From the NCBI GenBank assembly GCA_041690135.1, contig JAWLHY010000012.1:192001-256000 (forward strand): DNA of 64,000 bases, given 5' to 3'. Shown in pieces: positions 1-64,000 of this stretch. Below the pieces are notes generated by a model. The model was given only the letters and a program-made list of their open reading frames with translations. It had not been told where the DNA came from and searched no databases. A program made the translations under genes and the position numbers. The DNA comes from Armatimonadota bacterium (GTDB lineage: Bacteria; Armatimonadota; SYMT01). How positions within the stretch are numbered: the first letter of the stretch is position 1; the number at the start of each line of letters is the position of its first letter.

Positions 1-340
1 CCCCGCACAGAAGCCGGGGGCGGTCGGCGTTTCTGGGCTTGGCCCGGGGGCGGTGGGAGAAACTCCGGGGCTCGGGCCGCAGCAGGGGAAGCCGCAACGG
101 GTCCCCGCACCCCAGGGGATTCCAGCAACGGTACCTACGCGCGGCGCGTCGGTCGCGCAGCCGGAGCTTCCGGGGCCACCGCTTTCCCGGCAGTTGCCGC
201 TGGGGCAGAAGGTGCGGCACATCACGGGCCTGCGGGAAGCGGCGGACTGGCTGCCGTGGTTCCTCGCTGGCGGGGGCAACTGCCGCGCCAGGAGGGACGT
301 GGCGCCGGAGAAGGGAGGTGGTTGTTCGAATGGGGATTGA
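1..340 (+). pseudogene. 3' end or remnant of an ORF homologous to an internal Pro/Gly-rich segment of the 1790-aa polyvalent protein
   Basis: Frame is open from position 2 (PAQKPGAVGVSG...KPQRVPAP) to TGA at 340; nt 1-135 align by eye with 26626-26752 and nt 1-40 with 23953-23990. Confidence 0.55.
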
Positions 341-1050
341 TAGCAGACGATCGAGGAACGGAGTGCCAGGCCTTTGCTGCTGACTTTCGGGTGGTGACGG
401 ATAGGGTTCGTTTGCCTCTCGGGCTCACCTACGCCGGGGGCAGCGGAGCCCCACGCGGCACGACGGGTGTAAGCCCAAGGGCCGGCGGGGACGGAGATCC
501 CGCCACCCCCGCGGGGCGTAAACCTACTTCTTCAGGTGCGAGGACAGAGCTCATGCCGTTCACCAAGAGCCACTTCTGCCGTGGCGCAGAGGGGGCGTTG
601 ACCGCCGGATCCTGTGCGGCAAGTGAACCACCCGTTTCGAACCCGAAGGATGAGGGCGAAGAGAGGCCGAAAAACTGAAGCAACTGAAGGCGCGGATCGA
701 GAAGATCGTGCGAGCCGCGGTGGCGGCAGGAGCACTACCTCTCGAAGGGCTGGAAACCTGGTGGCAGAGACACGACTCGCCGGTTCATTCTCGAAGAGGT
801 ATCCAGTGAGGTTGGCTGTCGATCGTAGAACGAGTGCGACGGCTTGCTTCGGTGTTGAGGTGGCAGATGGAGAATGACTCACCCTCCTGCTGGACGCTCC
901 TTGATGCGGGCAGACCCTCGGATGGGGATAGTTCGCAGGCGGTGGAGACGGTCATCACAGAGGTGAGCGGATTGCGGAGGGCCTTCATTGGGAGGAGCGA
1001 CCGTAGGGCCTGCCATGGACCTCGAAAGCCCGGACCGCAGGAGCAAGAAG

Positions 1051-1329
1051 ATGGATCCTATGCAGCAAGACGTATTCCGCCTTTCCGGATTAGAGGAACA
1101 CTGCCTGGCCACGTCTCTCGAAATGGCGCTTGCCATGCTGGATGCACACCGATCTGCAGCCCTGCAGGACGAAGGCCTGGGGCGGATGTCGCCGGAAGAG
1201 ATTGCGAGAATGGATGCGGAACTGGAGCGGATCGATCGCCTGGTGCGGGAGAAAGTGGCCGCCGGGGAGTTGCCGCTGGAGGGGGCGGGCACCTGGGAGC
1301 AGTACTGGGGGTGCGAACTGTCGCAGTGA
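1051..1329 (+). CDS. Small acidic helical orphan protein (candidate immunity/antitoxin)
   Basis: AGGAG 7 nt before ATG 1051; 92 aa with amphipathic-helix-like composition; no family recognised. Confidence 0.65.
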   Translation: MDPMQQDVFRLSGLEEHCLATSLEMALAMLDAHRSAALQDEGLGRMSPEEIARMDAELERIDRLVREKVAAGELPLEGAGTWEQYWGCELSQ

Positions 1330-1481
1330 GCGGAGGAACTGCTGCGAGGTGTCGCTGACTGTTGAAGCCGCAGGCAGTGACGTCTTTCAGCCCTGGTGAA
1401 GGAAGGCGAGGAGAGCACCGAGTTATCCCGGCCTACCGGATGATGCTGGCTGGCGCAAGCAGCGCAGGCGAGGGTTACGAA

Positions 1482-1691
1482 ATGGACCCACTCAGTGAGT
1501 ATGCCGAACTTATTAAGAGGAAGCAGAAATTCTTGCGTGTGTCAGAAGCCAAGGCAAGGTTTATTGTGGCGCTGGAACTTGGCCTGATCGATGGTGACAT
1601 CCGTGAGGAGCGCAGTGCCGACAAAGTTGAGGATGATGAAGCTCACCAGAAACCATGGCCATCCGGAGAACCGCCAGGAGGCGGTAGGTGA
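1482..1691 (+). CDS. Small orphan protein (candidate immunity/antitoxin)
   Basis: GAGG before ATG 1482; MDPLSEYAELIKRKQKF...; stop overlaps the next start. Confidence 0.55.
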   Translation: MDPLSEYAELIKRKQKFLRVSEAKARFIVALELGLIDGDIREERSADKVEDDEAHQKPWPSGEPPGGGR

Positions 1692-1933
1692 CAGCTTCTG
1701 CGTTCATGGATGAAATCGAACGGCTGATACAAGCAGGTGACACCGCTGGAATAGTGGCACTGGAGAAGGAGTATTTTCAACGCTTGAAGTACGAGCTGTC
1801 CCCTGAGGATCGGACGCAGTTGAGCGGTGCCATCTTGCCCTGGGCCACCATGGTCGAGAAGGGAGTGGAGCATCAACGTCGCATAGTTGTTGCGGACGAG
1901 ACTGAGGCAGCGGCTTGGGGAGGTGACCAGTGA
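1688..1933 (+). CDS. Small helical orphan protein (candidate immunity)
   Basis: GGAGG upstream; overlaps neighbours on both sides (GTGA with the next gene). Confidence 0.65.
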   Translation: MTASAFMDEIERLIQAGDTAGIVALEKEYFQRLKYELSPEDRTQLSGAILPWATMVEKGVEHQRRIVVADETEAAAWGGDQ

Positions 1934-2286
1934 AACTAACTGTCGACCACATGGCGGACGACTGGGAAAGGCACACGGGACAGGTGGTAACGCTGAAAGG
2001 AATTCTCGTCAGCCTGGGTGCGGAATGCTGGCTGGCTCCGGTCTCCGGCCCCTATTCTCCCGGTCCGCGCTGCGTCTTGTTGGATCAAGATGGTCTGTTC
2101 GAGGATCTTCTTGACGTGGCGCCGCGAATCGTGGGGACCTCTTACCAGTACGCGCACACAGCCGCCGTAACCGGGCAACTCGAAGTCGCGAATGGAAAGC
2201 CGTGGCCATTTCGGCTCACTGTGTTGGAGCGCGTGCGTCTGGAAGAGGATCGCGACCGGTACGGAATTCTCTACCGATACCGATAG
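1930..2286 (+). CDS. Orphan beta-rich (OB-fold-like) protein, candidate immunity
   Basis: GGAGGT RBS, GTGA overlap with previous stop; GQVVTLKGIL...AAVTGQL strand pattern. Confidence 0.7.
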   Translation: MKLTVDHMADDWERHTGQVVTLKGILVSLGAECWLAPVSGPYSPGPRCVLLDQDGLFEDLLDVAPRIVGTSYQYAHTAAVTGQLEVANGKPWPFRLTVLERVRLEEDRDRYGILYRYR

Positions 2287-2312
2287 GTCGAACGATGGGA
2301 GTGGATCCCGGA

Positions 2313-2840
2313 ATGGATCATCGAGCTTTCGTTTTTGACTACAGCCGGTTTGCCCGGGAGTTGAAGCCGGTGCTGGAAAGGGCGCTGGAGACGGATGACC
2401 CCGCGGAGATCGTCCGCTTCATCGTCGCTCATCGCACGAAACTGCGTGACCCGGACGAGGGCGAACCTCTCCCGGAGGACTGGGAAAGCCGGCTCGAGGT
2501 GGGTGACATCCATGAGTATGGAGACCTGGCGCTCACCCGGTACTATGACCCGCGGGAAGATCTCGGCATGGGGAACGGCTGGGATCTGGTTCAAGACCTG
2601 ATCCACGCCGATCCGTCCCTATCGGTATCGCCGATCCTTGGCGTTCCGGTGGGTACGTGGGAACACCCCTTCGACCCGGGGCGCCTCGGGTCTTACTTCC
2701 AGAGCCCGGAAATGGTCCAGGCGCACCTCGCCTACCTTTCACGACGGTCCTCGTCGGCCGCGGTTGCCGGTCTGGACCAGGCTACCGAGATGCTCAGGGC
2801 AGCCGCCCAGCGGGACCAGGGGTTGTACGTGACCTTTTGA
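2313..2840 (+). CDS. Hypothetical protein, immunity-protein-like
   Basis: 175 aa, acidic; starts MDHRAFVFDY and ends in helix plus GLYVTF strand; alternative start at 2295. Confidence 0.75.
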   Translation: MDHRAFVFDYSRFARELKPVLERALETDDPAEIVRFIVAHRTKLRDPDEGEPLPEDWESRLEVGDIHEYGDLALTRYYDPREDLGMGNGWDLVQDLIHADPSLSVSPILGVPVGTWEHPFDPGRLGSYFQSPEMVQAHLAYLSRRSSSAAVAGLDQATEMLRAAAQRDQGLYVTF

Positions 2841-3081
2841 GCCCGGAGGGAGTGCTTGACGGGAAGCGGGTTGGGCAGAAATTGCCCAGAGTGGCGCTTC
2901 CGGATGGCTAATTCCGCGCGGTTCGGACTATCTACCCTATGGGAGAACCGCATCATTCCCTGATTCACGGCAGGGTAAGGGCTTTGTACCGCTGGTGAGC
3001 TGGAACGCTCGCCGGACCGTGATCCCCCAGAGCGGTGGTTTCTTCGTCTCCGGGAGAGACGAGAAGCGAGGAGGAAGGCCG

Positions 3082-3303
3082 ATGAGAGACACCCTGCCCC
3101 TGGAGGAGTTGCTGCAGGACGAGGGCTGGCGCCTGGCCCGGCGGGAGCTGGAGCGGAAAGCCCGGGTGAAGGCGGAGCGAATCGCCACGCACCGGTACGC
3201 GGATCTGCTGGAGCTGCGCGAGGACCAGGCAGAGCTGCGGGTGCTGCGGCAGTTCCTGCGGAGCGACCGGGAGGTGGTGGAGTGGCTGGCGCCGCGGGAC
3301 TAA
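3082..3303 (+). CDS. Small phage head-module protein (type usually found between portal and scaffold)
   Basis: GAGGAGG RBS; 73-aa helical protein (EGWRLARRELE...QAELRVLRQFL); sits before the scaffold gene. Confidence 0.7.
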   Translation: MRDTLPLEELLQDEGWRLARRELERKARVKAERIATHRYADLLELREDQAELRVLRQFLRSDREVVEWLAPRD

Positions 3304-3311
3304 GCCGAATC

Positions 3312-3349
3312 TCACCACGGAGCCACGGAGACACGGAGAAGATCACGGA
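3312..3349 (+). repeat. CACGGAG short tandem repeat (host intergenic family)
   Basis: caccacggagccacggagacacggagaagatcacggag; a reverse-complement relative lies at 36927-36952. Confidence 0.7.
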
Positions 3350-3538
3350 GAGCGGATGAGCAATCCTCGGCGTCCAGTGCGATGAATGAGAGCTGTGATT
3401 AGCCAGCATATTCGCAACAGAAGCCAGGCGAGGAGAGCTGAGGGTCGAACAGAAGCCTAAAGGGCAGTCTCATTGGAGATTGCGCCCTAACGGGGTGTGT
3501 GCTCATTGATTTGCAGACAACTGAAGAGTGGATCTTGA

Positions 3539-3640
3539 GGCCGTCTGTAGGGGACGGCCTTTTGTGTTGCTGGGCCGTCCGTAGGGGACGGCCTTTTGTG
3601 TTGCTGGGCCGTCTGTAGGGGACGGCCTTTTGTGTTGCGG
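3539..3640 (+). terminator. Three tandem 34-bp copies of an intrinsic terminator
   Basis: Units 3539-3572, 3573-3606, 3607-3640: GGCCGTC-ygtaggg-GACGGCC-TTTTGTGTTG, near-identical and without spacers. Confidence 0.85.
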
Positions 3641-3681
3641 GGCCGGACGAGCGATGGGCACCCGGCCCGGGAGGAGACTCA

Positions 3682-4626
3682 ATGTTCGAAGACACAGAGC
3701 GAGAAGACTGGGACCCGATGGCGCTGGAGGGCGAACTGGAGCTGGAAGCGTTGGAGGATCCGGAAGACCCGGACGATCCCGAAGACGCGATCGAGATGGA
3801 CGAGGAGGAGGAAGAGCTTCCCGAAGAGCTCCAGGAGCGCCTGGCGGCGGAGCGGGAGCGCCTCCGCAATGAGTACGAGGCGGAGTTCAGCCAGCACAAG
3901 GCCAACTACGGCCGGCGGTTCGGCACGGCGCTCCAGGAACTGCGCGGGCTGGGGTTCGACGTGGCGGAAGACGGCAAGGTGGTGGTACGGGACCCCCAGG
4001 CCGCCGCGCTGTTGAGCCAGCTGCAGTCCGCGCCGGAAGAACTGCCGGTTGAGGACGAGGAGCCGCCGGATCCGGCTTACGACCCGCGAGGCTACGCCGA
4101 TTGGCAGATGCGGCAGGTCCACCGGGAAACCGCGGCGATGGTGGGACCCCTCCGGCAGGAGCTGGAGCGGCTCCGCGGGCATACCCGTCAGCAAGCCCTC
4201 CCGGTGGCGGAAGCCGACGCCCGGGAGTACCTGGCCGAGATGGGGTTCGCGGGGATCACGGACCATCCCGAGTTCAGCCAGGTCTTCGAACAGGCTTTGC
4301 AGTCTCTTCCGGTGGAGCAATGGAACAACCCGCTGGCGGTGCGCACCGCGGCCTTCACGCTCATTCCGACGCTGCAGGCGGCCAGTGGCGGAGGTCGGAG
4401 CGCGCGCCGGACGCCCCGGCAGATGACGGCGGACGCGTACCGCGCCAGCCTGGGGCAGGTGGGCCCCGGTCGCGGCGGGGTGCGGGCGGCCTCGCAGGGT
4501 TATCCGGCGGACGTGCTGGAGGCGGCCCGGGCGAGCGGGATGACGCCGGACGAGTACATGGCCTACAGCGATCCGGACACGGCACGGCAGTTCGTGGAGC
4601 GGAAGCGGAAGCGAGGAGGGCGCTAA
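3682..4626 (+). CDS. Phage capsid scaffolding protein
   Basis: GGAGG RBS; very acidic N-terminus, coiled coils, C-terminal GMTPDEY motif then basic tail; upstream of decoration and capsid genes. Confidence 0.8.
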   Translation: MFEDTEREDWDPMALEGELELEALEDPEDPDDPEDAIEMDEEEEELPEELQERLAAERERLRNEYEAEFSQHKANYGRRFGTALQELRGLGFDVAEDGKVVVRDPQAAALLSQLQSAPEELPVEDEEPPDPAYDPRGYADWQMRQVHRETAAMVGPLRQELERLRGHTRQQALPVAEADAREYLAEMGFAGITDHPEFSQVFEQALQSLPVEQWNNPLAVRTAAFTLIPTLQAASGGGRSARRTPRQMTADAYRASLGQVGPGRGGVRAASQGYPADVLEAARASGMTPDEYMAYSDPDTARQFVERKRKRGGR

Positions 4627-4629
4627 ACG

Positions 4630-5520
4630 ATGACCAGACCGGTAACTACGAATGGAGAAGGGGTGACGACCCAGCGGGCGAAGGGGACGCAGCGAGCGCT
4701 CGCACCCCTCCGGGATACCCGGCGCCCGGACGCGGGGGCGCCGCGAGAGAGTGACGGAGCGGACATGAAAGGGGGTGAGGGGGTGACCGAGCAGGCAAAG
4801 GTGACAGACAACCAGGCGGGAAGCGAAGGGAAGAACGGCGGGGAAACGGCGCCGTCCCCCCGCACCGGCGAGTATGTGCAGGCGCCGGTGGACACGCTGG
4901 AGGCGCACCAGCGGCTGGCGGAGCGGGTGATGGAGCAGTTCGAGGCCGGCGCGTTCAACCGGCCGGAGGCGCCGGTGGAAGCGGCGCGCGAGCAGCGGCA
5001 GGTGCAAAGCGAGGTGGACCGCACCGAGCGCGAGCTGCTGAAGCAAGAAGCGTTGAACCAGCGGAAGCAGCGCGAGGAGTTCATGCGGGCCGCCCGGGAG
5101 CGCCGGATGCCGCGGGCGGTGACCGCCTCCCCGTTTGACGCGATGCCCGATCCCACGCTGATCCTGGACGAAGACGGCCAGCCCGCGGGGACGCCCGGCC
5201 ATCACAAGAAGCACGTGCGGATGGTCGACGACGTGCTGCGCGAGAGCAGCGGCCGGGTGGGCCAGATGGCGGTGTGGGGCTATAAGCCGGTGAAGAGCCG
5301 GGTGACCGGGAAGCCGATCGCCACCCAGTTCGGGCTGCTGATGGAGTGCGCGCCCGAGGCGGAGGGCCAGCGTCGCGCCTTCCACGGGCGCCGGGTGGTC
5401 TCCGAGCAGCTCGCCAACGAGAAGCGGCTGGATGCGGCGATCGAGAGCGTGAACCGGGAGTTCGGTGGGGAAGCGATCCGGCCGTTCCGCGACCGGGACC
5501 ATACGGCCGGGCGGAAGTAG
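4630..5520 (+). CDS. Phage head-module hypothetical protein (true start may be 4765 or 4783)
   Basis: 296-aa ORF with high GC3; H-V-R...GYKPV...GLLMECAPE pattern resembles the gene found between scaffold and decoration in gpT-capsid podoviruses. Confidence 0.7.
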   Translation: MTRPVTTNGEGVTTQRAKGTQRALAPLRDTRRPDAGAPRESDGADMKGGEGVTEQAKVTDNQAGSEGKNGGETAPSPRTGEYVQAPVDTLEAHQRLAERVMEQFEAGAFNRPEAPVEAAREQRQVQSEVDRTERELLKQEALNQRKQREEFMRAARERRMPRAVTASPFDAMPDPTLILDEDGQPAGTPGHHKKHVRMVDDVLRESSGRVGQMAVWGYKPVKSRVTGKPIATQFGLLMECAPEAEGQRRAFHGRRVVSEQLANEKRLDAAIESVNREFGGEAIRPFRDRDHTAGRK

Positions 5521-5524
5521 GAGA

Positions 5525-5720
5525 GCTTCGCCGATTAAGATGAGGATTACGATTAGGATAAGGAGGTGAGAGGAGGCTTCGGGTGGAGGGTGGAGGGTGG
5601 AGGGTGGAGGGTGGGGAGGCTTCGCCGATTAGGATGAGGATTACGATTAGGATAACGAGGTGCGAGGCTGAGAGGAGGTTCTGGTGGGAGGTGGGAGGTG
5701 GGAGGTGAGGGGTGAGAGGT
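5525..5720 (+). repeat. Composite intergenic repeat: two GATTAGGAT-rich units flanking (GGGTGGA)n and (GGTGGGA)n heptamers
   Basis: gcttcgccgattargatgaggattacgattaggataa at 5525 and 5619; related copies at 7334-7367 and, on the minus strand, 47991-48030. Confidence 0.85.
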
Positions 5721-5776
5721 GAATGGCAGTACGCTCCTGGGAGGGGGCGATTTTCGTTTTGTGGGAGTGAAGAACA

Positions 5777-6295
5777 ATGGCAACGATAGATCGTGTCCAG
5801 GCCGTGTTCAAGTGCGGGCCTGGCGGCGGAACGGTAATAATGCGGGGTGGTCCGGGAGAGGCCGCGAGCGCCTACGAGGACGCCTCGCAGAGTTGGAAGG
5901 CAGGGGCCTGGCTCCTGCGGGATAGCGACGGCGAGATTGAAGAACTCGCCGTCAATGATACGGCCACGGATCCCACCAAAATCCTCGGACAGGCGGTGGA
6001 GGACGCAACGGGGACGGCCGGAGAGCCGGTGCTCTACCGGCCGCTACGGCCAGGCTCCATTCTGATCTGCAACGTCTACCACGGCACCGTAGGCAGCGCT
6101 GTCACGGCGCGGAACCTGATGGATGATCCCCACTTCAATTTCACCTACGTCGCGCGCAAGCTCCACCTGGACATCGAAACCGGCGTGGATACCGGCAAAC
6201 CGATGGGGCGTATCATCCGCATCCTCGACACGCTGGGGGACACGTACGGACGGGTGGAGGTGGAGGTGATCGACACGATTGCGCTCCAGGGCTAA
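5777..6295 (+). CDS. Capsid decoration/cement protein
   Basis: 172 aa, beta-rich, KILGQAVEDA-type motif; immediately upstream of the major capsid gene. Confidence 0.7.
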   Translation: MATIDRVQAVFKCGPGGGTVIMRGGPGEAASAYEDASQSWKAGAWLLRDSDGEIEELAVNDTATDPTKILGQAVEDATGTAGEPVLYRPLRPGSILICNVYHGTVGSAVTARNLMDDPHFNFTYVARKLHLDIETGVDTGKPMGRIIRILDTLGDTYGRVEVEVIDTIALQG

Positions 6296-6321
6296 TCCGC
6301 CCTGCAACTACGTTTCACGCG

Positions 6322-6356
6322 ACCGGCCGGAGAGTGATCTCCGGCCGGTTTTTCTT
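6322..6356 (+). terminator. Intrinsic terminator
   Basis: ACCGGCCGGAGA-gtga-TCTCCGGCCGGT followed by TTTTCTT. Confidence 0.8.
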
Positions 6357-6385
6357 GGACGGATTCTTATGGAAAGGAATGAGCA

Positions 6386-7327
6386 ATGGCAGTGATCGGG
6401 AGTCCCACGACGCGGGCACACATTCCGAACATGCTGGAGGCCAACCTGCGGAAGTACTTCCTGCAGAGCGGCCAGCGGTTCGAGAAGAACAACCTCTATC
6501 CCCGCTTCTATAAGGTGGAGACCAGCGACAAGAAGCTGGAGCGGCACACCGTGGCGGCGGGCTACGGCACCTACGTGGCGAAACCGGAAGGTGACGTGCC
6601 CACCTACGACAGCGGCCAGGAAGCGTGGGCCAAGAGCTACACGCACAACACCTACGCGCTGGGGGCGGAGTTCACCAAGGAATCGCTGGAAGACGACCTC
6701 CACGGCCTGGTGAAGCGCCTCTCCCAGGTGGGCGGCGCGCTGGCCTCGGTGGCGTACTACACCAAGGAGCGCGACGCGATGGACCTGTTCAACAGCTACC
6801 TGACGAGCGGGACCGTCTACTCCGCGGGCGGCAGTAACTACCCGCTGCTGGCCACGAACCACTTCCTGGTGACCGGCAGCACCTGGGCCAACAAGCCGAC
6901 CACCTCCCTCGACCTCTCCGTGGAGTCGATGGAGTTCGCCATCGGCCACTGGATGATCAACCAGGTGAACCAGCGCGGCCAGGTGATGATGACCCGTCCC
7001 AGCCTGCTGCTGTGCGGCGCCAGCGACTGGGCGATCGCGCGGCGCATCCTGGGGACCCGCAACCGCCGGCCGCAGACCGCCGACAACGACATCAACGCGC
7101 TCACCGACTACGACCTGGAGGACCTGGCGCATCCGCTGCTCACCAATGACGGTCGGTGGCTCCTCCTGGCGCCGAACGATCCGGACTACGGCCTGACCTA
7201 CTACGAGCGGGTGAAGCCGAACGTGGAGCGGTGGCCGGATGCCGACAACGGCAACCTGCGGATGTGCGGGCGGTACCGCGAGAGCCACGGCGCGACCCAC
7301 GTGAGCGGCGTGTGGGGGAGCGACTAG
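6386..7327 (+). CDS. Major capsid protein, HK97 fold, Mu gpT-like family
   Basis: 313 aa; ETSDKKLE...GYG...KPEG...YD...YTHNTYALG.EFTKESLEDD and DNDINAL motifs typical of gpT-type capsids; AAGGA RBS. Confidence 0.9.
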   Translation: MAVIGSPTTRAHIPNMLEANLRKYFLQSGQRFEKNNLYPRFYKVETSDKKLERHTVAAGYGTYVAKPEGDVPTYDSGQEAWAKSYTHNTYALGAEFTKESLEDDLHGLVKRLSQVGGALASVAYYTKERDAMDLFNSYLTSGTVYSAGGSNYPLLATNHFLVTGSTWANKPTTSLDLSVESMEFAIGHWMINQVNQRGQVMMTRPSLLLCGASDWAIARRILGTRNRRPQTADNDINALTDYDLEDLAHPLLTNDGRWLLLAPNDPDYGLTYYERVKPNVERWPDADNGNLRMCGRYRESHGATHVSGVWGSD

Positions 7328-7680
7328 CCTGCGGCCGATTGGGATGAGGATTGCGATCAGGATAAGGAGGCCGGCCTACGGCCGGGGAGAGCCTCGCCCT
7401 ATCCTGGGCTAAAGGTAACCGAGTAGGGGACTGATCGTGGATCCTGAAGTCAGCGCGACGGGCTGGGGAGCGATCCCCGGCCCGGTTCATTTTCTGGGGT
7501 CGCACCCCGCTAAGACCCTCTGGGATGACCACGCACAGATCCGTGGTGGACGTGATTGCCTTCACCGGCGCACGGGGTCAGGCGTGAATGGGGTTGTGAC
7601 GAATGTATTGTGACCCGGGTTGACTGCGAGGGGCTGCGCCGAGACGCGGCTTCTCGAGGGACAGGGTTGAGGAGAGCGTA

Positions 7681-7875
7681 ATGCCGGTTTACCGGGGAGA
7701 CAGGGGGCGAACGCGCCGGACTTACCGGATACCCAGCACCACGAGGCTGAAAGCACCGGGACCCCTGGTGACGGATGCCCACAGCGGGGCGCCGATCAAC
7801 CAGAGCGATGCGGTGAAGCAGAACGGCCACTGGGTGCATAAGAGCCCGGCGCATGGCTCGCGGGACAAACCATAG
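7681..7875 (+). CDS. Small basic phage protein
   Basis: GAGGAG RBS; 64 aa; VTDAHSG...KQNGHWVH; lies between capsid and adaptor genes. Confidence 0.6.
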   Translation: MPVYRGDRGRTRRTYRIPSTTRLKAPGPLVTDAHSGAPINQSDAVKQNGHWVHKSPAHGSRDKP

Positions 7876-7978
7876 AGGGAGGTGAGAGGCAAGGGGTGCG
7901 AGGGCCGAGGCGGGGAACGCCCGGACCCTTCGCACCTCTAACTTCGCCCTTCGCACTGGTAGAGAAGGAGGTGAGCTG

Positions 7979-8614
7979 ATGGATGTGACGGAGGGACGGC
8001 TGCTGTTCCGGTCGTTGACGAACGAGCAGGACACGATGGTGCTGCCGGATACCGGGGATGGTGCCGGGGACCAGGCGGTGGATACCTACTTGCAGCGGGG
8101 GCTGGAAGAGTTCAGCCGGCAGGTGGGCGGCTACTTGATCGAGGAGAATGGCGACCTGTCCCTCGGCACTACGGGGCAGGTGGCGCTGCCAACAGACTTC
8201 GTGGACGTGTTGTGGGTCCGCGCCGCCGGTGGATCCTATCTCAAGCGCACTACATACGAAGAGTTGTTGGCGAACAAGGTCAACTGGGACAGCACCGCAG
8301 GGGCGCCCACGGACTATCTGGTAGTTGGCACAAATCTGCAGTGTTCCCCAAAGCTGGGCAGCGGCACTCTGGGGTTGACCGTGAAGTACGTAGCAGCGCC
8401 GGGCGCCTACGACACCGCCGCCTTTACCGGCATCGCTGAGCAGGACCACGCCCTCCCCGTCTACTACGCGGCGGCGCTGTTCATTCAGTTGCACAATGAC
8501 GTGCCGGAGATGCAGGCGCGGGCGGCAAACCTGCTGGCGCTGTTCTACAAGGGCTGTGAGGGGGCGCGACCGTTCTACGAACGCAAAAGGATGCCGGGGC
8601 GGAGGGCGCCGTAG
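7979..8614 (+). CDS. Head-tail adaptor/connector protein
   Basis: AAGGAGGT RBS; YLQRGLEEF, LPTDF, GAPTDY, HALPVYYAA pattern of podovirus adaptor proteins. Confidence 0.75.
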   Translation: MDVTEGRLLFRSLTNEQDTMVLPDTGDGAGDQAVDTYLQRGLEEFSRQVGGYLIEENGDLSLGTTGQVALPTDFVDVLWVRAAGGSYLKRTTYEELLANKVNWDSTAGAPTDYLVVGTNLQCSPKLGSGTLGLTVKYVAAPGAYDTAAFTGIAEQDHALPVYYAAALFIQLHNDVPEMQARAANLLALFYKGCEGARPFYERKRMPGRRAP

Positions 8615-8675
8615 CAGAAGGCAGTGGGCAGAAGGCAGAAGCAAGAAGGCGGAAGGCAGGAGGCAGTGGGCGGAG
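8615..8675 (+). repeat. GGCAG(A/T)(A/G) heptamer tandem repeat
   Basis: cagaaggcagtgggcagaaggcagaa...; same family at 9361-9405 as (GGCAGTG)n. Confidence 0.8.
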
Positions 8676-8681
8676 GGAGCC

Positions 8682-9359
8682 ATGATCTATGAGGACCTGG
8701 TAGTGGCGCTGCGGGAGCGGGTGGGGCGGCCGTCGATCGATGAGGTGAACGATCGACGGCTGTTGTCTTTTCTGAACAGCGCCCTGGAATGGCTGGCGGG
8801 GGAGTTGCAGTACAACCCGAGCGTCGGCACAACAACCATTACTGCCACCCCGTACGACGGTGAGCTGGGACCGGGCGTGGCCGAGGTGTGGTGGGTGAAG
8901 CACGGGACCCGGACCCTGGAGCCGGCGAGCCTGGCGTTGTGGGTACGGGACGGCATCGACTGGATGAACGGTACGGCGGGGCAGCCGGAACAATACGCCT
9001 TCGAGGCGGGGACGCTTTACCTCTTTCCCAGGCCGTCCACCAACCTCACGCTGACCTATGGTTACCTTCCCGCCGCGCCGGAGATTGCGACGGATAGCAG
9101 CGAGGCGCCCGGTGCGAGCACCGCTACGCCGCTGCTTTCCAACGCCAACCAGGGACTACTGGTGTGGAAGGCGGCCGAGGAGTATTTCTCCGCCACGATC
9201 ACTCCGGAGAACATGGGGCAGCGAAACCTGCAGATCCAGGCATGTGTGAAGCAGGTGGCCGACCGGCTGGACAACGCGAAGCGACAGGTGAAGCACGGGG
9301 CGCGGTCCAGCGGGCCGCGGCCTTCGGTGTTCTCCCGGCATGGCGGCGCGGCGCGATGA
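8682..9359 (+). CDS. Second head-tail adaptor paralogue
   Basis: GGAGGGAG RBS; MIYEDL...FLNSAL...GQPEQY...LYLFPRP...LLVWKAA adaptor pattern. Confidence 0.75.
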   Translation: MIYEDLVVALRERVGRPSIDEVNDRRLLSFLNSALEWLAGELQYNPSVGTTTITATPYDGELGPGVAEVWWVKHGTRTLEPASLALWVRDGIDWMNGTAGQPEQYAFEAGTLYLFPRPSTNLTLTYGYLPAAPEIATDSSEAPGASTATPLLSNANQGLLVWKAAEEYFSATITPENMGQRNLQIQACVKQVADRLDNAKRQVKHGARSSGPRPSVFSRHGGAAR

Positions 9360-9493
9360 AGGCAGTGGGCAGTGGGCAGTGGGCAGTGGGCAGTGATGCA
9401 GTGGCAGAGCGAGGTGGCTTGGTGAGGTAACCGGACAGTCGTGAACGTGGGGTTCGAGTTACGCAAAACACAATACGCATTACGGAGGGATAG

Positions 9494-10030
9494 ATGGCGA
9501 CACGGAAGGTCTTTGAATACGCATTCGACACCGGGGATCTGGTAGGCGCGGACGGGGGCACGGCCAGCGTGGAACTGGACGCGGTGGACCTTTCCCGGTT
9601 CGATGAACTGGAACTGGAGATCGTGGTGGACACGGCGGCGACGGAGGCCGGGGACACGCTGAACGTTTATCTGCAGTCGCGCGGGCCGGCGGGGGTCTGG
9701 GACGACCGGATTGCCACCGCGCAGTTCACCGGCGACCAGGCGGACGCGGAGGTGCGGAAGTATGCCGTCCAGCAGTTCGGCACGTTTTCCGACACGGAAG
9801 AGGCGAGCGAACCACAGGGCAGCGCGGGGGGCTCGCACCTGACCGCCGGCGGCGTGAAGAACGGTCCCTTTCCCGGTCCCTACCGGAACAAGGGGGTGGG
9901 GACGGAGACGGCGTGGCGGCTGCAGTTCGTGGTGGCGAACAGCAGCACGGAGAATGCCGCGTTTGCGGGCGCGGTTTACCTCAGTGGGAACAGCGGCGAC
10001 CTGGGATGCATTCCCCGGGGGTGCGGGTAG
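9494..10030 (+). CDS. Beta-sandwich virion structural protein
   Basis: GGAGG RBS; acidic alternating beta pattern (TLNVYLQ, WRLQFVV); phage context. Confidence 0.7.
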   Translation: MATRKVFEYAFDTGDLVGADGGTASVELDAVDLSRFDELELEIVVDTAATEAGDTLNVYLQSRGPAGVWDDRIATAQFTGDQADAEVRKYAVQQFGTFSDTEEASEPQGSAGGSHLTAGGVKNGPFPGPYRNKGVGTETAWRLQFVVANSSTENAAFAGAVYLSGNSGDLGCIPRGCG

Positions 10031-10348
10031 CCGGCTGGCGGAGTTACCGTGGTGAAGGGCCGCCTAAATTGGCCGTAACCAACAAAGCGGATTGTCGTCT
10101 CGTATTCCAAGCGGGAGAGCCCCTGGTCTCGCGAGGAGAAGACGGCAATGAAGCAGATTCCCATGTACAGCCTGCTGGTGGCGGTGGGCTACCTGGCCCT
10201 GACGTGGCCGCGGTCGCCGGCCCCACCGCCCCAGCCCGCGGCTCAGACGTTCCAGCCGGGGCCGCGGGGGAGCGGGCCGACGGAGGCCGACCGGAAGGCG
10301 GCGGCGTACTGGCGGAAGCATCCACCGAGACGGAAAGGGGTTAAGACA

Positions 10349-11056
10349 ATGGCGACAGGGATTGCAGAGCTAGCGCAGGCCGAGAGCTCGATAGTTGGAA
10401 CTACATTGACCGCAACCGTGCCGACCGGTGGGGTGGCACAAAACTCTCGGGTGGTCGTGTGTTTTGGAATGCCCGCTACCGACGGTGTAGTCTCCTGTGC
10501 CGACGACGGGAACAACACATATGCGGTGGATGCCGATGTAACCAACGCATCCGGCTATCGGGGCGTGATGTTGTCAGCCCCAGTCACCACATTTCTTGCT
10601 CCGGGAGACAGTATTACGATTACCTGTCCCAGTGTCAGTGACCGGGCTGGAACGCTGTTTGTCATTACGGGCCTTGATGGCGGCGGACAGCGAGATCAGT
10701 TTGCAACGGCAACCGGAAACTCAGATGCCCCTACATCCGGTCCCATCATGCCAACGGCAGCTGAAGAAGCTCTCGTTGCATTCTTCGTTCGCGCGGCAGA
10801 TCCAGCCCTATTCACAGCCGGTACTGGATGGACGCAGGGAGCTGCGGCAATGAGCACTGGCACTACTGTGGACCCCGTGTATCGTGTGGCGCACGCATCC
10901 GGTACTTATACTGCAGATGGTGCGTATGAGGTGAGTGCGTATTGGTCGGCTGCCGTTGCTTCCTACAAAACCGCTGGAGAGGAGCCGGAGCCGCCTATAA
11001 CGCAGGCCTCGGGATATCCGTGGAATGTCGTGCGGCGACGACGGCTGGTCCGGTGA
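10349..11056 (+). CDS. Thr/Ala-rich virion surface protein, paralogue A (optional in-frame hydrophobic extension from 10148)
   Basis: AAAGGGG before ATG 10349; collinear similarity to 11241..11951; both end EPEP...GYPW...RRRR. Confidence 0.75.
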   Translation: MATGIAELAQAESSIVGTTLTATVPTGGVAQNSRVVVCFGMPATDGVVSCADDGNNTYAVDADVTNASGYRGVMLSAPVTTFLAPGDSITITCPSVSDRAGTLFVITGLDGGGQRDQFATATGNSDAPTSGPIMPTAAEEALVAFFVRAADPALFTAGTGWTQGAAAMSTGTTVDPVYRVAHASGTYTADGAYEVSAYWSAAVASYKTAGEEPEPPITQASGYPWNVVRRRRLVR

Positions 11057-11125
11057 ACTGCTTGGGGCGCCTGCAGGAAACAGATCCGAAGAGCCGGGGT
11101 TGCCGCCGGCACACAGAAAGTGAAT

Positions 11126-11153
11126 GCCACCCGCCAGGGTGGCTTTCTTATTT
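11126..11153 (+). terminator. Intrinsic terminator
   Basis: GCCACCC-gcca-GGGTGGC followed by TTTCTTATTT. Confidence 0.75.
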
Positions 11154-11240
11154 GTGGGGGTGCGATGAATTCCGAACCACCGGAAGGCGCCGGTGTACCG
11201 GAGAAAGCGTCCTTGAGCGACGCGGGAGAGGAGTGGGCAG

Positions 11241-11951
11241 GTGGCAGTGGCTATTGACGATCTGGCGACCGCGGCCTCCGAGGCGACCGGCACCAGCCTT
11301 ACGGCGACGGTGCCGGCCGGGGGCGTGGCATCGGGCGCGCGGGTGGTGGTGTGCTTTGCCATGACGGGTGAGGGCGGCACGGTCTCGTGTGCGGACGGCC
11401 GGGGCAATCCCTACAGCGTGGATGAGGAGGTGACGAACAACACCACCGTCCGCACGGTCGTCCTGTCGGCTCCGGTCGCCACCGCCCTGCAGCCGGGGGA
11501 CGCCATTACAGTGACCCATCCCGAGGTGGCGCGTCGCTGCATGACGGCGCTGGTCCTCACCGGGCTCGTCGATGGCGGGGATCCAGACCAGACCCAGAGC
11601 GCGGAGTTCACCAGCGAAGCCCCTTCGGCGGGTAGTCTTACGGTTAGCACAGCCCCCGCGGCCCTGGTGACCGCCGTGAGCGTAGGTACGGGCGGGATTC
11701 TGCCCTTCTTCACCCCGGGGAACGGCTGGTCGGCCGGTGATGCCGACCAGGCCACCGTAGTGGCGATCTATGCCCAGCACCGGGTCGCGGCGACCGCGGG
11801 CACTTACACCGGCGAGGGCACCCTGTCGGACACCGCCGACTGGGCCGCCGTGTTCGTTTCCTACCAGAATGTGGAAGATCCGGAGCCCGAACCGGCCGTC
11901 CCCGCCGGCTATCCCTGGCCCATTCACCGTCGTCGTCGCGGCTGGCAGTGA
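11241..11951 (+). CDS. Thr/Ala-rich virion surface protein, paralogue B
   Basis: GAGGAG RBS, GTG start; LTATVPAGGVA...RVVVCF...SCADG.GN.Y shared with paralogue A. Confidence 0.8.
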   Translation: MAVAIDDLATAASEATGTSLTATVPAGGVASGARVVVCFAMTGEGGTVSCADGRGNPYSVDEEVTNNTTVRTVVLSAPVATALQPGDAITVTHPEVARRCMTALVLTGLVDGGDPDQTQSAEFTSEAPSAGSLTVSTAPAALVTAVSVGTGGILPFFTPGNGWSAGDADQATVVAIYAQHRVAATAGTYTGEGTLSDTADWAAVFVSYQNVEDPEPEPAVPAGYPWPIHRRRRGWQ

Positions 11952-11971
11952 GCCGCAGAATCCATTTTTCT

Positions 11972-12000
11972 GGCCGCCCCAAAGGGCGGCCTTTTGTTTT
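11972..12000 (+). terminator. Intrinsic terminator
   Basis: GGCCGCCC-caaa-GGGCGGCC followed by TTTTGTTTT. Confidence 0.8.
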
Positions 12001-12035
12001 GGTTGCCTATTTGGTCCTGGGAAGGAGCATCGCAG

Positions 12036-14936
12036 ATGCCAGGAGATCTTCCGGATATCGTGATTCCCCCACCCGCGCGGGGACTGCTGGAGGGATTGGA
12101 CCCCGCGCTGGAGGGCTACCCTCTCGAGGCCGCTCCGGACCTGGAGAATATCCGGGTGGAGAGCGGACTGTGGGAGTGTCGCCTCGGAATGGTGTTGTCC
12201 ATCGCGGCCGCCGGCTCCGGGCCGGGACGGTTTCTCACCACCCACTACACGAACGACGGTAGTCGCTATCGCCTCATGGCGCGGGGGAGCGGCGAGGCGG
12301 CGGTCCTCTACAAGCTGCTGGCGGACACGGACAGCAGCTGGCAGGAGGTGACCGGCGGCACGGGTTTGGGAAACGCCGGCGGGGAGACGTTCCAGGGGGT
12401 GAGCCTGGGCGGACGGTTCTACCTGACGGACCGCCAGAACGCACTCAAGAGCTGGGACCCGAGCGACAACACCCTATCCCCGGTTTCGCAGCCGGTGGCT
12501 CCGGTCCAGGGTCCGCGCGTGATCCCGCGCACCTATGCGCTGCTGGATGGGTTCTCCGGCTCGGCGCCTTACGGGTGGGTGGAGAGTGACGGCACCAACT
12601 TCGATCTCACCACGTACGCCGACTCGGACTTGCCGGCGGCGGGCTCCTACGGCACGAGCACCGTGCGCCGGCTGCTGGCGAAGGGCGGCGCGCTGAACGA
12701 CACGGTCACGAAGAACCGTCCGGAGTTCCCCGTGCCGTCGCAAGCCATTGCCTTCTGGATGGAGCAGTCCATCCGGGGGCGGCTGGTGGTGCTGGAATAC
12801 GGGATTACCGCGGCGGCCCAGTTCAGCGTTACCCTCAACCCGGAGGAGAAGGACATCACCTATCCGGTGTTTGTTCCGCTGGGGTCGATCGGGACGCTCT
12901 CCTACCTCCGGTTCCGCGCGCTGCGCAACCCGGATGCCAGCCGCAGCACGATCTTCGGTCCTCTTATCCTGCCCGGTAACCTCCAGGGACAGTACCGGTG
13001 GGTCTACACGCACTACGATCCTGCTTCGGGTGAGGAAAGCGCGCCTTCTCCGTTCAGTAATGATGGGGAGTTCTCGAATTTCTCCTCGGTCGGTATCTCC
13101 TATGACGAGAGCACGGCGGTGGGCGAGGGGTCCGCGTTGTATAAGAGCGCGGCCGTGATCCCGGAGAGTGACAGCGACACGGACAGCGCCAGCACCCGCA
13201 TCCGTCTCTACCGGCAGGGCGGCGTCGCGGAGTTGACCAAGAGCGCTTCGGGGCAGGACATCCTCACTCGGATCGGGGAGATCCCGGATGTGGTGACGAC
13301 AGTGAGCACTACGGCCAGCGCTGGCGCGCGGGAAGTGGTGCTGGCAACCGTGGGAAACGCTGGCGGCGACTTCGCAGATGGTGACGGACTATTGCTCGAC
13401 GGCGGGGTAGACGGTAAGGAAGAAGTTGCACGCATCGCCCACTATCGATTGTGGGATCTGACTGCCAGCGCCGCGAGAACTCTGACGAGCGCCACTCGGC
13501 CGTTTACCGCGGCCGATGTGGGCGGTGAGATCGTGATTTCCGGCCAGGCCTCCGGCTCCACCGGGCTGACGCCGGGCACCTACACGATTCAGTCGGTGGC
13601 TTCGAACGTGGCGACATTGACCGCGGACGTGGCTACCAGCACTCCGGCGCAGAATGGGTACGGCTACCTGAATGCCGTCAACAGCGGTACCCGGCGGGTT
13701 TGCCTGGCGGACGGTCTCAGCTACACCCACACGGCGGGGGCATCCGTCCAGGCATGCTTTCTCGACAACGTGGCCGATGCCGCGGTCGACGCCTCCCACA
13801 CGCTGGAGGGCGAGCGCGACGGCCCGCCCTCCGGGGTGCACTGCGTCGACCGCGCTCCCGACGGCCGCCTGTGGTTGTTCGGCTGGCCGCAACGCCCGCT
13901 CGGTATCGCGGTTTCCAACAAGCCGACGCCGGAGCGGGCCCGTGACTTCGAGGTGTTTCCGGACGGCGTGGACCCGTTCACCCGCCGCAGCCTCACGCAG
14001 GGGTTCCGCTTTGATCTCTCGGGAGACGCGAGCGGGGATGCCGTCGTGTGGGGCGGCTTCTTCCGACAGAACGCCACCGTGCTCACGCGCAAGGGCCTCT
14101 GGCAGGTGTACGCGGCGGGGCAGAGCGACTGGGGTCCCACCTCCGTGGTGAAGGTGGTGGAGGTGGGCTGCATCGCCGGGGATACGGTCCGCATCGTGAA
14201 CGACACTCTCTACTGGGTGGCGCCCGGCCCGCGCGTGATGCGCTGGGACGGCAACCCGGCGGCGGAACCCCAGGACGTAAGCTTCCGGCGCGTGAACGCG
14301 ACCCTGGCCGACGCGCCGGCAGCCTACTGGTCGAAGTGGTGGGCGCAGGCCCACGCGGACAAGCGCGGCGCCTACTACCGGCTGTGGATCGTGCCGAACG
14401 GCGGGACCACGCCGACGAAGCGCCTGGACTACAACCTGGTGCAAGATGCCTGGGAGCCGGTGGTCTACTACGACAGTGGCGGGACGGCCCTCCCCTTCGC
14501 CTGCGGCACCGTCCTGGACGTGTCCAGCGACACCGGCGAACTGCTGGCCCTGCACGCGACCAGTGGCATCACGTTCCAGCAGGAGACGGGAACCACGGAT
14601 GCGGGACCCGCGATCCGGGTTCGGGCGCAGACGAAGAAGATCGGGCTGGGCGGGGCCGTTTCGCTGGTAAAGGCGTTCTGGCTGCGGCTGGCGGCGGCCA
14701 CGGATAGTCTCTCCGTGAGCATCACGACCGGCGGCTCGCAATACGGCGATGTGACAAACGCTCACGCGGGTCTCTCCGTGTCCGGCTCCGGTGACCGGGA
14801 AGTGAAGCAGCGCGTGGCCTTCAACCAGAAGGGCCGCTGGGTCCAGTTCACGCTCACCGGCGCCTTGTCGGACCGGGCAAGCCTGCGGGAGCTGGGGGTG
14901 TGGTTCTCCCGGATCCGGAGCGGCCGTCTGGAGTGA
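12036..14936 (+). CDS. Tail nozzle / DNA-stabilisation protein (P22 gp10 / T7 gp12-like role) with inserted domains
   Basis: AAGGAG RBS; ENIRV...RLG start, propeller-type GCIA...LYW, Y.W.YT...GEESAPS, C-terminal GRWVQF; position after the adaptors. Confidence 0.75.
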   Translation: MPGDLPDIVIPPPARGLLEGLDPALEGYPLEAAPDLENIRVESGLWECRLGMVLSIAAAGSGPGRFLTTHYTNDGSRYRLMARGSGEAAVLYKLLADTDSSWQEVTGGTGLGNAGGETFQGVSLGGRFYLTDRQNALKSWDPSDNTLSPVSQPVAPVQGPRVIPRTYALLDGFSGSAPYGWVESDGTNFDLTTYADSDLPAAGSYGTSTVRRLLAKGGALNDTVTKNRPEFPVPSQAIAFWMEQSIRGRLVVLEYGITAAAQFSVTLNPEEKDITYPVFVPLGSIGTLSYLRFRALRNPDASRSTIFGPLILPGNLQGQYRWVYTHYDPASGEESAPSPFSNDGEFSNFSSVGISYDESTAVGEGSALYKSAAVIPESDSDTDSASTRIRLYRQGGVAELTKSASGQDILTRIGEIPDVVTTVSTTASAGAREVVLATVGNAGGDFADGDGLLLDGGVDGKEEVARIAHYRLWDLTASAARTLTSATRPFTAADVGGEIVISGQASGSTGLTPGTYTIQSVASNVATLTADVATSTPAQNGYGYLNAVNSGTRRVCLADGLSYTHTAGASVQACFLDNVADAAVDASHTLEGERDGPPSGVHCVDRAPDGRLWLFGWPQRPLGIAVSNKPTPERARDFEVFPDGVDPFTRRSLTQGFRFDLSGDASGDAVVWGGFFRQNATVLTRKGLWQVYAAGQSDWGPTSVVKVVEVGCIAGDTVRIVNDTLYWVAPGPRVMRWDGNPAAEPQDVSFRRVNATLADAPAAYWSKWWAQAHADKRGAYYRLWIVPNGGTTPTKRLDYNLVQDAWEPVVYYDSGGTALPFACGTVLDVSSDTGELLALHATSGITFQQETGTTDAGPAIRVRAQTKKIGLGGAVSLVKAFWLRLAAATDSLSVSITTGGSQYGDVTNAHAGLSVSGSGDREVKQRVAFNQKGRWVQFTLTGALSDRASLRELGVWFSRIRSGRLE

Positions 14937-15040
14937 TCCGGGCTGGATTAACCGCAAAGGCGCGGAGAACCGCAGAGGGCCGCAAAGCGGGATGGAACAG
15001 GATGGCAGGAAGTGCAGGATAGGGAAGTGTTCGTTGGCGG

Positions 15041-15070
15041 AGGTCGCCCGTGGGGGCGGCCTTTTTTGTT
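15041..15070 (+). terminator. Intrinsic terminator enclosed by inverted CAGGAT/ATCCTG host repeats
   Basis: AGGTCGCCC-gtgg-GGGCGGCCT followed by TTTTTGTT; flanked by acaggatggcagga (about 14997) and tcctatccatcctgt (about 15150). Confidence 0.75.
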
Positions 15071-15189
15071 GCCGGGTTCCCGGGCTGCGCGCGTTAGTCC
15101 CACGACTGTTCGTTTCGGGCCACCCGCTTCCCGTCCCTCTTATCCTTCCTATCCTATCCATCCTGTTTTTCACAAAGGAGGTGAAAGCC

Positions 15190-17538
15190 ATGGCGATCGG
15201 CGTGTTTCGGCCGAACCGGGGCAAGCCGCTGGAACAGCGGATCCGGGATATCGAGCAGCACCTGGCACAGCTATCGCTGGACCCGGAAACGGTCCAGCAG
15301 ATCCTGGCCGGCGGCGGGTTCGGCGGTGGCGGGGGTGGCGGGGGCGGCTCATCCATCCGGCTGCCCCTGCCGGAGTCGCAGGTGAAGTGGGACCCGACGA
15401 GCGGGCACATGCACGACGGGACGGACGCGGAAGGGGCGAAGATCAGTCATGCGAACCTCGACCCGGCGACCGTTACGCCCGATCAACACCACGCGCAGGT
15501 CCATGTCCTCGCCTCGACCACGGGGCTCGGCGCGGATCACACGGTAACGGGGCTCACCAGCGGACAGGTGCTGAAGGCGACGGGACCGGATACGGCCCGG
15601 TTCCAGGCGCTGGGTCACCACGAGCTGGATCCGGGTTCCATCACCGCGGATCAGCACCATGCACAGGTCCACGCACTGGCCTCCCCGTCCGGCCTGGGGG
15701 CCGATCACACCGTATCGGGATTAACCGCAAACCAGGTGCTGAAGGCGACCGGGTCCACCACCGCCCGGTTCGAGCTGCTGGGCCACGACGAGCTGGACCC
15801 CGCCTCGATCACCGCGGACCAGCATCACGCGCAACAGCATGTACTGGCCACGACGGCGGGGCTGGGAAGCGACCATACCGTAGCGGGCCTGACGGCAAAC
15901 CAGGTACTGAAAGCGACCGGACCTTCCAGCGCGCGGTTCGAGTTGCTCGGTCACGACGAGTTGGACGCGGCGTCGATCTCCCCCGATCAGCACCACGCGC
16001 AGGTGCACACGCTGGCCTCCACCTCGGGGTTGGGAGCGGACCACACCGTATCGGGCCTGACGGCGAACCAGGTGCTGAAGGCGACCGGTTCGACCACCGC
16101 CCGGTTCGAGCTATTGGGCCATGACGATCTCGATCCGGCCACGATCGGCGAAGACGACCACCACGACCGGGCGCACGTCCTGCTCGGCAATAGCGACCAC
16201 AGCGATACGACCATTGTGGGTGAACCGGCCACCGGAGACCTGATCTACCGGAACGGAGCGTCGTTTTGGACGCGGCTGGGGATCGGCTCGACAGGCAATA
16301 TCCTGCGCGTGGTGAGCGGAGTGCCGGCGTGGGTGGCCCATACCTTTGCCAACCTCCCCGACAGCATCTCGGCCGCACAGCATGGGAATCTGACCAGTAC
16401 GGCGGAAAGCACCGCCGATCACTCCGGCACGCTCTCCGCGAACGCGCGGGTAGCCGTGCGAGTGAACTCGGACGCAGACCCTGGAAAAACTTACCGGCGG
16501 CGCAGGCTCAACTTCATAGAAGGCAGCAATGTCACCATTGACGTTGCCGAGGACGTGGGCGAGGAAGAGATCGACATTACGATTTCCCAGGCCAGCGTAT
16601 CGGCGGCGACCATCATCGTGCAGGAAGGTGACGCCACCGTGGATGCCGCCGCCTCCACCCTGGACTTCGCGGCCGGCGACTTCAACGTGACCAGCAGCCC
16701 CGCCGGGGAAGCAAACATCGCCTGGCACGGGTTCACGGTTCAGGAGAATGACAGCGACGTTGACACCGCCTGCAAGATACTGGACTTCAACGGCAGCGAC
16801 TTCAACGTGACCAGTAGCCCGAGCGGGGAGGCGAACATCGCGTGGCAGGGAATGGCGGTCGAAGCCGGGGATGTCGCCGTGGCCGCCGACGTCAAGACGC
16901 TGGATTTCGGCGCGGGCTTCGACGTTACCGCCTCCGGTGGCGAGGCGGAGATCTCCCTGGACCTCTCCGAAGTGGTGACCGGCGACGTGTCGTTCTCCGG
17001 AAATGCGGCGACCGTGGACCGGCTGAAGGGCAAAACGCTCCCCACCCCCGCCTCCGGCGACGACGGCAAAGTCCTGCGTTACGACCACGCCAACGGGGAG
17101 TTCGACTTCGTAACGCTGAACCCCGTGGCCACCAGCGGCGCACCGGTCTTCGTGGGGGCATGGGCTCACGCCGGGATCAACGCCTTTTCGGCGGGCTCGC
17201 CCGCCGGGCCGATCCCCTGCGCTCTCAACCCCGGCAATGCCAACCCGATTGTCCAGCGCCTGCGGACCGGGTATGCCGGACACCTGACGAAGGTGGTCCT
17301 CGATATCGGCGGCGACCTCGGTGGGGGCGCCACCAGCCTGACGGCCACGGTCTACGTTAACGACATCGCCGCCGGACTGACCGCGACGATCACGGGCGGT
17401 GCGGGCACAGAAGATTATGCCCTCGGGACCGGCAGCGTGGCCGTGAGTGAAACGGACAACGTTTCGATCTACCTGACCCGCACCGGCGGCACCAACAACC
17501 GCCACGCCGTGGTGCGGGTGTATATGACGCCGAGTTAG
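15190..17538 (+). CDS. Tail fibre / receptor-binding protein with His-rich 56-aa repeats and 40-aa beta repeats
   Basis: AAGGAGGT RBS; N-terminal coiled coil, poly-Gly hinge, GDLIYRNG...W..L fibre motif, C-terminal jelly-roll-like domain. Confidence 0.8.
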   Translation: MAIGVFRPNRGKPLEQRIRDIEQHLAQLSLDPETVQQILAGGGFGGGGGGGGGSSIRLPLPESQVKWDPTSGHMHDGTDAEGAKISHANLDPATVTPDQHHAQVHVLASTTGLGADHTVTGLTSGQVLKATGPDTARFQALGHHELDPGSITADQHHAQVHALASPSGLGADHTVSGLTANQVLKATGSTTARFELLGHDELDPASITADQHHAQQHVLATTAGLGSDHTVAGLTANQVLKATGPSSARFELLGHDELDAASISPDQHHAQVHTLASTSGLGADHTVSGLTANQVLKATGSTTARFELLGHDDLDPATIGEDDHHDRAHVLLGNSDHSDTTIVGEPATGDLIYRNGASFWTRLGIGSTGNILRVVSGVPAWVAHTFANLPDSISAAQHGNLTSTAESTADHSGTLSANARVAVRVNSDADPGKTYRRRRLNFIEGSNVTIDVAEDVGEEEIDITISQASVSAATIIVQEGDATVDAAASTLDFAAGDFNVTSSPAGEANIAWHGFTVQENDSDVDTACKILDFNGSDFNVTSSPSGEANIAWQGMAVEAGDVAVAADVKTLDFGAGFDVTASGGEAEISLDLSEVVTGDVSFSGNAATVDRLKGKTLPTPASGDDGKVLRYDHANGEFDFVTLNPVATSGAPVFVGAWAHAGINAFSAGSPAGPIPCALNPGNANPIVQRLRTGYAGHLTKVVLDIGGDLGGGATSLTATVYVNDIAAGLTATITGGAGTEDYALGTGSVAVSETDNVSIYLTRTGGTNNRHAVVRVYMTPS
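15448..16180 (+). repeat. Four full plus one partial 168-bp (56-aa) coding tandem repeats
   Basis: DQHHAQ codons at 15481, 15649, 15817, 15985 and DDHH at 16153, exactly 168 nt apart. Confidence 0.95.
16609..16965 (+). repeat. Three roughly 120-bp (40-aa) coding repeats
   Basis: LDF..GDFNVTSSP.GEANIAW; ttcaacgtgaccag at 16681 and 16801. Confidence 0.85.
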
Positions 17539-17559
17539 CACGCGACCAAGGAGGAGAAG

Positions 17560-18192
17560 ATGGATCCAGGGACTATGAGCTTGATCGCCGGGGTGTTGGG
17601 CGGTCTGATGGGCGGTGGGGGCGGCTTTACCGTGCCCGGCGGCGTCCGCGCCGATGCCCGGGTGCTGCGCCGTGAGGGGCGCGACCTGATCGCGCAGAGC
17701 AAGACGCCGGTGGGGAGCCTGCCGCAGGAGCAGGCAATGCTGGCGAGCATGAACGCGCTGATGGGGCAGCAGTTCGGCCAGCAGCGGGCGGCGTTGGGGG
17801 CCCTCACCAGCCCCTACGGCGCCGGGGCGGCGTTCACCCCGGATATGATGGCGAACCTGCTGCAGGGGTTCCTGGCGCAGCAGCAGGCGGGAAAGCAACA
17901 GGCGTTCCAGGGTTTCCTGGGGGACCGCCGCGGGATGCAGGCGCAGGGGCTCGACTTCCTGCGGCAGGCGAGCGGGATGATCACCGGGGCCATGCAGCCC
18001 CAGCAGCCGAGCAGCAGCGGGGCCAACTTCGCGCAGTTCCTCGGGCAGTACGCCCAGAACCAGGCCTACCTGAACGCGCTCAAGCGGATGGGGCAACAGA
18101 ACCCGCCGCCCGGTGGCGGTACGGGAGGGGGGACGGGCACGAACACGAATGATCCTGCTGGCGAAATGACAGCGGGGGGAGGTAACCTATGA
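17560..18192 (+). CDS. Gly/Gln-rich ejection (pilot) protein
   Basis: GGAGGAG RBS; MDP...LIAGVLGGLMGGGG N-terminus typical of podovirus internal ejection proteins. Confidence 0.7.
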   Translation: MDPGTMSLIAGVLGGLMGGGGGFTVPGGVRADARVLRREGRDLIAQSKTPVGSLPQEQAMLASMNALMGQQFGQQRAALGALTSPYGAGAAFTPDMMANLLQGFLAQQQAGKQQAFQGFLGDRRGMQAQGLDFLRQASGMITGAMQPQQPSSSGANFAQFLGQYAQNQAYLNALKRMGQQNPPPGGGTGGGTGTNTNDPAGEMTAGGGNL

Positions 18193-20378
18193 AGTTCAAC
18201 CTCTCCGGGTTCCTCGAAGGGGTCGCCGCCGTGCAGGCGGGCGCTATGGCCGGGCGGGCGCAGGGGCTGCAGGCCCGCCAGGACTGGGAGCGCCAGCAAC
18301 AGGCCGCGGAACTGCAGCGCCGGCAGGCCGCGCTCCAGCAGCAGGAGTTCGACTGGCGGCGCGCCCAGGCGGAGCAGGACGATGCCTATCGAAACCAGGT
18401 GCTCCAGACAAACCGGGACGAAGCCGCGCTCAAGCTGCTCCAGCCGGGCACGCCGGAGTACCTGCGCCTCGCTTCGCGCCTGACGGGTATACCGGCGCCC
18501 ACCATGCCCCCCGCGGCGCCGATTGGCCCGCTGCTCCAGGGAATGTTCGGGGGGCCGGGGCAACCCGAACCGGGGATGCCGTCGCTGAACGATCAGGCGC
18601 TCCCCAGCGGAATGCCGGCCGTCCCCATGCCCGTGCGCCCGGCGGCCGCTCCCGCCCCGGCAGCGTCGCCGTTTCGGGATCCGCGCGCGGAACAGTCGCT
18701 GGACAGCGCCTACACCAGCGCGATCAGCAAGTGGGAGGCGCTGCACACGCGGGAAACCGATCCGGCGCAGCGGGAGCGGGCGGCACGCGCCATCCAGGCG
18801 CTCCGCCAGGGCCAACTGCAGCGCCTACCGATCGACCGGGTAACGGTCGACGGCCAGCCGCTGGGCGCTGCCGGGATCGCCGCGCTGCCGGTGGTGAGCG
18901 TGGACCCCGCCCAGCAGAAGCGGGTGGCAGCGGATGTTGGGGCGCAGGTGAAGGCCCTCCAGTCGCTCGCGAAAGAGCTCCCGGAAGACGACCCGCTACG
19001 GGGCACCCTCGCCACCCTAGCGACGACGGCGCCGACCCCCGGCGACTACCAGAGCGAGGACGGGCTGGTAACAGCGGAGAACTGGGTGACCCGCGCGCTG
19101 GCAGCGACAGTGAGCGCACAGGGCCGGCTGGGACGGAAGGACGCGCTCTCTGAAGCCAAGCTCTACTCCGCCGAGCTCAAAAACAACATCCAGGGGCTAG
19201 CGGGGGCCAGCGGGCCGGTGCTGGTAGCGATGCTGCCGGAGCTGCTCGATGAGGAGACCGAGCTCGCCGGCAAGTACAAATCGGCAGTCCTTTTCCCGCC
19301 GCGCCTCCACGCCGAGCGCGCGAACATCCAGCGAATCCGCGACCTGGCGGCGTCCGAAGACCCGAATGCCCAGGTGCAGGCAGAGAACCTGGCGGAAGAG
19401 GTTACGGCGCGCATAACGGCCGGACTTTCGCCGGGCAAGGAACAGGCCGCGTTTCGCAACGCCATGCAGGTGATTGGGACGTGGTCCACCGCTGAGGTCT
19501 ACGACCCGGATAAGGTGCGGGAGGTCTTCGAAAGCCTGGACATCCCGCACCTTATCCCAGCAGGCGGGGTCGGCCTCGGTGGGCGGCGGGCCGAACAGCA
19601 CTTTGCAAAGCTGCTTGGCGAGCTCCCGGCGATGGCAAAGCTCAACCCCGCGGGGCAGGCCACCTTCCTGGCGGAATTGTCCGGTGCCGCGGCAGCCGCC
19701 GGGAAGAAGATCCCCATTCCGGCGCAGATCGTGCTCCAGATGAGCCCCGAGACCCGAGAGCGGCTCGCTCTCCAGCGGGATCGGATCAACCTGGTGGGCA
19801 GCCGTCTCGATCTGGCCATCGCCAACCACGATCTCTCCCGCAGCCGCTTCCTCTACCAGCTTCGCAAACAGCAGGCAGGCGGGGGTCCCGATCCCGTGGC
19901 GGCGAAGCAGGCGGCCAACCTGAAGCGGGACGCGGACCGGGCGTTCTCGATCTGGAAGCAGTTCGTGGAGCGGCCAGAGAATAAGAAGCTGATGCCCGAC
20001 TACGCGCCGGGCGTGGGACCGCCCCCGGCGCCGGGGGCGATGCCGATCCTCGGGGGAATCTTCGGCGGGAAGGGGAAGCCGGCCGCCGATCCCAAGGGCG
20101 AGCGGTGGAAGCGCGCCAACGAGCTGTACCAGGCCTACCGCGCCGCGGAGCAGAAGTTCCAGAACGCCGCCGCCCCGAAGCCGGCACCGGTAGATACGAG
20201 CGACCTGGAGCCCGGCCCCGCGCCGCAGCGTCAGTCAACTAACGGCCGGGTGACGGTGAAACCGAAGTCCGGTGGCTCGAACCGCGATCGCTATATCACC
20301 GCCCTCCGTGCGTCCGGCCAGTTGACCGAGGCGCAGATCCAGAACCTCGCGAACCAGCGTTATCCCCCGAAGAGATAG
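18189..20378 (+). CDS. Internal virion / ejection protein
   Basis: GGAGGT RBS, ATGA overlap; LSGFLEG N-terminus, Gln-rich coiled coil, helical body; between the pilot and the giant gene. Confidence 0.75.
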   Translation: MKFNLSGFLEGVAAVQAGAMAGRAQGLQARQDWERQQQAAELQRRQAALQQQEFDWRRAQAEQDDAYRNQVLQTNRDEAALKLLQPGTPEYLRLASRLTGIPAPTMPPAAPIGPLLQGMFGGPGQPEPGMPSLNDQALPSGMPAVPMPVRPAAAPAPAASPFRDPRAEQSLDSAYTSAISKWEALHTRETDPAQRERAARAIQALRQGQLQRLPIDRVTVDGQPLGAAGIAALPVVSVDPAQQKRVAADVGAQVKALQSLAKELPEDDPLRGTLATLATTAPTPGDYQSEDGLVTAENWVTRALAATVSAQGRLGRKDALSEAKLYSAELKNNIQGLAGASGPVLVAMLPELLDEETELAGKYKSAVLFPPRLHAERANIQRIRDLAASEDPNAQVQAENLAEEVTARITAGLSPGKEQAAFRNAMQVIGTWSTAEVYDPDKVREVFESLDIPHLIPAGGVGLGGRRAEQHFAKLLGELPAMAKLNPAGQATFLAELSGAAAAAGKKIPIPAQIVLQMSPETRERLALQRDRINLVGSRLDLAIANHDLSRSRFLYQLRKQQAGGGPDPVAAKQAANLKRDADRAFSIWKQFVERPENKKLMPDYAPGVGPPPAPGAMPILGGIFGGKGKPAADPKGERWKRANELYQAYRAAEQKFQNAAAPKPAPVDTSDLEPGPAPQRQSTNGRVTVKPKSGGSNRDRYITALRASGQLTEAQIQNLANQRYPPKR

Positions 20379-20381
20379 ACC

Positions 20382-23300
20382 ATGGCACTCACTCCGGAAG
20401 AACTCGCGGCCCAGGACCTCGCCCAGGTCCTGGGCCGTTCGCGCATGTCTGGCTCCGACCCGCACGCCCGTCTTGTTACCATCGCCGCGAAGCGGTATGG
20501 GGTGGATGAGGACCTGATCCGCAGGGTTATTCGGCAGGAATCGGGCGGGAATCCCCGCGCTGTCTCCCCGGCCGGCGCTCAGGGTCTCATGCAGTTGATG
20601 CCGGCAACGGCAAAGAGCCTGGGAGTGCGGGATCCCTTCAATCCGGCCGAGAACATTGACGCGGGGGTGCGGTATCTCCGCCAGCAGTTGGATGCATTCG
20701 GCGGCGACGAGCGCCTGGCGCTGGCCGCCTATAACGCGGGGCCAGGGAACGTCCGGAAATATGGTGGGGTGCCCCCGTTCCCGGAAACCCGGCAGTATGT
20801 CGCCCGGATCACCCGCGGCCGGACCGGTGGCCGGATGAGTTCGCGCGGCGGCACGGCGCATCTGACCCCGGAGCAGCTCGCCGCCCAGGACCTGGCGCGG
20901 GTCACCGGCGCGAAGGCCGGTGGTAAGACAGGCACGCTCACGCCCGAGCAGTTGGCCGAGCAGGATCTGGCAAGTGTGCTCGGCCCGGATCCGGTGATGG
21001 AGGCCATCCAGCGCCGCAAGCGCGGCGTGCGGCTCGGCAATCTGGCTCCCACACCGCAGCCGGCCGCGAAACCGGCGCCCAAGGTCGATCTCGCCGGAAT
21101 GCGTCGCCGGGTGCAAGAGCTGGAGAGCACGATCAACGGTCTCCGCCAGCAGCGGGACGCGCTGCCCCCAAACGCCCCGTCCGGACCCCTGCGCCGGCTG
21201 ATTGCCCAGCGCATCTCCGAGATGACCCTGCTGCAGCAGCAGATCGAGGAGGCAGAGACCGGGAAGGCCCTGCCGCTGATGCACCCGGACTCCGTCGCCC
21301 ACCGCCGGCTGCGGGCGGAGCGCGCGCAGAAGCAGGCCGCGGCGCCACCGAAGCGCCCCGTCGATTTCGTGCGGATGCAACCGGTCCGGACCGAGACCCC
21401 GGTAGAACAGGTGCGCAACTTCGTGGCAGGGGTGATCGGCGCCGACCCCAGCCGGGCGCAGTCGCGTGAGATGGTGGACACGCGTGCCGCACGCGCCGGG
21501 CGCCCCCCGTTCCAGGCGACGGACGCCGAACTGCTGGAACTCCAGGCGCTGGAGCCGGCGATGGAAAGATACCTCCAGTTCAGCCGGGGCCGGGGCACGA
21601 ACACCCAGGTGGTGGGGGACGTGGTGATCCCCCAGCCGGAAGATCCCCATTACCGACAGCAGGGATATTCCCAGCCTTACACCGAGGCGGATTTCCGGAA
21701 CTTCCTGCGGCGCGAGGTGTTCGGCGCCAAGGGCCGGTTGACGCCGGTCCAGGAAGCGGCGCTTCCCTACCTGGTGGAAGCCCTGCGGGTGCGGGCGGAT
21801 GAGCGGCAGCGCGGGATTGTGCGGACCAGTTCCCGGTTGGCCGATATCGCGGTAGGGCTAATGACCGGCGGCTCTGGATCCGTGGCCCAGATGGGCCTCA
21901 AGGGCTTCCTGCTCGACCAGGGGAGGCGTCGCGCGATTTCCGGCGGCAGTGCTGCGGCCTCGCGCCTGACCGCGGATGCGGCGAACCCGGATTTGACCGT
22001 GGAGCAGCGGCTGAAGGGGGCAGCCAGCGACGCCGCGCTGGCGATGGGCGTGGACACCCTGACTTCGACCGACCCCATCGTGCGTGACCTGGCGCGTGGG
22101 CGCAAGAACCTCGGGCCGGGGGCCGGGTTTGGCGAGGCGCTGGAGCGCGGGCAGGAGATTACCCGACGGCACGGCGCCCAGAAGCAGGCGAAGGCGCAGC
22201 GGCTGGCGGCGGAAAGGGCAGGGACGACTACGTCTGCGCCTGCTCCATCCCCAATGGCCGCTCCGGAAGCCACAAAGCCAGTGCCATCGGCAGGGATGGA
22301 ATCGATCCCCACCCCCGCTCCCACCATTGGGTCTCGGGTGGTGGTGCGTTGGGAGGACGGATCCACCCTGGAAGGGGAGATTCTCCGCCTCTCCAAGACA
22401 GGCAAGTCCGCTTACATCCGCGGCAGCGATGGCAAGGATCTGGACAAGCCGGTGTTGCTCAAGGACCTGGAGCTTGCCCCGGCTACCGCGGGCAGTGGCC
22501 CTTCCGCGGGTCCGGCGCCAGCCCAGGCGCTAAAAACAGAGGCATCTGGCACTCCCAGCCCCGACAACGATCTTTACTCGGGTCCGTATCCAATCCGCAA
22601 GCGGTCAGGACTCTCGCCGCAAGAACGTGCCGGGGAGGCCCAACGCGCGCAGTACGTCCAGGAGCATATGGATGAACTGGTAGAGGCCTACTACCGTGCA
22701 AATGAAGGTGGGCGGGTCATCAGCTCAGATCGCGCGAAGTGGTTGTTCGCGGAATACCAAGATGAAGCCACGCGCACCGCAGTAGACCGGGAAATCTATT
22801 CTGCCGCGAAAGCCGTCTCGGACGAGGTATTCCGTCGCAAGGTGGCGGAACCAGCCGCCCCAGGACAAAAGGACCTCGTCATTTTCCTCTCCGGCGGACC
22901 GGGTTCCGGAAAGTCGAGTTCGATCAGCGGGTCGCCCGCGGTGCAGGCCGCACACAGCAATGCTCGTCTGGTAGTTGACGGTACCCTTTCCGATATTGAG
23001 GCGGCCCGTCAAATGATGCGGGCCGTAGATGCGCGTAAGAGCAAGCGCATGCTGATCTACGTGTATCTGCCTGCGGATGAAGCGGTCCGCCGGGCAGTCG
23101 ATCGCGCGATGGATGTAAAGGGACCGGACTATTTGCGGGCCGTAAACCTAGAGAACCTCGCTACAGCTCACTACGGAGCCCAGAATACGGTGCTCCGCTT
23201 GGCGGACGAGTTCCCTGACCTTGCAATTGCAATTCTTGACAACCGTGGTCAGCAGGGGCAAGTCGCCGAACTGAGTTTGGACGAACTACGCCAACTCAGG

Positions 23301-25754
23301 TATCGTAATGTGGAAGACGTAAAGGCGCAAGTCCGAGCCGCTTATGATGCGGAATACACCCGACGACAAGGAACAGCAGATGCCATCCCCGACTCCCTCC
23401 ACCGCGGGTTCACGGGTTCTTACGCCCGAAATGCAACAGGAACTCGAGATCTTCAAGGAAAACCTCAATCAGGTCCGGAAGGAAGCGGCGGAAAGGCAGC
23501 GCCAGAAGATGGAAACCTCCCGGACGACCCCGGCGACCCCGGAACTGGCGGAGTAGGCCCCCGCCCCCCTGCCCCTCCTAGCGGCGGTCCGGCCGCTCCC
23601 TCTGCCATACCTCCTCGAGAGAACGACCCCTCTTCCCCAACACCCACCACGTCTGACGGTGGAGCGGCTACCCCCGATCGTAGAAACACCACCGGGCTGG
23701 CCAACCAGGTGCAGGAGGGGGAGGTGGAGCTCGGGATCATCGCGCCCCCGGAGAAGGGGGTGAGCGCCGGGGCGCAAGAGGCCCATGCCGAGGGGAAGCG
23801 CCTGGTGGAGGCCGGCGGGAAGCCACTCCCGCGCCGCGCTCCGGCAGGGGCTTCCGGAGAGACGCCCTTCGGGGATCTTCCTCCCGCAGGAGGCCCACCC
23901 CGCGGAGCGCCGCCCGGTGACTCCGGACAACCAAACTCGAAAACCTCAACCGCCCCCGCGCAACAGCCGGGGGCGGTTAGATTTTCTGGACCCGGCGGGA
24001 GGAGGATCCCCACCGCACCCAGGCAGGGGACGGGCGCGAGGACCGCTCCGCCCGCTTCTGCGCCGGCCGTGCCCAACCAGCAGGAGGTGGAGCGGGAGAT
24101 TGATGTGGTCGTGGAGCGGCTCAAGAGCGGCGGCCGGAAAGGCAACGCGAGCCGGTCCTTCACCCGTGCGGGGGATGAACAGCGGCTGCAGGACCTCCGG
24201 CAGGAGCGGCAGGACCTGGTGCGCGGCCGGGGCGGGCGGTTCCGGGTCGGGGAGCCGGTAGTCGGCACCCAACACAACGGAAAGAAGGAGGCGCTGGTCT
24301 ACGACGGGATGGCCAGCGACACGCACGCGTACGTGAAGGACCCCCGAACGGGGAAGCGCCGGGCGGGCACGGTGCCGGTCGGGAGCCTCCAAAGAACCCG
24401 ATCAGCCCCACCTCAGTCGGATATGGTCGGCGTGCGAAGGACTGCTGAGGGCCAGACTCTACGGGTTCCAGGTTCTGGGGCTCCGGTAGGCCGGCGAGCA
24501 GATCTCCACGCCCGATTGGATGTGGCGGAAGCCACCGCCCGGCAGAAGCTGGCTGCGCTCCGGGCCTCGCGCCGGGGCGGGAAGCTCGCGTCGGAATTGG
24601 GCGGCTTCAACGACCTGCTGGAGGAGGCCTCGCACTGGATCGAGATCGGCGCGGTGCAGATGGCACGGGGGCTCGTGGACTTCGAAGCTTGGTCGCGCCG
24701 GATGCTGGAGGCGGTGGGGGACGAACTGCGGGCCACGGGGCGGAACGTGGATGAATTACTCCGGGAGATCTGGAACGCATCACGAAAGAAGTATGCGGAA
24801 GAGCGGCGGAGTAATCCTGCAGAAGGGCCGGAGAACGTTGAGCCGGATCATAAGCTAGATTTGGCGGTTGGAACGAAAGGTGAGTCGCAGGACTCGGCTC
24901 ACCCACTCCAGTTCAAAACCAAACCCGCCACAGCCGCAAGTGGCGAAGGTCGCCGCAGTCCATCCTCACAGCGCCGGGGAAGCGGAGGGGTTCATGATGC
25001 GTGGAGACAACCAGGCATGCCCAGAGTCCGCTGGAATTGGTCTGGTATTAAGGGGGCAATGCAGTCCGATCGAATCAACGAAGACACTCTGCTCGCTGCA
25101 GTCGAGGACTGGCGCAATAGTATGGAGCTGGATTTCTCGCGGATGGAGATTCGTCTACTTCCGCAGGAAGCGAAGCGCCGTCCCCATCTAGATCTTAGCG
25201 CAGATGTGATCAACGATAACCCTGTCTATGTGCACGGCTTTGTCAACGCAAGGAGCCCGCATGCAATCCATCTCTACAATCCCACCTCGGAATGGCCGGA
25301 CATTCGACAGGATATGCTGCGTGATCTCTATCGTGCACATGGGCGTGGCCTATTGTCTCCTCAAGACTTCCTTGACTTCGTGCGTGAAGCTCCGCGATTA
25401 GCCGAGGAATATATTGCGGGAACTCTGAAGCATGAAACGGGACACTCGCTTCTGGTCGAAACCTTCGGGAATCACCGCCGGCGGAGGTTCAAAGGTTGGC
25501 AGCGACTCATGCCCGATCATCTGTATGGTGTGATGGTAAGTGCGCTGAAGCTGGCTGGGACGAAGACTGACAATGATGCGATTGCAGATTCTATTGCGGA
25601 AGCGGTTGCAGAAGACGTGCGCCGGTGGCATACTGGCTATTATAGCCCTCTCAATAGTCAGACCTGGTTGGCCGATGCGGCCGATCCACATGGAGCTTGG
25701 GAACGTGCAGAGGAGGTATGGAAATGGCTGAAAAACGCTCACGACCGGCGGTAG
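20382..25754 (+). CDS. 1790-aa polyvalent ejection protein: lytic transglycosylase, zeta-toxin-like kinase, SH3-like domains, C-terminal HExxH domain
   Basis: QESGG...GAQGLMQL...ALAAYNAG (SLT, about 20460-20815); GGPGSGKS at 22893-22916 with VVDGTL and ILDN; IGA..MARG..DF..WS..M helical motif; HETGH at 25431-25445. Confidence 0.9.
23380..23556 (+). CDS. Nested +1-frame 58-aa protein, candidate antitoxin of the zeta-like domain
   Basis: AAGGA at 23368-23372, 7 nt before ATG; [32 protein letters not shown] is an amphipathic helix while the host frame is a low-complexity linker. Confidence 0.6.
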
Positions 25755-25945
25755 ACACTTTTACGCGCGAGCAGATTGATGCTATTCGGTCCCTTCGCCC
25801 GGGAATGTCGGAAGAGGACGCAGTGGATTTGCTCCATCTCGGGCGACGAATAGCACGCTCGCACGCCCAGATGAGTCCCGTGAGCGAAGAAGAGGAGCCG
25901 GAGTGGGATGTTCAACCCGGAGACGACGATCCCTACGCGGGATGA
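25718..25945 (+). CDS. Small protein overlapping the giant gene's 3' end, candidate immunity to the C-terminal domain (start 25718 or 25724)
   Basis: AGGAGG RBS inside the giant ORF; [25 protein letters not shown] helix, acidic tail. Confidence 0.7.
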
Positions 25946-26192
25946 GTGGCCTTGGCGATGATGTCTGGCTGAGATTTCGATGGACATTCATCCCAAGAGC
26001 AACCCACGTGAAAGGTCGAATGAGGCTTTGACGACCCCTGCCCTCAGCCGAATCTTCGACGCAGCGGTTCACTTTGGCGCAGGTGACGTCGTTATCGAGG
26101 AGGACCCCGAGGCCACGTCCTTTCCGAAACAGGTGGGCGGCGTAGACGTCGCCTACTGATCCCTGCGAAAGCGTGCCGTCACCAGATTCCAT

Positions 26193-26231
26193 AAGCCGCC
26201 CCAGGGAGTTTTCCCTCGGGCGGCTTTTTTT
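26193..26231 (+). terminator. Intrinsic terminator
   Basis: AAGCCGCCC-cagggagttttccctc-GGGCGGCTT followed by TTTTT. Confidence 0.8.
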
Positions 26232-26299
26232 CGCGTACCCAGAGGCGACCCCTCGCCGGACGCCGGGTGACGCTCCGGAACCGGATACTGAGCGAGGGC

Positions 26300-26761
26300 G
26301 TCGCCGGGAAGAACCCGGAAACGGGCAGCACACACAAGAGCCGGAAGGGGTCCCGGCGAAAGCAACCGGAGCTCGCCCACGCCCGGTGGAAGGGACGGAC
26401 GAGACTTCCCTGACGGGAACTGTGGCCACCGCCACGACCCGGGCCGCGCGGAACGCCGCCCGGACCGCCTCCGGTACCCAGACGACTACGGCCTCGCCTT
26501 TGGGCGGGAACGTGGACACCCCCGGTGGGTCAGCCCCGGCAGGTGGAGCACCCCCCACGGGGGAAGCCACCCCGCGGCGCGCCGCCCGGCGGCCCCGGAC
26601 AATCGCAACCGAATACCACCACCGCCCCCGCGCAAAAGCCGGGGGCGGTCCGCGTTTCTGGCTCGGGAACACCGGAAGACACTCGGGGGTTCGGGCCGCC
26701 GGAGAGGAAGCCGCAGCGGGTTCCCTGTCCCAGCGGGTTCCAGCACCGGTACCACAGATAA
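26300..26761 (+). pseudogene. Frameshifted remnant of a polyvalent-protein linker (candidate silent cassette)
   Basis: 26540-26665 aligns to 23872-23995 ([10 protein letters not shown]....TAPAQ.PGAVR.SG); 26626-26752 aligns to 1-135; no credible start. Confidence 0.65.
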
Positions 26762-26998
26762 TACGTGGAGACGTTACGGAGGGGCGACGCCGCCTGGTAG
26801 CCACATCTCGGAGGAAGATTACCATAAGTCGGGCTACCTTCTGCTACAATGGAAACTGTCAGGGTTACAAGCTAAGGGCCGTATGCTAGTCTGGCCTATA
26901 AGCATTCTGGGCCGGTAGACATTCGCTGTGGATGGCCACGACGAGGTCGCCACGAGGCGGGCTCCCCATCCATCTCTGTGTGGCAAGGCGGTGACAGG

Positions 26999-27460
26999 TT
27001 GCCTCAGAACGTTGCGATCTATGGCTATGCACCGGATATCGAAGAGATTCCGGAGAGCCTGCGCAGCATGACCGGAGAGGCTGTGCACGTAGAGGCGCAG
27101 GACGGCCAGTGGAGCAGCATCACGATACAGGGCCGGAACGCTACGCTCGTGTTCCGCTGCCTGCGGCCAGGACCGCCCCCGGACGACTTCTCGCGCGGCA
27201 TCCTCGGGATCTATAACTACGCCAAGCGTATCAAGGCAACATCGGAAGAGATCCAGAAGGAGCTGCTGCACCATCTGGCCAATGCGAAGTGCATCATTGC
27301 CGTAGTGGCCACGCCAGGCTTTGACGTCGATGCCGGGCACCCGGATCTGATTGCGGAAGTTTGCGATCGTGCCGATGGAGTTTTGTTCAATGGCAGGGAC
27401 TTCCTTAATGTGGAGTGGGACGTCCTGCTGGGCGCGGATGGAAGTAGCGAGGTGGAGTAA
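26999..27460 (+). CDS. Orphan immunity-like protein (resembles the N-terminal region of DUF4272 proteins)
   Basis: GGCGGT before TTG 26999; NVAIY...GIYNYAKRI...DGVLFNG...LLGADG; lower GC3 than the host. Confidence 0.7.
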   Translation: MPQNVAIYGYAPDIEEIPESLRSMTGEAVHVEAQDGQWSSITIQGRNATLVFRCLRPGPPPDDFSRGILGIYNYAKRIKATSEEIQKELLHHLANAKCIIAVVATPGFDVDAGHPDLIAEVCDRADGVLFNGRDFLNVEWDVLLGADGSSEVE

Positions 27461-27466
27461 GGCGAC

Positions 27467-27754
27467 ATGGTGATCCGTGGAGAAGACGAGGGCTACTTCT
27501 GGTTCGATGACCCCACCCCAAATGGCCCCCCTGATAAGGAATTCTTCGACCTGGCACGGGGATTGTCCCACCTCACTGCGTGGGAGTTGCAGATTGCGTT
27601 AGACGACCTGGCGGAGCAGCTTGGAGTGGCGGCCCCGAGTGCGGAACACTTCCTGGCCACGGGTGAGCTGGACCCCTACCCCGGCGACCCTGCGGATGCC
27701 GTGAAGTGGGCGCTGCCGGCCCCCCGAAGCCGGGCCGACGCACCGGAGGGGTAG
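27467..27754 (+). CDS. Small acidic orphan protein (candidate immunity)
   Basis: GGAG upstream; ATG 6 nt after the previous stop; 95 aa. Confidence 0.65.
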   Translation: MVIRGEDEGYFWFDDPTPNGPPDKEFFDLARGLSHLTAWELQIALDDLAEQLGVAAPSAEHFLATGELDPYPGDPADAVKWALPAPRSRADAPEG

Positions 27755-27947
27755 GACGATCTCCCCGACGAATGGCGCTTTGAAGCGAAGACCTTAAGAT
27801 CCCATGTCCCACATGCTAAGCTACCTTCTCCCGGTGAAGGACGCCTCTTTTAACGACCTTCTCCCGGAGGCGGATCGTGCGCCGCTGGCGGACCCGGAGC
27901 GCCGGGAGGCTCTGGGGCTGTGGGACTGCTCCATTCCCGAAAGAACG

Positions 27948-28841
27948 CTAGGCGGACCCGAGTAGCTCTCGGAGAATCGCCAATCGGGGGGAACCGGGAT
28001 CTCGCGGCAGGACTCCCCATACCTCCGCGCAGAGCGACGCGGGCGCCTGCTCCAGGGCGACGGAATGGAGTCCCGGCGACAGCACGTGCAGGTCCTGGGC
28101 GGGGGCGAGGAGAACGCCCCGGCCGGCGGCAACCAGGGCCACACAGTTCTGTCGCGGCTCGCGGTGGTACACCTGCGGATCGAACCCCGCGTCTCGACAG
28201 GCCTGGATCAGCCGGTCGTAGTACTCGGGATACTCGTGCCGCGGGTGCAGGATGAGGGTTTCGGCGGCCAGGTCGGCGAGCGCAACGCGATCGGCCCGGA
28301 CCAGTGGATGGCCCGCGTTCAATACCACCTTCAGCGGCTCCCGGTGCAGCAGGCGGCTCTCGAACTCTTCCAGCTCACTCGGTGCGTCGGCAAACGCCAT
28401 CTCCACGTAGTCGGCAGCAAGCGCTTCCTGCTGGGCCTCGCCAGCCAGTTCCACCAGGTCCACGCTTACGTCGTGGTCGCGCTCCCGCAGCCGAGTAATG
28501 ATCTCCGGCAGAATCGTCCGCAGGGCCAGCGGGGTGTAGGCGATCCGAAGGTGCCCGGTCTGCCGGCGGACGGCGGACCGTACCGAATCGCAAGCTGCCT
28601 CCGCTCGGGCGAGCACGGCTCGTGCCTCGGTCACGAAGACTTCTCCCACCGGGGTCAGGCTCACCCGGCGCGTGGTGCGTTCGAAGAGCCGCGCCCCCAC
28701 CCTCCGCTCCACCTCCCCCACGATGCGCGACAGGGGCGGTTGCGACATATGCAGGCGGTCCGCCGCCCGGCCGAAGTTCAATTCTTCCGCCAGCGTAACG
28801 ATGCAGCGGAAGTGATGCAGGTCCAGTTGATCCATATCCAT
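27948..28841 (-). CDS. LysR-family transcriptional regulator
   Basis: LAEELNFGRAADRLHMSQPPLSR HTH, LFERTTR; 297 aa; divergent from the oxidoreductase. Confidence 0.95.
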   Translation of the reverse strand: MDMDQLDLHHFRCIVTLAEELNFGRAADRLHMSQPPLSRIVGEVERRVGARLFERTTRRVSLTPVGEVFVTEARAVLARAEAACDSVRSAVRRQTGHLRIAYTPLALRTILPEIITRLRERDHDVSVDLVELAGEAQQEALAADYVEMAFADAPSELEEFESRLLHREPLKVVLNAGHPLVRADRVALADLAAETLILHPRHEYPEYYDRLIQACRDAGFDPQVYHREPRQNCVALVAAGRGVLLAPAQDLHVLSPGLHSVALEQAPASLCAEVWGVLPRDPGSPRLAILRELLGSA

Positions 28842-28918
28842 CCAGTATCAAATCACGCGGAAGAAGCAAAGATCGGGAGATCAATCCAGCGTATTCTACT
28901 CTGGATGGAGGTGCAAGG

Positions 28919-29968
28919 ATGGATCGAGATTTGCTTTCCCGGCGGGAGATCCTCGCTGCGTTCGGCGGTACCGCCCTGGTCGGCGGAACGGCCGGGCCAG
29001 GCGAAGCGGAACAGGAGACGGAGATGGATGGAGCATGCGCGGCTCAGCCCGAGCCCGGCCCGTACGATGCAGTGATTGTGGGCGGCAGCTTTGCGGGGAT
29101 TTCCGCGGCCATGCAACTGGCGCGCGCCCGCCGACGGGTGCTGATCGTGGATGGCGGCAAGCCCCGGAACCGGTTCGCGAAGGCCTCGCACGGCTTCCTG
29201 GGGCAGGATGGGCGCTCTCCGGCGGAGATCCTCGCGACGGCGCGGGAGCAGGTGCTGGCCTATCCGAACGCGGCGTTCCGGCCGTCCGAGGCCACTCACG
29301 CAGGTCGGGAGAAAGGCCGCTTCCTCGTCCGGCTGCGGGATGGCGCGGAGATCTCCGCCCGGCGTCTGGTATTGGCGACGGGCGTGATCGACCACCTGCC
29401 GGAGGTGCCGGGCATGCGCGAGTTGTGGGGCACCGGGGTCTTCCACTGCCCTTACTGCCATGGGTACGAGGTCGCGGGGCGCAGGTTGGCGGTCTTCCGT
29501 ACCGGCCCACTGGCAGTCCACCAGGCATTGCTGCTCCGGGACTGGAGCGAGGACATAACGGTGCTCACTAACGGTGCCGGAGCACTGCCGGAGGAAGAGC
29601 GCGAGGAATTGCGGGCTCACGGCATCCAGATCGAGGAGGCTCCCGTGGCCGCGCTGGTGGGAGAGCGGGGAGAACTGACAGCCGTGGCGTTCCAGGATGG
29701 ACGCCGGTTGCCCTTCGGCGGCTTGTTCACGGCGCCGCGCGTTACCCTGGCGAGCCCGCTGGCGCAACAACTCGGCTGTGAGCTGGAGGAGGGACCACAG
29801 GGGCCCTGGATCAAGACCGATAACTTCAAGGAGAGCACTGTGGCGGGGGTGTATGCCGCCGGCGACGCCGCGCGCCCCATGCACAGCATCACCTTCGCCT
29901 CCGCGGATGGGGTGATGGCGGGAATCGCCGCCCACCGGTCGCTGCTGTTCCCGAAGCCGGCTTCCTAG
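28919..29968 (+). CDS. Thioredoxin-reductase-like FAD/NAD(P) disulfide oxidoreductase
   Basis: IVGGSFAG, LATG, HCPYCHG, GVYAAGDA; SRREIL Tat-like leader. Confidence 0.92.
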   Translation: MDRDLLSRREILAAFGGTALVGGTAGPGEAEQETEMDGACAAQPEPGPYDAVIVGGSFAGISAAMQLARARRRVLIVDGGKPRNRFAKASHGFLGQDGRSPAEILATAREQVLAYPNAAFRPSEATHAGREKGRFLVRLRDGAEISARRLVLATGVIDHLPEVPGMRELWGTGVFHCPYCHGYEVAGRRLAVFRTGPLAVHQALLLRDWSEDITVLTNGAGALPEEEREELRAHGIQIEEAPVAALVGERGELTAVAFQDGRRLPFGGLFTAPRVTLASPLAQQLGCELEEGPQGPWIKTDNFKESTVAGVYAAGDAARPMHSITFASADGVMAGIAAHRSLLFPKPAS

Positions 29969-30491
29969 CCGGATTGCTCATGTCACGGGATCTGCCGGCC
30001 TGCCGGTGGCTGGCGCCGCATTTGCGGCTGTCGTCACCCAGGCCCGGAGTTCCCTTCCGACCGGATCCAACCGGTAGTCCTCGCACCTCGAGAAGGTTCA
30101 AGATCGAATCCGGGCCCGGTCCTCTCCACGACCTTGCCGGCGAGAGACCCTACTCCGTGCTAGGGATGAACAGGGCCGCTAGGTGCTACTACTCCTGACG
30201 GAGCAGGCGTCCCGCACACGTCCGAAACGAATCCTGTATTGAAAAGTATAGCGGCTCCCGCGCAGGGTGTTCTCCTCCTGTTCATCCATTTCCGTCTACG
30301 GACCGCTCAACTCCTGGGCGGAACGGCTCAATAGGGCTCAGAACCAGCCGGCCGCACATCCTGCAGGAATTGACCGGCGAGGAAGCGCACCGCGTCACCA
30401 CCCCGTTGTCGGAAGTGATCCGCTTCCGTGCCGGAGAGTGGGGCGAGGACGCGCTTTCCGCCGGCAGCCCCGCTCTCTAACCAATCTGTCT

Positions 30492-31931
30492 TTACCGCGC
30501 GTAGGGGATGGGTCCCTTGCGGGCGTCTTCGGGAAGCGGGACCTTGTTCAGGTCCTCTCCCTGCTGCACCCTCCACGCCTCCAGCCGTTTCCGCAGGTCC
30601 GCCAGGCGTTTGGCGTGCCGTGCCTCGCCTGCCAGGTTCTTCAGCTCGTAGGGGTCCTGCTCCAGGTCGTACAGCTCCTCCGCCGGCCGCTGCCGGTAGC
30701 GGCGCACCACCTGGGCCGCCTGCGGGTCGCGCTCGGCCTTCTGTTCCCAGGAGCCCCAGTACGCGCGGCCGTCCGGCCCCGCTCCCGCGTCGATGTGCGT
30801 CTTGTAGGGAGTGTCCGGCGCCAGGTTCCGGATGAACTTGTACCGGGCAGTGCGGATGCAGCGCATCGGCGAGCGGTTCATCTGGGCATCGCCCGTGTGG
30901 GCGGCGAATACCTCGTCGCGATGCCGCTTCGCTTTGCCCTGCAGCACCGGGAGAAAGCTGCGACCGTCCAACTCCGCCGGCGCGGGCCCGCCGCCCGCCT
31001 CCACCATGGTGGGGAGCAGATCTACCAGGCTCACCAGCGCGCGGCTCGTGCTGCCGGGCCGGATCCGGCCGGGCCAGCTTGCCAGCAGCGGCGAGCGGAG
31101 GCCCGCGTCGTACAGGTTCCACTTGCCGAACGGAAACTGCGCGCCCTGGTCCGCCGTGTAGAAGAACAGCGTATTCCGCGTGTAGCCGTGTTTCTCCAGC
31201 GAGCTTCTCACGTCTCCCAACTGCCGGTCCATCCAGCTCACGTCGGTGTAGTACCGGCAGCGGACGGCGCGCGTCTCGGGTGTGTCGATCAGGTACGGCG
31301 GGAGCTGGACCTGATCGGGCGTGTACCCCTCGTTCTCCGGCCAGTACACGTGCGGCGAGTGGGTGCAAACCAGCAAGCAGAGGGGCTGCTCCCGGTCGTG
31401 CTCCGCCAGCAGGCGGTCCACCGCGCCGGTGTTCAGGTCGGTCCACAGCACGTGGTTCTTCCCCGCGGGCATCACGTTCGAGTCCGGCAGGTACTCAAAG
31501 GGGAACAGCGGTCGCGGACCGATATGCGTCTTGCCCGCCAGCACCACCCGGTAGCCCAGCTCCTTCATCCGGTGCGGCAGGGTCCGCAGCCCGTCCCGCA
31601 CCAAGCTGTGGTTGGCATGGGCGCCGTTGCGGAACGGGTAGAGCCCCGTGTAAATGGCCGAGCGCGAGGGGGTGCAGGTCGGCGAGGCGGCAAAGGCGGC
31701 ATCGAACCGCATCCCCTCCCGCGCCAGCCGGTCCAGGTGCGGGGTCCGCACGTCCTTCGCGCCATACGGACCGCAGTCGTGCCAGGTGTGATCATCCGAG
31801 AGAAAGAGCACCACGTGCGGCCGGGACGGCGCCCGCTCTGCTTTCGCTCCCTCCGCCTGACCCGCCAGGGCCGCCCCGGAGAGGAGCCCCGCAATCAGCA
31901 ATAACCCGAAACACGGCAGTCTCTTCTGCAC
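30492..31931 (-). CDS. Formylglycine-dependent sulfatase (S1), exported
   Basis: LSDDH, CTPSR, GKTH, ADQG, EELYDL; signal peptide after GTG 31931. Confidence 0.95.
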   Translation of the reverse strand: MQKRLPCFGLLLIAGLLSGAALAGQAEGAKAERAPSRPHVVLFLSDDHTWHDCGPYGAKDVRTPHLDRLAREGMRFDAAFAASPTCTPSRSAIYTGLYPFRNGAHANHSLVRDGLRTLPHRMKELGYRVVLAGKTHIGPRPLFPFEYLPDSNVMPAGKNHVLWTDLNTGAVDRLLAEHDREQPLCLLVCTHSPHVYWPENEGYTPDQVQLPPYLIDTPETRAVRCRYYTDVSWMDRQLGDVRSSLEKHGYTRNTLFFYTADQGAQFPFGKWNLYDAGLRSPLLASWPGRIRPGSTSRALVSLVDLLPTMVEAGGGPAPAELDGRSFLPVLQGKAKRHRDEVFAAHTGDAQMNRSPMRCIRTARYKFIRNLAPDTPYKTHIDAGAGPDGRAYWGSWEQKAERDPQAAQVVRRYRQRPAEELYDLEQDPYELKNLAGEARHAKRLADLRKRLEAWRVQQGEDLNKVPLPEDARKGPIPYAR

Positions 31932-31983
31932 CCCACCCTCCTCCCATCCCCACTGGACAAACTTCCGCGCCTTTGCTGCCACC

Positions 31984-32372
31984 CGGGTCCGGAAAGGTAG
32001 CAGAGGGGCTCGTCCCCGTTGGTCACGGTAAACGCCTGCTGTGTACCTCGCCCACAATAGCCCACGGACCGCACTCGCTGAGGGTCCCGGGGTTCCAATA
32101 AGGTAGCACAGGGCGGGTACCCACGCGTGGGTGATGCCCGTCGGTCACGGTACGCGCCTGGCGAGTAAACCGTGAATGCTCCTGGTCCCGCACCGTGCCC
32201 GCGATGATCACGGCAGTTGCGAACCTGCCTACCCACCTCCTCGGCGTCCCGGGGTTCGGAGAGGTAGCACAGGGCCTCGTGCCCGTCGGTTACGGTACGT
32301 ACAAAGGGTGCAACTCATTTACGCTTCTGGACACGGATCGCCCCCGCAATGATCGCGGCAATCGCGACCGCG
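31984..32372. repeat. Degenerate intergenic direct repeats (three of about 55 bp, two of about 26 bp)
   Basis: AGGTAGCA(C/G)AGGG...CCCGT(C/T)GGT(C/T)ACGGTA in units starting about 31984, 32084 and 32246. Confidence 0.75.
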
Positions 32373-32794
32373 GTAACCTACCTTTGCCATGAACCCGGTG
32401 CCGCGGCTATTTGCACCTCGAACCACAGCGAGTGCCTCGGTACAGGCTTGGGCGGAACCCCGTTCGCGGCCCCACCCCAAATCGGGATGACCCGGTCAGC
32501 ATCGGTCGTCACCCGGTTAGTTCGCGAACTCGCTCCAGAATCCTGTTCCGATCGATCGCGAAGGTCTCCCGAGTCTTGCCGGAGTCCCGTCTTCAGACGG
32601 TACGTTTACGAGCTTGACAGGGAACCTCGGCTCGGATAACCGTAACCTTCGGGGTGTTCGGTTGCCTCGCACGTATGGAACGAGGTCCTACCTCGGGAAC
32701 CCAACGAGTGGAAGCACGACCTACCGGGTATGGGAAAGAAGAACGCGGTTGCCCGGCCCCGAACGTCATGCCGGACCGCGCCGAGGTACGAACG

Positions 32795-33391
32795 ATGCCG
32801 GAACCGCCCGCCAGCCTGGCCCCACTCCCGGAGCGGCCATCCCACGCCCCGTCCACCCACGCGGACAGGACCCAGCACCCGCCATCCAACCCCTTCGCGG
32901 GTTATGCGGAAGGGTCCGGCGAGGAGATCCCGCTGGGGGGCTACGCCGCGCTGGTCGGCGCCTACACGGCCGGCTTAATGGCGGCACTCCGCGCGGTGGA
33001 CCGGCGCGATTGCTCCGGCCTGACTGCTATCTCCACGCGGGATTTCGTCTTGCTCGCCCTCGCTACCCACAAGCTGGCGCGCCTGGTCGCGAAAGACACC
33101 GTCACCAGCCCGCTGCGCGCGCTGTTCGTGACTTATGTGGAGCCCACGGGTTCCGCGGAGGTGCGGGAAGAGCCTCGCGGCACCGGCTTGCAGCGGGCCG
33201 TGGGGGAACTGATCTCCTGCCCGCTCTGTCTCGCTCCCTGGATCGGCGGCGCCCTGGCGTTCAGCCTGATCCTGCGCCCGAAAACTGCCCGCCTGGTCAC
33301 CAACACCTTCGCCGCCGTAGCCCTCTCGGACTTCCTGCAGCACGCCTACGTCCTGGCGAAGGAAGCGATCGAAAGCGACCGGCAGCCGTAA
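32795..33391 (+). CDS. DUF1360-type membrane protein
   Basis: LATHKLARLVAKD.VTSPLR...GELISCPLC..PW; GAGGT before ATG 32795. Confidence 0.85.
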   Translation: MPEPPASLAPLPERPSHAPSTHADRTQHPPSNPFAGYAEGSGEEIPLGGYAALVGAYTAGLMAALRAVDRRDCSGLTAISTRDFVLLALATHKLARLVAKDTVTSPLRALFVTYVEPTGSAEVREEPRGTGLQRAVGELISCPLCLAPWIGGALAFSLILRPKTARLVTNTFAAVALSDFLQHAYVLAKEAIESDRQP

Positions 33392-33435
33392 CGCCTTTCC
33401 TGCGGAACCTGTCCCACGACTTGCGTCAGCAAACA

Positions 33436-33482
33436 AGAAAACGTTCAGGGGGACTGCAATCTCCCCCTGAACGTTTTCTTTT
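33436..33482. terminator. Bidirectional intrinsic terminator
   Basis: AAGAAAACGTTCAGGGGGA...TCCCCCTGAACGTTTTCTT between convergent genes. Confidence 0.85.
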
Positions 33483-33593
33483 CGGTTCCTTTTTCCGCGT
33501 TATTCCGCGTTTTCCGCGGGCAATAGGCGGCTCAAGCGCGCAGGTTCAGTAACCCAGGAAACGCGTGATCAGGTAATCAGCTACCCGCCAGAG

Positions 33594-34511
33594 TCACGCC
33601 GGGCGGGGCGGGATCTCCGCATGGCGCGGGGCGGCCTTCTCCAGGTTCGGAGTCACGTCGGCGTCCACGTTGCGGACCGCCCACGCCATGCCGCCGAGCA
33701 GGATTTCCTGAAACACGGGGTTCGTCCACACGTCGTCGCGGTGGCCCATGGAGGTGTAGAACACCCGGCCCTGGCCGTGCATCCGCGCCCAGGTGGCGGG
33801 GAAGGGGCCGCGCTGGTAGTCGCTGCCGGTCATCCCCTGGGTTTCCTGGACCAGCAGCACGTGCAGGTTCTTCGCGAAGTCCTTGATGGAGTACCACTCC
33901 TCATGCATCTCGAAGCCCGCGCCGGCACTGCCGATGCCGGGGAACTTGGGGTCCGCCACGGTCATCCGGGCCTTCTGCTGCGGCCCGTGCCGGATGAACT
34001 CGCCGCCCAGCATCGCCACGTACGGGTCCACCTTGTCGCCGTGGCTCACGAACCGGTTGGAGCGGTCCGGCGGGTCCGGCTGGGTGTGGAAGGTATCGCT
34101 GGCGCTGTGCGTGCCGATGAACCCCTTCCCTTCCCGGATCATCTCCAGGAAGAGCGCCTTGCCTTCCGGGCTCATCGGCGGGTTCTTGTCCGTGCCGGCC
34201 TGGGTGAGATCGCCGGTGGTGTAGAAGAAGAACGCGTCGTACTTCGCCAGGGTCTCCCGGCTGTTGAAGAGCGAGGCGTCCTTCGTGCAGGTCACGTCGA
34301 ACCCGTGCTTCTTGCCCAGGTCGGTCAGCACCGTCTCGGCGAAGCTGAGCTGGTCCCCCTTCCGCTTGATGGCGGGGTGCTCGAAGCCGGAAGACTTCGA
34401 GAGGAAGAGGATGTTCCGGCGGGGTTTATCCGCCGCCTGCGCCCAGCCCAGCGGGAACTGCGAGAGCCCCGCCACGGCGGCGGTGCGGGTGAGGAAAGTT
34501 CTTCTATTCAT
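33594..34511 (-). CDS. ThuA-like (class I glutamine-amidotransferase-fold) protein with Tat signal
   Basis: NRRTFL leader; SSGFEH, GTHSASDT, LGGEF..H, EEWY, GRVFYTSMGH. Confidence 0.9.
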   Translation of the reverse strand: MNRRTFLTRTAAVAGLSQFPLGWAQAADKPRRNILFLSKSSGFEHPAIKRKGDQLSFAETVLTDLGKKHGFDVTCTKDASLFNSRETLAKYDAFFFYTTGDLTQAGTDKNPPMSPEGKALFLEMIREGKGFIGTHSASDTFHTQPDPPDRSNRFVSHGDKVDPYVAMLGGEFIRHGPQQKARMTVADPKFPGIGSAGAGFEMHEEWYSIKDFAKNLHVLLVQETQGMTGSDYQRGPFPATWARMHGQGRVFYTSMGHRDDVWTNPVFQEILLGGMAWAVRNVDADVTPNLEKAAPRHAEIPPRPA

Positions 34512-34525
34512 TCTGATAAGCCGGT

Positions 34526-36487
<1,962 letters not shown>

Positions 36488-36881
36488 GAAAGTAATGTCT
36501 CCTGTCGATACGGGGTCCGCCGCCCGGCCACAGTGCCGGGCCAAATCGTCTTCAAAGAATCTTGACCACGCGCCGCAGAAAAGCCTGCCCGTAGCCATAA
36601 CGCAAAGAACCGGGACCAAACCCGGGCTACAAGCGAGAAACTCAACAGCCGAGCACACCCCCGGCTCTTGTAAGCCACCTTACCTGTGATCTATTATCGA
36701 AACCGATTTATTTCCGCTCAGCGCCGACCCCCGCACGCTTCCACGTTACTCCACTCTCATGCACTCTGCCGCGTCCGCCCGGATCGGCCCATCCTGCGTG
36801 GAGTGATGCTTCCCGTGCGGCCTGTACCATGTTGCCCCTCGCATGGAACAGCGCGTCTCGTAGGCTCAGAGGACCTTCCCA

Positions 36882-37622
36882 ATGCCGTCACGCCTTACCG
36901 TCCCCGCTATCCTTACCGTGGTCGTTTCCGTGTCTCTGTGTCTCCGTGGCGAAGTCCCTTCCTCGGCATCTCCCGCGCCCACGCTAACGGTCGCCGGGTT
37001 GCCATGCGCGGGCCAGGACGTGTGGCAACTCGCCCCCGCTTCCGGACCCGTCAGAGGCACGTGTGTCGAGAACTTCGGGGTTGTTAGCCCCGGCTGCCTC
37101 TATCGTTCCGCCCAGCCCGGCAAGGGCGATTTCGAATGGCTGGCGCAACAGGGTTTCCGCAGCGTCATCTCGCTGCGCAAGGAGTATGATGACGGCGCAG
37201 AGCGCTTGAAGGCCCTGGGTCTCAACTATCTCTACCTCCCGACCCCCGACCACCACGCACCCACCGACGAGGACGGCCGCAAGTTCCTGGTCTTTATGCG
37301 CGACTCGAACAACTGGCCGGCGTTGGTCCACTGCAAGGGCGGCCAGGGACGCGCCGGCGTAATGGCGGCGCTCGCCCGCTACGCCATTGAAGGTTGGCCC
37401 ATGGACCGCGCGCTGGATGAAGCGAAGCGGTACCGTCCCCTCAATTTCAAAATCTTTGGAGAGCAGCGTCGCTGGCTGAACCGCTGGAAAGATCGCTTCC
37501 CGGCGGGCTCCTACCACCCCTCCCGCCCCCTGCCCCCGTGGCCCGAGCTCCGCGCCCCGGTGGCCCAGACCACCCCAACTTCGACCGGTAGGAAAGAGGG
37601 TGTCATTGCGAAGGAGCCTTAG
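36882..37622 (+). CDS. Exported Cys-based (PTP/DSP-family) phosphatase
   Basis: ENF.VV...LYRSAQP and VHCKGGQGR (CX5R); hydrophobic leader. Confidence 0.9.
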   Translation: MPSRLTVPAILTVVVSVSLCLRGEVPSSASPAPTLTVAGLPCAGQDVWQLAPASGPVRGTCVENFGVVSPGCLYRSAQPGKGDFEWLAQQGFRSVISLRKEYDDGAERLKALGLNYLYLPTPDHHAPTDEDGRKFLVFMRDSNNWPALVHCKGGQGRAGVMAALARYAIEGWPMDRALDEAKRYRPLNFKIFGEQRRWLNRWKDRFPAGSYHPSRPLPPWPELRAPVAQTTPTSTGRKEGVIAKEP

Positions 37623-37781
37623 CGACTGTGGCAATCCCCCTGTCCTCCGCGCCGCCACCTTCTCCCCAAGGCGTGATTTAAGATTTCTCTCCGTCGGGTA
37701 ACAAGCCGACAGGCTTACGCCGGCCCTTCAGGGGCCGCCAAGCGGGGATCCTTCCCGCGGAAGGAACGGCTGTGAGGGAGT

Positions 37782-40508
37782 ATGGGGGCTCGAACCGACC
37801 GATCGCCCGCGTTCCCCGTTCTGGGCTCACCGGAGCTCGAGGACGGAATTCATCTCATCTCCACCCTGGGAGGCAAGGGCGCTTCCCTGCACCGGATGTG
37901 CCGGGCCGGGCTGCCGGTCCCGCCGGGGTTCGTGGTACCGGCCCAGGAGTTCCGGGCCGCGCTGCGGGAAGGCGCCGCCCCGCTTCTCCAGCGCCTCGCC
38001 GCGGCGCAAGAAGGCGAGAAACCGCCGAAGCCCGCGGACTTGCTGGCGCGGCACCCGGAAGCCCGGCCGTTGGCGGATGCGCTTCGTCCTCGCGTGGAAG
38101 CCGCCCTTCGCGATCTGGAAGGGTCTGCGCCACGGCTGGTGGTGCGTTCTTCCGGAACCTTTGAGGATGGCCAGATCGCTTCCTATGCCGGCGTGCTCGA
38201 AAGCTACCCGGCGCTCCCGGCCGAAAACGTGACTGCGGCGGTCCTGCTCTGCTGGTCGACCGCTTTCCTGCAACGCGCGCGCGCCTATTCCGAGCGGATT
38301 GGCGTCGATCCGGACGACATGGCGATCGCGGTGGTGGTGCAGAGCATGGTCGCCGCCGAGGTCTCCGGCATCCTCCACACGCGTGATCCCGTCACGGGAG
38401 AAGAGTGTGTCCTTATCGATGCCGCTCGGGGCCTGGCGCACGTGGCGGTGGATGGGCGCATCACCCCCGATACGTACCGCTGCCGCGGCCGGAGTTGCGA
38501 AGTCCAGCTCGGCGGTCAGGAATGGAAGGATGTGCTCGGCCCCGACGGCATCCGGTGCGAGGAGGTCGTCGCGAGCGAGCGACGGAATCCTGTGCTGAAC
38601 CCCGGTCAGCGGCAGACGCTGCTCGACCTGGCCGAACGGGTGGAGCAGCTCATGGGGGGGCCGCAGGACATCGAGTGGGGGATTGCGGGCGACCGCGTGT
38701 GGCTGCTCCAGGCTCGTCCCATCACCACGACCACCGGGACGACGATCCTCTGGACTCGCGCCAACCTCCGCGAGCTCTATCCGGAGGTGGTCTCCCCGTT
38801 GACGGCTTCGGTTATCCAGCGTATCCAGGCGGCCTGGCACCTCGAGTACTTCGATAAGCTCGGCTTCGAACTGGGGCATCTCGCTCCGGGGATGCGCGTG
38901 ATCCGCGGTCGGCCGTACCTGAATTTGACCCTGCTCCGCTGCCTGGCCGAACTGGCGGGCATGGACCCGCGCCGGATCGACGCTAACCTGGGCGGCTCCT
39001 CCGGACCGGCCTCCGCGGCGAGCCGTCCGGACTGGCGGCGCGCGCTGAAGACGGGAACTCCGCTGCTGCGGGTCGTCCGTCATTACCTCACCGCGCACCG
39101 TACTGCGCCGCGGGTGATCGCGGAGGCGCAGCGCGCCGTGAAGCGATTCCACCAGGTAGACCTCTCGGCCCTGGAAGACCAGGAGGTGTTCCGGGGCAGT
39201 CTCGACTGCTTCCGTGCGACGCAGCCGCTCTACGAAACCACGGCCGATGTGGCCGGCGCCCTGGAAATGATCAACACGCTCGCCGGCCTGATACTGACGG
39301 GCGACCGCCGGGAGGCCTTCGCGCAGGCGGGCCTGGGGGAGACGCACGGCAAGCGCGAGGTGCAGGACTTCGAGCGTGTCTTGCAGATCGCGCGGGAAGA
39401 GCCCGAGACGCGGGAGAAACTCCGGCATTCGCCGTCCGGCTCCCCTCCGCCGCTGGAGGCATTCCGGGGCACGCGGTTCTGCGCCGCATTGGAAGAGTAT
39501 CTCGCCCAACACGGCTACCGGGGCATGCACGAGGCGGATACTTCCCGTCCCCGCTACGCCGAGGACCCCTCGCCGCTCATCGCCGCAGCGCGCGCGGCCG
39601 TCGTAGCCGGTGAGGAGCAACCTGCGCGCGGAGTCTCTGGAGTTCCGGGAGAGGAGAAAGAGGGTCGTGTTTCTCGAACCTCCATGGCCGGCGGGCCGGG
39701 ACAGGGTCCCGCTGCGGAGGCGAGGATCGGCTTCGCGGGCGAAGGACTCCTCCGTTGGATGCGGCGCTTGATGGCGCTGCGTCAGGAAGTCCGGCGCACC
39801 TCTACGCGCCTCATCGCGGAGCAACGCCGCTGGGAGCTGGAGTTGGGACAGCGCTGGGCGGGCCGCGGCTGGCTCGAGCGCCCGGAAGACTACTTCTGGC
39901 TAACGCTGGAGGATATCGAGGCTGCGCTGGAAGACGCCTCCCTGGGCGATTACTGGCTGCGCGACCTGGTCGAACGTCGGCGGGAGCGGTGTCGCGAGTG
40001 GGCCGCCGAACCGATGCCCCTCCTCTGGCCACCCGGGGCCGCCGAAACGGTGGCTGCTCCTATAGAAGGGGAGGCGGAAGCGGGTGCTATCCAGGGGCTT
40101 CCCGTCAGCCCGGGAGTTGTCGAGGGGCGGGTCAAAGTTTTGCGCAGCCTGGAAGACCGGGAAGGACTGGAGCCCGACCGCATCCTGGTGGCTTCCTTCG
40201 CCGGCCCCTCGTGGGCGCCGTTCCTGGCCGGGGCCCGGGGCTTGGTGGTGGAGATGGGCGGTGCGCTTTCTCACGCTTCCATCCTGGCGCGCGAGTACGG
40301 TCTGCCCGCCGTGGCCAACGTCGCCAACGCGACGGAGAGCTTCCGCGATGGCGAGCGGATCCGCCTCGACGGCGCCCGAGGGTTGGTGTGGCGGCTGGAG
40401 CCGGAGGGTAGGCATGATAGGCCGGAAGCGGATGAAACCGACCCCGCCGCCGATGAGCCGAGCGAGGAAGAGGGGGGCGAAGAGTATCCGATACGAAAGG
40501 CTGCCTGA
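37782..40508 (+). CDS. PEP-synthase/rifampin-phosphotransferase-like dikinase
   Basis: LGGKG, VRSS...ED...SYAG, QDIEW...LQARP ATP-grasp domain; helical middle; C-terminal LSHASILAREYG phospho-His swivel. Confidence 0.92.
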   Translation: MGARTDRSPAFPVLGSPELEDGIHLISTLGGKGASLHRMCRAGLPVPPGFVVPAQEFRAALREGAAPLLQRLAAAQEGEKPPKPADLLARHPEARPLADALRPRVEAALRDLEGSAPRLVVRSSGTFEDGQIASYAGVLESYPALPAENVTAAVLLCWSTAFLQRARAYSERIGVDPDDMAIAVVVQSMVAAEVSGILHTRDPVTGEECVLIDAARGLAHVAVDGRITPDTYRCRGRSCEVQLGGQEWKDVLGPDGIRCEEVVASERRNPVLNPGQRQTLLDLAERVEQLMGGPQDIEWGIAGDRVWLLQARPITTTTGTTILWTRANLRELYPEVVSPLTASVIQRIQAAWHLEYFDKLGFELGHLAPGMRVIRGRPYLNLTLLRCLAELAGMDPRRIDANLGGSSGPASAASRPDWRRALKTGTPLLRVVRHYLTAHRTAPRVIAEAQRAVKRFHQVDLSALEDQEVFRGSLDCFRATQPLYETTADVAGALEMINTLAGLILTGDRREAFAQAGLGETHGKREVQDFERVLQIAREEPETREKLRHSPSGSPPPLEAFRGTRFCAALEEYLAQHGYRGMHEADTSRPRYAEDPSPLIAAARAAVVAGEEQPARGVSGVPGEEKEGRVSRTSMAGGPGQGPAAEARIGFAGEGLLRWMRRLMALRQEVRRTSTRLIAEQRRWELELGQRWAGRGWLERPEDYFWLTLEDIEAALEDASLGDYWLRDLVERRRERCREWAAEPMPLLWPPGAAETVAAPIEGEAEAGAIQGLPVSPGVVEGRVKVLRSLEDREGLEPDRILVASFAGPSWAPFLAGARGLVVEMGGALSHASILAREYGLPAVANVANATESFRDGERIRLDGARGLVWRLEPEGRHDRPEADETDPAADEPSEEEGGEEYPIRKAA

Positions 40509-40945
40509 TGCCGCACCCATCTCCGCGGTTGAACGGGAAAATCATCGCCGCGGTGCTGCTTTACGTGGCGCTCGGCATCGCCGGGGATCTGACGCTGCGT
40601 TACGCGATGCGGCAGGTCCCGCCGCCCACTTCCATTTCCATCGCGGAGATCGGTCGTCTGGGGGCGTATGTGGCCTCCAGCACCCAGGTGAAGATTGGGA
40701 TCGCGCTGCTGGCCCTTAACTTCACGGCCCTGCTGGCCCTGCTCTCCTTCCTCGACGTGAGCATCGTGGGGCCGGCCCGCGCCATCAGCTATCTCTTTCT
40801 CACGCTGCTGGCCTGGCTTATCCTGGGCGAGCGGGTCACGCCCCTCCGGTGGGCCGGCGTGGCGCTCATCACGGCCGGCGTCGCCGTGATCCTCTCCACG
40901 GCCCATGGGTCACAGGCCCCTACCCCTCATGATGCCGGAGCCTGA
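40508..40945 (+). CDS. SMR/DMT-family 4-TM transporter (ArnE/ArnF-like)
   Basis: Four hydrophobic segments, LGERVTPLRWAG; TGATG coupling to the dikinase. Confidence 0.85.
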   Translation: MPHPSPRLNGKIIAAVLLYVALGIAGDLTLRYAMRQVPPPTSISIAEIGRLGAYVASSTQVKIGIALLALNFTALLALLSFLDVSIVGPARAISYLFLTLLAWLILGERVTPLRWAGVALITAGVAVILSTAHGSQAPTPHDAGA

Positions 40946-41318
40946 CTGGAAAACAATCGGCGGGGTAGCCTTCTACGTGCTGCTCGGCGTGGCCGGCGAC
41001 CTGCTCCTCAGCCGGGGCATGCGCCGTATGCCGCCCTTCACCGGCTTCAAAGCCTCCGAGATCCTGCGGTTCCTGGCCCACATCTGGACCACCCCCGCGG
41101 TGATCGGCGGCGTCACCTGCCTCGCCCTCAACTTCTCTATGCTGCTGGCGCTGCTCACCTGGGCAGATATCAGCCTGGTCGCCCCCTCCCGCGCCCTTTC
41201 CTACCTCGTCCTCACCCTCCTGGCCCGCTGGTGGCTGGGCGAGGAAGTCTCCCGCCGCCGCTGGATGGGCGTCTGGCTCGTCTCCGCCGGCGTCCTGCTC
41301 GTGCTCCTATCGGGTTAG
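40929..41318 (+). CDS. SMR/DMT-family 4-TM transporter, paralogue
   Basis: GDL.L...M, LALNF..LLALL, LGEEVS..RW.G shared with the previous gene. Confidence 0.85.
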   Translation: MMPEPDWKTIGGVAFYVLLGVAGDLLLSRGMRRMPPFTGFKASEILRFLAHIWTTPAVIGGVTCLALNFSMLLALLTWADISLVAPSRALSYLVLTLLARWWLGEEVSRRRWMGVWLVSAGVLLVLLSG

Positions 41319-41352
41319 GGGACATAGAAGCTGGCCCTGGCAAGCGGTACCC

Positions 41353-41500
41353 GTAGGGAACGTCTCGCCGTAGCGTTCCGTCGGAATGGGGTTGATCTCG
41401 TTCTGCCGAATCGTAGCGGCGCGAGATCGGATCCGGTTCGGGTTGGCGCACCGAGATCAGTTTCACCGTGGGCGGAATGGAACGGCGTCACATTCCCTAC
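41353..41500. repeat. GTAG-type REP doublet (REPIN-like)
   Basis: Inverted ends GTAGGGAA...TTCCCTAC with internal gatctcg/cgagatc arms, between convergent genes. Confidence 0.65.
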
Positions 41501-41605
41501 GGTCCGTACTTCCCAGCCCATACAGGAAAAGCAAAGAGGGGGAACAACCCTCTCAACTGGCCGGTCCCCCTCTCGTAGCTTCTTACTTGCCCAACACGAG
41601 TCGCG

Positions 41606-42778
41606 TTACGGAAGCGGCATCGGCTCCAGGGCCATGCCGCCCTCGGTCGGCTTCACCACCAGCAGGGTGTCTCCCGCCGCTGCATAGGCCTGGGCGCCCT
41701 TCAGGGTCTCCATCGGCTCGATGCCCGGATAGGCCTTCGCGCCGCGCCCGCCACGGTCCGCCGTGGTCATCTGGTTGACCGCCATGGTCTCCTTGGCGAT
41801 CTTGGCGTCCACCTTCAGGATGCCGAAGGCGCTGTTGTTCAGCAGCAGGTTCTGGCTGCCCGGCTTGCCGTAGGCGATCATGTCCATCGGCCGGTTGCCG
41901 CTGCCGAGCTCGGCCACCGTCACACCCGTGCTTTCCTGGCCCGGCTTCAGGTCTTCCAGATTGAACCGGACGAGCGGCGTGCACACGTAGGCCGCCATCA
42001 GGTATTCCTTATCGCCGTCCCGGTAGGTGGTGAGCGTCTGGATCGGCGAGGCGGTTTCCTGCTTCCGGTGGGACACGTGGTAGATAGAGGTCGCGTGGCG
42101 CTCCACCCCATCCTTCTGGAACGGCACCGGTACGGAGACCAGGTTCGACTTGAAGGCATCCGTCGAGAGCACGCCCGCGTAGATCTTGCCGCCGGCATAG
42201 GTCATGTCGCTGACGATGCGCGGGGTGCCCATGCCGCGGAAGGAGTAGCTCTTCTGGCCGGAGACCGCCACCTTGCCCCAGGCCTTGCTGCCGAGGTCGA
42301 CCGGCGAAACCTTGCCGGCCGGGTCCACCGCAAAGAGGGCATAGTTGGCCGGGTTGGCGGCATCCTGGTCGCCGCCGTCGGTCTTGCGGACGGAGATGTA
42401 GGTGACGCCGGAGACCGGGCTCACCGCCACGTCCTTGATCTGGATTCCGGCCGCGGTGGTGCCGAGCCGGCCCGCGAGCGTGGCGCCCAGGTCCGGCACT
42501 TTGCTGTAGGCCTGGGCCTTCGAGGCCTTCTCCATCAGGTCGACCCCGTAGATAGCGCCGGCCTGGTCGTCCGCGAAAAAGAGCACGCCGCTCGGGCTGA
42601 ACGTAAGCGCGCCGATGGCCTTGTAATCCATCGGGCCCTTCTGGAACCCCTGGGTCAGGGCGGATTTCTTCTCACCGGCGGGGGCGGCCTGCGCGCGGGT
42701 GGACAGGTTCCATCCGGCCGCGCCGACTACCGCGACGCCGGCGAGGGCGAGGCAGAGGCGGGAAGTCTGGCTGCGCAT
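41606..42778 (-). CDS. Secreted beta-propeller-like hypothetical protein
   Basis: GGAGG RBS, signal peptide, high GC3; YHVSH...ETASP, AAYVCTPLV, ELGSGNRP.DM. Confidence 0.85.
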   Translation of the reverse strand: MRSQTSRLCLALAGVAVVGAAGWNLSTRAQAAPAGEKKSALTQGFQKGPMDYKAIGALTFSPSGVLFFADDQAGAIYGVDLMEKASKAQAYSKVPDLGATLAGRLGTTAAGIQIKDVAVSPVSGVTYISVRKTDGGDQDAANPANYALFAVDPAGKVSPVDLGSKAWGKVAVSGQKSYSFRGMGTPRIVSDMTYAGGKIYAGVLSTDAFKSNLVSVPVPFQKDGVERHATSIYHVSHRKQETASPIQTLTTYRDGDKEYLMAAYVCTPLVRFNLEDLKPGQESTGVTVAELGSGNRPMDMIAYGKPGSQNLLLNNSAFGILKVDAKIAKETMAVNQMTTADRGGRGAKAYPGIEPMETLKGAQAYAAAGDTLLVVKPTEGGMALEPMPLP

Positions 42779-43517
42779 CGGTTCCTCCTGGGAAAAGGGT
42801 GGCCATACGGCAAGCAGGCAACAATGAGCCCGATCCGCCGGCCACGGGTCTATTGTTGTAGACGTTCGACAACCAGTATCGATCACCTTCCACTTTTGTG
42901 CGAACTGGGAGCCGGGTAGTATCCGTGCGCCAATCGTGCCTACGGATCATTACCATTGGATCACTTACCGCCCAAGTGTTGATGGTCCGCGCCCACTCTG
43001 CGTCGAGGTAGGATTGGCTCTTGGTGAACGGTAGGAGCGCTATCCTTGCACCTGTAGAGGTAGGGCAGGCTCTACGATGCCTGCCCCGTCCTGGGTTCGC
43101 ACCTGCCGTGCCGTGTGGGACTTCGCTTATCCGGCGTATGCGAACCCACGGGGCAAATGATCCACTGGCTGTTTTCGTGTAGGCGCGGGGTACCTTGGCC
43201 GCACACCCGTGCTAGGTACCCGGCGAGTGCGGCGGAGTGGGCGTAGTGGTTCATGTGGATGTGGATGCCGACGGTGCGTCATTCCCATTTGCGACCAATA
43301 AACTCTGAGAAGATAATCGCGCGTTCTGAACCCCATCAGTCCGTGCAGGCGGACTTCGCGCTTTTCCAGCTTGCGACTTCAGTCGCCGATCTCAAGGCGC
43401 CGGCAGGTTAGCCGGTTTTGAGTCAGTCTCGCTCAACCGTGGCTGCGTCGCGGGCGGACACAACTGATATGCTTATACGGCCCGCCGGGCCCCAGATTTT
43501 GTGCCGGAGAAGACTGA

Positions 43518-45044
43518 ATGTCCGCCTCTCGACCCAAGAACTCCACGACCGTTTTGGAACGGCCCGCCGCACCCGCACCCGCCGCCGCGCCGGGTACGAA
43601 GACCGCGGCCCGCGTTACCGAGCAGCCCCAGGCGCAGCGCAAGGCCGCCAATGGCGCCGATTACGACCTGGTGGTCGTCGGCTCCGGTCCCGGGGGTTAC
43701 GTCGCCGCCATTCGCGCCACCCAGCTCGGCCTCAAGGTCGGCATCGTTGAAAAGGACCACCTCGGGGGAACCTGTCTCAACGTCGGGTGCATCCCCACCA
43801 AGGCGATGCTCGCCAGCGTCCAGGCGCTGCACACCGCCCGCAGCGGCAAAGAGTACGGCTTCACCGCCGCCGACGTGCAGCCCGATTATCCGGGCATGAT
43901 GGCCCGCCGCGACAAGGTGGTGGAGCAGCTCCGCAACGGCGTCGGCTTCCTCATGAAGAAGAACGGAATCGATGTCCTGAAGGGCTTCGGCAAGTTCCGT
44001 TCCGCTCACGAGATCGAAGTGGCCGGCGACGAGGGCACGAAGCGCGTCACCGCCGGCAACGTGCTGATCGCCACCGGCTCCTCGGTCAGCCGCCCGCCGA
44101 TCCCCGGCATCGAGCTGGAAGGGGTCGTCAACAGCGACACGCTGCTGCGCCTCCCGACCGTGCCGAAGAGCATGGCGGTCATCGGCGCCGGTGCGGTGGG
44201 CCTGGAGTGGGGCGACATCTTCAACGAGCTCGGCACCAAGATCACCGTGCTGGAGATGCTGCCGCGGGTGCTGCCTCCCGCCGACGCGGACGTTTCCGCC
44301 GACCTGCAGCGCTCCTTGCAGCGCAAGGGCTTCGACTTCCTGATGGGGGTCGGGGTGAAAGGCTTTGAGAAGTCGAAGGGCGGCATCACCGTCCGCTACG
44401 CGAAGGAAGGCGGCGCCGAGCAGACGCTGGAGGTCGAGGTGGTGCTCGTTGCCACCGGCCGCTGGCCCGTCACCGAGGGTCTCGGCCTCGACAAGATCGG
44501 GGTTCAGCTCGATCGCCGCTTTGTGCCGGTGGACGACCAGATGCAGACCCGCGCCAAGGGCGTCTTCGCTATTGGCGACGTGACCAAGGGCCCCGCTCTT
44601 GCCCACGTGGCGAGCAAGGGCGGCGAGGTGGCGGCCGAGGTGATGGCGGGCCACAAAGCCCGGATGGACTACCGCACCATCCCGAGCTGCGTTTACACCA
44701 GCCCGGAAGTGGCGTGGGTCGGTCTCACGGAAGAAGAGGCCCGCGAGCGCTACGGCGAGGTGAACGTGGGCAAGTTCCCGTTCCGGCCGCTGGGCCGCGC
44801 CCTGGCCAGCGGGTACAAGGACGGCTTCATCAAGGTCATCGCCGAGCCGAAGTACGGCGAGATCCTGGGCGTCCACATGATCGGCGCACACGTCACCGAC
44901 CTGATTGCGGAGCCCACCCTGGCGATGGCGATGGAAGGCACCGTGGATGAGATCTTCCACACGGTGCATGCCCACCCGACCCTGCCGGAAGCGTTCCAGG
45001 AAGCCACCCTCGACGCCTGGCACCGCGCCATCCATAAGGGATAG
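43518..45044 (+). CDS. lpdA: Dihydrolipoyl dehydrogenase (E3)
   Basis: GSGPGGY, GGTCLNVGCIP, GAGAVG.E, HAHPTL.E. Confidence 0.97.
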   Translation: MSASRPKNSTTVLERPAAPAPAAAPGTKTAARVTEQPQAQRKAANGADYDLVVVGSGPGGYVAAIRATQLGLKVGIVEKDHLGGTCLNVGCIPTKAMLASVQALHTARSGKEYGFTAADVQPDYPGMMARRDKVVEQLRNGVGFLMKKNGIDVLKGFGKFRSAHEIEVAGDEGTKRVTAGNVLIATGSSVSRPPIPGIELEGVVNSDTLLRLPTVPKSMAVIGAGAVGLEWGDIFNELGTKITVLEMLPRVLPPADADVSADLQRSLQRKGFDFLMGVGVKGFEKSKGGITVRYAKEGGAEQTLEVEVVLVATGRWPVTEGLGLDKIGVQLDRRFVPVDDQMQTRAKGVFAIGDVTKGPALAHVASKGGEVAAEVMAGHKARMDYRTIPSCVYTSPEVAWVGLTEEEARERYGEVNVGKFPFRPLGRALASGYKDGFIKVIAEPKYGEILGVHMIGAHVTDLIAEPTLAMAMEGTVDEIFHTVHAHPTLPEAFQEATLDAWHRAIHKG

Positions 45045-45050
45045 GGATCT

Positions 45051-45989
45051 TCAGCGCACCCCGAGGATCCAACCTTCCTCCTTCTCGACCGCCCCGATCT
45101 CCGGTTCCGCAAGACCGGTGGGGCGGTCGAACCATTTTCCCAGGTCTCCGCCGGCATCTTCCTCGGCTGCCCACGCGGTAACGGCCCGCACCTGGGCCTG
45201 GTCGCGGATCGGCGCCGTGGGGTCGAGCCGCTCCTTCACCAGACCGGGCCAGATCTCCGTGTAAAGAATGCACGGCCCGTTGTCTGGGGTGGGTCGTGGG
45301 GCGAAACCGGTCTCGAACGGCCAGACCCGGCTGAAGGGCCGTAGGTAGGGGTCCTCCCGGAGTTGCAGGAGGCGCGGGATACCCAGCAGCGCCTGGCTGC
45401 CGACGCTCCCCGTGCCCAGCAGCTTCCAGGCCTCCTGTACGCCGCGCACCCGCCGGTCGGTGAGGCGCCATCTCTCCAGGAGGTCCATCTCGTTGAGCGG
45501 GTAGGGGAAGCCGGGGCTCCGGGGCGCCAGGCCCTCCACGCTCCGCCCGCGCGGGCACCCCCAGAAGGGACCCGGTGGTTTCTCACCCACCGCATCGGAA
45601 TCCCCGCAAACCCGCCGGTTCAGCTCGCCGGCCACCTCGAAGCGGTTGTTGCCGTTGGCCGAGTCGTCCTGAATGCGCCGCGCCAGTTTGCGCCACACGC
45701 AGAGCCACTGCGCCGCCGCCTCCGCGTGCCCGAGAGCGTTCGCCAATCCGGCGGGATAACCCAGCGGGAAGTCGAACCCCACCAGCACCCTCTTTCCCGC
45801 GAAAGCATGTTCCCGCAGCCGTTGGCGCAGGGCTTCCGTGCATCTGTCCCGCGTCCGGTAGTACGTCTCGGAGTGCTCTCCCCCTGCGCTTCGCTCGCCG
45901 ACCCACAGGGCATCAGCCGCCGGCCGTCGCGGGCTGGGCGTGCCGCGGCCGCTCCAATCGATGCAAAAGTACACGTCGAACAATGGCAT
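45051..45989 (-). CDS. RNase-H-fold hypothetical protein (DUF429-like)
   Basis: IDWSG, GFDFPLGYP, VWPFE, TEIWP, EEGWILG. Confidence 0.8.
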   Translation of the reverse strand: MPLFDVYFCIDWSGRGTPSPRRPAADALWVGERSAGGEHSETYYRTRDRCTEALRQRLREHAFAGKRVLVGFDFPLGYPAGLANALGHAEAAAQWLCVWRKLARRIQDDSANGNNRFEVAGELNRRVCGDSDAVGEKPPGPFWGCPRGRSVEGLAPRSPGFPYPLNEMDLLERWRLTDRRVRGVQEAWKLLGTGSVGSQALLGIPRLLQLREDPYLRPFSRVWPFETGFAPRPTPDNGPCILYTEIWPGLVKERLDPTAPIRDQAQVRAVTAWAAEEDAGGDLGKWFDRPTGLAEPEIGAVEKEEGWILGVR

Positions 45990-46116
45990 GCGCGTTATGA
46001 AGAAGAGCCGGTGAGAGAGTAGCCAGGAGAGACGGGAGGTGCCGCACGCCCTCCGGCCGAACCAGGGTGCAGCGGACCGGTAATGGCGCCGGCCGGAGCT
46101 CTCCCTTTCACCAGCA

Positions 46117-47655
<1,539 letters not shown>

Positions 47656-48162
47656 GAACTCCGTTGTGCCCATCCTTAGCATGCTCGGAAGTAATACGCC
47701 ATTCGCAGGTGGCGTGTGATGGATGCTTCTTGGTAAAGTGGCGGTTTTGATGACCGTAACAGTCTTGTGTCAGTGCATTCTCCAGCCGGGTACCCACGGA
47801 GCAGGTGACAGGACAGGGGCTGAAAGTGGCCGTATCTGGGAGAGGTGCAGCGTAAGGGATTTCCTGCCTCGGACTGGTACACAGTGCCCCCAGCCAGGTA
47901 CCCACGAAGTGGGTGGCGGGGACAGGGGGCCGAGAGCGCGGAAGTTCATACCTGCTACAGGCAACAGGCGACGGGAACTGCTCCAGACCTCCTTATCCTG
48001 ATCCTTATCTTCATCCTAATCCGCGAAGCCGCCGTTGTTCTTCTGGCTTAGCGGACCGAGCTATCATCTGCTCGTCTCCGGCTGCGACCTCCGCGCCGCA
48101 CTAACCCGCCTCCGCCAGCGACAACGGCGGAAATGATTGTACGGATTACAACCGATCCTGTT

Positions 48163-48210
48163 GTATAGCCGTGATTAGTATAATCGTGATTATACTAATC
48201 GCGGCTATAC
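48163..48210. promoter_or_regulatory. 48-bp AT-rich near-perfect palindrome with a dif-like 11-6-11 core
   Basis: GTATAGCCGT GATTAGTATAA TCGTGA TTATACTAATC GCGGCTATAC; 23-bp arms with one mismatch; function inferred. Confidence 0.55.
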
Positions 48211-48449
48211 TACCCTCCCGCCGTTCATCTGCACTCTCCCAGTTCACAGCAGCCTGATAGCTGGTCCCGTCTCGTTTCGGCGTCCCGCGGCATGGGAAAC
48301 GTGGGCACGAGGAAACCATCGGCGGAGAACACCGCCGCACAAGACCATCCTACCGGCGTTGGACGTTCGCAGTCCCAAAGCGGCGTAGGAGCACGGACGC
48401 CCGCGAGCGGGCGGGTGGCAAAGCCCCAAGACTTGGGGCACGCACAAAT

Positions 48450-48556
48450 TGAGCCCCGGAGGGGCGCTAGAGGATCGGGCGCCCGCATGCGGGCAGGGGG
48501 GTGCAAACCCCCGGACCCGAAGCGCAAACAGAAAAGCCCTGAAAGGGCGGCAGAAA
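48450..48556 (-). repeat. REP/REPIN-like element (CGCCCCTCCGGGGCT family)
   Basis: agccccggaggggcg...gggggtgcaaacccccgg...agccctgaaagggcg is the reverse-complement architecture of 55543-55630. Confidence 0.75.
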
Positions 48557-48608
48557 ACAGCTTCTCCGAAAACGGTACCGTTCCGGGTCTCCAGAGGGAA
48601 GAGGAACC

Positions 48609-49259
48609 ATGGAACCACGTCGTCGTCGAGCAGGATCCCGCCTGGGCGCATGGCTGCTCGCCGCGGTCCTGCCCTGGGCCGTGGCGAGTGCGGGCGCGCA
48701 ACCCCCACCCCTGGGAAGGCCGCTGGAATCGATCCCCATCGGCCCCAACAGCTACGCCCGTGTGGACTGGGACCGGATCGCCCGCGTCGATCTGCGTTAC
48801 TTCGGGATCCCACCGCAGCCCCGCGTGGCCGAGCTCTACTGGGTGCGCGGCTCGCGCCTTCGCACGCATGCGCGGATCTCCTGGCCCGCCGGCATCGAGC
48901 AGATCACGCGCCGGCTGGCGGCCGACTCGCAGGACTGGGTATTGTTGGGCGCACCGGGCCCCATTCAGAACAGCTACCGCCAGTACGCCAACCTGGACCG
49001 GGTGCGCTACGTGGTGGGGGTGCCCGGTTTCACTCCACCCGGTAGCGCGGCGGCCGACCTCTACACCGTGGGCCGCCGGGGGGCTCGCGTCTACCTCGGC
49101 CGTGTCTACCTGCCGGAAGAACTGCGGAAGGTCCGGCGGACCTTCTCACATGTCGAAACGCTGCGGCCGCGAACCCCAACTCCCGCCACGGAATGGAATT
49201 CCACGGCTACTGTCAGGCACGGTCCCTCTGGCACCCGATATCGTCGAACTCCCGCCTGA
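48609..49259 (+). CDS. Exported hypothetical protein
   Basis: GAGG RBS, signal-peptide-like leader, high GC3. Confidence 0.75.
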   Translation: MEPRRRRAGSRLGAWLLAAVLPWAVASAGAQPPPLGRPLESIPIGPNSYARVDWDRIARVDLRYFGIPPQPRVAELYWVRGSRLRTHARISWPAGIEQITRRLAADSQDWVLLGAPGPIQNSYRQYANLDRVRYVVGVPGFTPPGSAAADLYTVGRRGARVYLGRVYLPEELRKVRRTFSHVETLRPRTPTPATEWNSTATVRHGPSGTRYRRTPA

Positions 49260-49417
49260 TGGGTGGACGTGCCCTGTCATGGTGACCTGGAGTTCCCCTC
49301 TCCCGCAGCGTGGGAGAGGGGTGAGGGGTGAGGGCCGTTTTGCCGGCGGTACGTGCAACGTAAGTCTCAAACTTCATTGACCGGTGGCGGTCGATGATTG
49401 CTCCTGACCTCCGGCGA

Positions 49418-50863
<1,446 letters not shown>

Positions 50864-51226
50864 GGACTTACTTCCTGATGACTTCCGCGCTGAAGGCCTT
50901 CAATTACTCCACCGCTACTCTGGTTCGAGCCGCAAGCCCCCCTTCTCTGTGTCGGAGAAGGGGGTTGGGGGGATGAGGTCACCATGATCACCGCACCCGC
51001 CAATGTTTACGCACATGGAGGTGAGGTAACCGAGGCCACCGTACCCGTCAAAGTCAACGTACCTGGAGTCGGTGGGGTGAGGCCACCTGATCACCGCCGA
51101 TATCGGTATCCATGCAAACGCCTCACCCATTCCCCCAATTCAACTGTCCAACGGGGAGACCAAATGGGAGAAACGCGCCCACTCCCCCATTCGTTCCGGT
51201 AACCCGTGGCGATTCGTGCACTACCC

Positions 51227-52207
51227 CTACGGATCCCGGCGCCCTTCGGCGGAAGGCCGACCCTCCCCCTCGCGCCCGGCGGGTCGCGCCTGCTGCCGCT
51301 GGTTCAGCGGATGGACCCGGGCTTCCGCCGCATAAAGACCGTCCGGCCCCTGCGAGCCGCGCACGTGCAGGATTGATCCCACCTGGATATCCCGGAACGT
51401 CGCACCGGCGCCCTGGGCGCCTTCCCGAGCGCCGCGCCCGTGGACCAGGCGCGCATTGGGACCGAATACCACCACGGCCTGCATGTTGCGCAGGTTGCCG
51501 CGCTCGCCAATGCGGTACTGGAGCATTACCGCGTTCCGGCGCGGATCGATCGCCTTCACCTTACCGTGGATCCAGCCCGCCTCGATGCCTTCCTGTGGGC
51601 CTGCCTGGAAACCCTCACCGTCCCGAGGTCCCACCTTCGGAGCCCCTTCACCGTCCCGGGGTCCGAACTTCGGCGCACCCTCGCCGTCACGCGGTCCCTG
51701 CTTAACGCCTTCTCCGTCCCGCGGGCCGACGTTCCGGAAACCCGCTTCGGGCGAAACCCGGTTCCCGGTCTCGGGCGAGATCCGGTCTCCGGCCTCGGCT
51801 TCCGGGCCGCCTCGCTTGCGGAAGAGCATCACCTCCTGGGCAACCACGGAGCCGTCGCGGAGGATGGTCCCCTGGACGTTCACCTGGAGACCCGGAGCCA
51901 GGTCCTGGAGCCTCCCGGCGGTAGGAGTGGGGGCGGTCCCTTCGGAGGCGGGAATCACGATGCGAGTGGCCGGCGCCAGGTGGATCAGCACGTCGACCAT
52001 GCCGGCTGCCGGCTGCCCCTCCCGGCCGCGGCTCACCGGCACGATGAACCGGCCGGTGCGCGCATCCACCGCCTTGATCACTCCCTTGAACCGGGCCGCG
52101 CGCGCGCCCACCTCGCGCTCGGCGGCGACCGCCGGTTGGGCGACGGCTACTCCGGCAATCACTCCTGTCGATACTGCGAGACAGAGGCTGAGGGCAATTC
52201 GCTTCAT
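51227..52207 (-). CDS. Exported protein with two OB-fold-like domains joined by GPRDGEG repeats
   Basis: AGGAG RBS, signal peptide; G.IKAVD...DL.PG..V.VQG pattern twice. Confidence 0.8.
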   Translation of the reverse strand: MKRIALSLCLAVSTGVIAGVAVAQPAVAAEREVGARAARFKGVIKAVDARTGRFIVPVSRGREGQPAAGMVDVLIHLAPATRIVIPASEGTAPTPTAGRLQDLAPGLQVNVQGTILRDGSVVAQEVMLFRKRGGPEAEAGDRISPETGNRVSPEAGFRNVGPRDGEGVKQGPRDGEGAPKFGPRDGEGAPKVGPRDGEGFQAGPQEGIEAGWIHGKVKAIDPRRNAVMLQYRIGERGNLRNMQAVVVFGPNARLVHGRGAREGAQGAGATFRDIQVGSILHVRGSQGPDGLYAAEARVHPLNQRQQARPAGREGEGRPSAEGRRDP

Positions 52208-52292
52208 CTCAGGTCTCCTGGCGGGGTGCTCCCGCGAAGGGCCGGCAAGCCGGCGATTTGACATTGGACGCCTTGGCTGGCGCAAAGTACTA

Positions 52293-54269
52293 CTAGGGAT
52301 ACAACTCGGCGGGCTGCTTCGCTTCGGCCGGCAACTTCCAGCTCAGGTCTTCCACCCAGGCCAGGTGGTTGAAGTTTCCAATGCCCTCCCGCTCGGCAGC
52401 GCGACGGAAGGTGACCAGTTCGCGCAGGATCTTCTGGCGCTCCGCCTCTGGGGCTTCCGGTCGGGAGAGCGACAGCACTCCGGCGGCCCGCGCCGACAGC
52501 TTCGCGTGCTCTAGGCCCTTGCGGAGGAAGGCCACGCGGCGGCTCGCTTCCGGGTCCGCCTTGGCGGCCTCTGCGGCGCGGACCAGGATCGCCTCCCCCG
52601 GCACGAAGGCTGCCGGCGGAAACACCGCGTGCGCGGCTCTCGCCCAGGTGCGCCAGCGGGAGGCCTCCAACTCTTCGAACACGGAATTCAGGACCGGCTG
52701 CTTCTCCGTGGTGTACCGCTCCCAGTAGTCGAAGTAGCGCTTCACCTCCGGGGCGGCCGCGCCGAACCCGGCGTAGTATTCCTCCAGCAGGGCGTCCGCG
52801 GAAGCCTCGGGCCGGGTGTGGAGGCGCATCAGCAGGTAGAGGTTGGGTCCCTGCGTGGCCCAGTGGCCGGTGAGGGAGTCGAAGTCGGTCGCGACCATTC
52901 CCTCCCGCGCGGCGTGCTGGAAGTCGTCGGCAAACTGGTGCACGAAGATGAACGGCATGCAATAGCCGTCCAGGAAGTAGTTGGTCCGCGCGAACAGGCG
53001 GGCGCCCGTCGCGCGCCAGCCGCTCCACTGGCGCTTGTACCACGCGTGCTCGTCCGCCGCCCGCGGGTACCACCCGCCGGAGGGGCAGTAACCCAGCAGG
53101 ATGTTCGGGTTCAGCTTCACGCCGGACGTGGGTGCCTGGAAGTAGTTGAAGTAAACGTAGCCGATCACCGTGGCCTCCGGATGGATCCGGGCGGCCTGCT
53201 GCTGAACCGCCAGCCAGAAGCGTGCGTAGCGGTCCGAAACAAACCGGGATCCCGCCACCTTCGACTTCGCGGAGTAGAACTTGAGGGCGTCCGGTGGGGT
53301 GGGGCCGTCCCACGCCTGGCAGCGGTTGCAGGCGCACAGACCCAGGATGTCGTTCTCGACGGCGTTGAGGAAGCTCGGCCCCTGCACCTTTCCGCCGCCC
53401 CGCTGGCTCCAGAGCTTCACGATCTCTTGCTGGAACTCCGGGTTGGAGACGCACATCGAATGGCGCGAGGTCTTCTTCCGGGGGCCGCGCCGGCCGTCTT
53501 CCAGTTGCTGGAACCAGTCTGGGTGCTCGCGGCCGTACTTCGGCCACCAGTCCGAGAAGGCGTGACCGTAACTCATCCGGACACTGCGGCCCATCCGGTG
53601 GCGGCGCAGGAAGACGGTCTGGTCCCGCTGGTACTGCTCGAGCCCCTTGGCGGTGAAGCCGAGCGCCGGGTTCTGGCTCGCGAACCCCAGCCCCGGGCGC
53701 ACTCGCCGCTGGAACAACCGGGGAGAGGTCGTCTGATTCAGGGGACCGCAGGTGACGGTGCGGGTCCGCGGCACAAAGGTACCCAGTTCTCCGGGCCACA
53801 GCCACCGGGCCTGCAGCGCCTGCTCCAGCCACTCGTACGTTCCCCAGAGGGTGCCGGCTCGCGTGTCCGGGTCGAGCGGGTCGCCTCCCGCGTCGTGACC
53901 GGCGATGTAGAGGCGGCCTTCCTCTGTCCGGAGGGTGTACGCCTCGGCGGGTAGCTTGCCGACGTCGATTCCGGCCGCTGCGGTGGCCCGGCAGGCCCCC
54001 AGGTAGATCCGCACTTCGGAGGCACCCGCCGCTGCTGCTTCCGGAAGGACGCGCAGCTTTGCTCCGGTGGCTTTTTCGACGTGGGTGACTAGTTCCTCCG
54101 CCGCGTACCGGACGACGGCGGTCGGCCGATCCGGGAGCACCACCACTGCCGCCGGAGCACCGTTGGTGACGATTGGAACCGAGTTCATTTCCGCCTTCAG
54201 TGGCCCGGCGGCGAGGGAGACGCAAGGGAACGCCAGCCCCAGCACGAGGAGCGCAGTCCGGTTATGCAT
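52293..54269 (-). CDS. DUF4838-type putative glycoside hydrolase, exported
   Basis: GH20/GH67-like N-terminus (AAEEL..HVEKATG, GTLWGTY..LE..L..RWLWPG), GHAF, CVSNP, C.C..C. Confidence 0.85.
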   Translation of the reverse strand: MHNRTALLVLGLAFPCVSLAAGPLKAEMNSVPIVTNGAPAAVVVLPDRPTAVVRYAAEELVTHVEKATGAKLRVLPEAAAAGASEVRIYLGACRATAAAGIDVGKLPAEAYTLRTEEGRLYIAGHDAGGDPLDPDTRAGTLWGTYEWLEQALQARWLWPGELGTFVPRTRTVTCGPLNQTTSPRLFQRRVRPGLGFASQNPALGFTAKGLEQYQRDQTVFLRRHRMGRSVRMSYGHAFSDWWPKYGREHPDWFQQLEDGRRGPRKKTSRHSMCVSNPEFQQEIVKLWSQRGGGKVQGPSFLNAVENDILGLCACNRCQAWDGPTPPDALKFYSAKSKVAGSRFVSDRYARFWLAVQQQAARIHPEATVIGYVYFNYFQAPTSGVKLNPNILLGYCPSGGWYPRAADEHAWYKRQWSGWRATGARLFARTNYFLDGYCMPFIFVHQFADDFQHAAREGMVATDFDSLTGHWATQGPNLYLLMRLHTRPEASADALLEEYYAGFGAAAPEVKRYFDYWERYTTEKQPVLNSVFEELEASRWRTWARAAHAVFPPAAFVPGEAILVRAAEAAKADPEASRRVAFLRKGLEHAKLSARAAGVLSLSRPEAPEAERQKILRELVTFRRAAEREGIGNFNHLAWVEDLSWKLPAEAKQPAELYP

Positions 54270-55287
54270 CTGCGTTCCCTCCACACGACTCCCGTATCAC
54301 CAGTTGCGGAGGCAGCGACACGAAGTGCGGTTCCGGCGCGTCGAAGCCCGGTTCCAGCCGCTGGAAGAGGCGCTCCACCGCGAGGTGAGACTGTTCCTCG
54401 ATGGGCTGCGAGATCGTGGTCAGCGGCACGGGCGCAAACTCCGAAGCTTCCAGGTTGTCGAACCCGACCACCGCCAGGTCCTCTGGGATCCGCAAGCCGG
54501 CTTCCCGGAAAGCGCGCATCGCCCCGATCGCGTTCTCGTCGTTGTTGCAGAACACCGCCGTCTGGTCGCCCCCGCGGGAAAGGAGTTCCTGGGCCGCCCG
54601 GTAGCCGTTTCGATATCCCGCGCCTGCCTCGACGAAGAGGGTGCGGTCTACTTCCAGGCCGTGTTCGGTAAAGGCCTGCACGTAACCTTCGGTCCGGCTG
54701 CGGTCGGTTTCGTACCGCTGGTCGCCATGGATGTAGGCGATCCGCCGGTGCCCGAGCCGGATCAGGTGATCGATCGCCAGGTAGCCCCCCACCTTACGGT
54801 CCACGGTCACGCAGTCCAGGTCGACGCCCGGCACCTGGGCCATCGTGACGACGGGGATCCCGGATTCCAGCAGCGGCTTGAGCGCCTCAACGGTGAGCTC
54901 CGCGCTCGGCTGAATCAGGAGCAGTCCGTCCGCCATGCTACTTTGGCACTCCTCCAGGGCGCGTAGTTCGGCATCCTGCCGCGCGGCGGCGATCCACACG
55001 GCAGTGCGGTACCCGCGCTCGCGGATGGCCCGGTCGGCCGCCTGGAGCCGCAGCAGCGCGACCCGCGTCGTCACGTCATATGCCATCAACCCGATCAGCT
55101 CGCTCTTGCCCAGTCGCAATGTGCGCGCGTGGAGGTTCTGCCGGTAGCCCAGTTGCCGGGCCACCGTCACCACCTTGTCGCGGGTCCGCGCGCCGATAAA
55201 GGTCTCCGGCTCATCCCGGAGGACCTTGGACACGGTCGCGATGGAGACCCCGGCCTCGCGGGCGATATCTTTCAACGTAACGGGCAT
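54262..55287 (-). CDS. LacI-family transcriptional regulator
   Basis: TLKDIAREAGVSIATVSKVL HTH; GFDN, LTTI.QP, RESC. Confidence 0.96.
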   Translation of the reverse strand: MPVTLKDIAREAGVSIATVSKVLRDEPETFIGARTRDKVVTVARQLGYRQNLHARTLRLGKSELIGLMAYDVTTRVALLRLQAADRAIRERGYRTAVWIAAARQDAELRALEECQSSMADGLLLIQPSAELTVEALKPLLESGIPVVTMAQVPGVDLDCVTVDRKVGGYLAIDHLIRLGHRRIAYIHGDQRYETDRSRTEGYVQAFTEHGLEVDRTLFVEAGAGYRNGYRAAQELLSRGGDQTAVFCNNDENAIGAMRAFREAGLRIPEDLAVVGFDNLEASEFAPVPLTTISQPIEEQSHLAVERLFQRLEPGFDAPEPHFVSLPPQLVIRESCGGNADA

Positions 55288-55304
55288 CAGGGGGTGTTCA
55301 GGGT

Positions 55305-55370
55305 GTTGTAACGATCAACGTACAACGTTTTCCCTAACAGGAGTATGTCGCACAACCAGCCCCCTGTCAA
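55305..55370 (-). promoter_or_regulatory. Sigma70 promoter plus candidate LacI operator
   Basis: Minus strand TTGACA (55370-55365), 17 bp, CATACT (55347-55342); downstream GAAAACGTTGTACGTTGATCGTTACAAC with CG-centred dyads. Confidence 0.7.
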
Positions 55371-55498
55371 CCACCAGACAAGATCGTCCATCCTCAACCA
55401 TCCCGGCACCGGAACCTCACCGCCTGAAAGCCTGAACGTTCGAACACCCACCCCCACGTGCCCCGCCCTCCACCCACCCAGCGCACGAACTTAACGCC

Positions 55499-55674
55499 TC
55501 ACGTCCCATGACGGTTCAGTTTTCCTCACAGCGCGTTGCTCTGTCGCCCCTCCGGGGCTTTTCAGATAGGCGTCAGGTCCGGGGGTTCGCACCCCCGGCT
55601 ACTCTCCGCTCGCCCCTCCGGGGCTGAAAACCGGTACCTGTCGAAAACTGAATCACCCCGTATCACGTCCCATG
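55499..55674. mobile_element. MITE/REPIN-like insertion with flanking 12-bp direct repeat
   Basis: TCACGTCCCATG at 55499 and 55663; inverted TTCAGTTTTC/GAAAACTGAA; internal CGCCCCTCCGGGGCT twice. Confidence 0.65.
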
Positions 55675-55784
55675 CGAGGTAGTAGTCACGCCCCCGCTCC
55701 CCCTCTGCACGGATCCTCACGCATCACGCCCCCATCCTGTCCACGGCGGTTCGGAATACGCAATACGGAATTCGCATCACACAA

Positions 55785-55936
55785 CAGCCCGAGGTAGACC
55801 CTGTGCTCCCGCACCCTCCTGCGCACGTAACCTCACGCATCACGCATCACGCATTAGAAAGCAGCCCGAGGCCGACCCTCTGCCCCCGCACCCTCCTGCG
55901 CACGTAACCTCACGCATCACGCGTTACGCATCACGC
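55785..55936 (+). repeat. 77-bp tandem duplication ending in TCACGCA heptamers
   Basis: cagcccgagg...cgcaccctcctgcgcacgtaacctcacgcatcacgc at 55785 and 55862. Confidence 0.85.
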
Positions 55937-56141
55937 GCCTTCTGCACGTGCGCCAAAATCTTGACCAATACACCCGGCCAGTGAACGAGATCTAAGGAAT
56001 GTTTCAAGAATTACCAGACGCCAACATCTCCCGAATAATCCGCGAAAATTTTTTGCTCCGGAGAGAGGGAAAGCGCGGAAACGCATTGAATACACCGAGC
56101 GAGTTAAGCTGTTTTCCATTGCACAGCGAGGAGGAACAGGA

Positions 56142-56285
56142 TTGGAAGGCTACTGCGTTAAGTGCCGGTCGAAAAAGGAAATCAAGGACGCCAAGCAGGT
56201 GACCATGAAGAATGGCCGCCCAGCGACCGAAGGCGTATGCCCCGACTGCGGCACGAAAATCTTCAAGATCGGTAAGGCCGAGTAG
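56142..56285 (+). CDS. 47-aa zinc-ribbon protein (DUF5679-like), absent from the ORF track
   Basis: GAGGAGG RBS, TTG start; MEGYCVKCRSKKEIKDAKQVTMKNGRPATEGVCPDCGTKIFKIGKAE. Confidence 0.9.
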   Translation: MEGYCVKCRSKKEIKDAKQVTMKNGRPATEGVCPDCGTKIFKIGKAE

Positions 56286-56492
56286 GCACCCATACCGGCT
56301 CTTAGACAGTCTCTTATGCTTGACCCGCGGCCCCGCGAGGCCGCAACGACACCTCACGGTTTCCTCGTAAACAGGTCCTCTGATCCGGCCCTACGGCCGA
56401 CCCCACTATCAGATCCCCTGTCGGTTACCCCCTGATCATTACCCCCAGATCGGACCCCTACCGTCCCGGTAGGGGTTTCTTTCTTGCCCCGG

Positions 56493-56609
56493 TTTTGCAC
56501 AGGTTTTCGACAACCGGGGAGGAGGATTCCGTCTGGTCCCAGGCACGAAGCCAGGCACGAGCCGGAGTTTTGCACAGGTTTTCGACAATCGCGGAATCCA
56601 TGTCGAAAA
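56493..56609. promoter_or_regulatory. Cluster of five DnaA-box-like 9-mers
   Basis: TTTTGCACA-gg-TTTTCGACA at 56493 and 56568, plus inverted TGTCGAAAA at 56601. Confidence 0.4.
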
Positions 56610-56623
56610 CCCCTACACACGAA

Positions 56624-57748
56624 TCAGGGAGTCGGCGGATTCCAAAGGACCACGCCCATGTGGTACCGGTGGTGCTGGGCCACCCCCGAGGCGTAGTAGG
56701 CCGTAACGATCGACCCATCCGGCCGCTGCACGCTGCTGGGGTATCCGCAGTCCGTCGCCAGGGTATCGGCCAGGCGCAGCGGATCGCTCCAGGTTTTCCC
56801 TTCGTCGCTGCTCAATCGCGCCAGTACCCCATACTGGTCTTTCACCCGGTTGCCGTAGCTCAGCAGCAACCGTCCGTCCTTGAGCCGGGCCACGTGCGCG
56901 TTGATTTCGTTCCGCGCCGTTACCCGCTGTGGTCCCTGCCAGGTCGCGCCGTCGTCTTCCGAGCGGAACAACTCCACGGCGTCCACGCGGGCCGCGGCGA
57001 GCCACCGCTTACCGCCCAGGTGGAACAGGGAAGTCTCGTTGTGTCGCGGACCGATGATGGAGGTGGCCCGCCAGGTCTTCCCGTCGTCATCGCTGCGGAA
57101 GTGCCAGGCACGGTACCCCTTGATCTTTGAGGATTGGCTGGGGTCGGTGAACTCGCCGGAGTAACAGGAGGCGTGGAGCGCCCCGTCCTCTCCCACGAAG
57201 ATATCTCCGAACGGGATGTACTCGCTCCAGCCCGCCTCGGGCGCCGGAAACTGCGTGTGCCGGGTCCACGTGCGGCCGCCGTCGCTGGAACGGCAGACCC
57301 AGCTTCGCAGGATATCGTCGCGGAAGGCCGCCTGCTTGGGACGCTGGGGCTGCTTCACGTTGGTCCACCCGGAGCACAACACCAGCAGATCTCCGTTTTG
57401 CGCCAGGCCCGCGGCCACGTTCATCCGGTTGGTGTCCGGCTCGTGGGGGGCCGGTGTACCCCGCTTCTCCCACAGGCGCCCGTCGCTGCTGGCCCAGCAC
57501 TCCACGTCGCCTTCCCGCTGCCCGTGGCTCGGCTGGTTGAAGATCGTGGCGATCAGGGTACCGTCCCGCAGCACGGTCAGGTTGGGCCACGCGCACACGT
57601 TGTCGATGCCGATGAACCGCCCCGTCACCTGTGCCGGTTCACCGGAAGAAGCCACGGCCGCCGCACGCCCCGGGGCCATCACAGCGCCACCCACACAGGC
57701 CAGGAAGGGGACCACCACCGGTTGAAAAAGGAGTTGGCGTCTGTTCAT
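56624..57748 (-). CDS. BNR/Asp-box (sialidase-fold) exported protein
   Basis: Several S.D.G.TW Asp boxes, DCGYP; NRRQLL leader. Confidence 0.9.
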   Translation of the reverse strand: MNRRQLLFQPVVVPFLACVGGAVMAPGRAAAVASSGEPAQVTGRFIGIDNVCAWPNLTVLRDGTLIATIFNQPSHGQREGDVECWASSDGRLWEKRGTPAPHEPDTNRMNVAAGLAQNGDLLVLCSGWTNVKQPQRPKQAAFRDDILRSWVCRSSDGGRTWTRHTQFPAPEAGWSEYIPFGDIFVGEDGALHASCYSGEFTDPSQSSKIKGYRAWHFRSDDDGKTWRATSIIGPRHNETSLFHLGGKRWLAAARVDAVELFRSEDDGATWQGPQRVTARNEINAHVARLKDGRLLLSYGNRVKDQYGVLARLSSDEGKTWSDPLRLADTLATDCGYPSSVQRPDGSIVTAYYASGVAQHHRYHMGVVLWNPPTP

Positions 57749-57983
57749 CGCTTTCCTCAAGTGTACGTCTAGGGTTTCGTAACCGTCTTGCGTGTGGGAC
57801 TTCTCCGGTAAGTCCTGGTTTTCCTCGGCTGATGTAGATCCGACGAACACTTCCTGGAGGCACCTTGGTTTCTCCGTGAAGCCTCCATACGAAAGACCCG
57901 GTGGCGCACTGCACCACCGGGTCTTTCGGAATCTCAATCCGATCTTTCCAATCTGTGAAATCTGTGGCTCCACCGCCCGCAGA

Positions 57984-59246
57984 TCACATATGGCTGATCA
58001 CGGCATCCCCGAACTCGCTGGTCTTCAGCTTCGTGGCGGGGCGCCCCTCGGCTTCCATCAGGCGGTGGAAGTCGTAGGTCACGGTGCCGGCCCCGATGGC
58101 GCCGTCCATGCCCTTGATGATCAGGTCCGCGGCCTCGTTCCAGCCGAGGTGGCGGAACATCATCTCGCCGGAGAGGATCACGCTGCCCGGGTTTACCACG
58201 TCCTGGTCCGCGTATTTCGGCGCGGTGCCGTGGGTCGCCTCGAAGATGGCGTGGCCGGTGTGGTAGTTGATGTTGCCGCCCGGCGCGATGCCGATGCCGC
58301 CCACCTGGGCCGCCAGGGCATCGCTCAGGTAGTCGCCGTTCAGGTTGGTGGTGGCGATCACGTCGAAGTCCGCCGGCCGGGTCAACACCTGCTGGAGAGT
58401 GATGTCCGCGATGGCGTCCTTGATTACGATGCCCTGCGGCAACTTGCACCACGGGCCGCCGTCGATCTCTTCGCCGTCGAACTCGCTCTTCGCCAGCTCG
58501 TAGCCCCAGTCGCGGAAGGCGCCCTCGGTGAACTTCATGATGTTCCCCTTGTGGACGAGCGTGACGCTCTTCCGGTTGTTCGCGATCGCGTAGCGGATCG
58601 CGGCCCCGATCAGGCGCTGGCTGCCCTCGGAGCTCACCGGCTTGATGCCGATGCCGCTCGTCTCGGGGAAGCGGACCTTCTTCACGCCCATCTCGTTCTG
58701 GAGGAAGGAGATCACCTTCTGCGCTTCCGGGGTACCCGCCGCCCACTCGATGCCGGCGTAGATGTCTTCCGTGTTCTCGCGGAAGATCACCATGTCCACC
58801 AACTCGGGGCGCTTCACCGGGGAAGGCACGCCCTGGAAGTAGCGGACCGGGCGGAGGCAGACGTACAGGTCCAGGATCTGGCGCAGGGCCACGTTCAGGC
58901 TGCGGATGCCGCCGCCGACGGGCGTGGTCAGGGGGCCCTTGATGCCGACCAGGTACTGCCGGAACGCGGTGATGGTGTCGTCCGGCAGCCAGTTGTTGAA
59001 CTTGTTGAACGCCTTTTCACCGGCGTAGACTTCGAACCAGGCGATCTTCTTCTTGCCGCCGTAGGCCTTCTCCACCGCGGCGTCCAGCACCCGCACGGAA
59101 GCACGCCAGATATCGCGGCCGGTGCCGTCTCCCTCGATGAAGGGGAGGATCGGGTTGTCCGGTACCTGCAGCTCGCCGGTGGACGAGAGGGTGATCGGCT
59201 GCCCTTCGGTGGGCAGGGAAAGGTCGGTAAACTCGGGTTGGCTCAT
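57984..59246 (-). CDS. icd: NADP-dependent isocitrate dehydrogenase
   Basis: [50 protein letters not shown]. Confidence 0.97.
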
Positions 59247-59477
59247 GGTTGTCAAATCCAAACGATCCGGGGGATCGCGGGGGTAAAGCAGGGAGCTGGA
59301 ACTATCAATGGATACGGGCTTCACTAGACACAGCCGACGTAGGTCGGCTTCGCCGTTTGTAGGCGTGAGTTTACTCGCCCAACTGAAGCACTCGTGTCTT
59401 GGTAACTAACACGCAGCGACCCATGTCCGGCGCGAGACGCGAGACATGGGTCGCCGGGTGCGGGACTGTGGGAACCG

Positions 59478-60599
59478 TTAGCGCTCGTCGATCGGAACGT
59501 AGTGCTGGTCCACCGGGCCGACGTACTCGCCGCGCGGGCGGATGATCCGGTTGTTCGCGAGCTGCTCCATCACGTGCGCCGTCCAGCCGGTTACGCGGCT
59601 CGCGGCGAACACGGGGGTGAACAGGTCGGTGGGAATGCCCAGCACGTGGTAGACGGTGGCGCTGTAGAAATCCACGTTCGGGTTGATGTTCTTTTCGCGG
59701 AGCATCAACTCTTCGATCTTCGTGGAGATCTGGTAGAGGTGCGGGTTGCCGCTCTCTTCCGCCAGGGCCTTCGCCATCTTCTGGAGCTCGAACGCGCGCG
59801 GGTCCTTGGTCTTGTAGACCGCGTGGCCGAAGCCCATCACGCGGCCGCCCTTCTGGCCGAGGATGCCGTGGACGTAGGGCTCCACGTTGTCCACCGTGCC
59901 CACTTCCTCCAGCATCCGGAACACCGCCTCGTTGGCGCCGCCGTGCAGCGGGCCGGAGAGGGTGCCGATGGCGCTGGTAATGGCGGAGTACATATCGGAA
60001 AGGGTGGCGATCGTCACCCGCGCCGAGAAGGTGCTGGCGTTGAACTCGTGGTCCGCGTGCAGGATGAGCGCCACGTCCATGGTGCGGGTGGCGACGTTGC
60101 TCGGCTCCTGCCCCGTGAGCGTGAACAGGAAGTTCCCGGCCACACTCAGGTCCGCTCGCGGGGCGATCGGTTCCCGCCCGTTGCGCAGGTGGTTGAACGC
60201 CGTGATGATCGTGGGGATCTGCGCCGTCAGGCGGACCGCCTTGCGCCGGTTGGCCTCGGCGCTGTTGTCGTCCGCGTCCGGGTCCCACATGCCGAGGGCG
60301 GAGACCACCGTCCGCAGGGCATCCATCGGCTTCGCCGAGGCGGGAAAGCTCCGCATCATGGAGAGCACGGCCTCGGGAATGACGGCGCAGCTTCGCAGCT
60401 CCGCCTGCAGCGCGTTCAACTCGTCGCGCTTGGGCAGCCGGCCGTACCACAGCAGGTACGCGACTTCTTCAAAGGTGGCGTTTTCCGCCAGTTCCTGGAT
60501 CGGGATCCCTCCGTAGAAGAGCTCCCCTTTCAGCCCATCCAGGGTGCAAATGCTCGTGGTGCCGGCAATGACATCACGCAACCCGGCCGATGACGACAC
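59478..60599 (-). CDS. gltA: Citrate synthase (type I size; methylcitrate synthase not excluded)
   Basis: DHEFNAST, GPLHGGAN, GFGH.VYK..DPR, NVDFYS. Confidence 0.93.
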   Translation of the reverse strand: MSSSAGLRDVIAGTTSICTLDGLKGELFYGGIPIQELAENATFEEVAYLLWYGRLPKRDELNALQAELRSCAVIPEAVLSMMRSFPASAKPMDALRTVVSALGMWDPDADDNSAEANRRKAVRLTAQIPTIITAFNHLRNGREPIAPRADLSVAGNFLFTLTGQEPSNVATRTMDVALILHADHEFNASTFSARVTIATLSDMYSAITSAIGTLSGPLHGGANEAVFRMLEEVGTVDNVEPYVHGILGQKGGRVMGFGHAVYKTKDPRAFELQKMAKALAEESGNPHLYQISTKIEELMLREKNINPNVDFYSATVYHVLGIPTDLFTPVFAASRVTGWTAHVMEQLANNRIIRPRGEYVGPVDQHYVPIDER

Positions 60600-60925
60600 A
60601 CTAGGCTCCTTTCAGAGAGGCGCTTGGGTAAAGCTGGCGCGGGGTCCCGAACACGCGCGATACGGCCCACGAAGGGCTCCACGGGAGTCCGCCCGGCTGA
60701 GGACAAAGGTTATGAGTGCAGCCCGCCGGCGACGGCGGGCAGGCGCCATGATTACTTCGTAAAAATATCGCGTTCTCCTCTCCCCCGGCAGAATCTTCCT
60801 GCCGCTCCCCTCGTTCGTCCCTCTCGTTCTGCACCGGACCTTGAAATCGACACGGGAACCCGGAAGGGATCTCCACCGTGTACACACACGACTCCGGCGC
60901 CTCCCGAAGCTCTATAATGTCACCA

Positions 60926-63198
60926 TGCGATTTGCTCACGAACCGACCCTCGGCCTCTCCTGCCAACCCGAGGCGGCGGAAAACCGGCACTCCGGCGCGT
61001 CCCGCACCGGGGAAGCGGCCGTGCCGTGCCTCTTCGGCTTCGACGACACTCCGGGCGTGGTGGCGGTGGAAGTCTCGGACCGGGAAGCGATCCTGATTCT
61101 CGCCCGAGATGGGGAGCGGGGCGCGGGGGAATCGCGGATCCGGGAGACCCGTCCCTTTCGGCCCTGGCTGCTGGCCGGTGAAGAGGCCGGCGCAGGAGAG
61201 GAAGCTCCCTCCCCTTCGCTGGTGCCGGGGGCGGAGTGGACTCGTGTTCGCGGCCAAGGGCTCGTGTGGCTAGCGGAACTGCCGGACTGGTCGGCCTTCC
61301 AGGGCGCGCGCGACCGGCTCCGCGAGGGCGGCATTCCCCACCTGGCCTATGCCTCGCCCGTCAAACAGTTCCTCATTCGCAGCGGCGTCACGCTCTTCAA
61401 AGGCCTGGAGTTCAACGGCATCCGCCGGATGCAGTTCGACCTGGAGACCAACTCGCTCGACCCGCACCGGCCGGATAGCCGCATCCTGCTGATTGCCGCC
61501 GGGGATAACCGTGGCGGGGCCTGGCTGCTGGCGAGCGAAGACGAGAAATCCCTTCTCGAGCAGTTCCTGGAGCTCGTCCGCGAGATCGACCCCGACGTGC
61601 TGGAAGGGCACAACGTCTTCGGCTTCGATTTCCCGTTTCTCGCGGCGCGGGCGGAGGCGCTGGGGGTGCCGCTGCTCCTGGGGCGGGACGGTTCGAAGCT
61701 GTCGTTCGGTCGCGAGCGCAACGTGCCGATCGGCGGGATCACGCGACCTTACCGCCCCGCCTACGCCTGGGGCCGGCACATCGTGGATACCCTCTTCGCC
61801 GTCCAGCGGTTCGACATCGCCCGGGGCGACCTGGAATCCCACAGTCTCAAGAACGTCGCCATCCACTACGGTATCGCGCCGCCCGACCGGGTCTACCTGG
61901 ACGGCGGCACGCTCGCGGAGACCTACCGTCGCGATCCCGAGTTGGTGCGCACCTACGCCCGCCAGGACATCGAGGAGACCTGCCGGCTGGCGGAATTGGT
62001 GCTGCCCACGGAGTTCTACCAGGCGCAAATGGTGCCGGAGAGCTACCAGTCGGTGGCCACGGGCGGCTCCGGGGAGAAGATCAACTCCCTGCTGATCCGG
62101 GAGTACCTCTCGCGCGGCTACGGGGTGCCCCAGCCGCAGCCCGCCGTGGCCTGCCCCGGCGGCTACACCGAGATCCGCGAGACCGGCGTGCTGCGCCGGG
62201 TGGTGAAGGCCGACGTGGAGAGCCTGTACCCCAGCATCATGCTGCGGTTCGATATCCATCCCGCCAGCGATACGCTGGGCGTGTTCCTGCCGATGCTGAA
62301 GGAGCTGACCGCGCGCCGGCTGGAAGCGAAGGGCCGGGCTCGGGCCGGGGGGCCGGATGCCGCCTACTGGGACGGCCTGCAGTCCTCCTTCAAGATCCTC
62401 ATCAACTCCTTCTACGGCTACCTGGGGGCGCTGTTCCACTTCAACGACTACCAGGCCGCCACCCGGGTCACCACCACCGGGCAGGAGCTGGTGAAGCAGG
62501 TGGCGGACGCCCTCACGGCCTCCGGCAGTCGCGTCATCGAGATCGATACGGACGGGGTCTACTTCGTCCCGCCCGCCGGAGTCGAGGATCTAGAAGGGGA
62601 GATCGCCTACATCCAGCGGATCGGCGAGGCGCTCCCACCCGGCATTCACCTGGCGCACGATGGGCGCTATGCCGCCATGGTGAGCCTGAAGATCAAGAAC
62701 TACGTGCTGGTCGGCTACGACGGAAAGAAGACGGTCAAGGGCTCTTCCCTCCGCTCCCGCGCAGACGAGCCGTTCGGCCGGGAGTTCATCCTGCGCGCCG
62801 TCGATTACCTCGTGGCGGGCGACCTCGCCGGGCTCTCGGCCGACTATCAGCGTCTGCACGACCGGATCTCGCGGGGGGATTGGTCGCCGGAGGAGTTTTG
62901 CCGGCGGGAGCGGGTGACGGAGAAGACCTTCCAGAGCGCCGCGAAGAAGAAATCCCGGGAAGTGGCGCAGGGCCTGCAGGTAGGGGACACGCTCACCATT
63001 TACCAGCGCCAGGACGGCTCCCTCGGGCTGGCGGAGCGCTACGCTGGAGATGAGGACCGCTGGTATTACCTGGACAAGCTCTACAAGTTCGCGCAGCGGT
63101 TCCAGGAAGCTGTGGGCCCCGAGTTCGACAGCCTGATCCCGCGCCCCTCCAAAAAGGAGCTGAAGGCGGTGGCAGTCGGCCAGGGCACCCTCTTCTAA
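60926..63198 (+). CDS. Family B DNA polymerase with 3'-5' exonuclease domain (start uncertain, 60841-61021)
   Basis: FDLET, GHN..GFD, DVESLYPSI, KILINSFYG, EIDTDG. Confidence 0.92.
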
Positions 63199-63209
63199 TC
63201 CGTCCCGCC

Positions 63210-63605
63210 TTACGGCACGATGTGCGCGTCCTGGTCGCCGGGGGTGCCTCCAATGCTGCACGTCGGGAGTTCGCCGAGCGTCCCGATCTTGTAGGTCCCG
63301 CCCGCGGGGCAGACGGGGGCATTCTTCAGGTAGACGCCCGGTACCACCAAGTCCGACATCACGGGAGAGTCGGTGTTGCCTTTCTGGGTGTCCATAGCCC
63401 AGCGCTCCTTGGAGCCCAGGATCTGCTTGAGGTTGTGCTGGCAGGCCTTGGCCTGGCCGGACTGCCGGGCGCGGATGAACTGCGGCATCGCGATGGAAAG
63501 CAGCAGCCCCATGATCAGGACGACAATGAGGATTTCCACCAAGGTGAACCCCCGCTTGTGGCCGAGACTTGCGTGGTCGGTGTTCTCTTGGCGAGAGGTC
63601 CTCAT
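63210..63605 (-). CDS. Type IV pilin / pseudopilin-like protein
   Basis: KRG-FTLVEILIVV prepilin cleavage/methylation motif; C..NL..I, CPAGGTY, CS. Confidence 0.92.
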   Translation of the reverse strand: MRTSRQENTDHASLGHKRGFTLVEILIVVLIMGLLLSIAMPQFIRARQSGQAKACQHNLKQILGSKERWAMDTQKGNTDSPVMSDLVVPGVYLKNAPVCPAGGTYKIGTLGELPTCSIGGTPGDQDAHIVP

Positions 63606-63722
63606 CCCAGCATCTCCTGTCTGTTGTGGGCCGGGGTCGAATCCGACCGCCCTCGGCCCGAACTATGGAAGGAATGTGCCGTACTTCGTCTCCCACCTTG
63701 AGACTGGCAGCTTCCGGCCAGG

Positions 63723-63738
63723 TGTGAATTGCCTCACA
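63723..63738. promoter_or_regulatory. CRP/FNR-family consensus site
   Basis: TGTGA-ATTGCC-TCACA, about 120 bp upstream of the pilin-like gene. Confidence 0.5.
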
Positions 63739-63764
63739 CCTCAATCCGGTGCATGGATTCCCCT

Positions 63765-64000
63765 TTAGGGGTGGATATGTTCCCCGCCCAGGCTGCAACG
63801 CGGGCCTTCATTCAGTCGCCCAATAACGTAGGTGCCGCCGGCCGGGCATTCCGGAGTGCTCTTCAGGTAGACGCCCGGCACCACCAGGTCCGACATCACC
63901 GGGGTGGCGTCCGCCGGCCGGTTGTTGTCCATGGCCCAGCGTTCCTTCGCTCCCTGGAGTTCCCGCAGGTTGAACTGGCACCCCGTGTTGCTGGAGTTCT
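63765..64000 (-). CDS. Second pilin-like paralogue, 5' end outside the window
   Basis: Minus-strand translation CQFNLRELQGAKERWAMD...VMSDLVVPGVYLKSTPECPAGGTY...HP*, near-identical to the neighbour. Confidence 0.88.
   Translation of the reverse strand, partial: NSSNTGCQFNLRELQGAKERWAMDNNRPADATPVMSDLVVPGVYLKSTPECPAGGTYVIGRLNEGPRCSLGGEHIHP

Follow-up and report, generated by a model that had tools for sequence, protein, structure and literature searches.

The window analysed here is 64,000 nucleotides long (positions 192001-256000 of the 285-kb contig JAWLHY010000012.1, hereafter C12; coordinates without prefix refer to the window) and carries a plus-strand run of genes at 2995-25754 that includes a head-tail-ejection module. 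An integrated phage element of ~50.6 kb (C12 ~169,130-219,760, window ~-22,870 to 27,760) in the chromosome of an Armatimonadota-like soil bacterium most likely accounts for this run, and the right-hand two thirds of the element fall inside the window. On the right, as an earlier sequence-only reading had noted, the element meets a host LysR regulator (27948-28841, minus strand; Pfam HTH_1 and LysR_substrate), with host metabolic genes beyond. Window genes described below lie on the plus strand, and the core genes have host-like codon usage (coding scores 0.45-0.74).

The head-tail operon is probably controlled from the third of three copies of the leader repeat R2 (2861-3058, plus strand; 81-85% identity to C12:169266-169444 and C12:174500-174588), with the palindrome TTGGGCAGAAATTGCCCAG at 2871-2889. 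This palindrome occurs three times in the genome, always inside the element, and the three private leader copies with the palindromic site head three gene blocks. A 102-aa gene (2995-3303; coding score 0.60) without a family match is followed by an acidic, helical, scaffold-like protein of 314 aa (3682-4626), with counterparts next to the portal in the relatives L090 (35% identity) and L088 (25%), and by a coiled-coil, scaffold-like protein of 296 aa (4630-5520; 31% identity in L090). Counterparts (33-34% identity) of a 172-aa small head gene (5777-6295) lie immediately 5' of the capsid gene in both L088 and L090. The major capsid protein (6386-7327; Phage_capsid_4 PF25209, E 3e-9; GC3 0.94) is 53% identical in L090, and 419 of 421 IMG/VR candidate stretches were confirmed as relatives, with identities of up to 36% in the best segments. 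Two SU10_adaptor paralogues follow at 7979-8614 (PF24175, E 3.3e-9) and 8496/8682-9359 (PF24175, E 3.5e-12), with phrog_2941 as the PHROG match.

By position, a 178-aa gene and the tandem paralogues at 10148-11056 and 11241-11951 (whole stretch 9494-11951; paralogues 45% identical over 240 aa), which match no family, may be tail or fibre parts. Position and size suggest tail, nozzle or fibre functions for the 980-aa and 848-aa proteins (11994-17538), with a weak phrog_3287 match (E 8.6e-4) and no match in PDB or GenBank phages; the 848-aa gene contains about four 168-bp tandem repeats (15460-16165). A G/Q-rich 210-aa protein and a 729-aa protein (17560-20378) match no family and, judging from gene order, would be internal core or ejection proteins in the T7 gp14/gp15 position. 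In T7 the gene order is gp14-gp15-gp16; here, too, the tail genes are followed by three genes in a row, of which the third is the largest and encodes a lytic transglycosylase (SLT) domain at its very N-terminus. Its product, however, is ~450 residues longer than gp16, with kinase, module and HExxH additions, and no similarity to gp14 or gp15 is detectable in the two proteins before it.

This last protein, of 1790 aa (20382-25754), carries both SLT and Zeta_toxin profiles. The SLT domain (residues 32-129, 20475-20768; E 2e-31; catalytic ES at 20538) matched PDB 7eyb_I and 6yt5_G and is placed as in T7 gp16. That the largest ejection protein carries a zeta-type kinase, as first proposed from the letters of the window, was confirmed: the region ~22644-23321 scores above the cut-off (Zeta_toxin, E 1e-7), matches residues 29-241 of the gonococcal Zeta_1 toxin chain (E 4e-10) and keeps the P-loop GGPGSGKSS (22893-22919). 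There follow a PG-rich linker, the seventh copy of a hairpin in frame (23949-23977), a module shared with other proteins of the element (24027-24401), a helical domain (24402-24791) and a low-GC C-terminus (24792-25751) with HETGH at 25431-25445. The proposed zeta-kinase/metallopeptidase effector therefore stands in its kinase half, whereas the metallopeptidase half comes down to an HExxH motif and a downstream Glu, with no profile or PDB match in support of a metallopeptidase in the HExxH domains. The protein fits among the phage polyvalent proteins, a known class.

According to profile annotation the window itself contains no terminase, portal, integrase, holin or endolysin, in agreement with the earlier reading. 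The premise of a machine devoid of packaging or lysis genes fails nevertheless, because the lysis, terminase and portal genes sit 9-17 kb left of the window (C12:175314-182802, window -16686 to -9198). This block comprises genes for a 101-aa TM protein that is holin-like and for an endolysin (GH108 and PG_binding_3; phrog_315, E 9e-48), a gene in the TerS position, two ORFs that together encode the large terminase, and genes for a tandem-GroES protein beside the portal and for the SU10_portal (PF23899, E 1.2e-20); between the portal and an accessory array lies a strong intrinsic terminator. The late programme is complete, from holin-like protein, endolysin, TerS-position gene and TerL through portal, scaffold, capsid, adaptors and tail to three ejection proteins. 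The split of TerL is a lineage trait: all 36 non-self homologues of its 318-aa C-terminal ORF (42-61% identity) are 304-366 aa long, and in a soil-metagenome relative the ORF likewise has 318 aa, 307 of 318 residues being identical on a contig piece with ~90% identical DNA. The portal differs from that of a soil-metagenome contig at 24 of 633 residues, the corresponding 1900 nt contain 145 nucleotide differences, and comparing the two for this one contig yields a rough dN/dS of ~0.07. Measured against the ~90% relative, portal and terminase thus evolve under strong purifying selection.

The lineage is that of an uncultured podovirus, with SU10-type portal and adaptor, a T7-like order of ejection proteins and TerL as two genes. 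It resembles SU10/Kuravirus-type podoviruses in portal and adaptor families that score above the cut-off and in the 73-75 kb contigs of its relatives, which are close to the SU10 genome size; contigs with TerL C-terminal ORF relatives (42-61% identity) reach 72.9-75.4 kb. Identity to any GenBank phage, in contrast, is at most 31% (best portal match 24-31%), the terminase is split, the tandem-GroES gene lies beside the portal, and the copy here is integrated and without early genes. No relatives were found in the species genomes or in IMG/VR. The portal family was present in 2 of 401 genomes of the phylum, in 1 of the 41 nearest relatives, namely the genome under study (G000), and in none of the six other genomes of the same family, in a set without a same-genus genome. 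Of the features named beforehand as pointing to an ordinary temperate phage, two were found in part: a left arm, with terminase, portal and lysis genes, and a patchy distribution. Integrase profiles had seven matches elsewhere in the genome and none on C12, and serine recombinase and rve transposase profiles had none in the whole genome. The element ends show no tRNA gene, no direct repeat of at least 9 bp and no att repeat; the ~50.6 kb contain no gene recognisable as a repressor or replication gene, and a coding-potential scan detected no minus-strand block typical of a lysogeny module.

Small orphan genes are present on both sides of the module, as reported before. Five of them (1015-1329, 1362-1691, 1688-1933, 1930-2286 and 2295-2840; GC3 0.55-0.74; no family match) form the right end, 1015-2840, of a ~12.9-kb accessory array between portal and scaffold. 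The order portal, scaffold, capsid is contiguous in L088 and L090, and the array is therefore an insertion. Two further genes (160 and 95 aa; 26978-27754; coding scores 0.43 and 0.39; no family match) are the last of the element, and a putative immunity role for them is conjectural. The idea of flanking immunity-like arrays survives as an arrangement reminiscent of polymorphic toxins (module, unrelated C-termini, low-GC small genes); immunity itself is something that we infer, because the small genes match no immunity, antitoxin or defence family. The host repeats described in the intergenic gaps are indeed shared with the rest of the genome, although most are purine-rich tracts and not palindromic REPs. 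They comprise an unstranded 227-bp dispersed repeat at 405-631 (29 matches on 12 contigs, up to 88% identity) and the sequences at 3305-3360, 5521-5669, 7322-7385, 8596-8678 and 9350-9408, with 7-29 matches each on 5-12 contigs across the whole set. These repeats, MITE-like host elements and a 634-bp insertion skipped by the soil-relative contig argue for long residence.

On balance we lean towards a grounded prophage, its early region lost or never brought in, that was recently functional and carries recombining effector cassettes. An element without integrase, att, repressor and replication genes has a gene content that is also expected of a domesticated GTA-, PBSX- or bacteriocin-like particle, the earlier sequence-only reading. 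In that case the host would retain a phage remnant of late genes only and, on induction under its own control, make particles that carry the effector domains or random DNA into neighbouring cells, while the small genes protect kin. Like this element, PBSX-like prophages and GTAs have genes for lysis, packaging, head and tail but no recognisable ones for integration or replication. The selection on portal and terminase, the private palindromic leaders, the host repeats and MITE inside the element, the host-like core codon usage and the foreign composition of the C-terminus and small-gene pairs would all suit such a particle. We nevertheless consider it unlikely: the portal is rare in the phylum and missing from the same-family genomes, the TerL relatives on long contigs look like a free phage lineage, an active phage explains the purifying selection equally well, and the small genes match no immunity family. 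Clade-wide vertical conservation has not emerged in a genome set without a same-genus genome, and to our knowledge podovirus-type build and effector cassettes are not features of PBSX-like prophages or GTAs.

The cassettes of the favoured grounded prophage deserve closer attention. Four proteins share a lineage-private module of ~125 aa, followed by mutually unrelated low-GC C-termini and small low-GC downstream genes, an organisation that matches polymorphic toxin cassette logic. The module repeat extends over 1033 bp (85% identity, in-frame indels), and the module was found in only four of 1.84 billion representative proteins, all from this genome; GC falls from 0.66-0.73 in modules and core genes to 0.49-0.56 in C-terminus and downstream gene. 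The 1790-aa protein and a 1447-aa polyvalent protein encoded directly after the portal and followed by a 102-aa ORF have the same plan of PG-rich linker, hairpin, private module and variable low-GC effector domain, with two different HExxH domains as effectors, that of the 1790-aa protein having the zeta kinase upstream of it; in a spare cassette with a truncated 5' end, a DUF3626 (SopF-type) domain takes their place (E 1.9e-8). The hairpin (29-nt core, 9-nt loop, weak T tail) exists in eight copies, all in this element, and is read in one frame in all four long ORFs. Its stem CCGCCCCCG/CGGGGGCGG is kept in 8/8 copies, whereas the flanks are conserved in just 3-6/8 and combine across it, U1 being joined to D2, D3, D4 and D5. 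The hairpin marks mosaic joints. In two metagenomes, contigs change over from one paralogous copy to another at L001:17792 to 13529. Decayed cassette copies occur on both flanks, several of them truncated or frameshifted. At the left edge of the window, hairpin copy 6 (plus strand; 1-40, starting at -4; TTTCTG tail; AT-rich, non-coding upstream) overlaps a remnant cassette at 2-340, whose frame ends early and which is 74% identical over 96 aa to its paralogue, the 265-aa gene at C12:187662-188459, but truncated in comparison; copy 8 (26621-26649, plus strand) lies in a 115-aa hybrid remnant frame with U1 upstream and D2 downstream.

In the model we propose, the polyvalent proteins would be packed in the particle and ejected together with DNA; SLT would open the wall, and kinase, peptidase and ART-like domains may then act inside the cell that has been entered. 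Recombination at the shared module or hairpin could bring in new C-termini, each along with the small gene downstream of it. Doubtful in our view is an account in which the repeats are only decaying duplications and the hairpin a common kind of regulatory sequence or terminator, translated by chance, with neither exchange nor toxin-immunity logic. The damaged copies, three true intrinsic terminators elsewhere in the element and the lack of an immunity family fit that account, but the invariant stem between variable flanks, the free combination of flank types, the switching metagenome contigs, the sharp composition break after the module and the low GC common to C-terminus and downstream gene do not, nor does a hairpin with a 9-nt loop and weak T tail for which the terminator scan made no call. 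Least probable is a fully functional temperate phage with integrase, repressor and replication genes too divergent for recognition or hidden among the unnamed small genes. In its favour, the lineage is very far from any cultured phage, its late genes look intact and most of its ~25 small genes lack any family match. Against it, sensitive profiles for rve and for serine and tyrosine recombinases find nothing on C12, neither att repeat nor lysogeny-type block is seen, and decayed remnants and host repeats suggest no tight constraint on genome size.

Among known systems, the phage polyvalent proteins (Iyer, Burroughs, Anand, de Souza and Aravind 2017, PMC5512222) come close, being large proteins of the virion in which a lytic transglycosylase is joined to effector domains; the paper lists zincin-like MPTase, lysozyme/transglycosylase, ART and zeta-toxin-like kinase domains and suggests recombining cassettes. 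In contrast to these, the module here is private, without a match beyond this genome in the 1.84 billion representatives, the joints carry the invariant 29-nt hairpin, at least one spare cassette retains the main gene as a copy lacking its 5' part, and LPD and MuF domains were not detected. MuF polymorphic toxins of temperate phages, encoded directly after the portal and followed by small ORFs (Jamet et al. 2017, PMC5576092), are described in a paper that does not use the words 'orphan' and 'recombination'. The 1447-aa gene resembles them in its place right after the portal, its C-terminal enzyme-like domain and the 102-aa ORF behind it. It differs in its N-terminal 780 residues, which are without a MuF family because no Pfam family is found there at E up to 10, and the second carrier here is an ejection protein of the gp16 type and no MuF protein.

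The capsid-to-ejection genes of the window belong to an integrated phage-like element of about 50.6 kb (contig JAWLHY010000012.1, here C12, ~169,130-219,760; window -22,870 to 27,760, negative positions lying left of the window) in a source genome of 9.1 Mb, 25 contigs and 65% GC. Its length follows from the left flank, where host histidine kinases and oxidoreductases resume left of C12:169113; the right flank consists of LysR and then ordinary metabolic genes. One retrieved homologue, P0019, has an Armatimonadota MAG as its named source, and the element adds to a very small number of phage elements linked to an Armatimonadota-like host. Genes run unbroken on the + strand from window position 2995 to 25754 with strong, host-like coding statistics, and here the head-tail-ejection module described in the sequence-only reading stands: we recovered the capsid protein (window 6386-7327, +; Phage_capsid_4 in Pfam/PHROGs), two + strand SU10_adaptor genes (PF24175) and, closing the block on the same strand, a 1790-aa protein in which Pfam/PHROGs name an SLT domain, at the N-terminus, and a Zeta_toxin domain. 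In IMG/VR, 419 of 421 candidate stretches were confirmed as carrying capsid relatives, which are distant (best segments up to 36% identity). The 980-, 848-, 210- and 729-aa proteins of the block are named putative tail/ejection proteins by order and size only, because Pfam, NCBIfam, PDB and GenBank phages gave no match save one weak PHROG hit; the GenBank phage search was likewise blank for the 980- and 729-aa proteins individually. In the gene of the 848-aa putative tail protein, a 168-bp unit is repeated about four times in tandem (window 15460-16165, 74-75% identity).

That reading had also started from a particle without packaging genes, with the caveat that these might lie left of the window. 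The caveat proved well founded and the premise was a window-edge effect: terminase, portal and endolysin sit on the same contig, in the stretch directly left of the window (L001, C12:172001-192000). The order there is a 101-aa membrane protein, an endolysin (GH108 and PG_binding_3; phrog_315, E 9e-48), a 199-aa gene in TerS position, a large terminase in two adjacent ORFs holding the ATPase and nuclease parts (L001:5357-6259 and 6261-7217; C12:177357-179217), a 331-aa protein with two GroES (Cpn10) domains (L001:7520-8515; C12:179520-180515) and, on the other side of the latter, the portal (SU10_portal PF23899, E 1.2e-20), which ends at L001:10802. The two-GroES protein holds the same position in three metagenome relatives (L088, L089 and L090; 24-40% identity), and GroES was the sole NCBIfam match; Rfam gave zero matches in the element and PADLOC nothing credible.

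Walker-B-like and TTPN motifs are present in the first terminase ORF, whose match to the ATPase domain of T4 gp17 is weak (E 8e-4). The second has matches to phrog_2 (E 3.6e-8) and, at 26-27% identity, to proteins annotated as large terminases in Rhizobium and Pasteurella phages; it also matches the C-terminal 60% of a Pelagibacter phage gene of 501 aa. A frameshifted pseudogene was considered and ruled out: the split is not a lesion, because the stand-alone C-terminal ORF (TerL-C, here 318 aa) is kept in 36 non-self homologues of 42-61% identity, all 304-366 aa long, and in the closest (~90%) relative, where 307 of the 318 residues of a separate ORF are identical (97%). In L090, by contrast, a complete 741-aa Terminase_6N + 6C protein carries a TerL-C-type domain as a fusion at its end. 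The element documents a podovirus lineage with a large terminase encoded as two genes; a literature search on split large terminases returned nothing relevant, although the arrangement may nonetheless be published.

The portal and scaffold genes are separated by an insertion of ~12.9 kb, absent from L088 and L090, in which portal, two scaffold-like genes, small head gene and capsid gene are contiguous. A strong intrinsic terminator lies 3' of the portal, and the insertion opens with a 1447-aa protein in MuF position (ORF start L001:10860), followed by a 102-aa ORF. With E values up to 10 allowed, Pfam gave no family for residues 1-780 of this protein, and its N-terminus found no match in GenBank phages; its C-terminus bears HECAH and a downstream Glu-bearing helix. 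A PG-rich linker and then a module of ~125 residues are shared by the 1447-, 692- and 1790-aa proteins and, at the extreme left of the element, a protein of 337/467 aa. Among 1.84 billion representative proteins, the module was found in these four only, all from this genome. The copies in the 1447- and 692-aa genes (1033 bp) are 85% identical, with indels in multiples of three. Past the module similarity ends, and the mutually unrelated C-termini comprise two different HExxH domains, a DUF3626 domain (E 1.9e-8) and a helical domain. The 692-aa gene duplicates the 3' part of the 1447-aa gene but is truncated on its 5' side and ends differently; this is the orphan-cassette architecture of CDI, Rhs and Maf loci. 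The Salmonella effector SopF is an ADP-ribosyltransferase. DUF3626 is its domain (PMC6682159). The C-terminal domains of the element could be listed in the supplementary domain tables of PMC5512222 and PMC5576092.

Base composition divides these genes along the same joints. The shared modules (GC 0.71-0.73, GC3 0.81-0.87) lie near the core genes, i.e., portal, TerL-C, capsid and the 729- and 980-aa genes (GC 0.66-0.70, GC3 0.84-0.94); three C-terminal domains have GC 0.52-0.56 and GC3 0.50-0.54, and the genes just downstream of the 1447-, 692- and 337-aa genes (102, 96, 129 and 226 aa) have GC 0.49-0.55 and GC3 0.55-0.57. This composition supports a horizontal exchange in which the C-terminal ends would have moved together with their downstream neighbours. 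The polymorphic-toxin logic put forward from sequence is in this respect backed by paralogy, composition and hairpin joints; its other half, host protection by immunity-like arrays, is not, and an immunity role of the small genes is only conjecture, because they match no known immunity, antitoxin or defence family (PADLOC and NCBIfam included). Two Cys-rich small paralogues with 44% mutual identity (L001:15219-15527 and 17059-17466; phrog_33375) each come after a gene or domain with an HExxH-like motif (HECAH; HDVCH), and the two kinds of protein may form a conserved enzyme-partner pair.

The joints themselves carry a 29-nt hairpin, ACCGCCCCCGCGCAACAGCCGGGGGCGGT, present in eight copies in the 9.1-Mb genome (up to 5 substitutions), all on the + strand and all inside the element. 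The pattern is absent from IMG/VR, and among 98 loci it was found in L001 and in none of the 97 others. Its 9-bp stems and the trailing TTTCTG are identical in 8/8 copies, with variation confined to the loop or outer base, and conservation drops to 3-6/8 in the flanking columns; the region folds as RNA at -38.4 kcal/mol (z = -3.85). In four long ORFs the hairpin is translated in one common reading frame into 10 residues, two copies have AT-rich non-coding DNA upstream and three stand in short decayed frames. Upstream and downstream flank types occur in mixed combinations, one PG-rich upstream type joining four downstream types. The hairpin is not a canonical terminator in the terminator scan, has no Rfam match and has no integrase near it, contig C12 being free of Phage_integrase matches. 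In this arrangement cassettes would preferably be exchanged at the hairpin. In two metagenomes, contigs pass from one paralogous copy to another (L001:17792 to 13529), which is weak evidence for gene conversion between cassettes. Should the cassette reading hold, the organisation of CDI, Rhs or MuF polymorphic toxins extends to phage virion proteins, which would have C-terminal modules in reserve and a defined, structured joint; how phages diversify the proteins they inject could then be tested at this very locus. A leader of ~200 bp (R2) with the palindrome TTGGGCAGAAAYTGCCCA heads three gene blocks and occurs nowhere else in the genome.

The 1790-aa protein deserves separate treatment as candidate cargo. 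Its SLT domain (E 2e-31) has an intact catalytic Glu-Ser and lies N-terminally, as in T7 gp16. Zeta_toxin (PF06414) scores 31.9-37.1 bits against a cut-off of 22.3; residues ~755-980 match residues 29-241 of the gonococcal Zeta_1 toxin (PDB, E 4e-10), the P-loop is retained (GGPGSGKSS aligned to GIPGSGKTS of chain 6eph_B) and an N-terminal Asp-containing stretch is conserved. It thus shares the P-loop kinase core of the zeta toxin/UNAG-kinase family but no cognate epsilon-type antitoxin gene was recognised; the neighbouring genes matched no antitoxin family, which argues against a toxin-antitoxin module, not against kinase activity. HETGH and, further on, a Glu-bearing helix lie within the last ~320 residues, and the C-terminus has no other homologue among the long proteins searched. 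PMC5512222 gives HExxH with a downstream Glu helix as the minimal zincin signature of polyvalent-protein MPTases and lists zeta kinase, MPTase, transglycosylase and ART for phage polyvalent proteins. The toxin payload proposed from sequence was right in kind, since SLT and zeta kinase match published polyvalent proteins; its metallopeptidase part found no such backing, neither HExxH domain (HETGH, HECAH) matching Pfam, NCBIfam or PDB.

As a protein, the 1790-aa product is a member of the known polyvalent class (Iyer et al. 2017, PMC5512222). Like the proteins described there, it has at least two unrelated domains (SLT and zeta) and is phage-encoded beside virion or packaging genes, the 1790-aa gene closing the block and the 1447-aa gene adjoining the portal; the zincin-like MPTase, the commonest but not an obligatory domain of that class, is represented here only by the HETGH/HECAH motifs with a Glu helix. 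The 1447-aa protein resembles MuF toxins (Jamet et al. 2017) in following the portal directly, in a putative C-terminal toxin domain and in the small ORF next. They differ in their N-terminal MuF domain (PF04233, PF06152, MuF3/4), none of which was found in residues 1-780 of the 1447-aa protein in libraries that do not include the MuF3 and MuF4 profiles. The PF23899 portal and the PF24175 domain in two genes correspond to the head-tail connector of SU10-like podoviruses. What is new here is the insertion, with its lineage-private shared module, variable C-termini and hairpin joints; the protein class itself is known. Eight same-strand hairpins recall an integron-like cassette array but, unlike integrons, no Phage_integrase match exists on the contig.

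The nearest relative is a soil-metagenome contig of 9,207 bp with ~90% identity to L001:4920-13644, a span that runs from TerS to where the 1447-aa gene begins; the Logan contig behind two collection proteins is probably the same, since both are exactly 9,207 bp. The dN/dS comparison proposed together with the toxin-particle idea was run on the portal against this relative: in residues 63-695, 24/633 differ against 145 nucleotide differences in 1900, a dN/dS of ~0.07 as a rough estimate. TerL-C is 97% identical as protein where the DNA of the soil contig piece is ~90% identical. Together these values show that the packaging genes have been under selection since the two copies split.

The portal family was found in only 1 of the 41 nearest relatives (the source genome itself), in 2/401 genomes of the phylum and in 0/6 other genomes of the same family, a thinly sampled set with no other member of the genus. 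It was found neither in the species-genome collection nor in IMG/VR. Remoter relatives (portal ~50% identity; TerL-C 42-61%, and about 50% on the longest contigs) come from metagenomes, on contigs that reach 72.9-75.4 kb. In the sequencing-run search a small fraction of the query words (0.07) was found in two metagenomes alone, with no RNA dataset listed as carrying them. The X1 contigs, with almost no cover of L001:18677-20000, were given no weight. This distribution, together with the distant contigs, is more easily reconciled with a mobile phage lineage than with an element domesticated across a clade. Like a GTA/PBSX-like domesticated prophage, the element has structural, packaging and lysis genes and, within reach of profile searches, none recognised for replication or integration; a further mark of such prophages is vertical conservation at one locus across a host clade, on which the sampled genomes give the 2/401 and 0/6 above. 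Domestication, including domestication within an unsampled genus, is a minority reading. Its furthest form is improbable in our estimation: a late-gene-only podovirus particle of Armatimonadota, under purifying selection and devoid of integration, lysogeny and replication genes, would serve as a capsid-bearing PBSX-/GTA-like weapon, with two cargo proteins drawing toxic C-termini from a local cassette library and the 29-nt hairpin as the exchange site. If true, it would be a new way to program what a phage-derived particle injects.

The element itself yielded no recognised integration, lysogeny or replication function. Phage_integrase matched seven genes genome-wide and none on the 285-kb contig C12, Resolvase and rve had 0 matches across the genome, and profile searches found no repressor or replication family among the scanned element genes; the coding-potential scan gave no - strand gene block. 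There is no tRNA in the window or within 2 kb of either element end, and the ends have no common repeat above 8 bp. Shared 13-mers were rejected as att sites, being internal paralogy. For an empty site, the same-family genomes gave no more than paralogue-level matches to the flanking histidine kinase, and a sulfatase orthologue on a tiny contig.

Signs of residence in this chromosome are present. A MITE-like sequence of 174 bp with 19-bp terminal inverted repeats (C12:169662-169835; window -22338 to -22165) has copies of 92-93% identity at C1:790016-790188 and C10:288193-288366, and dispersed repeats of 130 bp (26 hits) and 227 bp (29 hits) occur within the element. A 634-bp insertion inside copy 2 of leader R2 (C12:174589-175222; L001:2589-3222), which a soil-metagenome contig skips, carries the 130-bp host dispersed repeat and creates a 157-aa ORF with a sigma-region-4-like helix-turn-helix. 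In the far-left 5 kb of the element the right-end ejection gene recurs as a partial copy, diverged and broken, with 29-33% identity to residues ~205-738 of the 1790-aa protein and 65% to residues 1183-1478; this copy resembles what would be left of a second, related element that had inserted in tandem.

Outside the element, a 173-aa protein with a LexA DNA-binding domain alone (L002:11721-12242, i.e., C12:163721-164242; E 1e-17) lies 5 kb to the left, beyond a 1323-aa histidine kinase, and could be a regulator. On the right, a 246-aa dual-specificity phosphatase in host metabolic surroundings (window 36882-37622) has matches to Pfam families whose names refer to polymorphic-toxin and 'Swiss Army Knife' conflict proteins, and a 785-aa family-B DNA polymerase with exonuclease and polymerase domains (window 60841-63198) is found among metabolic genes 33 kb from the element. 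Purine-rich intergenic tracts of the types GATTAGGATGAGG, GAGTAAGAG and GGCAGTGGGCAG stand just upstream of gene starts (window 3305-3360, 5521-5669, 7322-7385, 8596-8678 and 9350-9408; C12:176608-176827 and 179210-179443). They recur at 1-91 places on other contigs of the genome and may be a host-wide leader or ribosome-loading motif, not mobile repeats.
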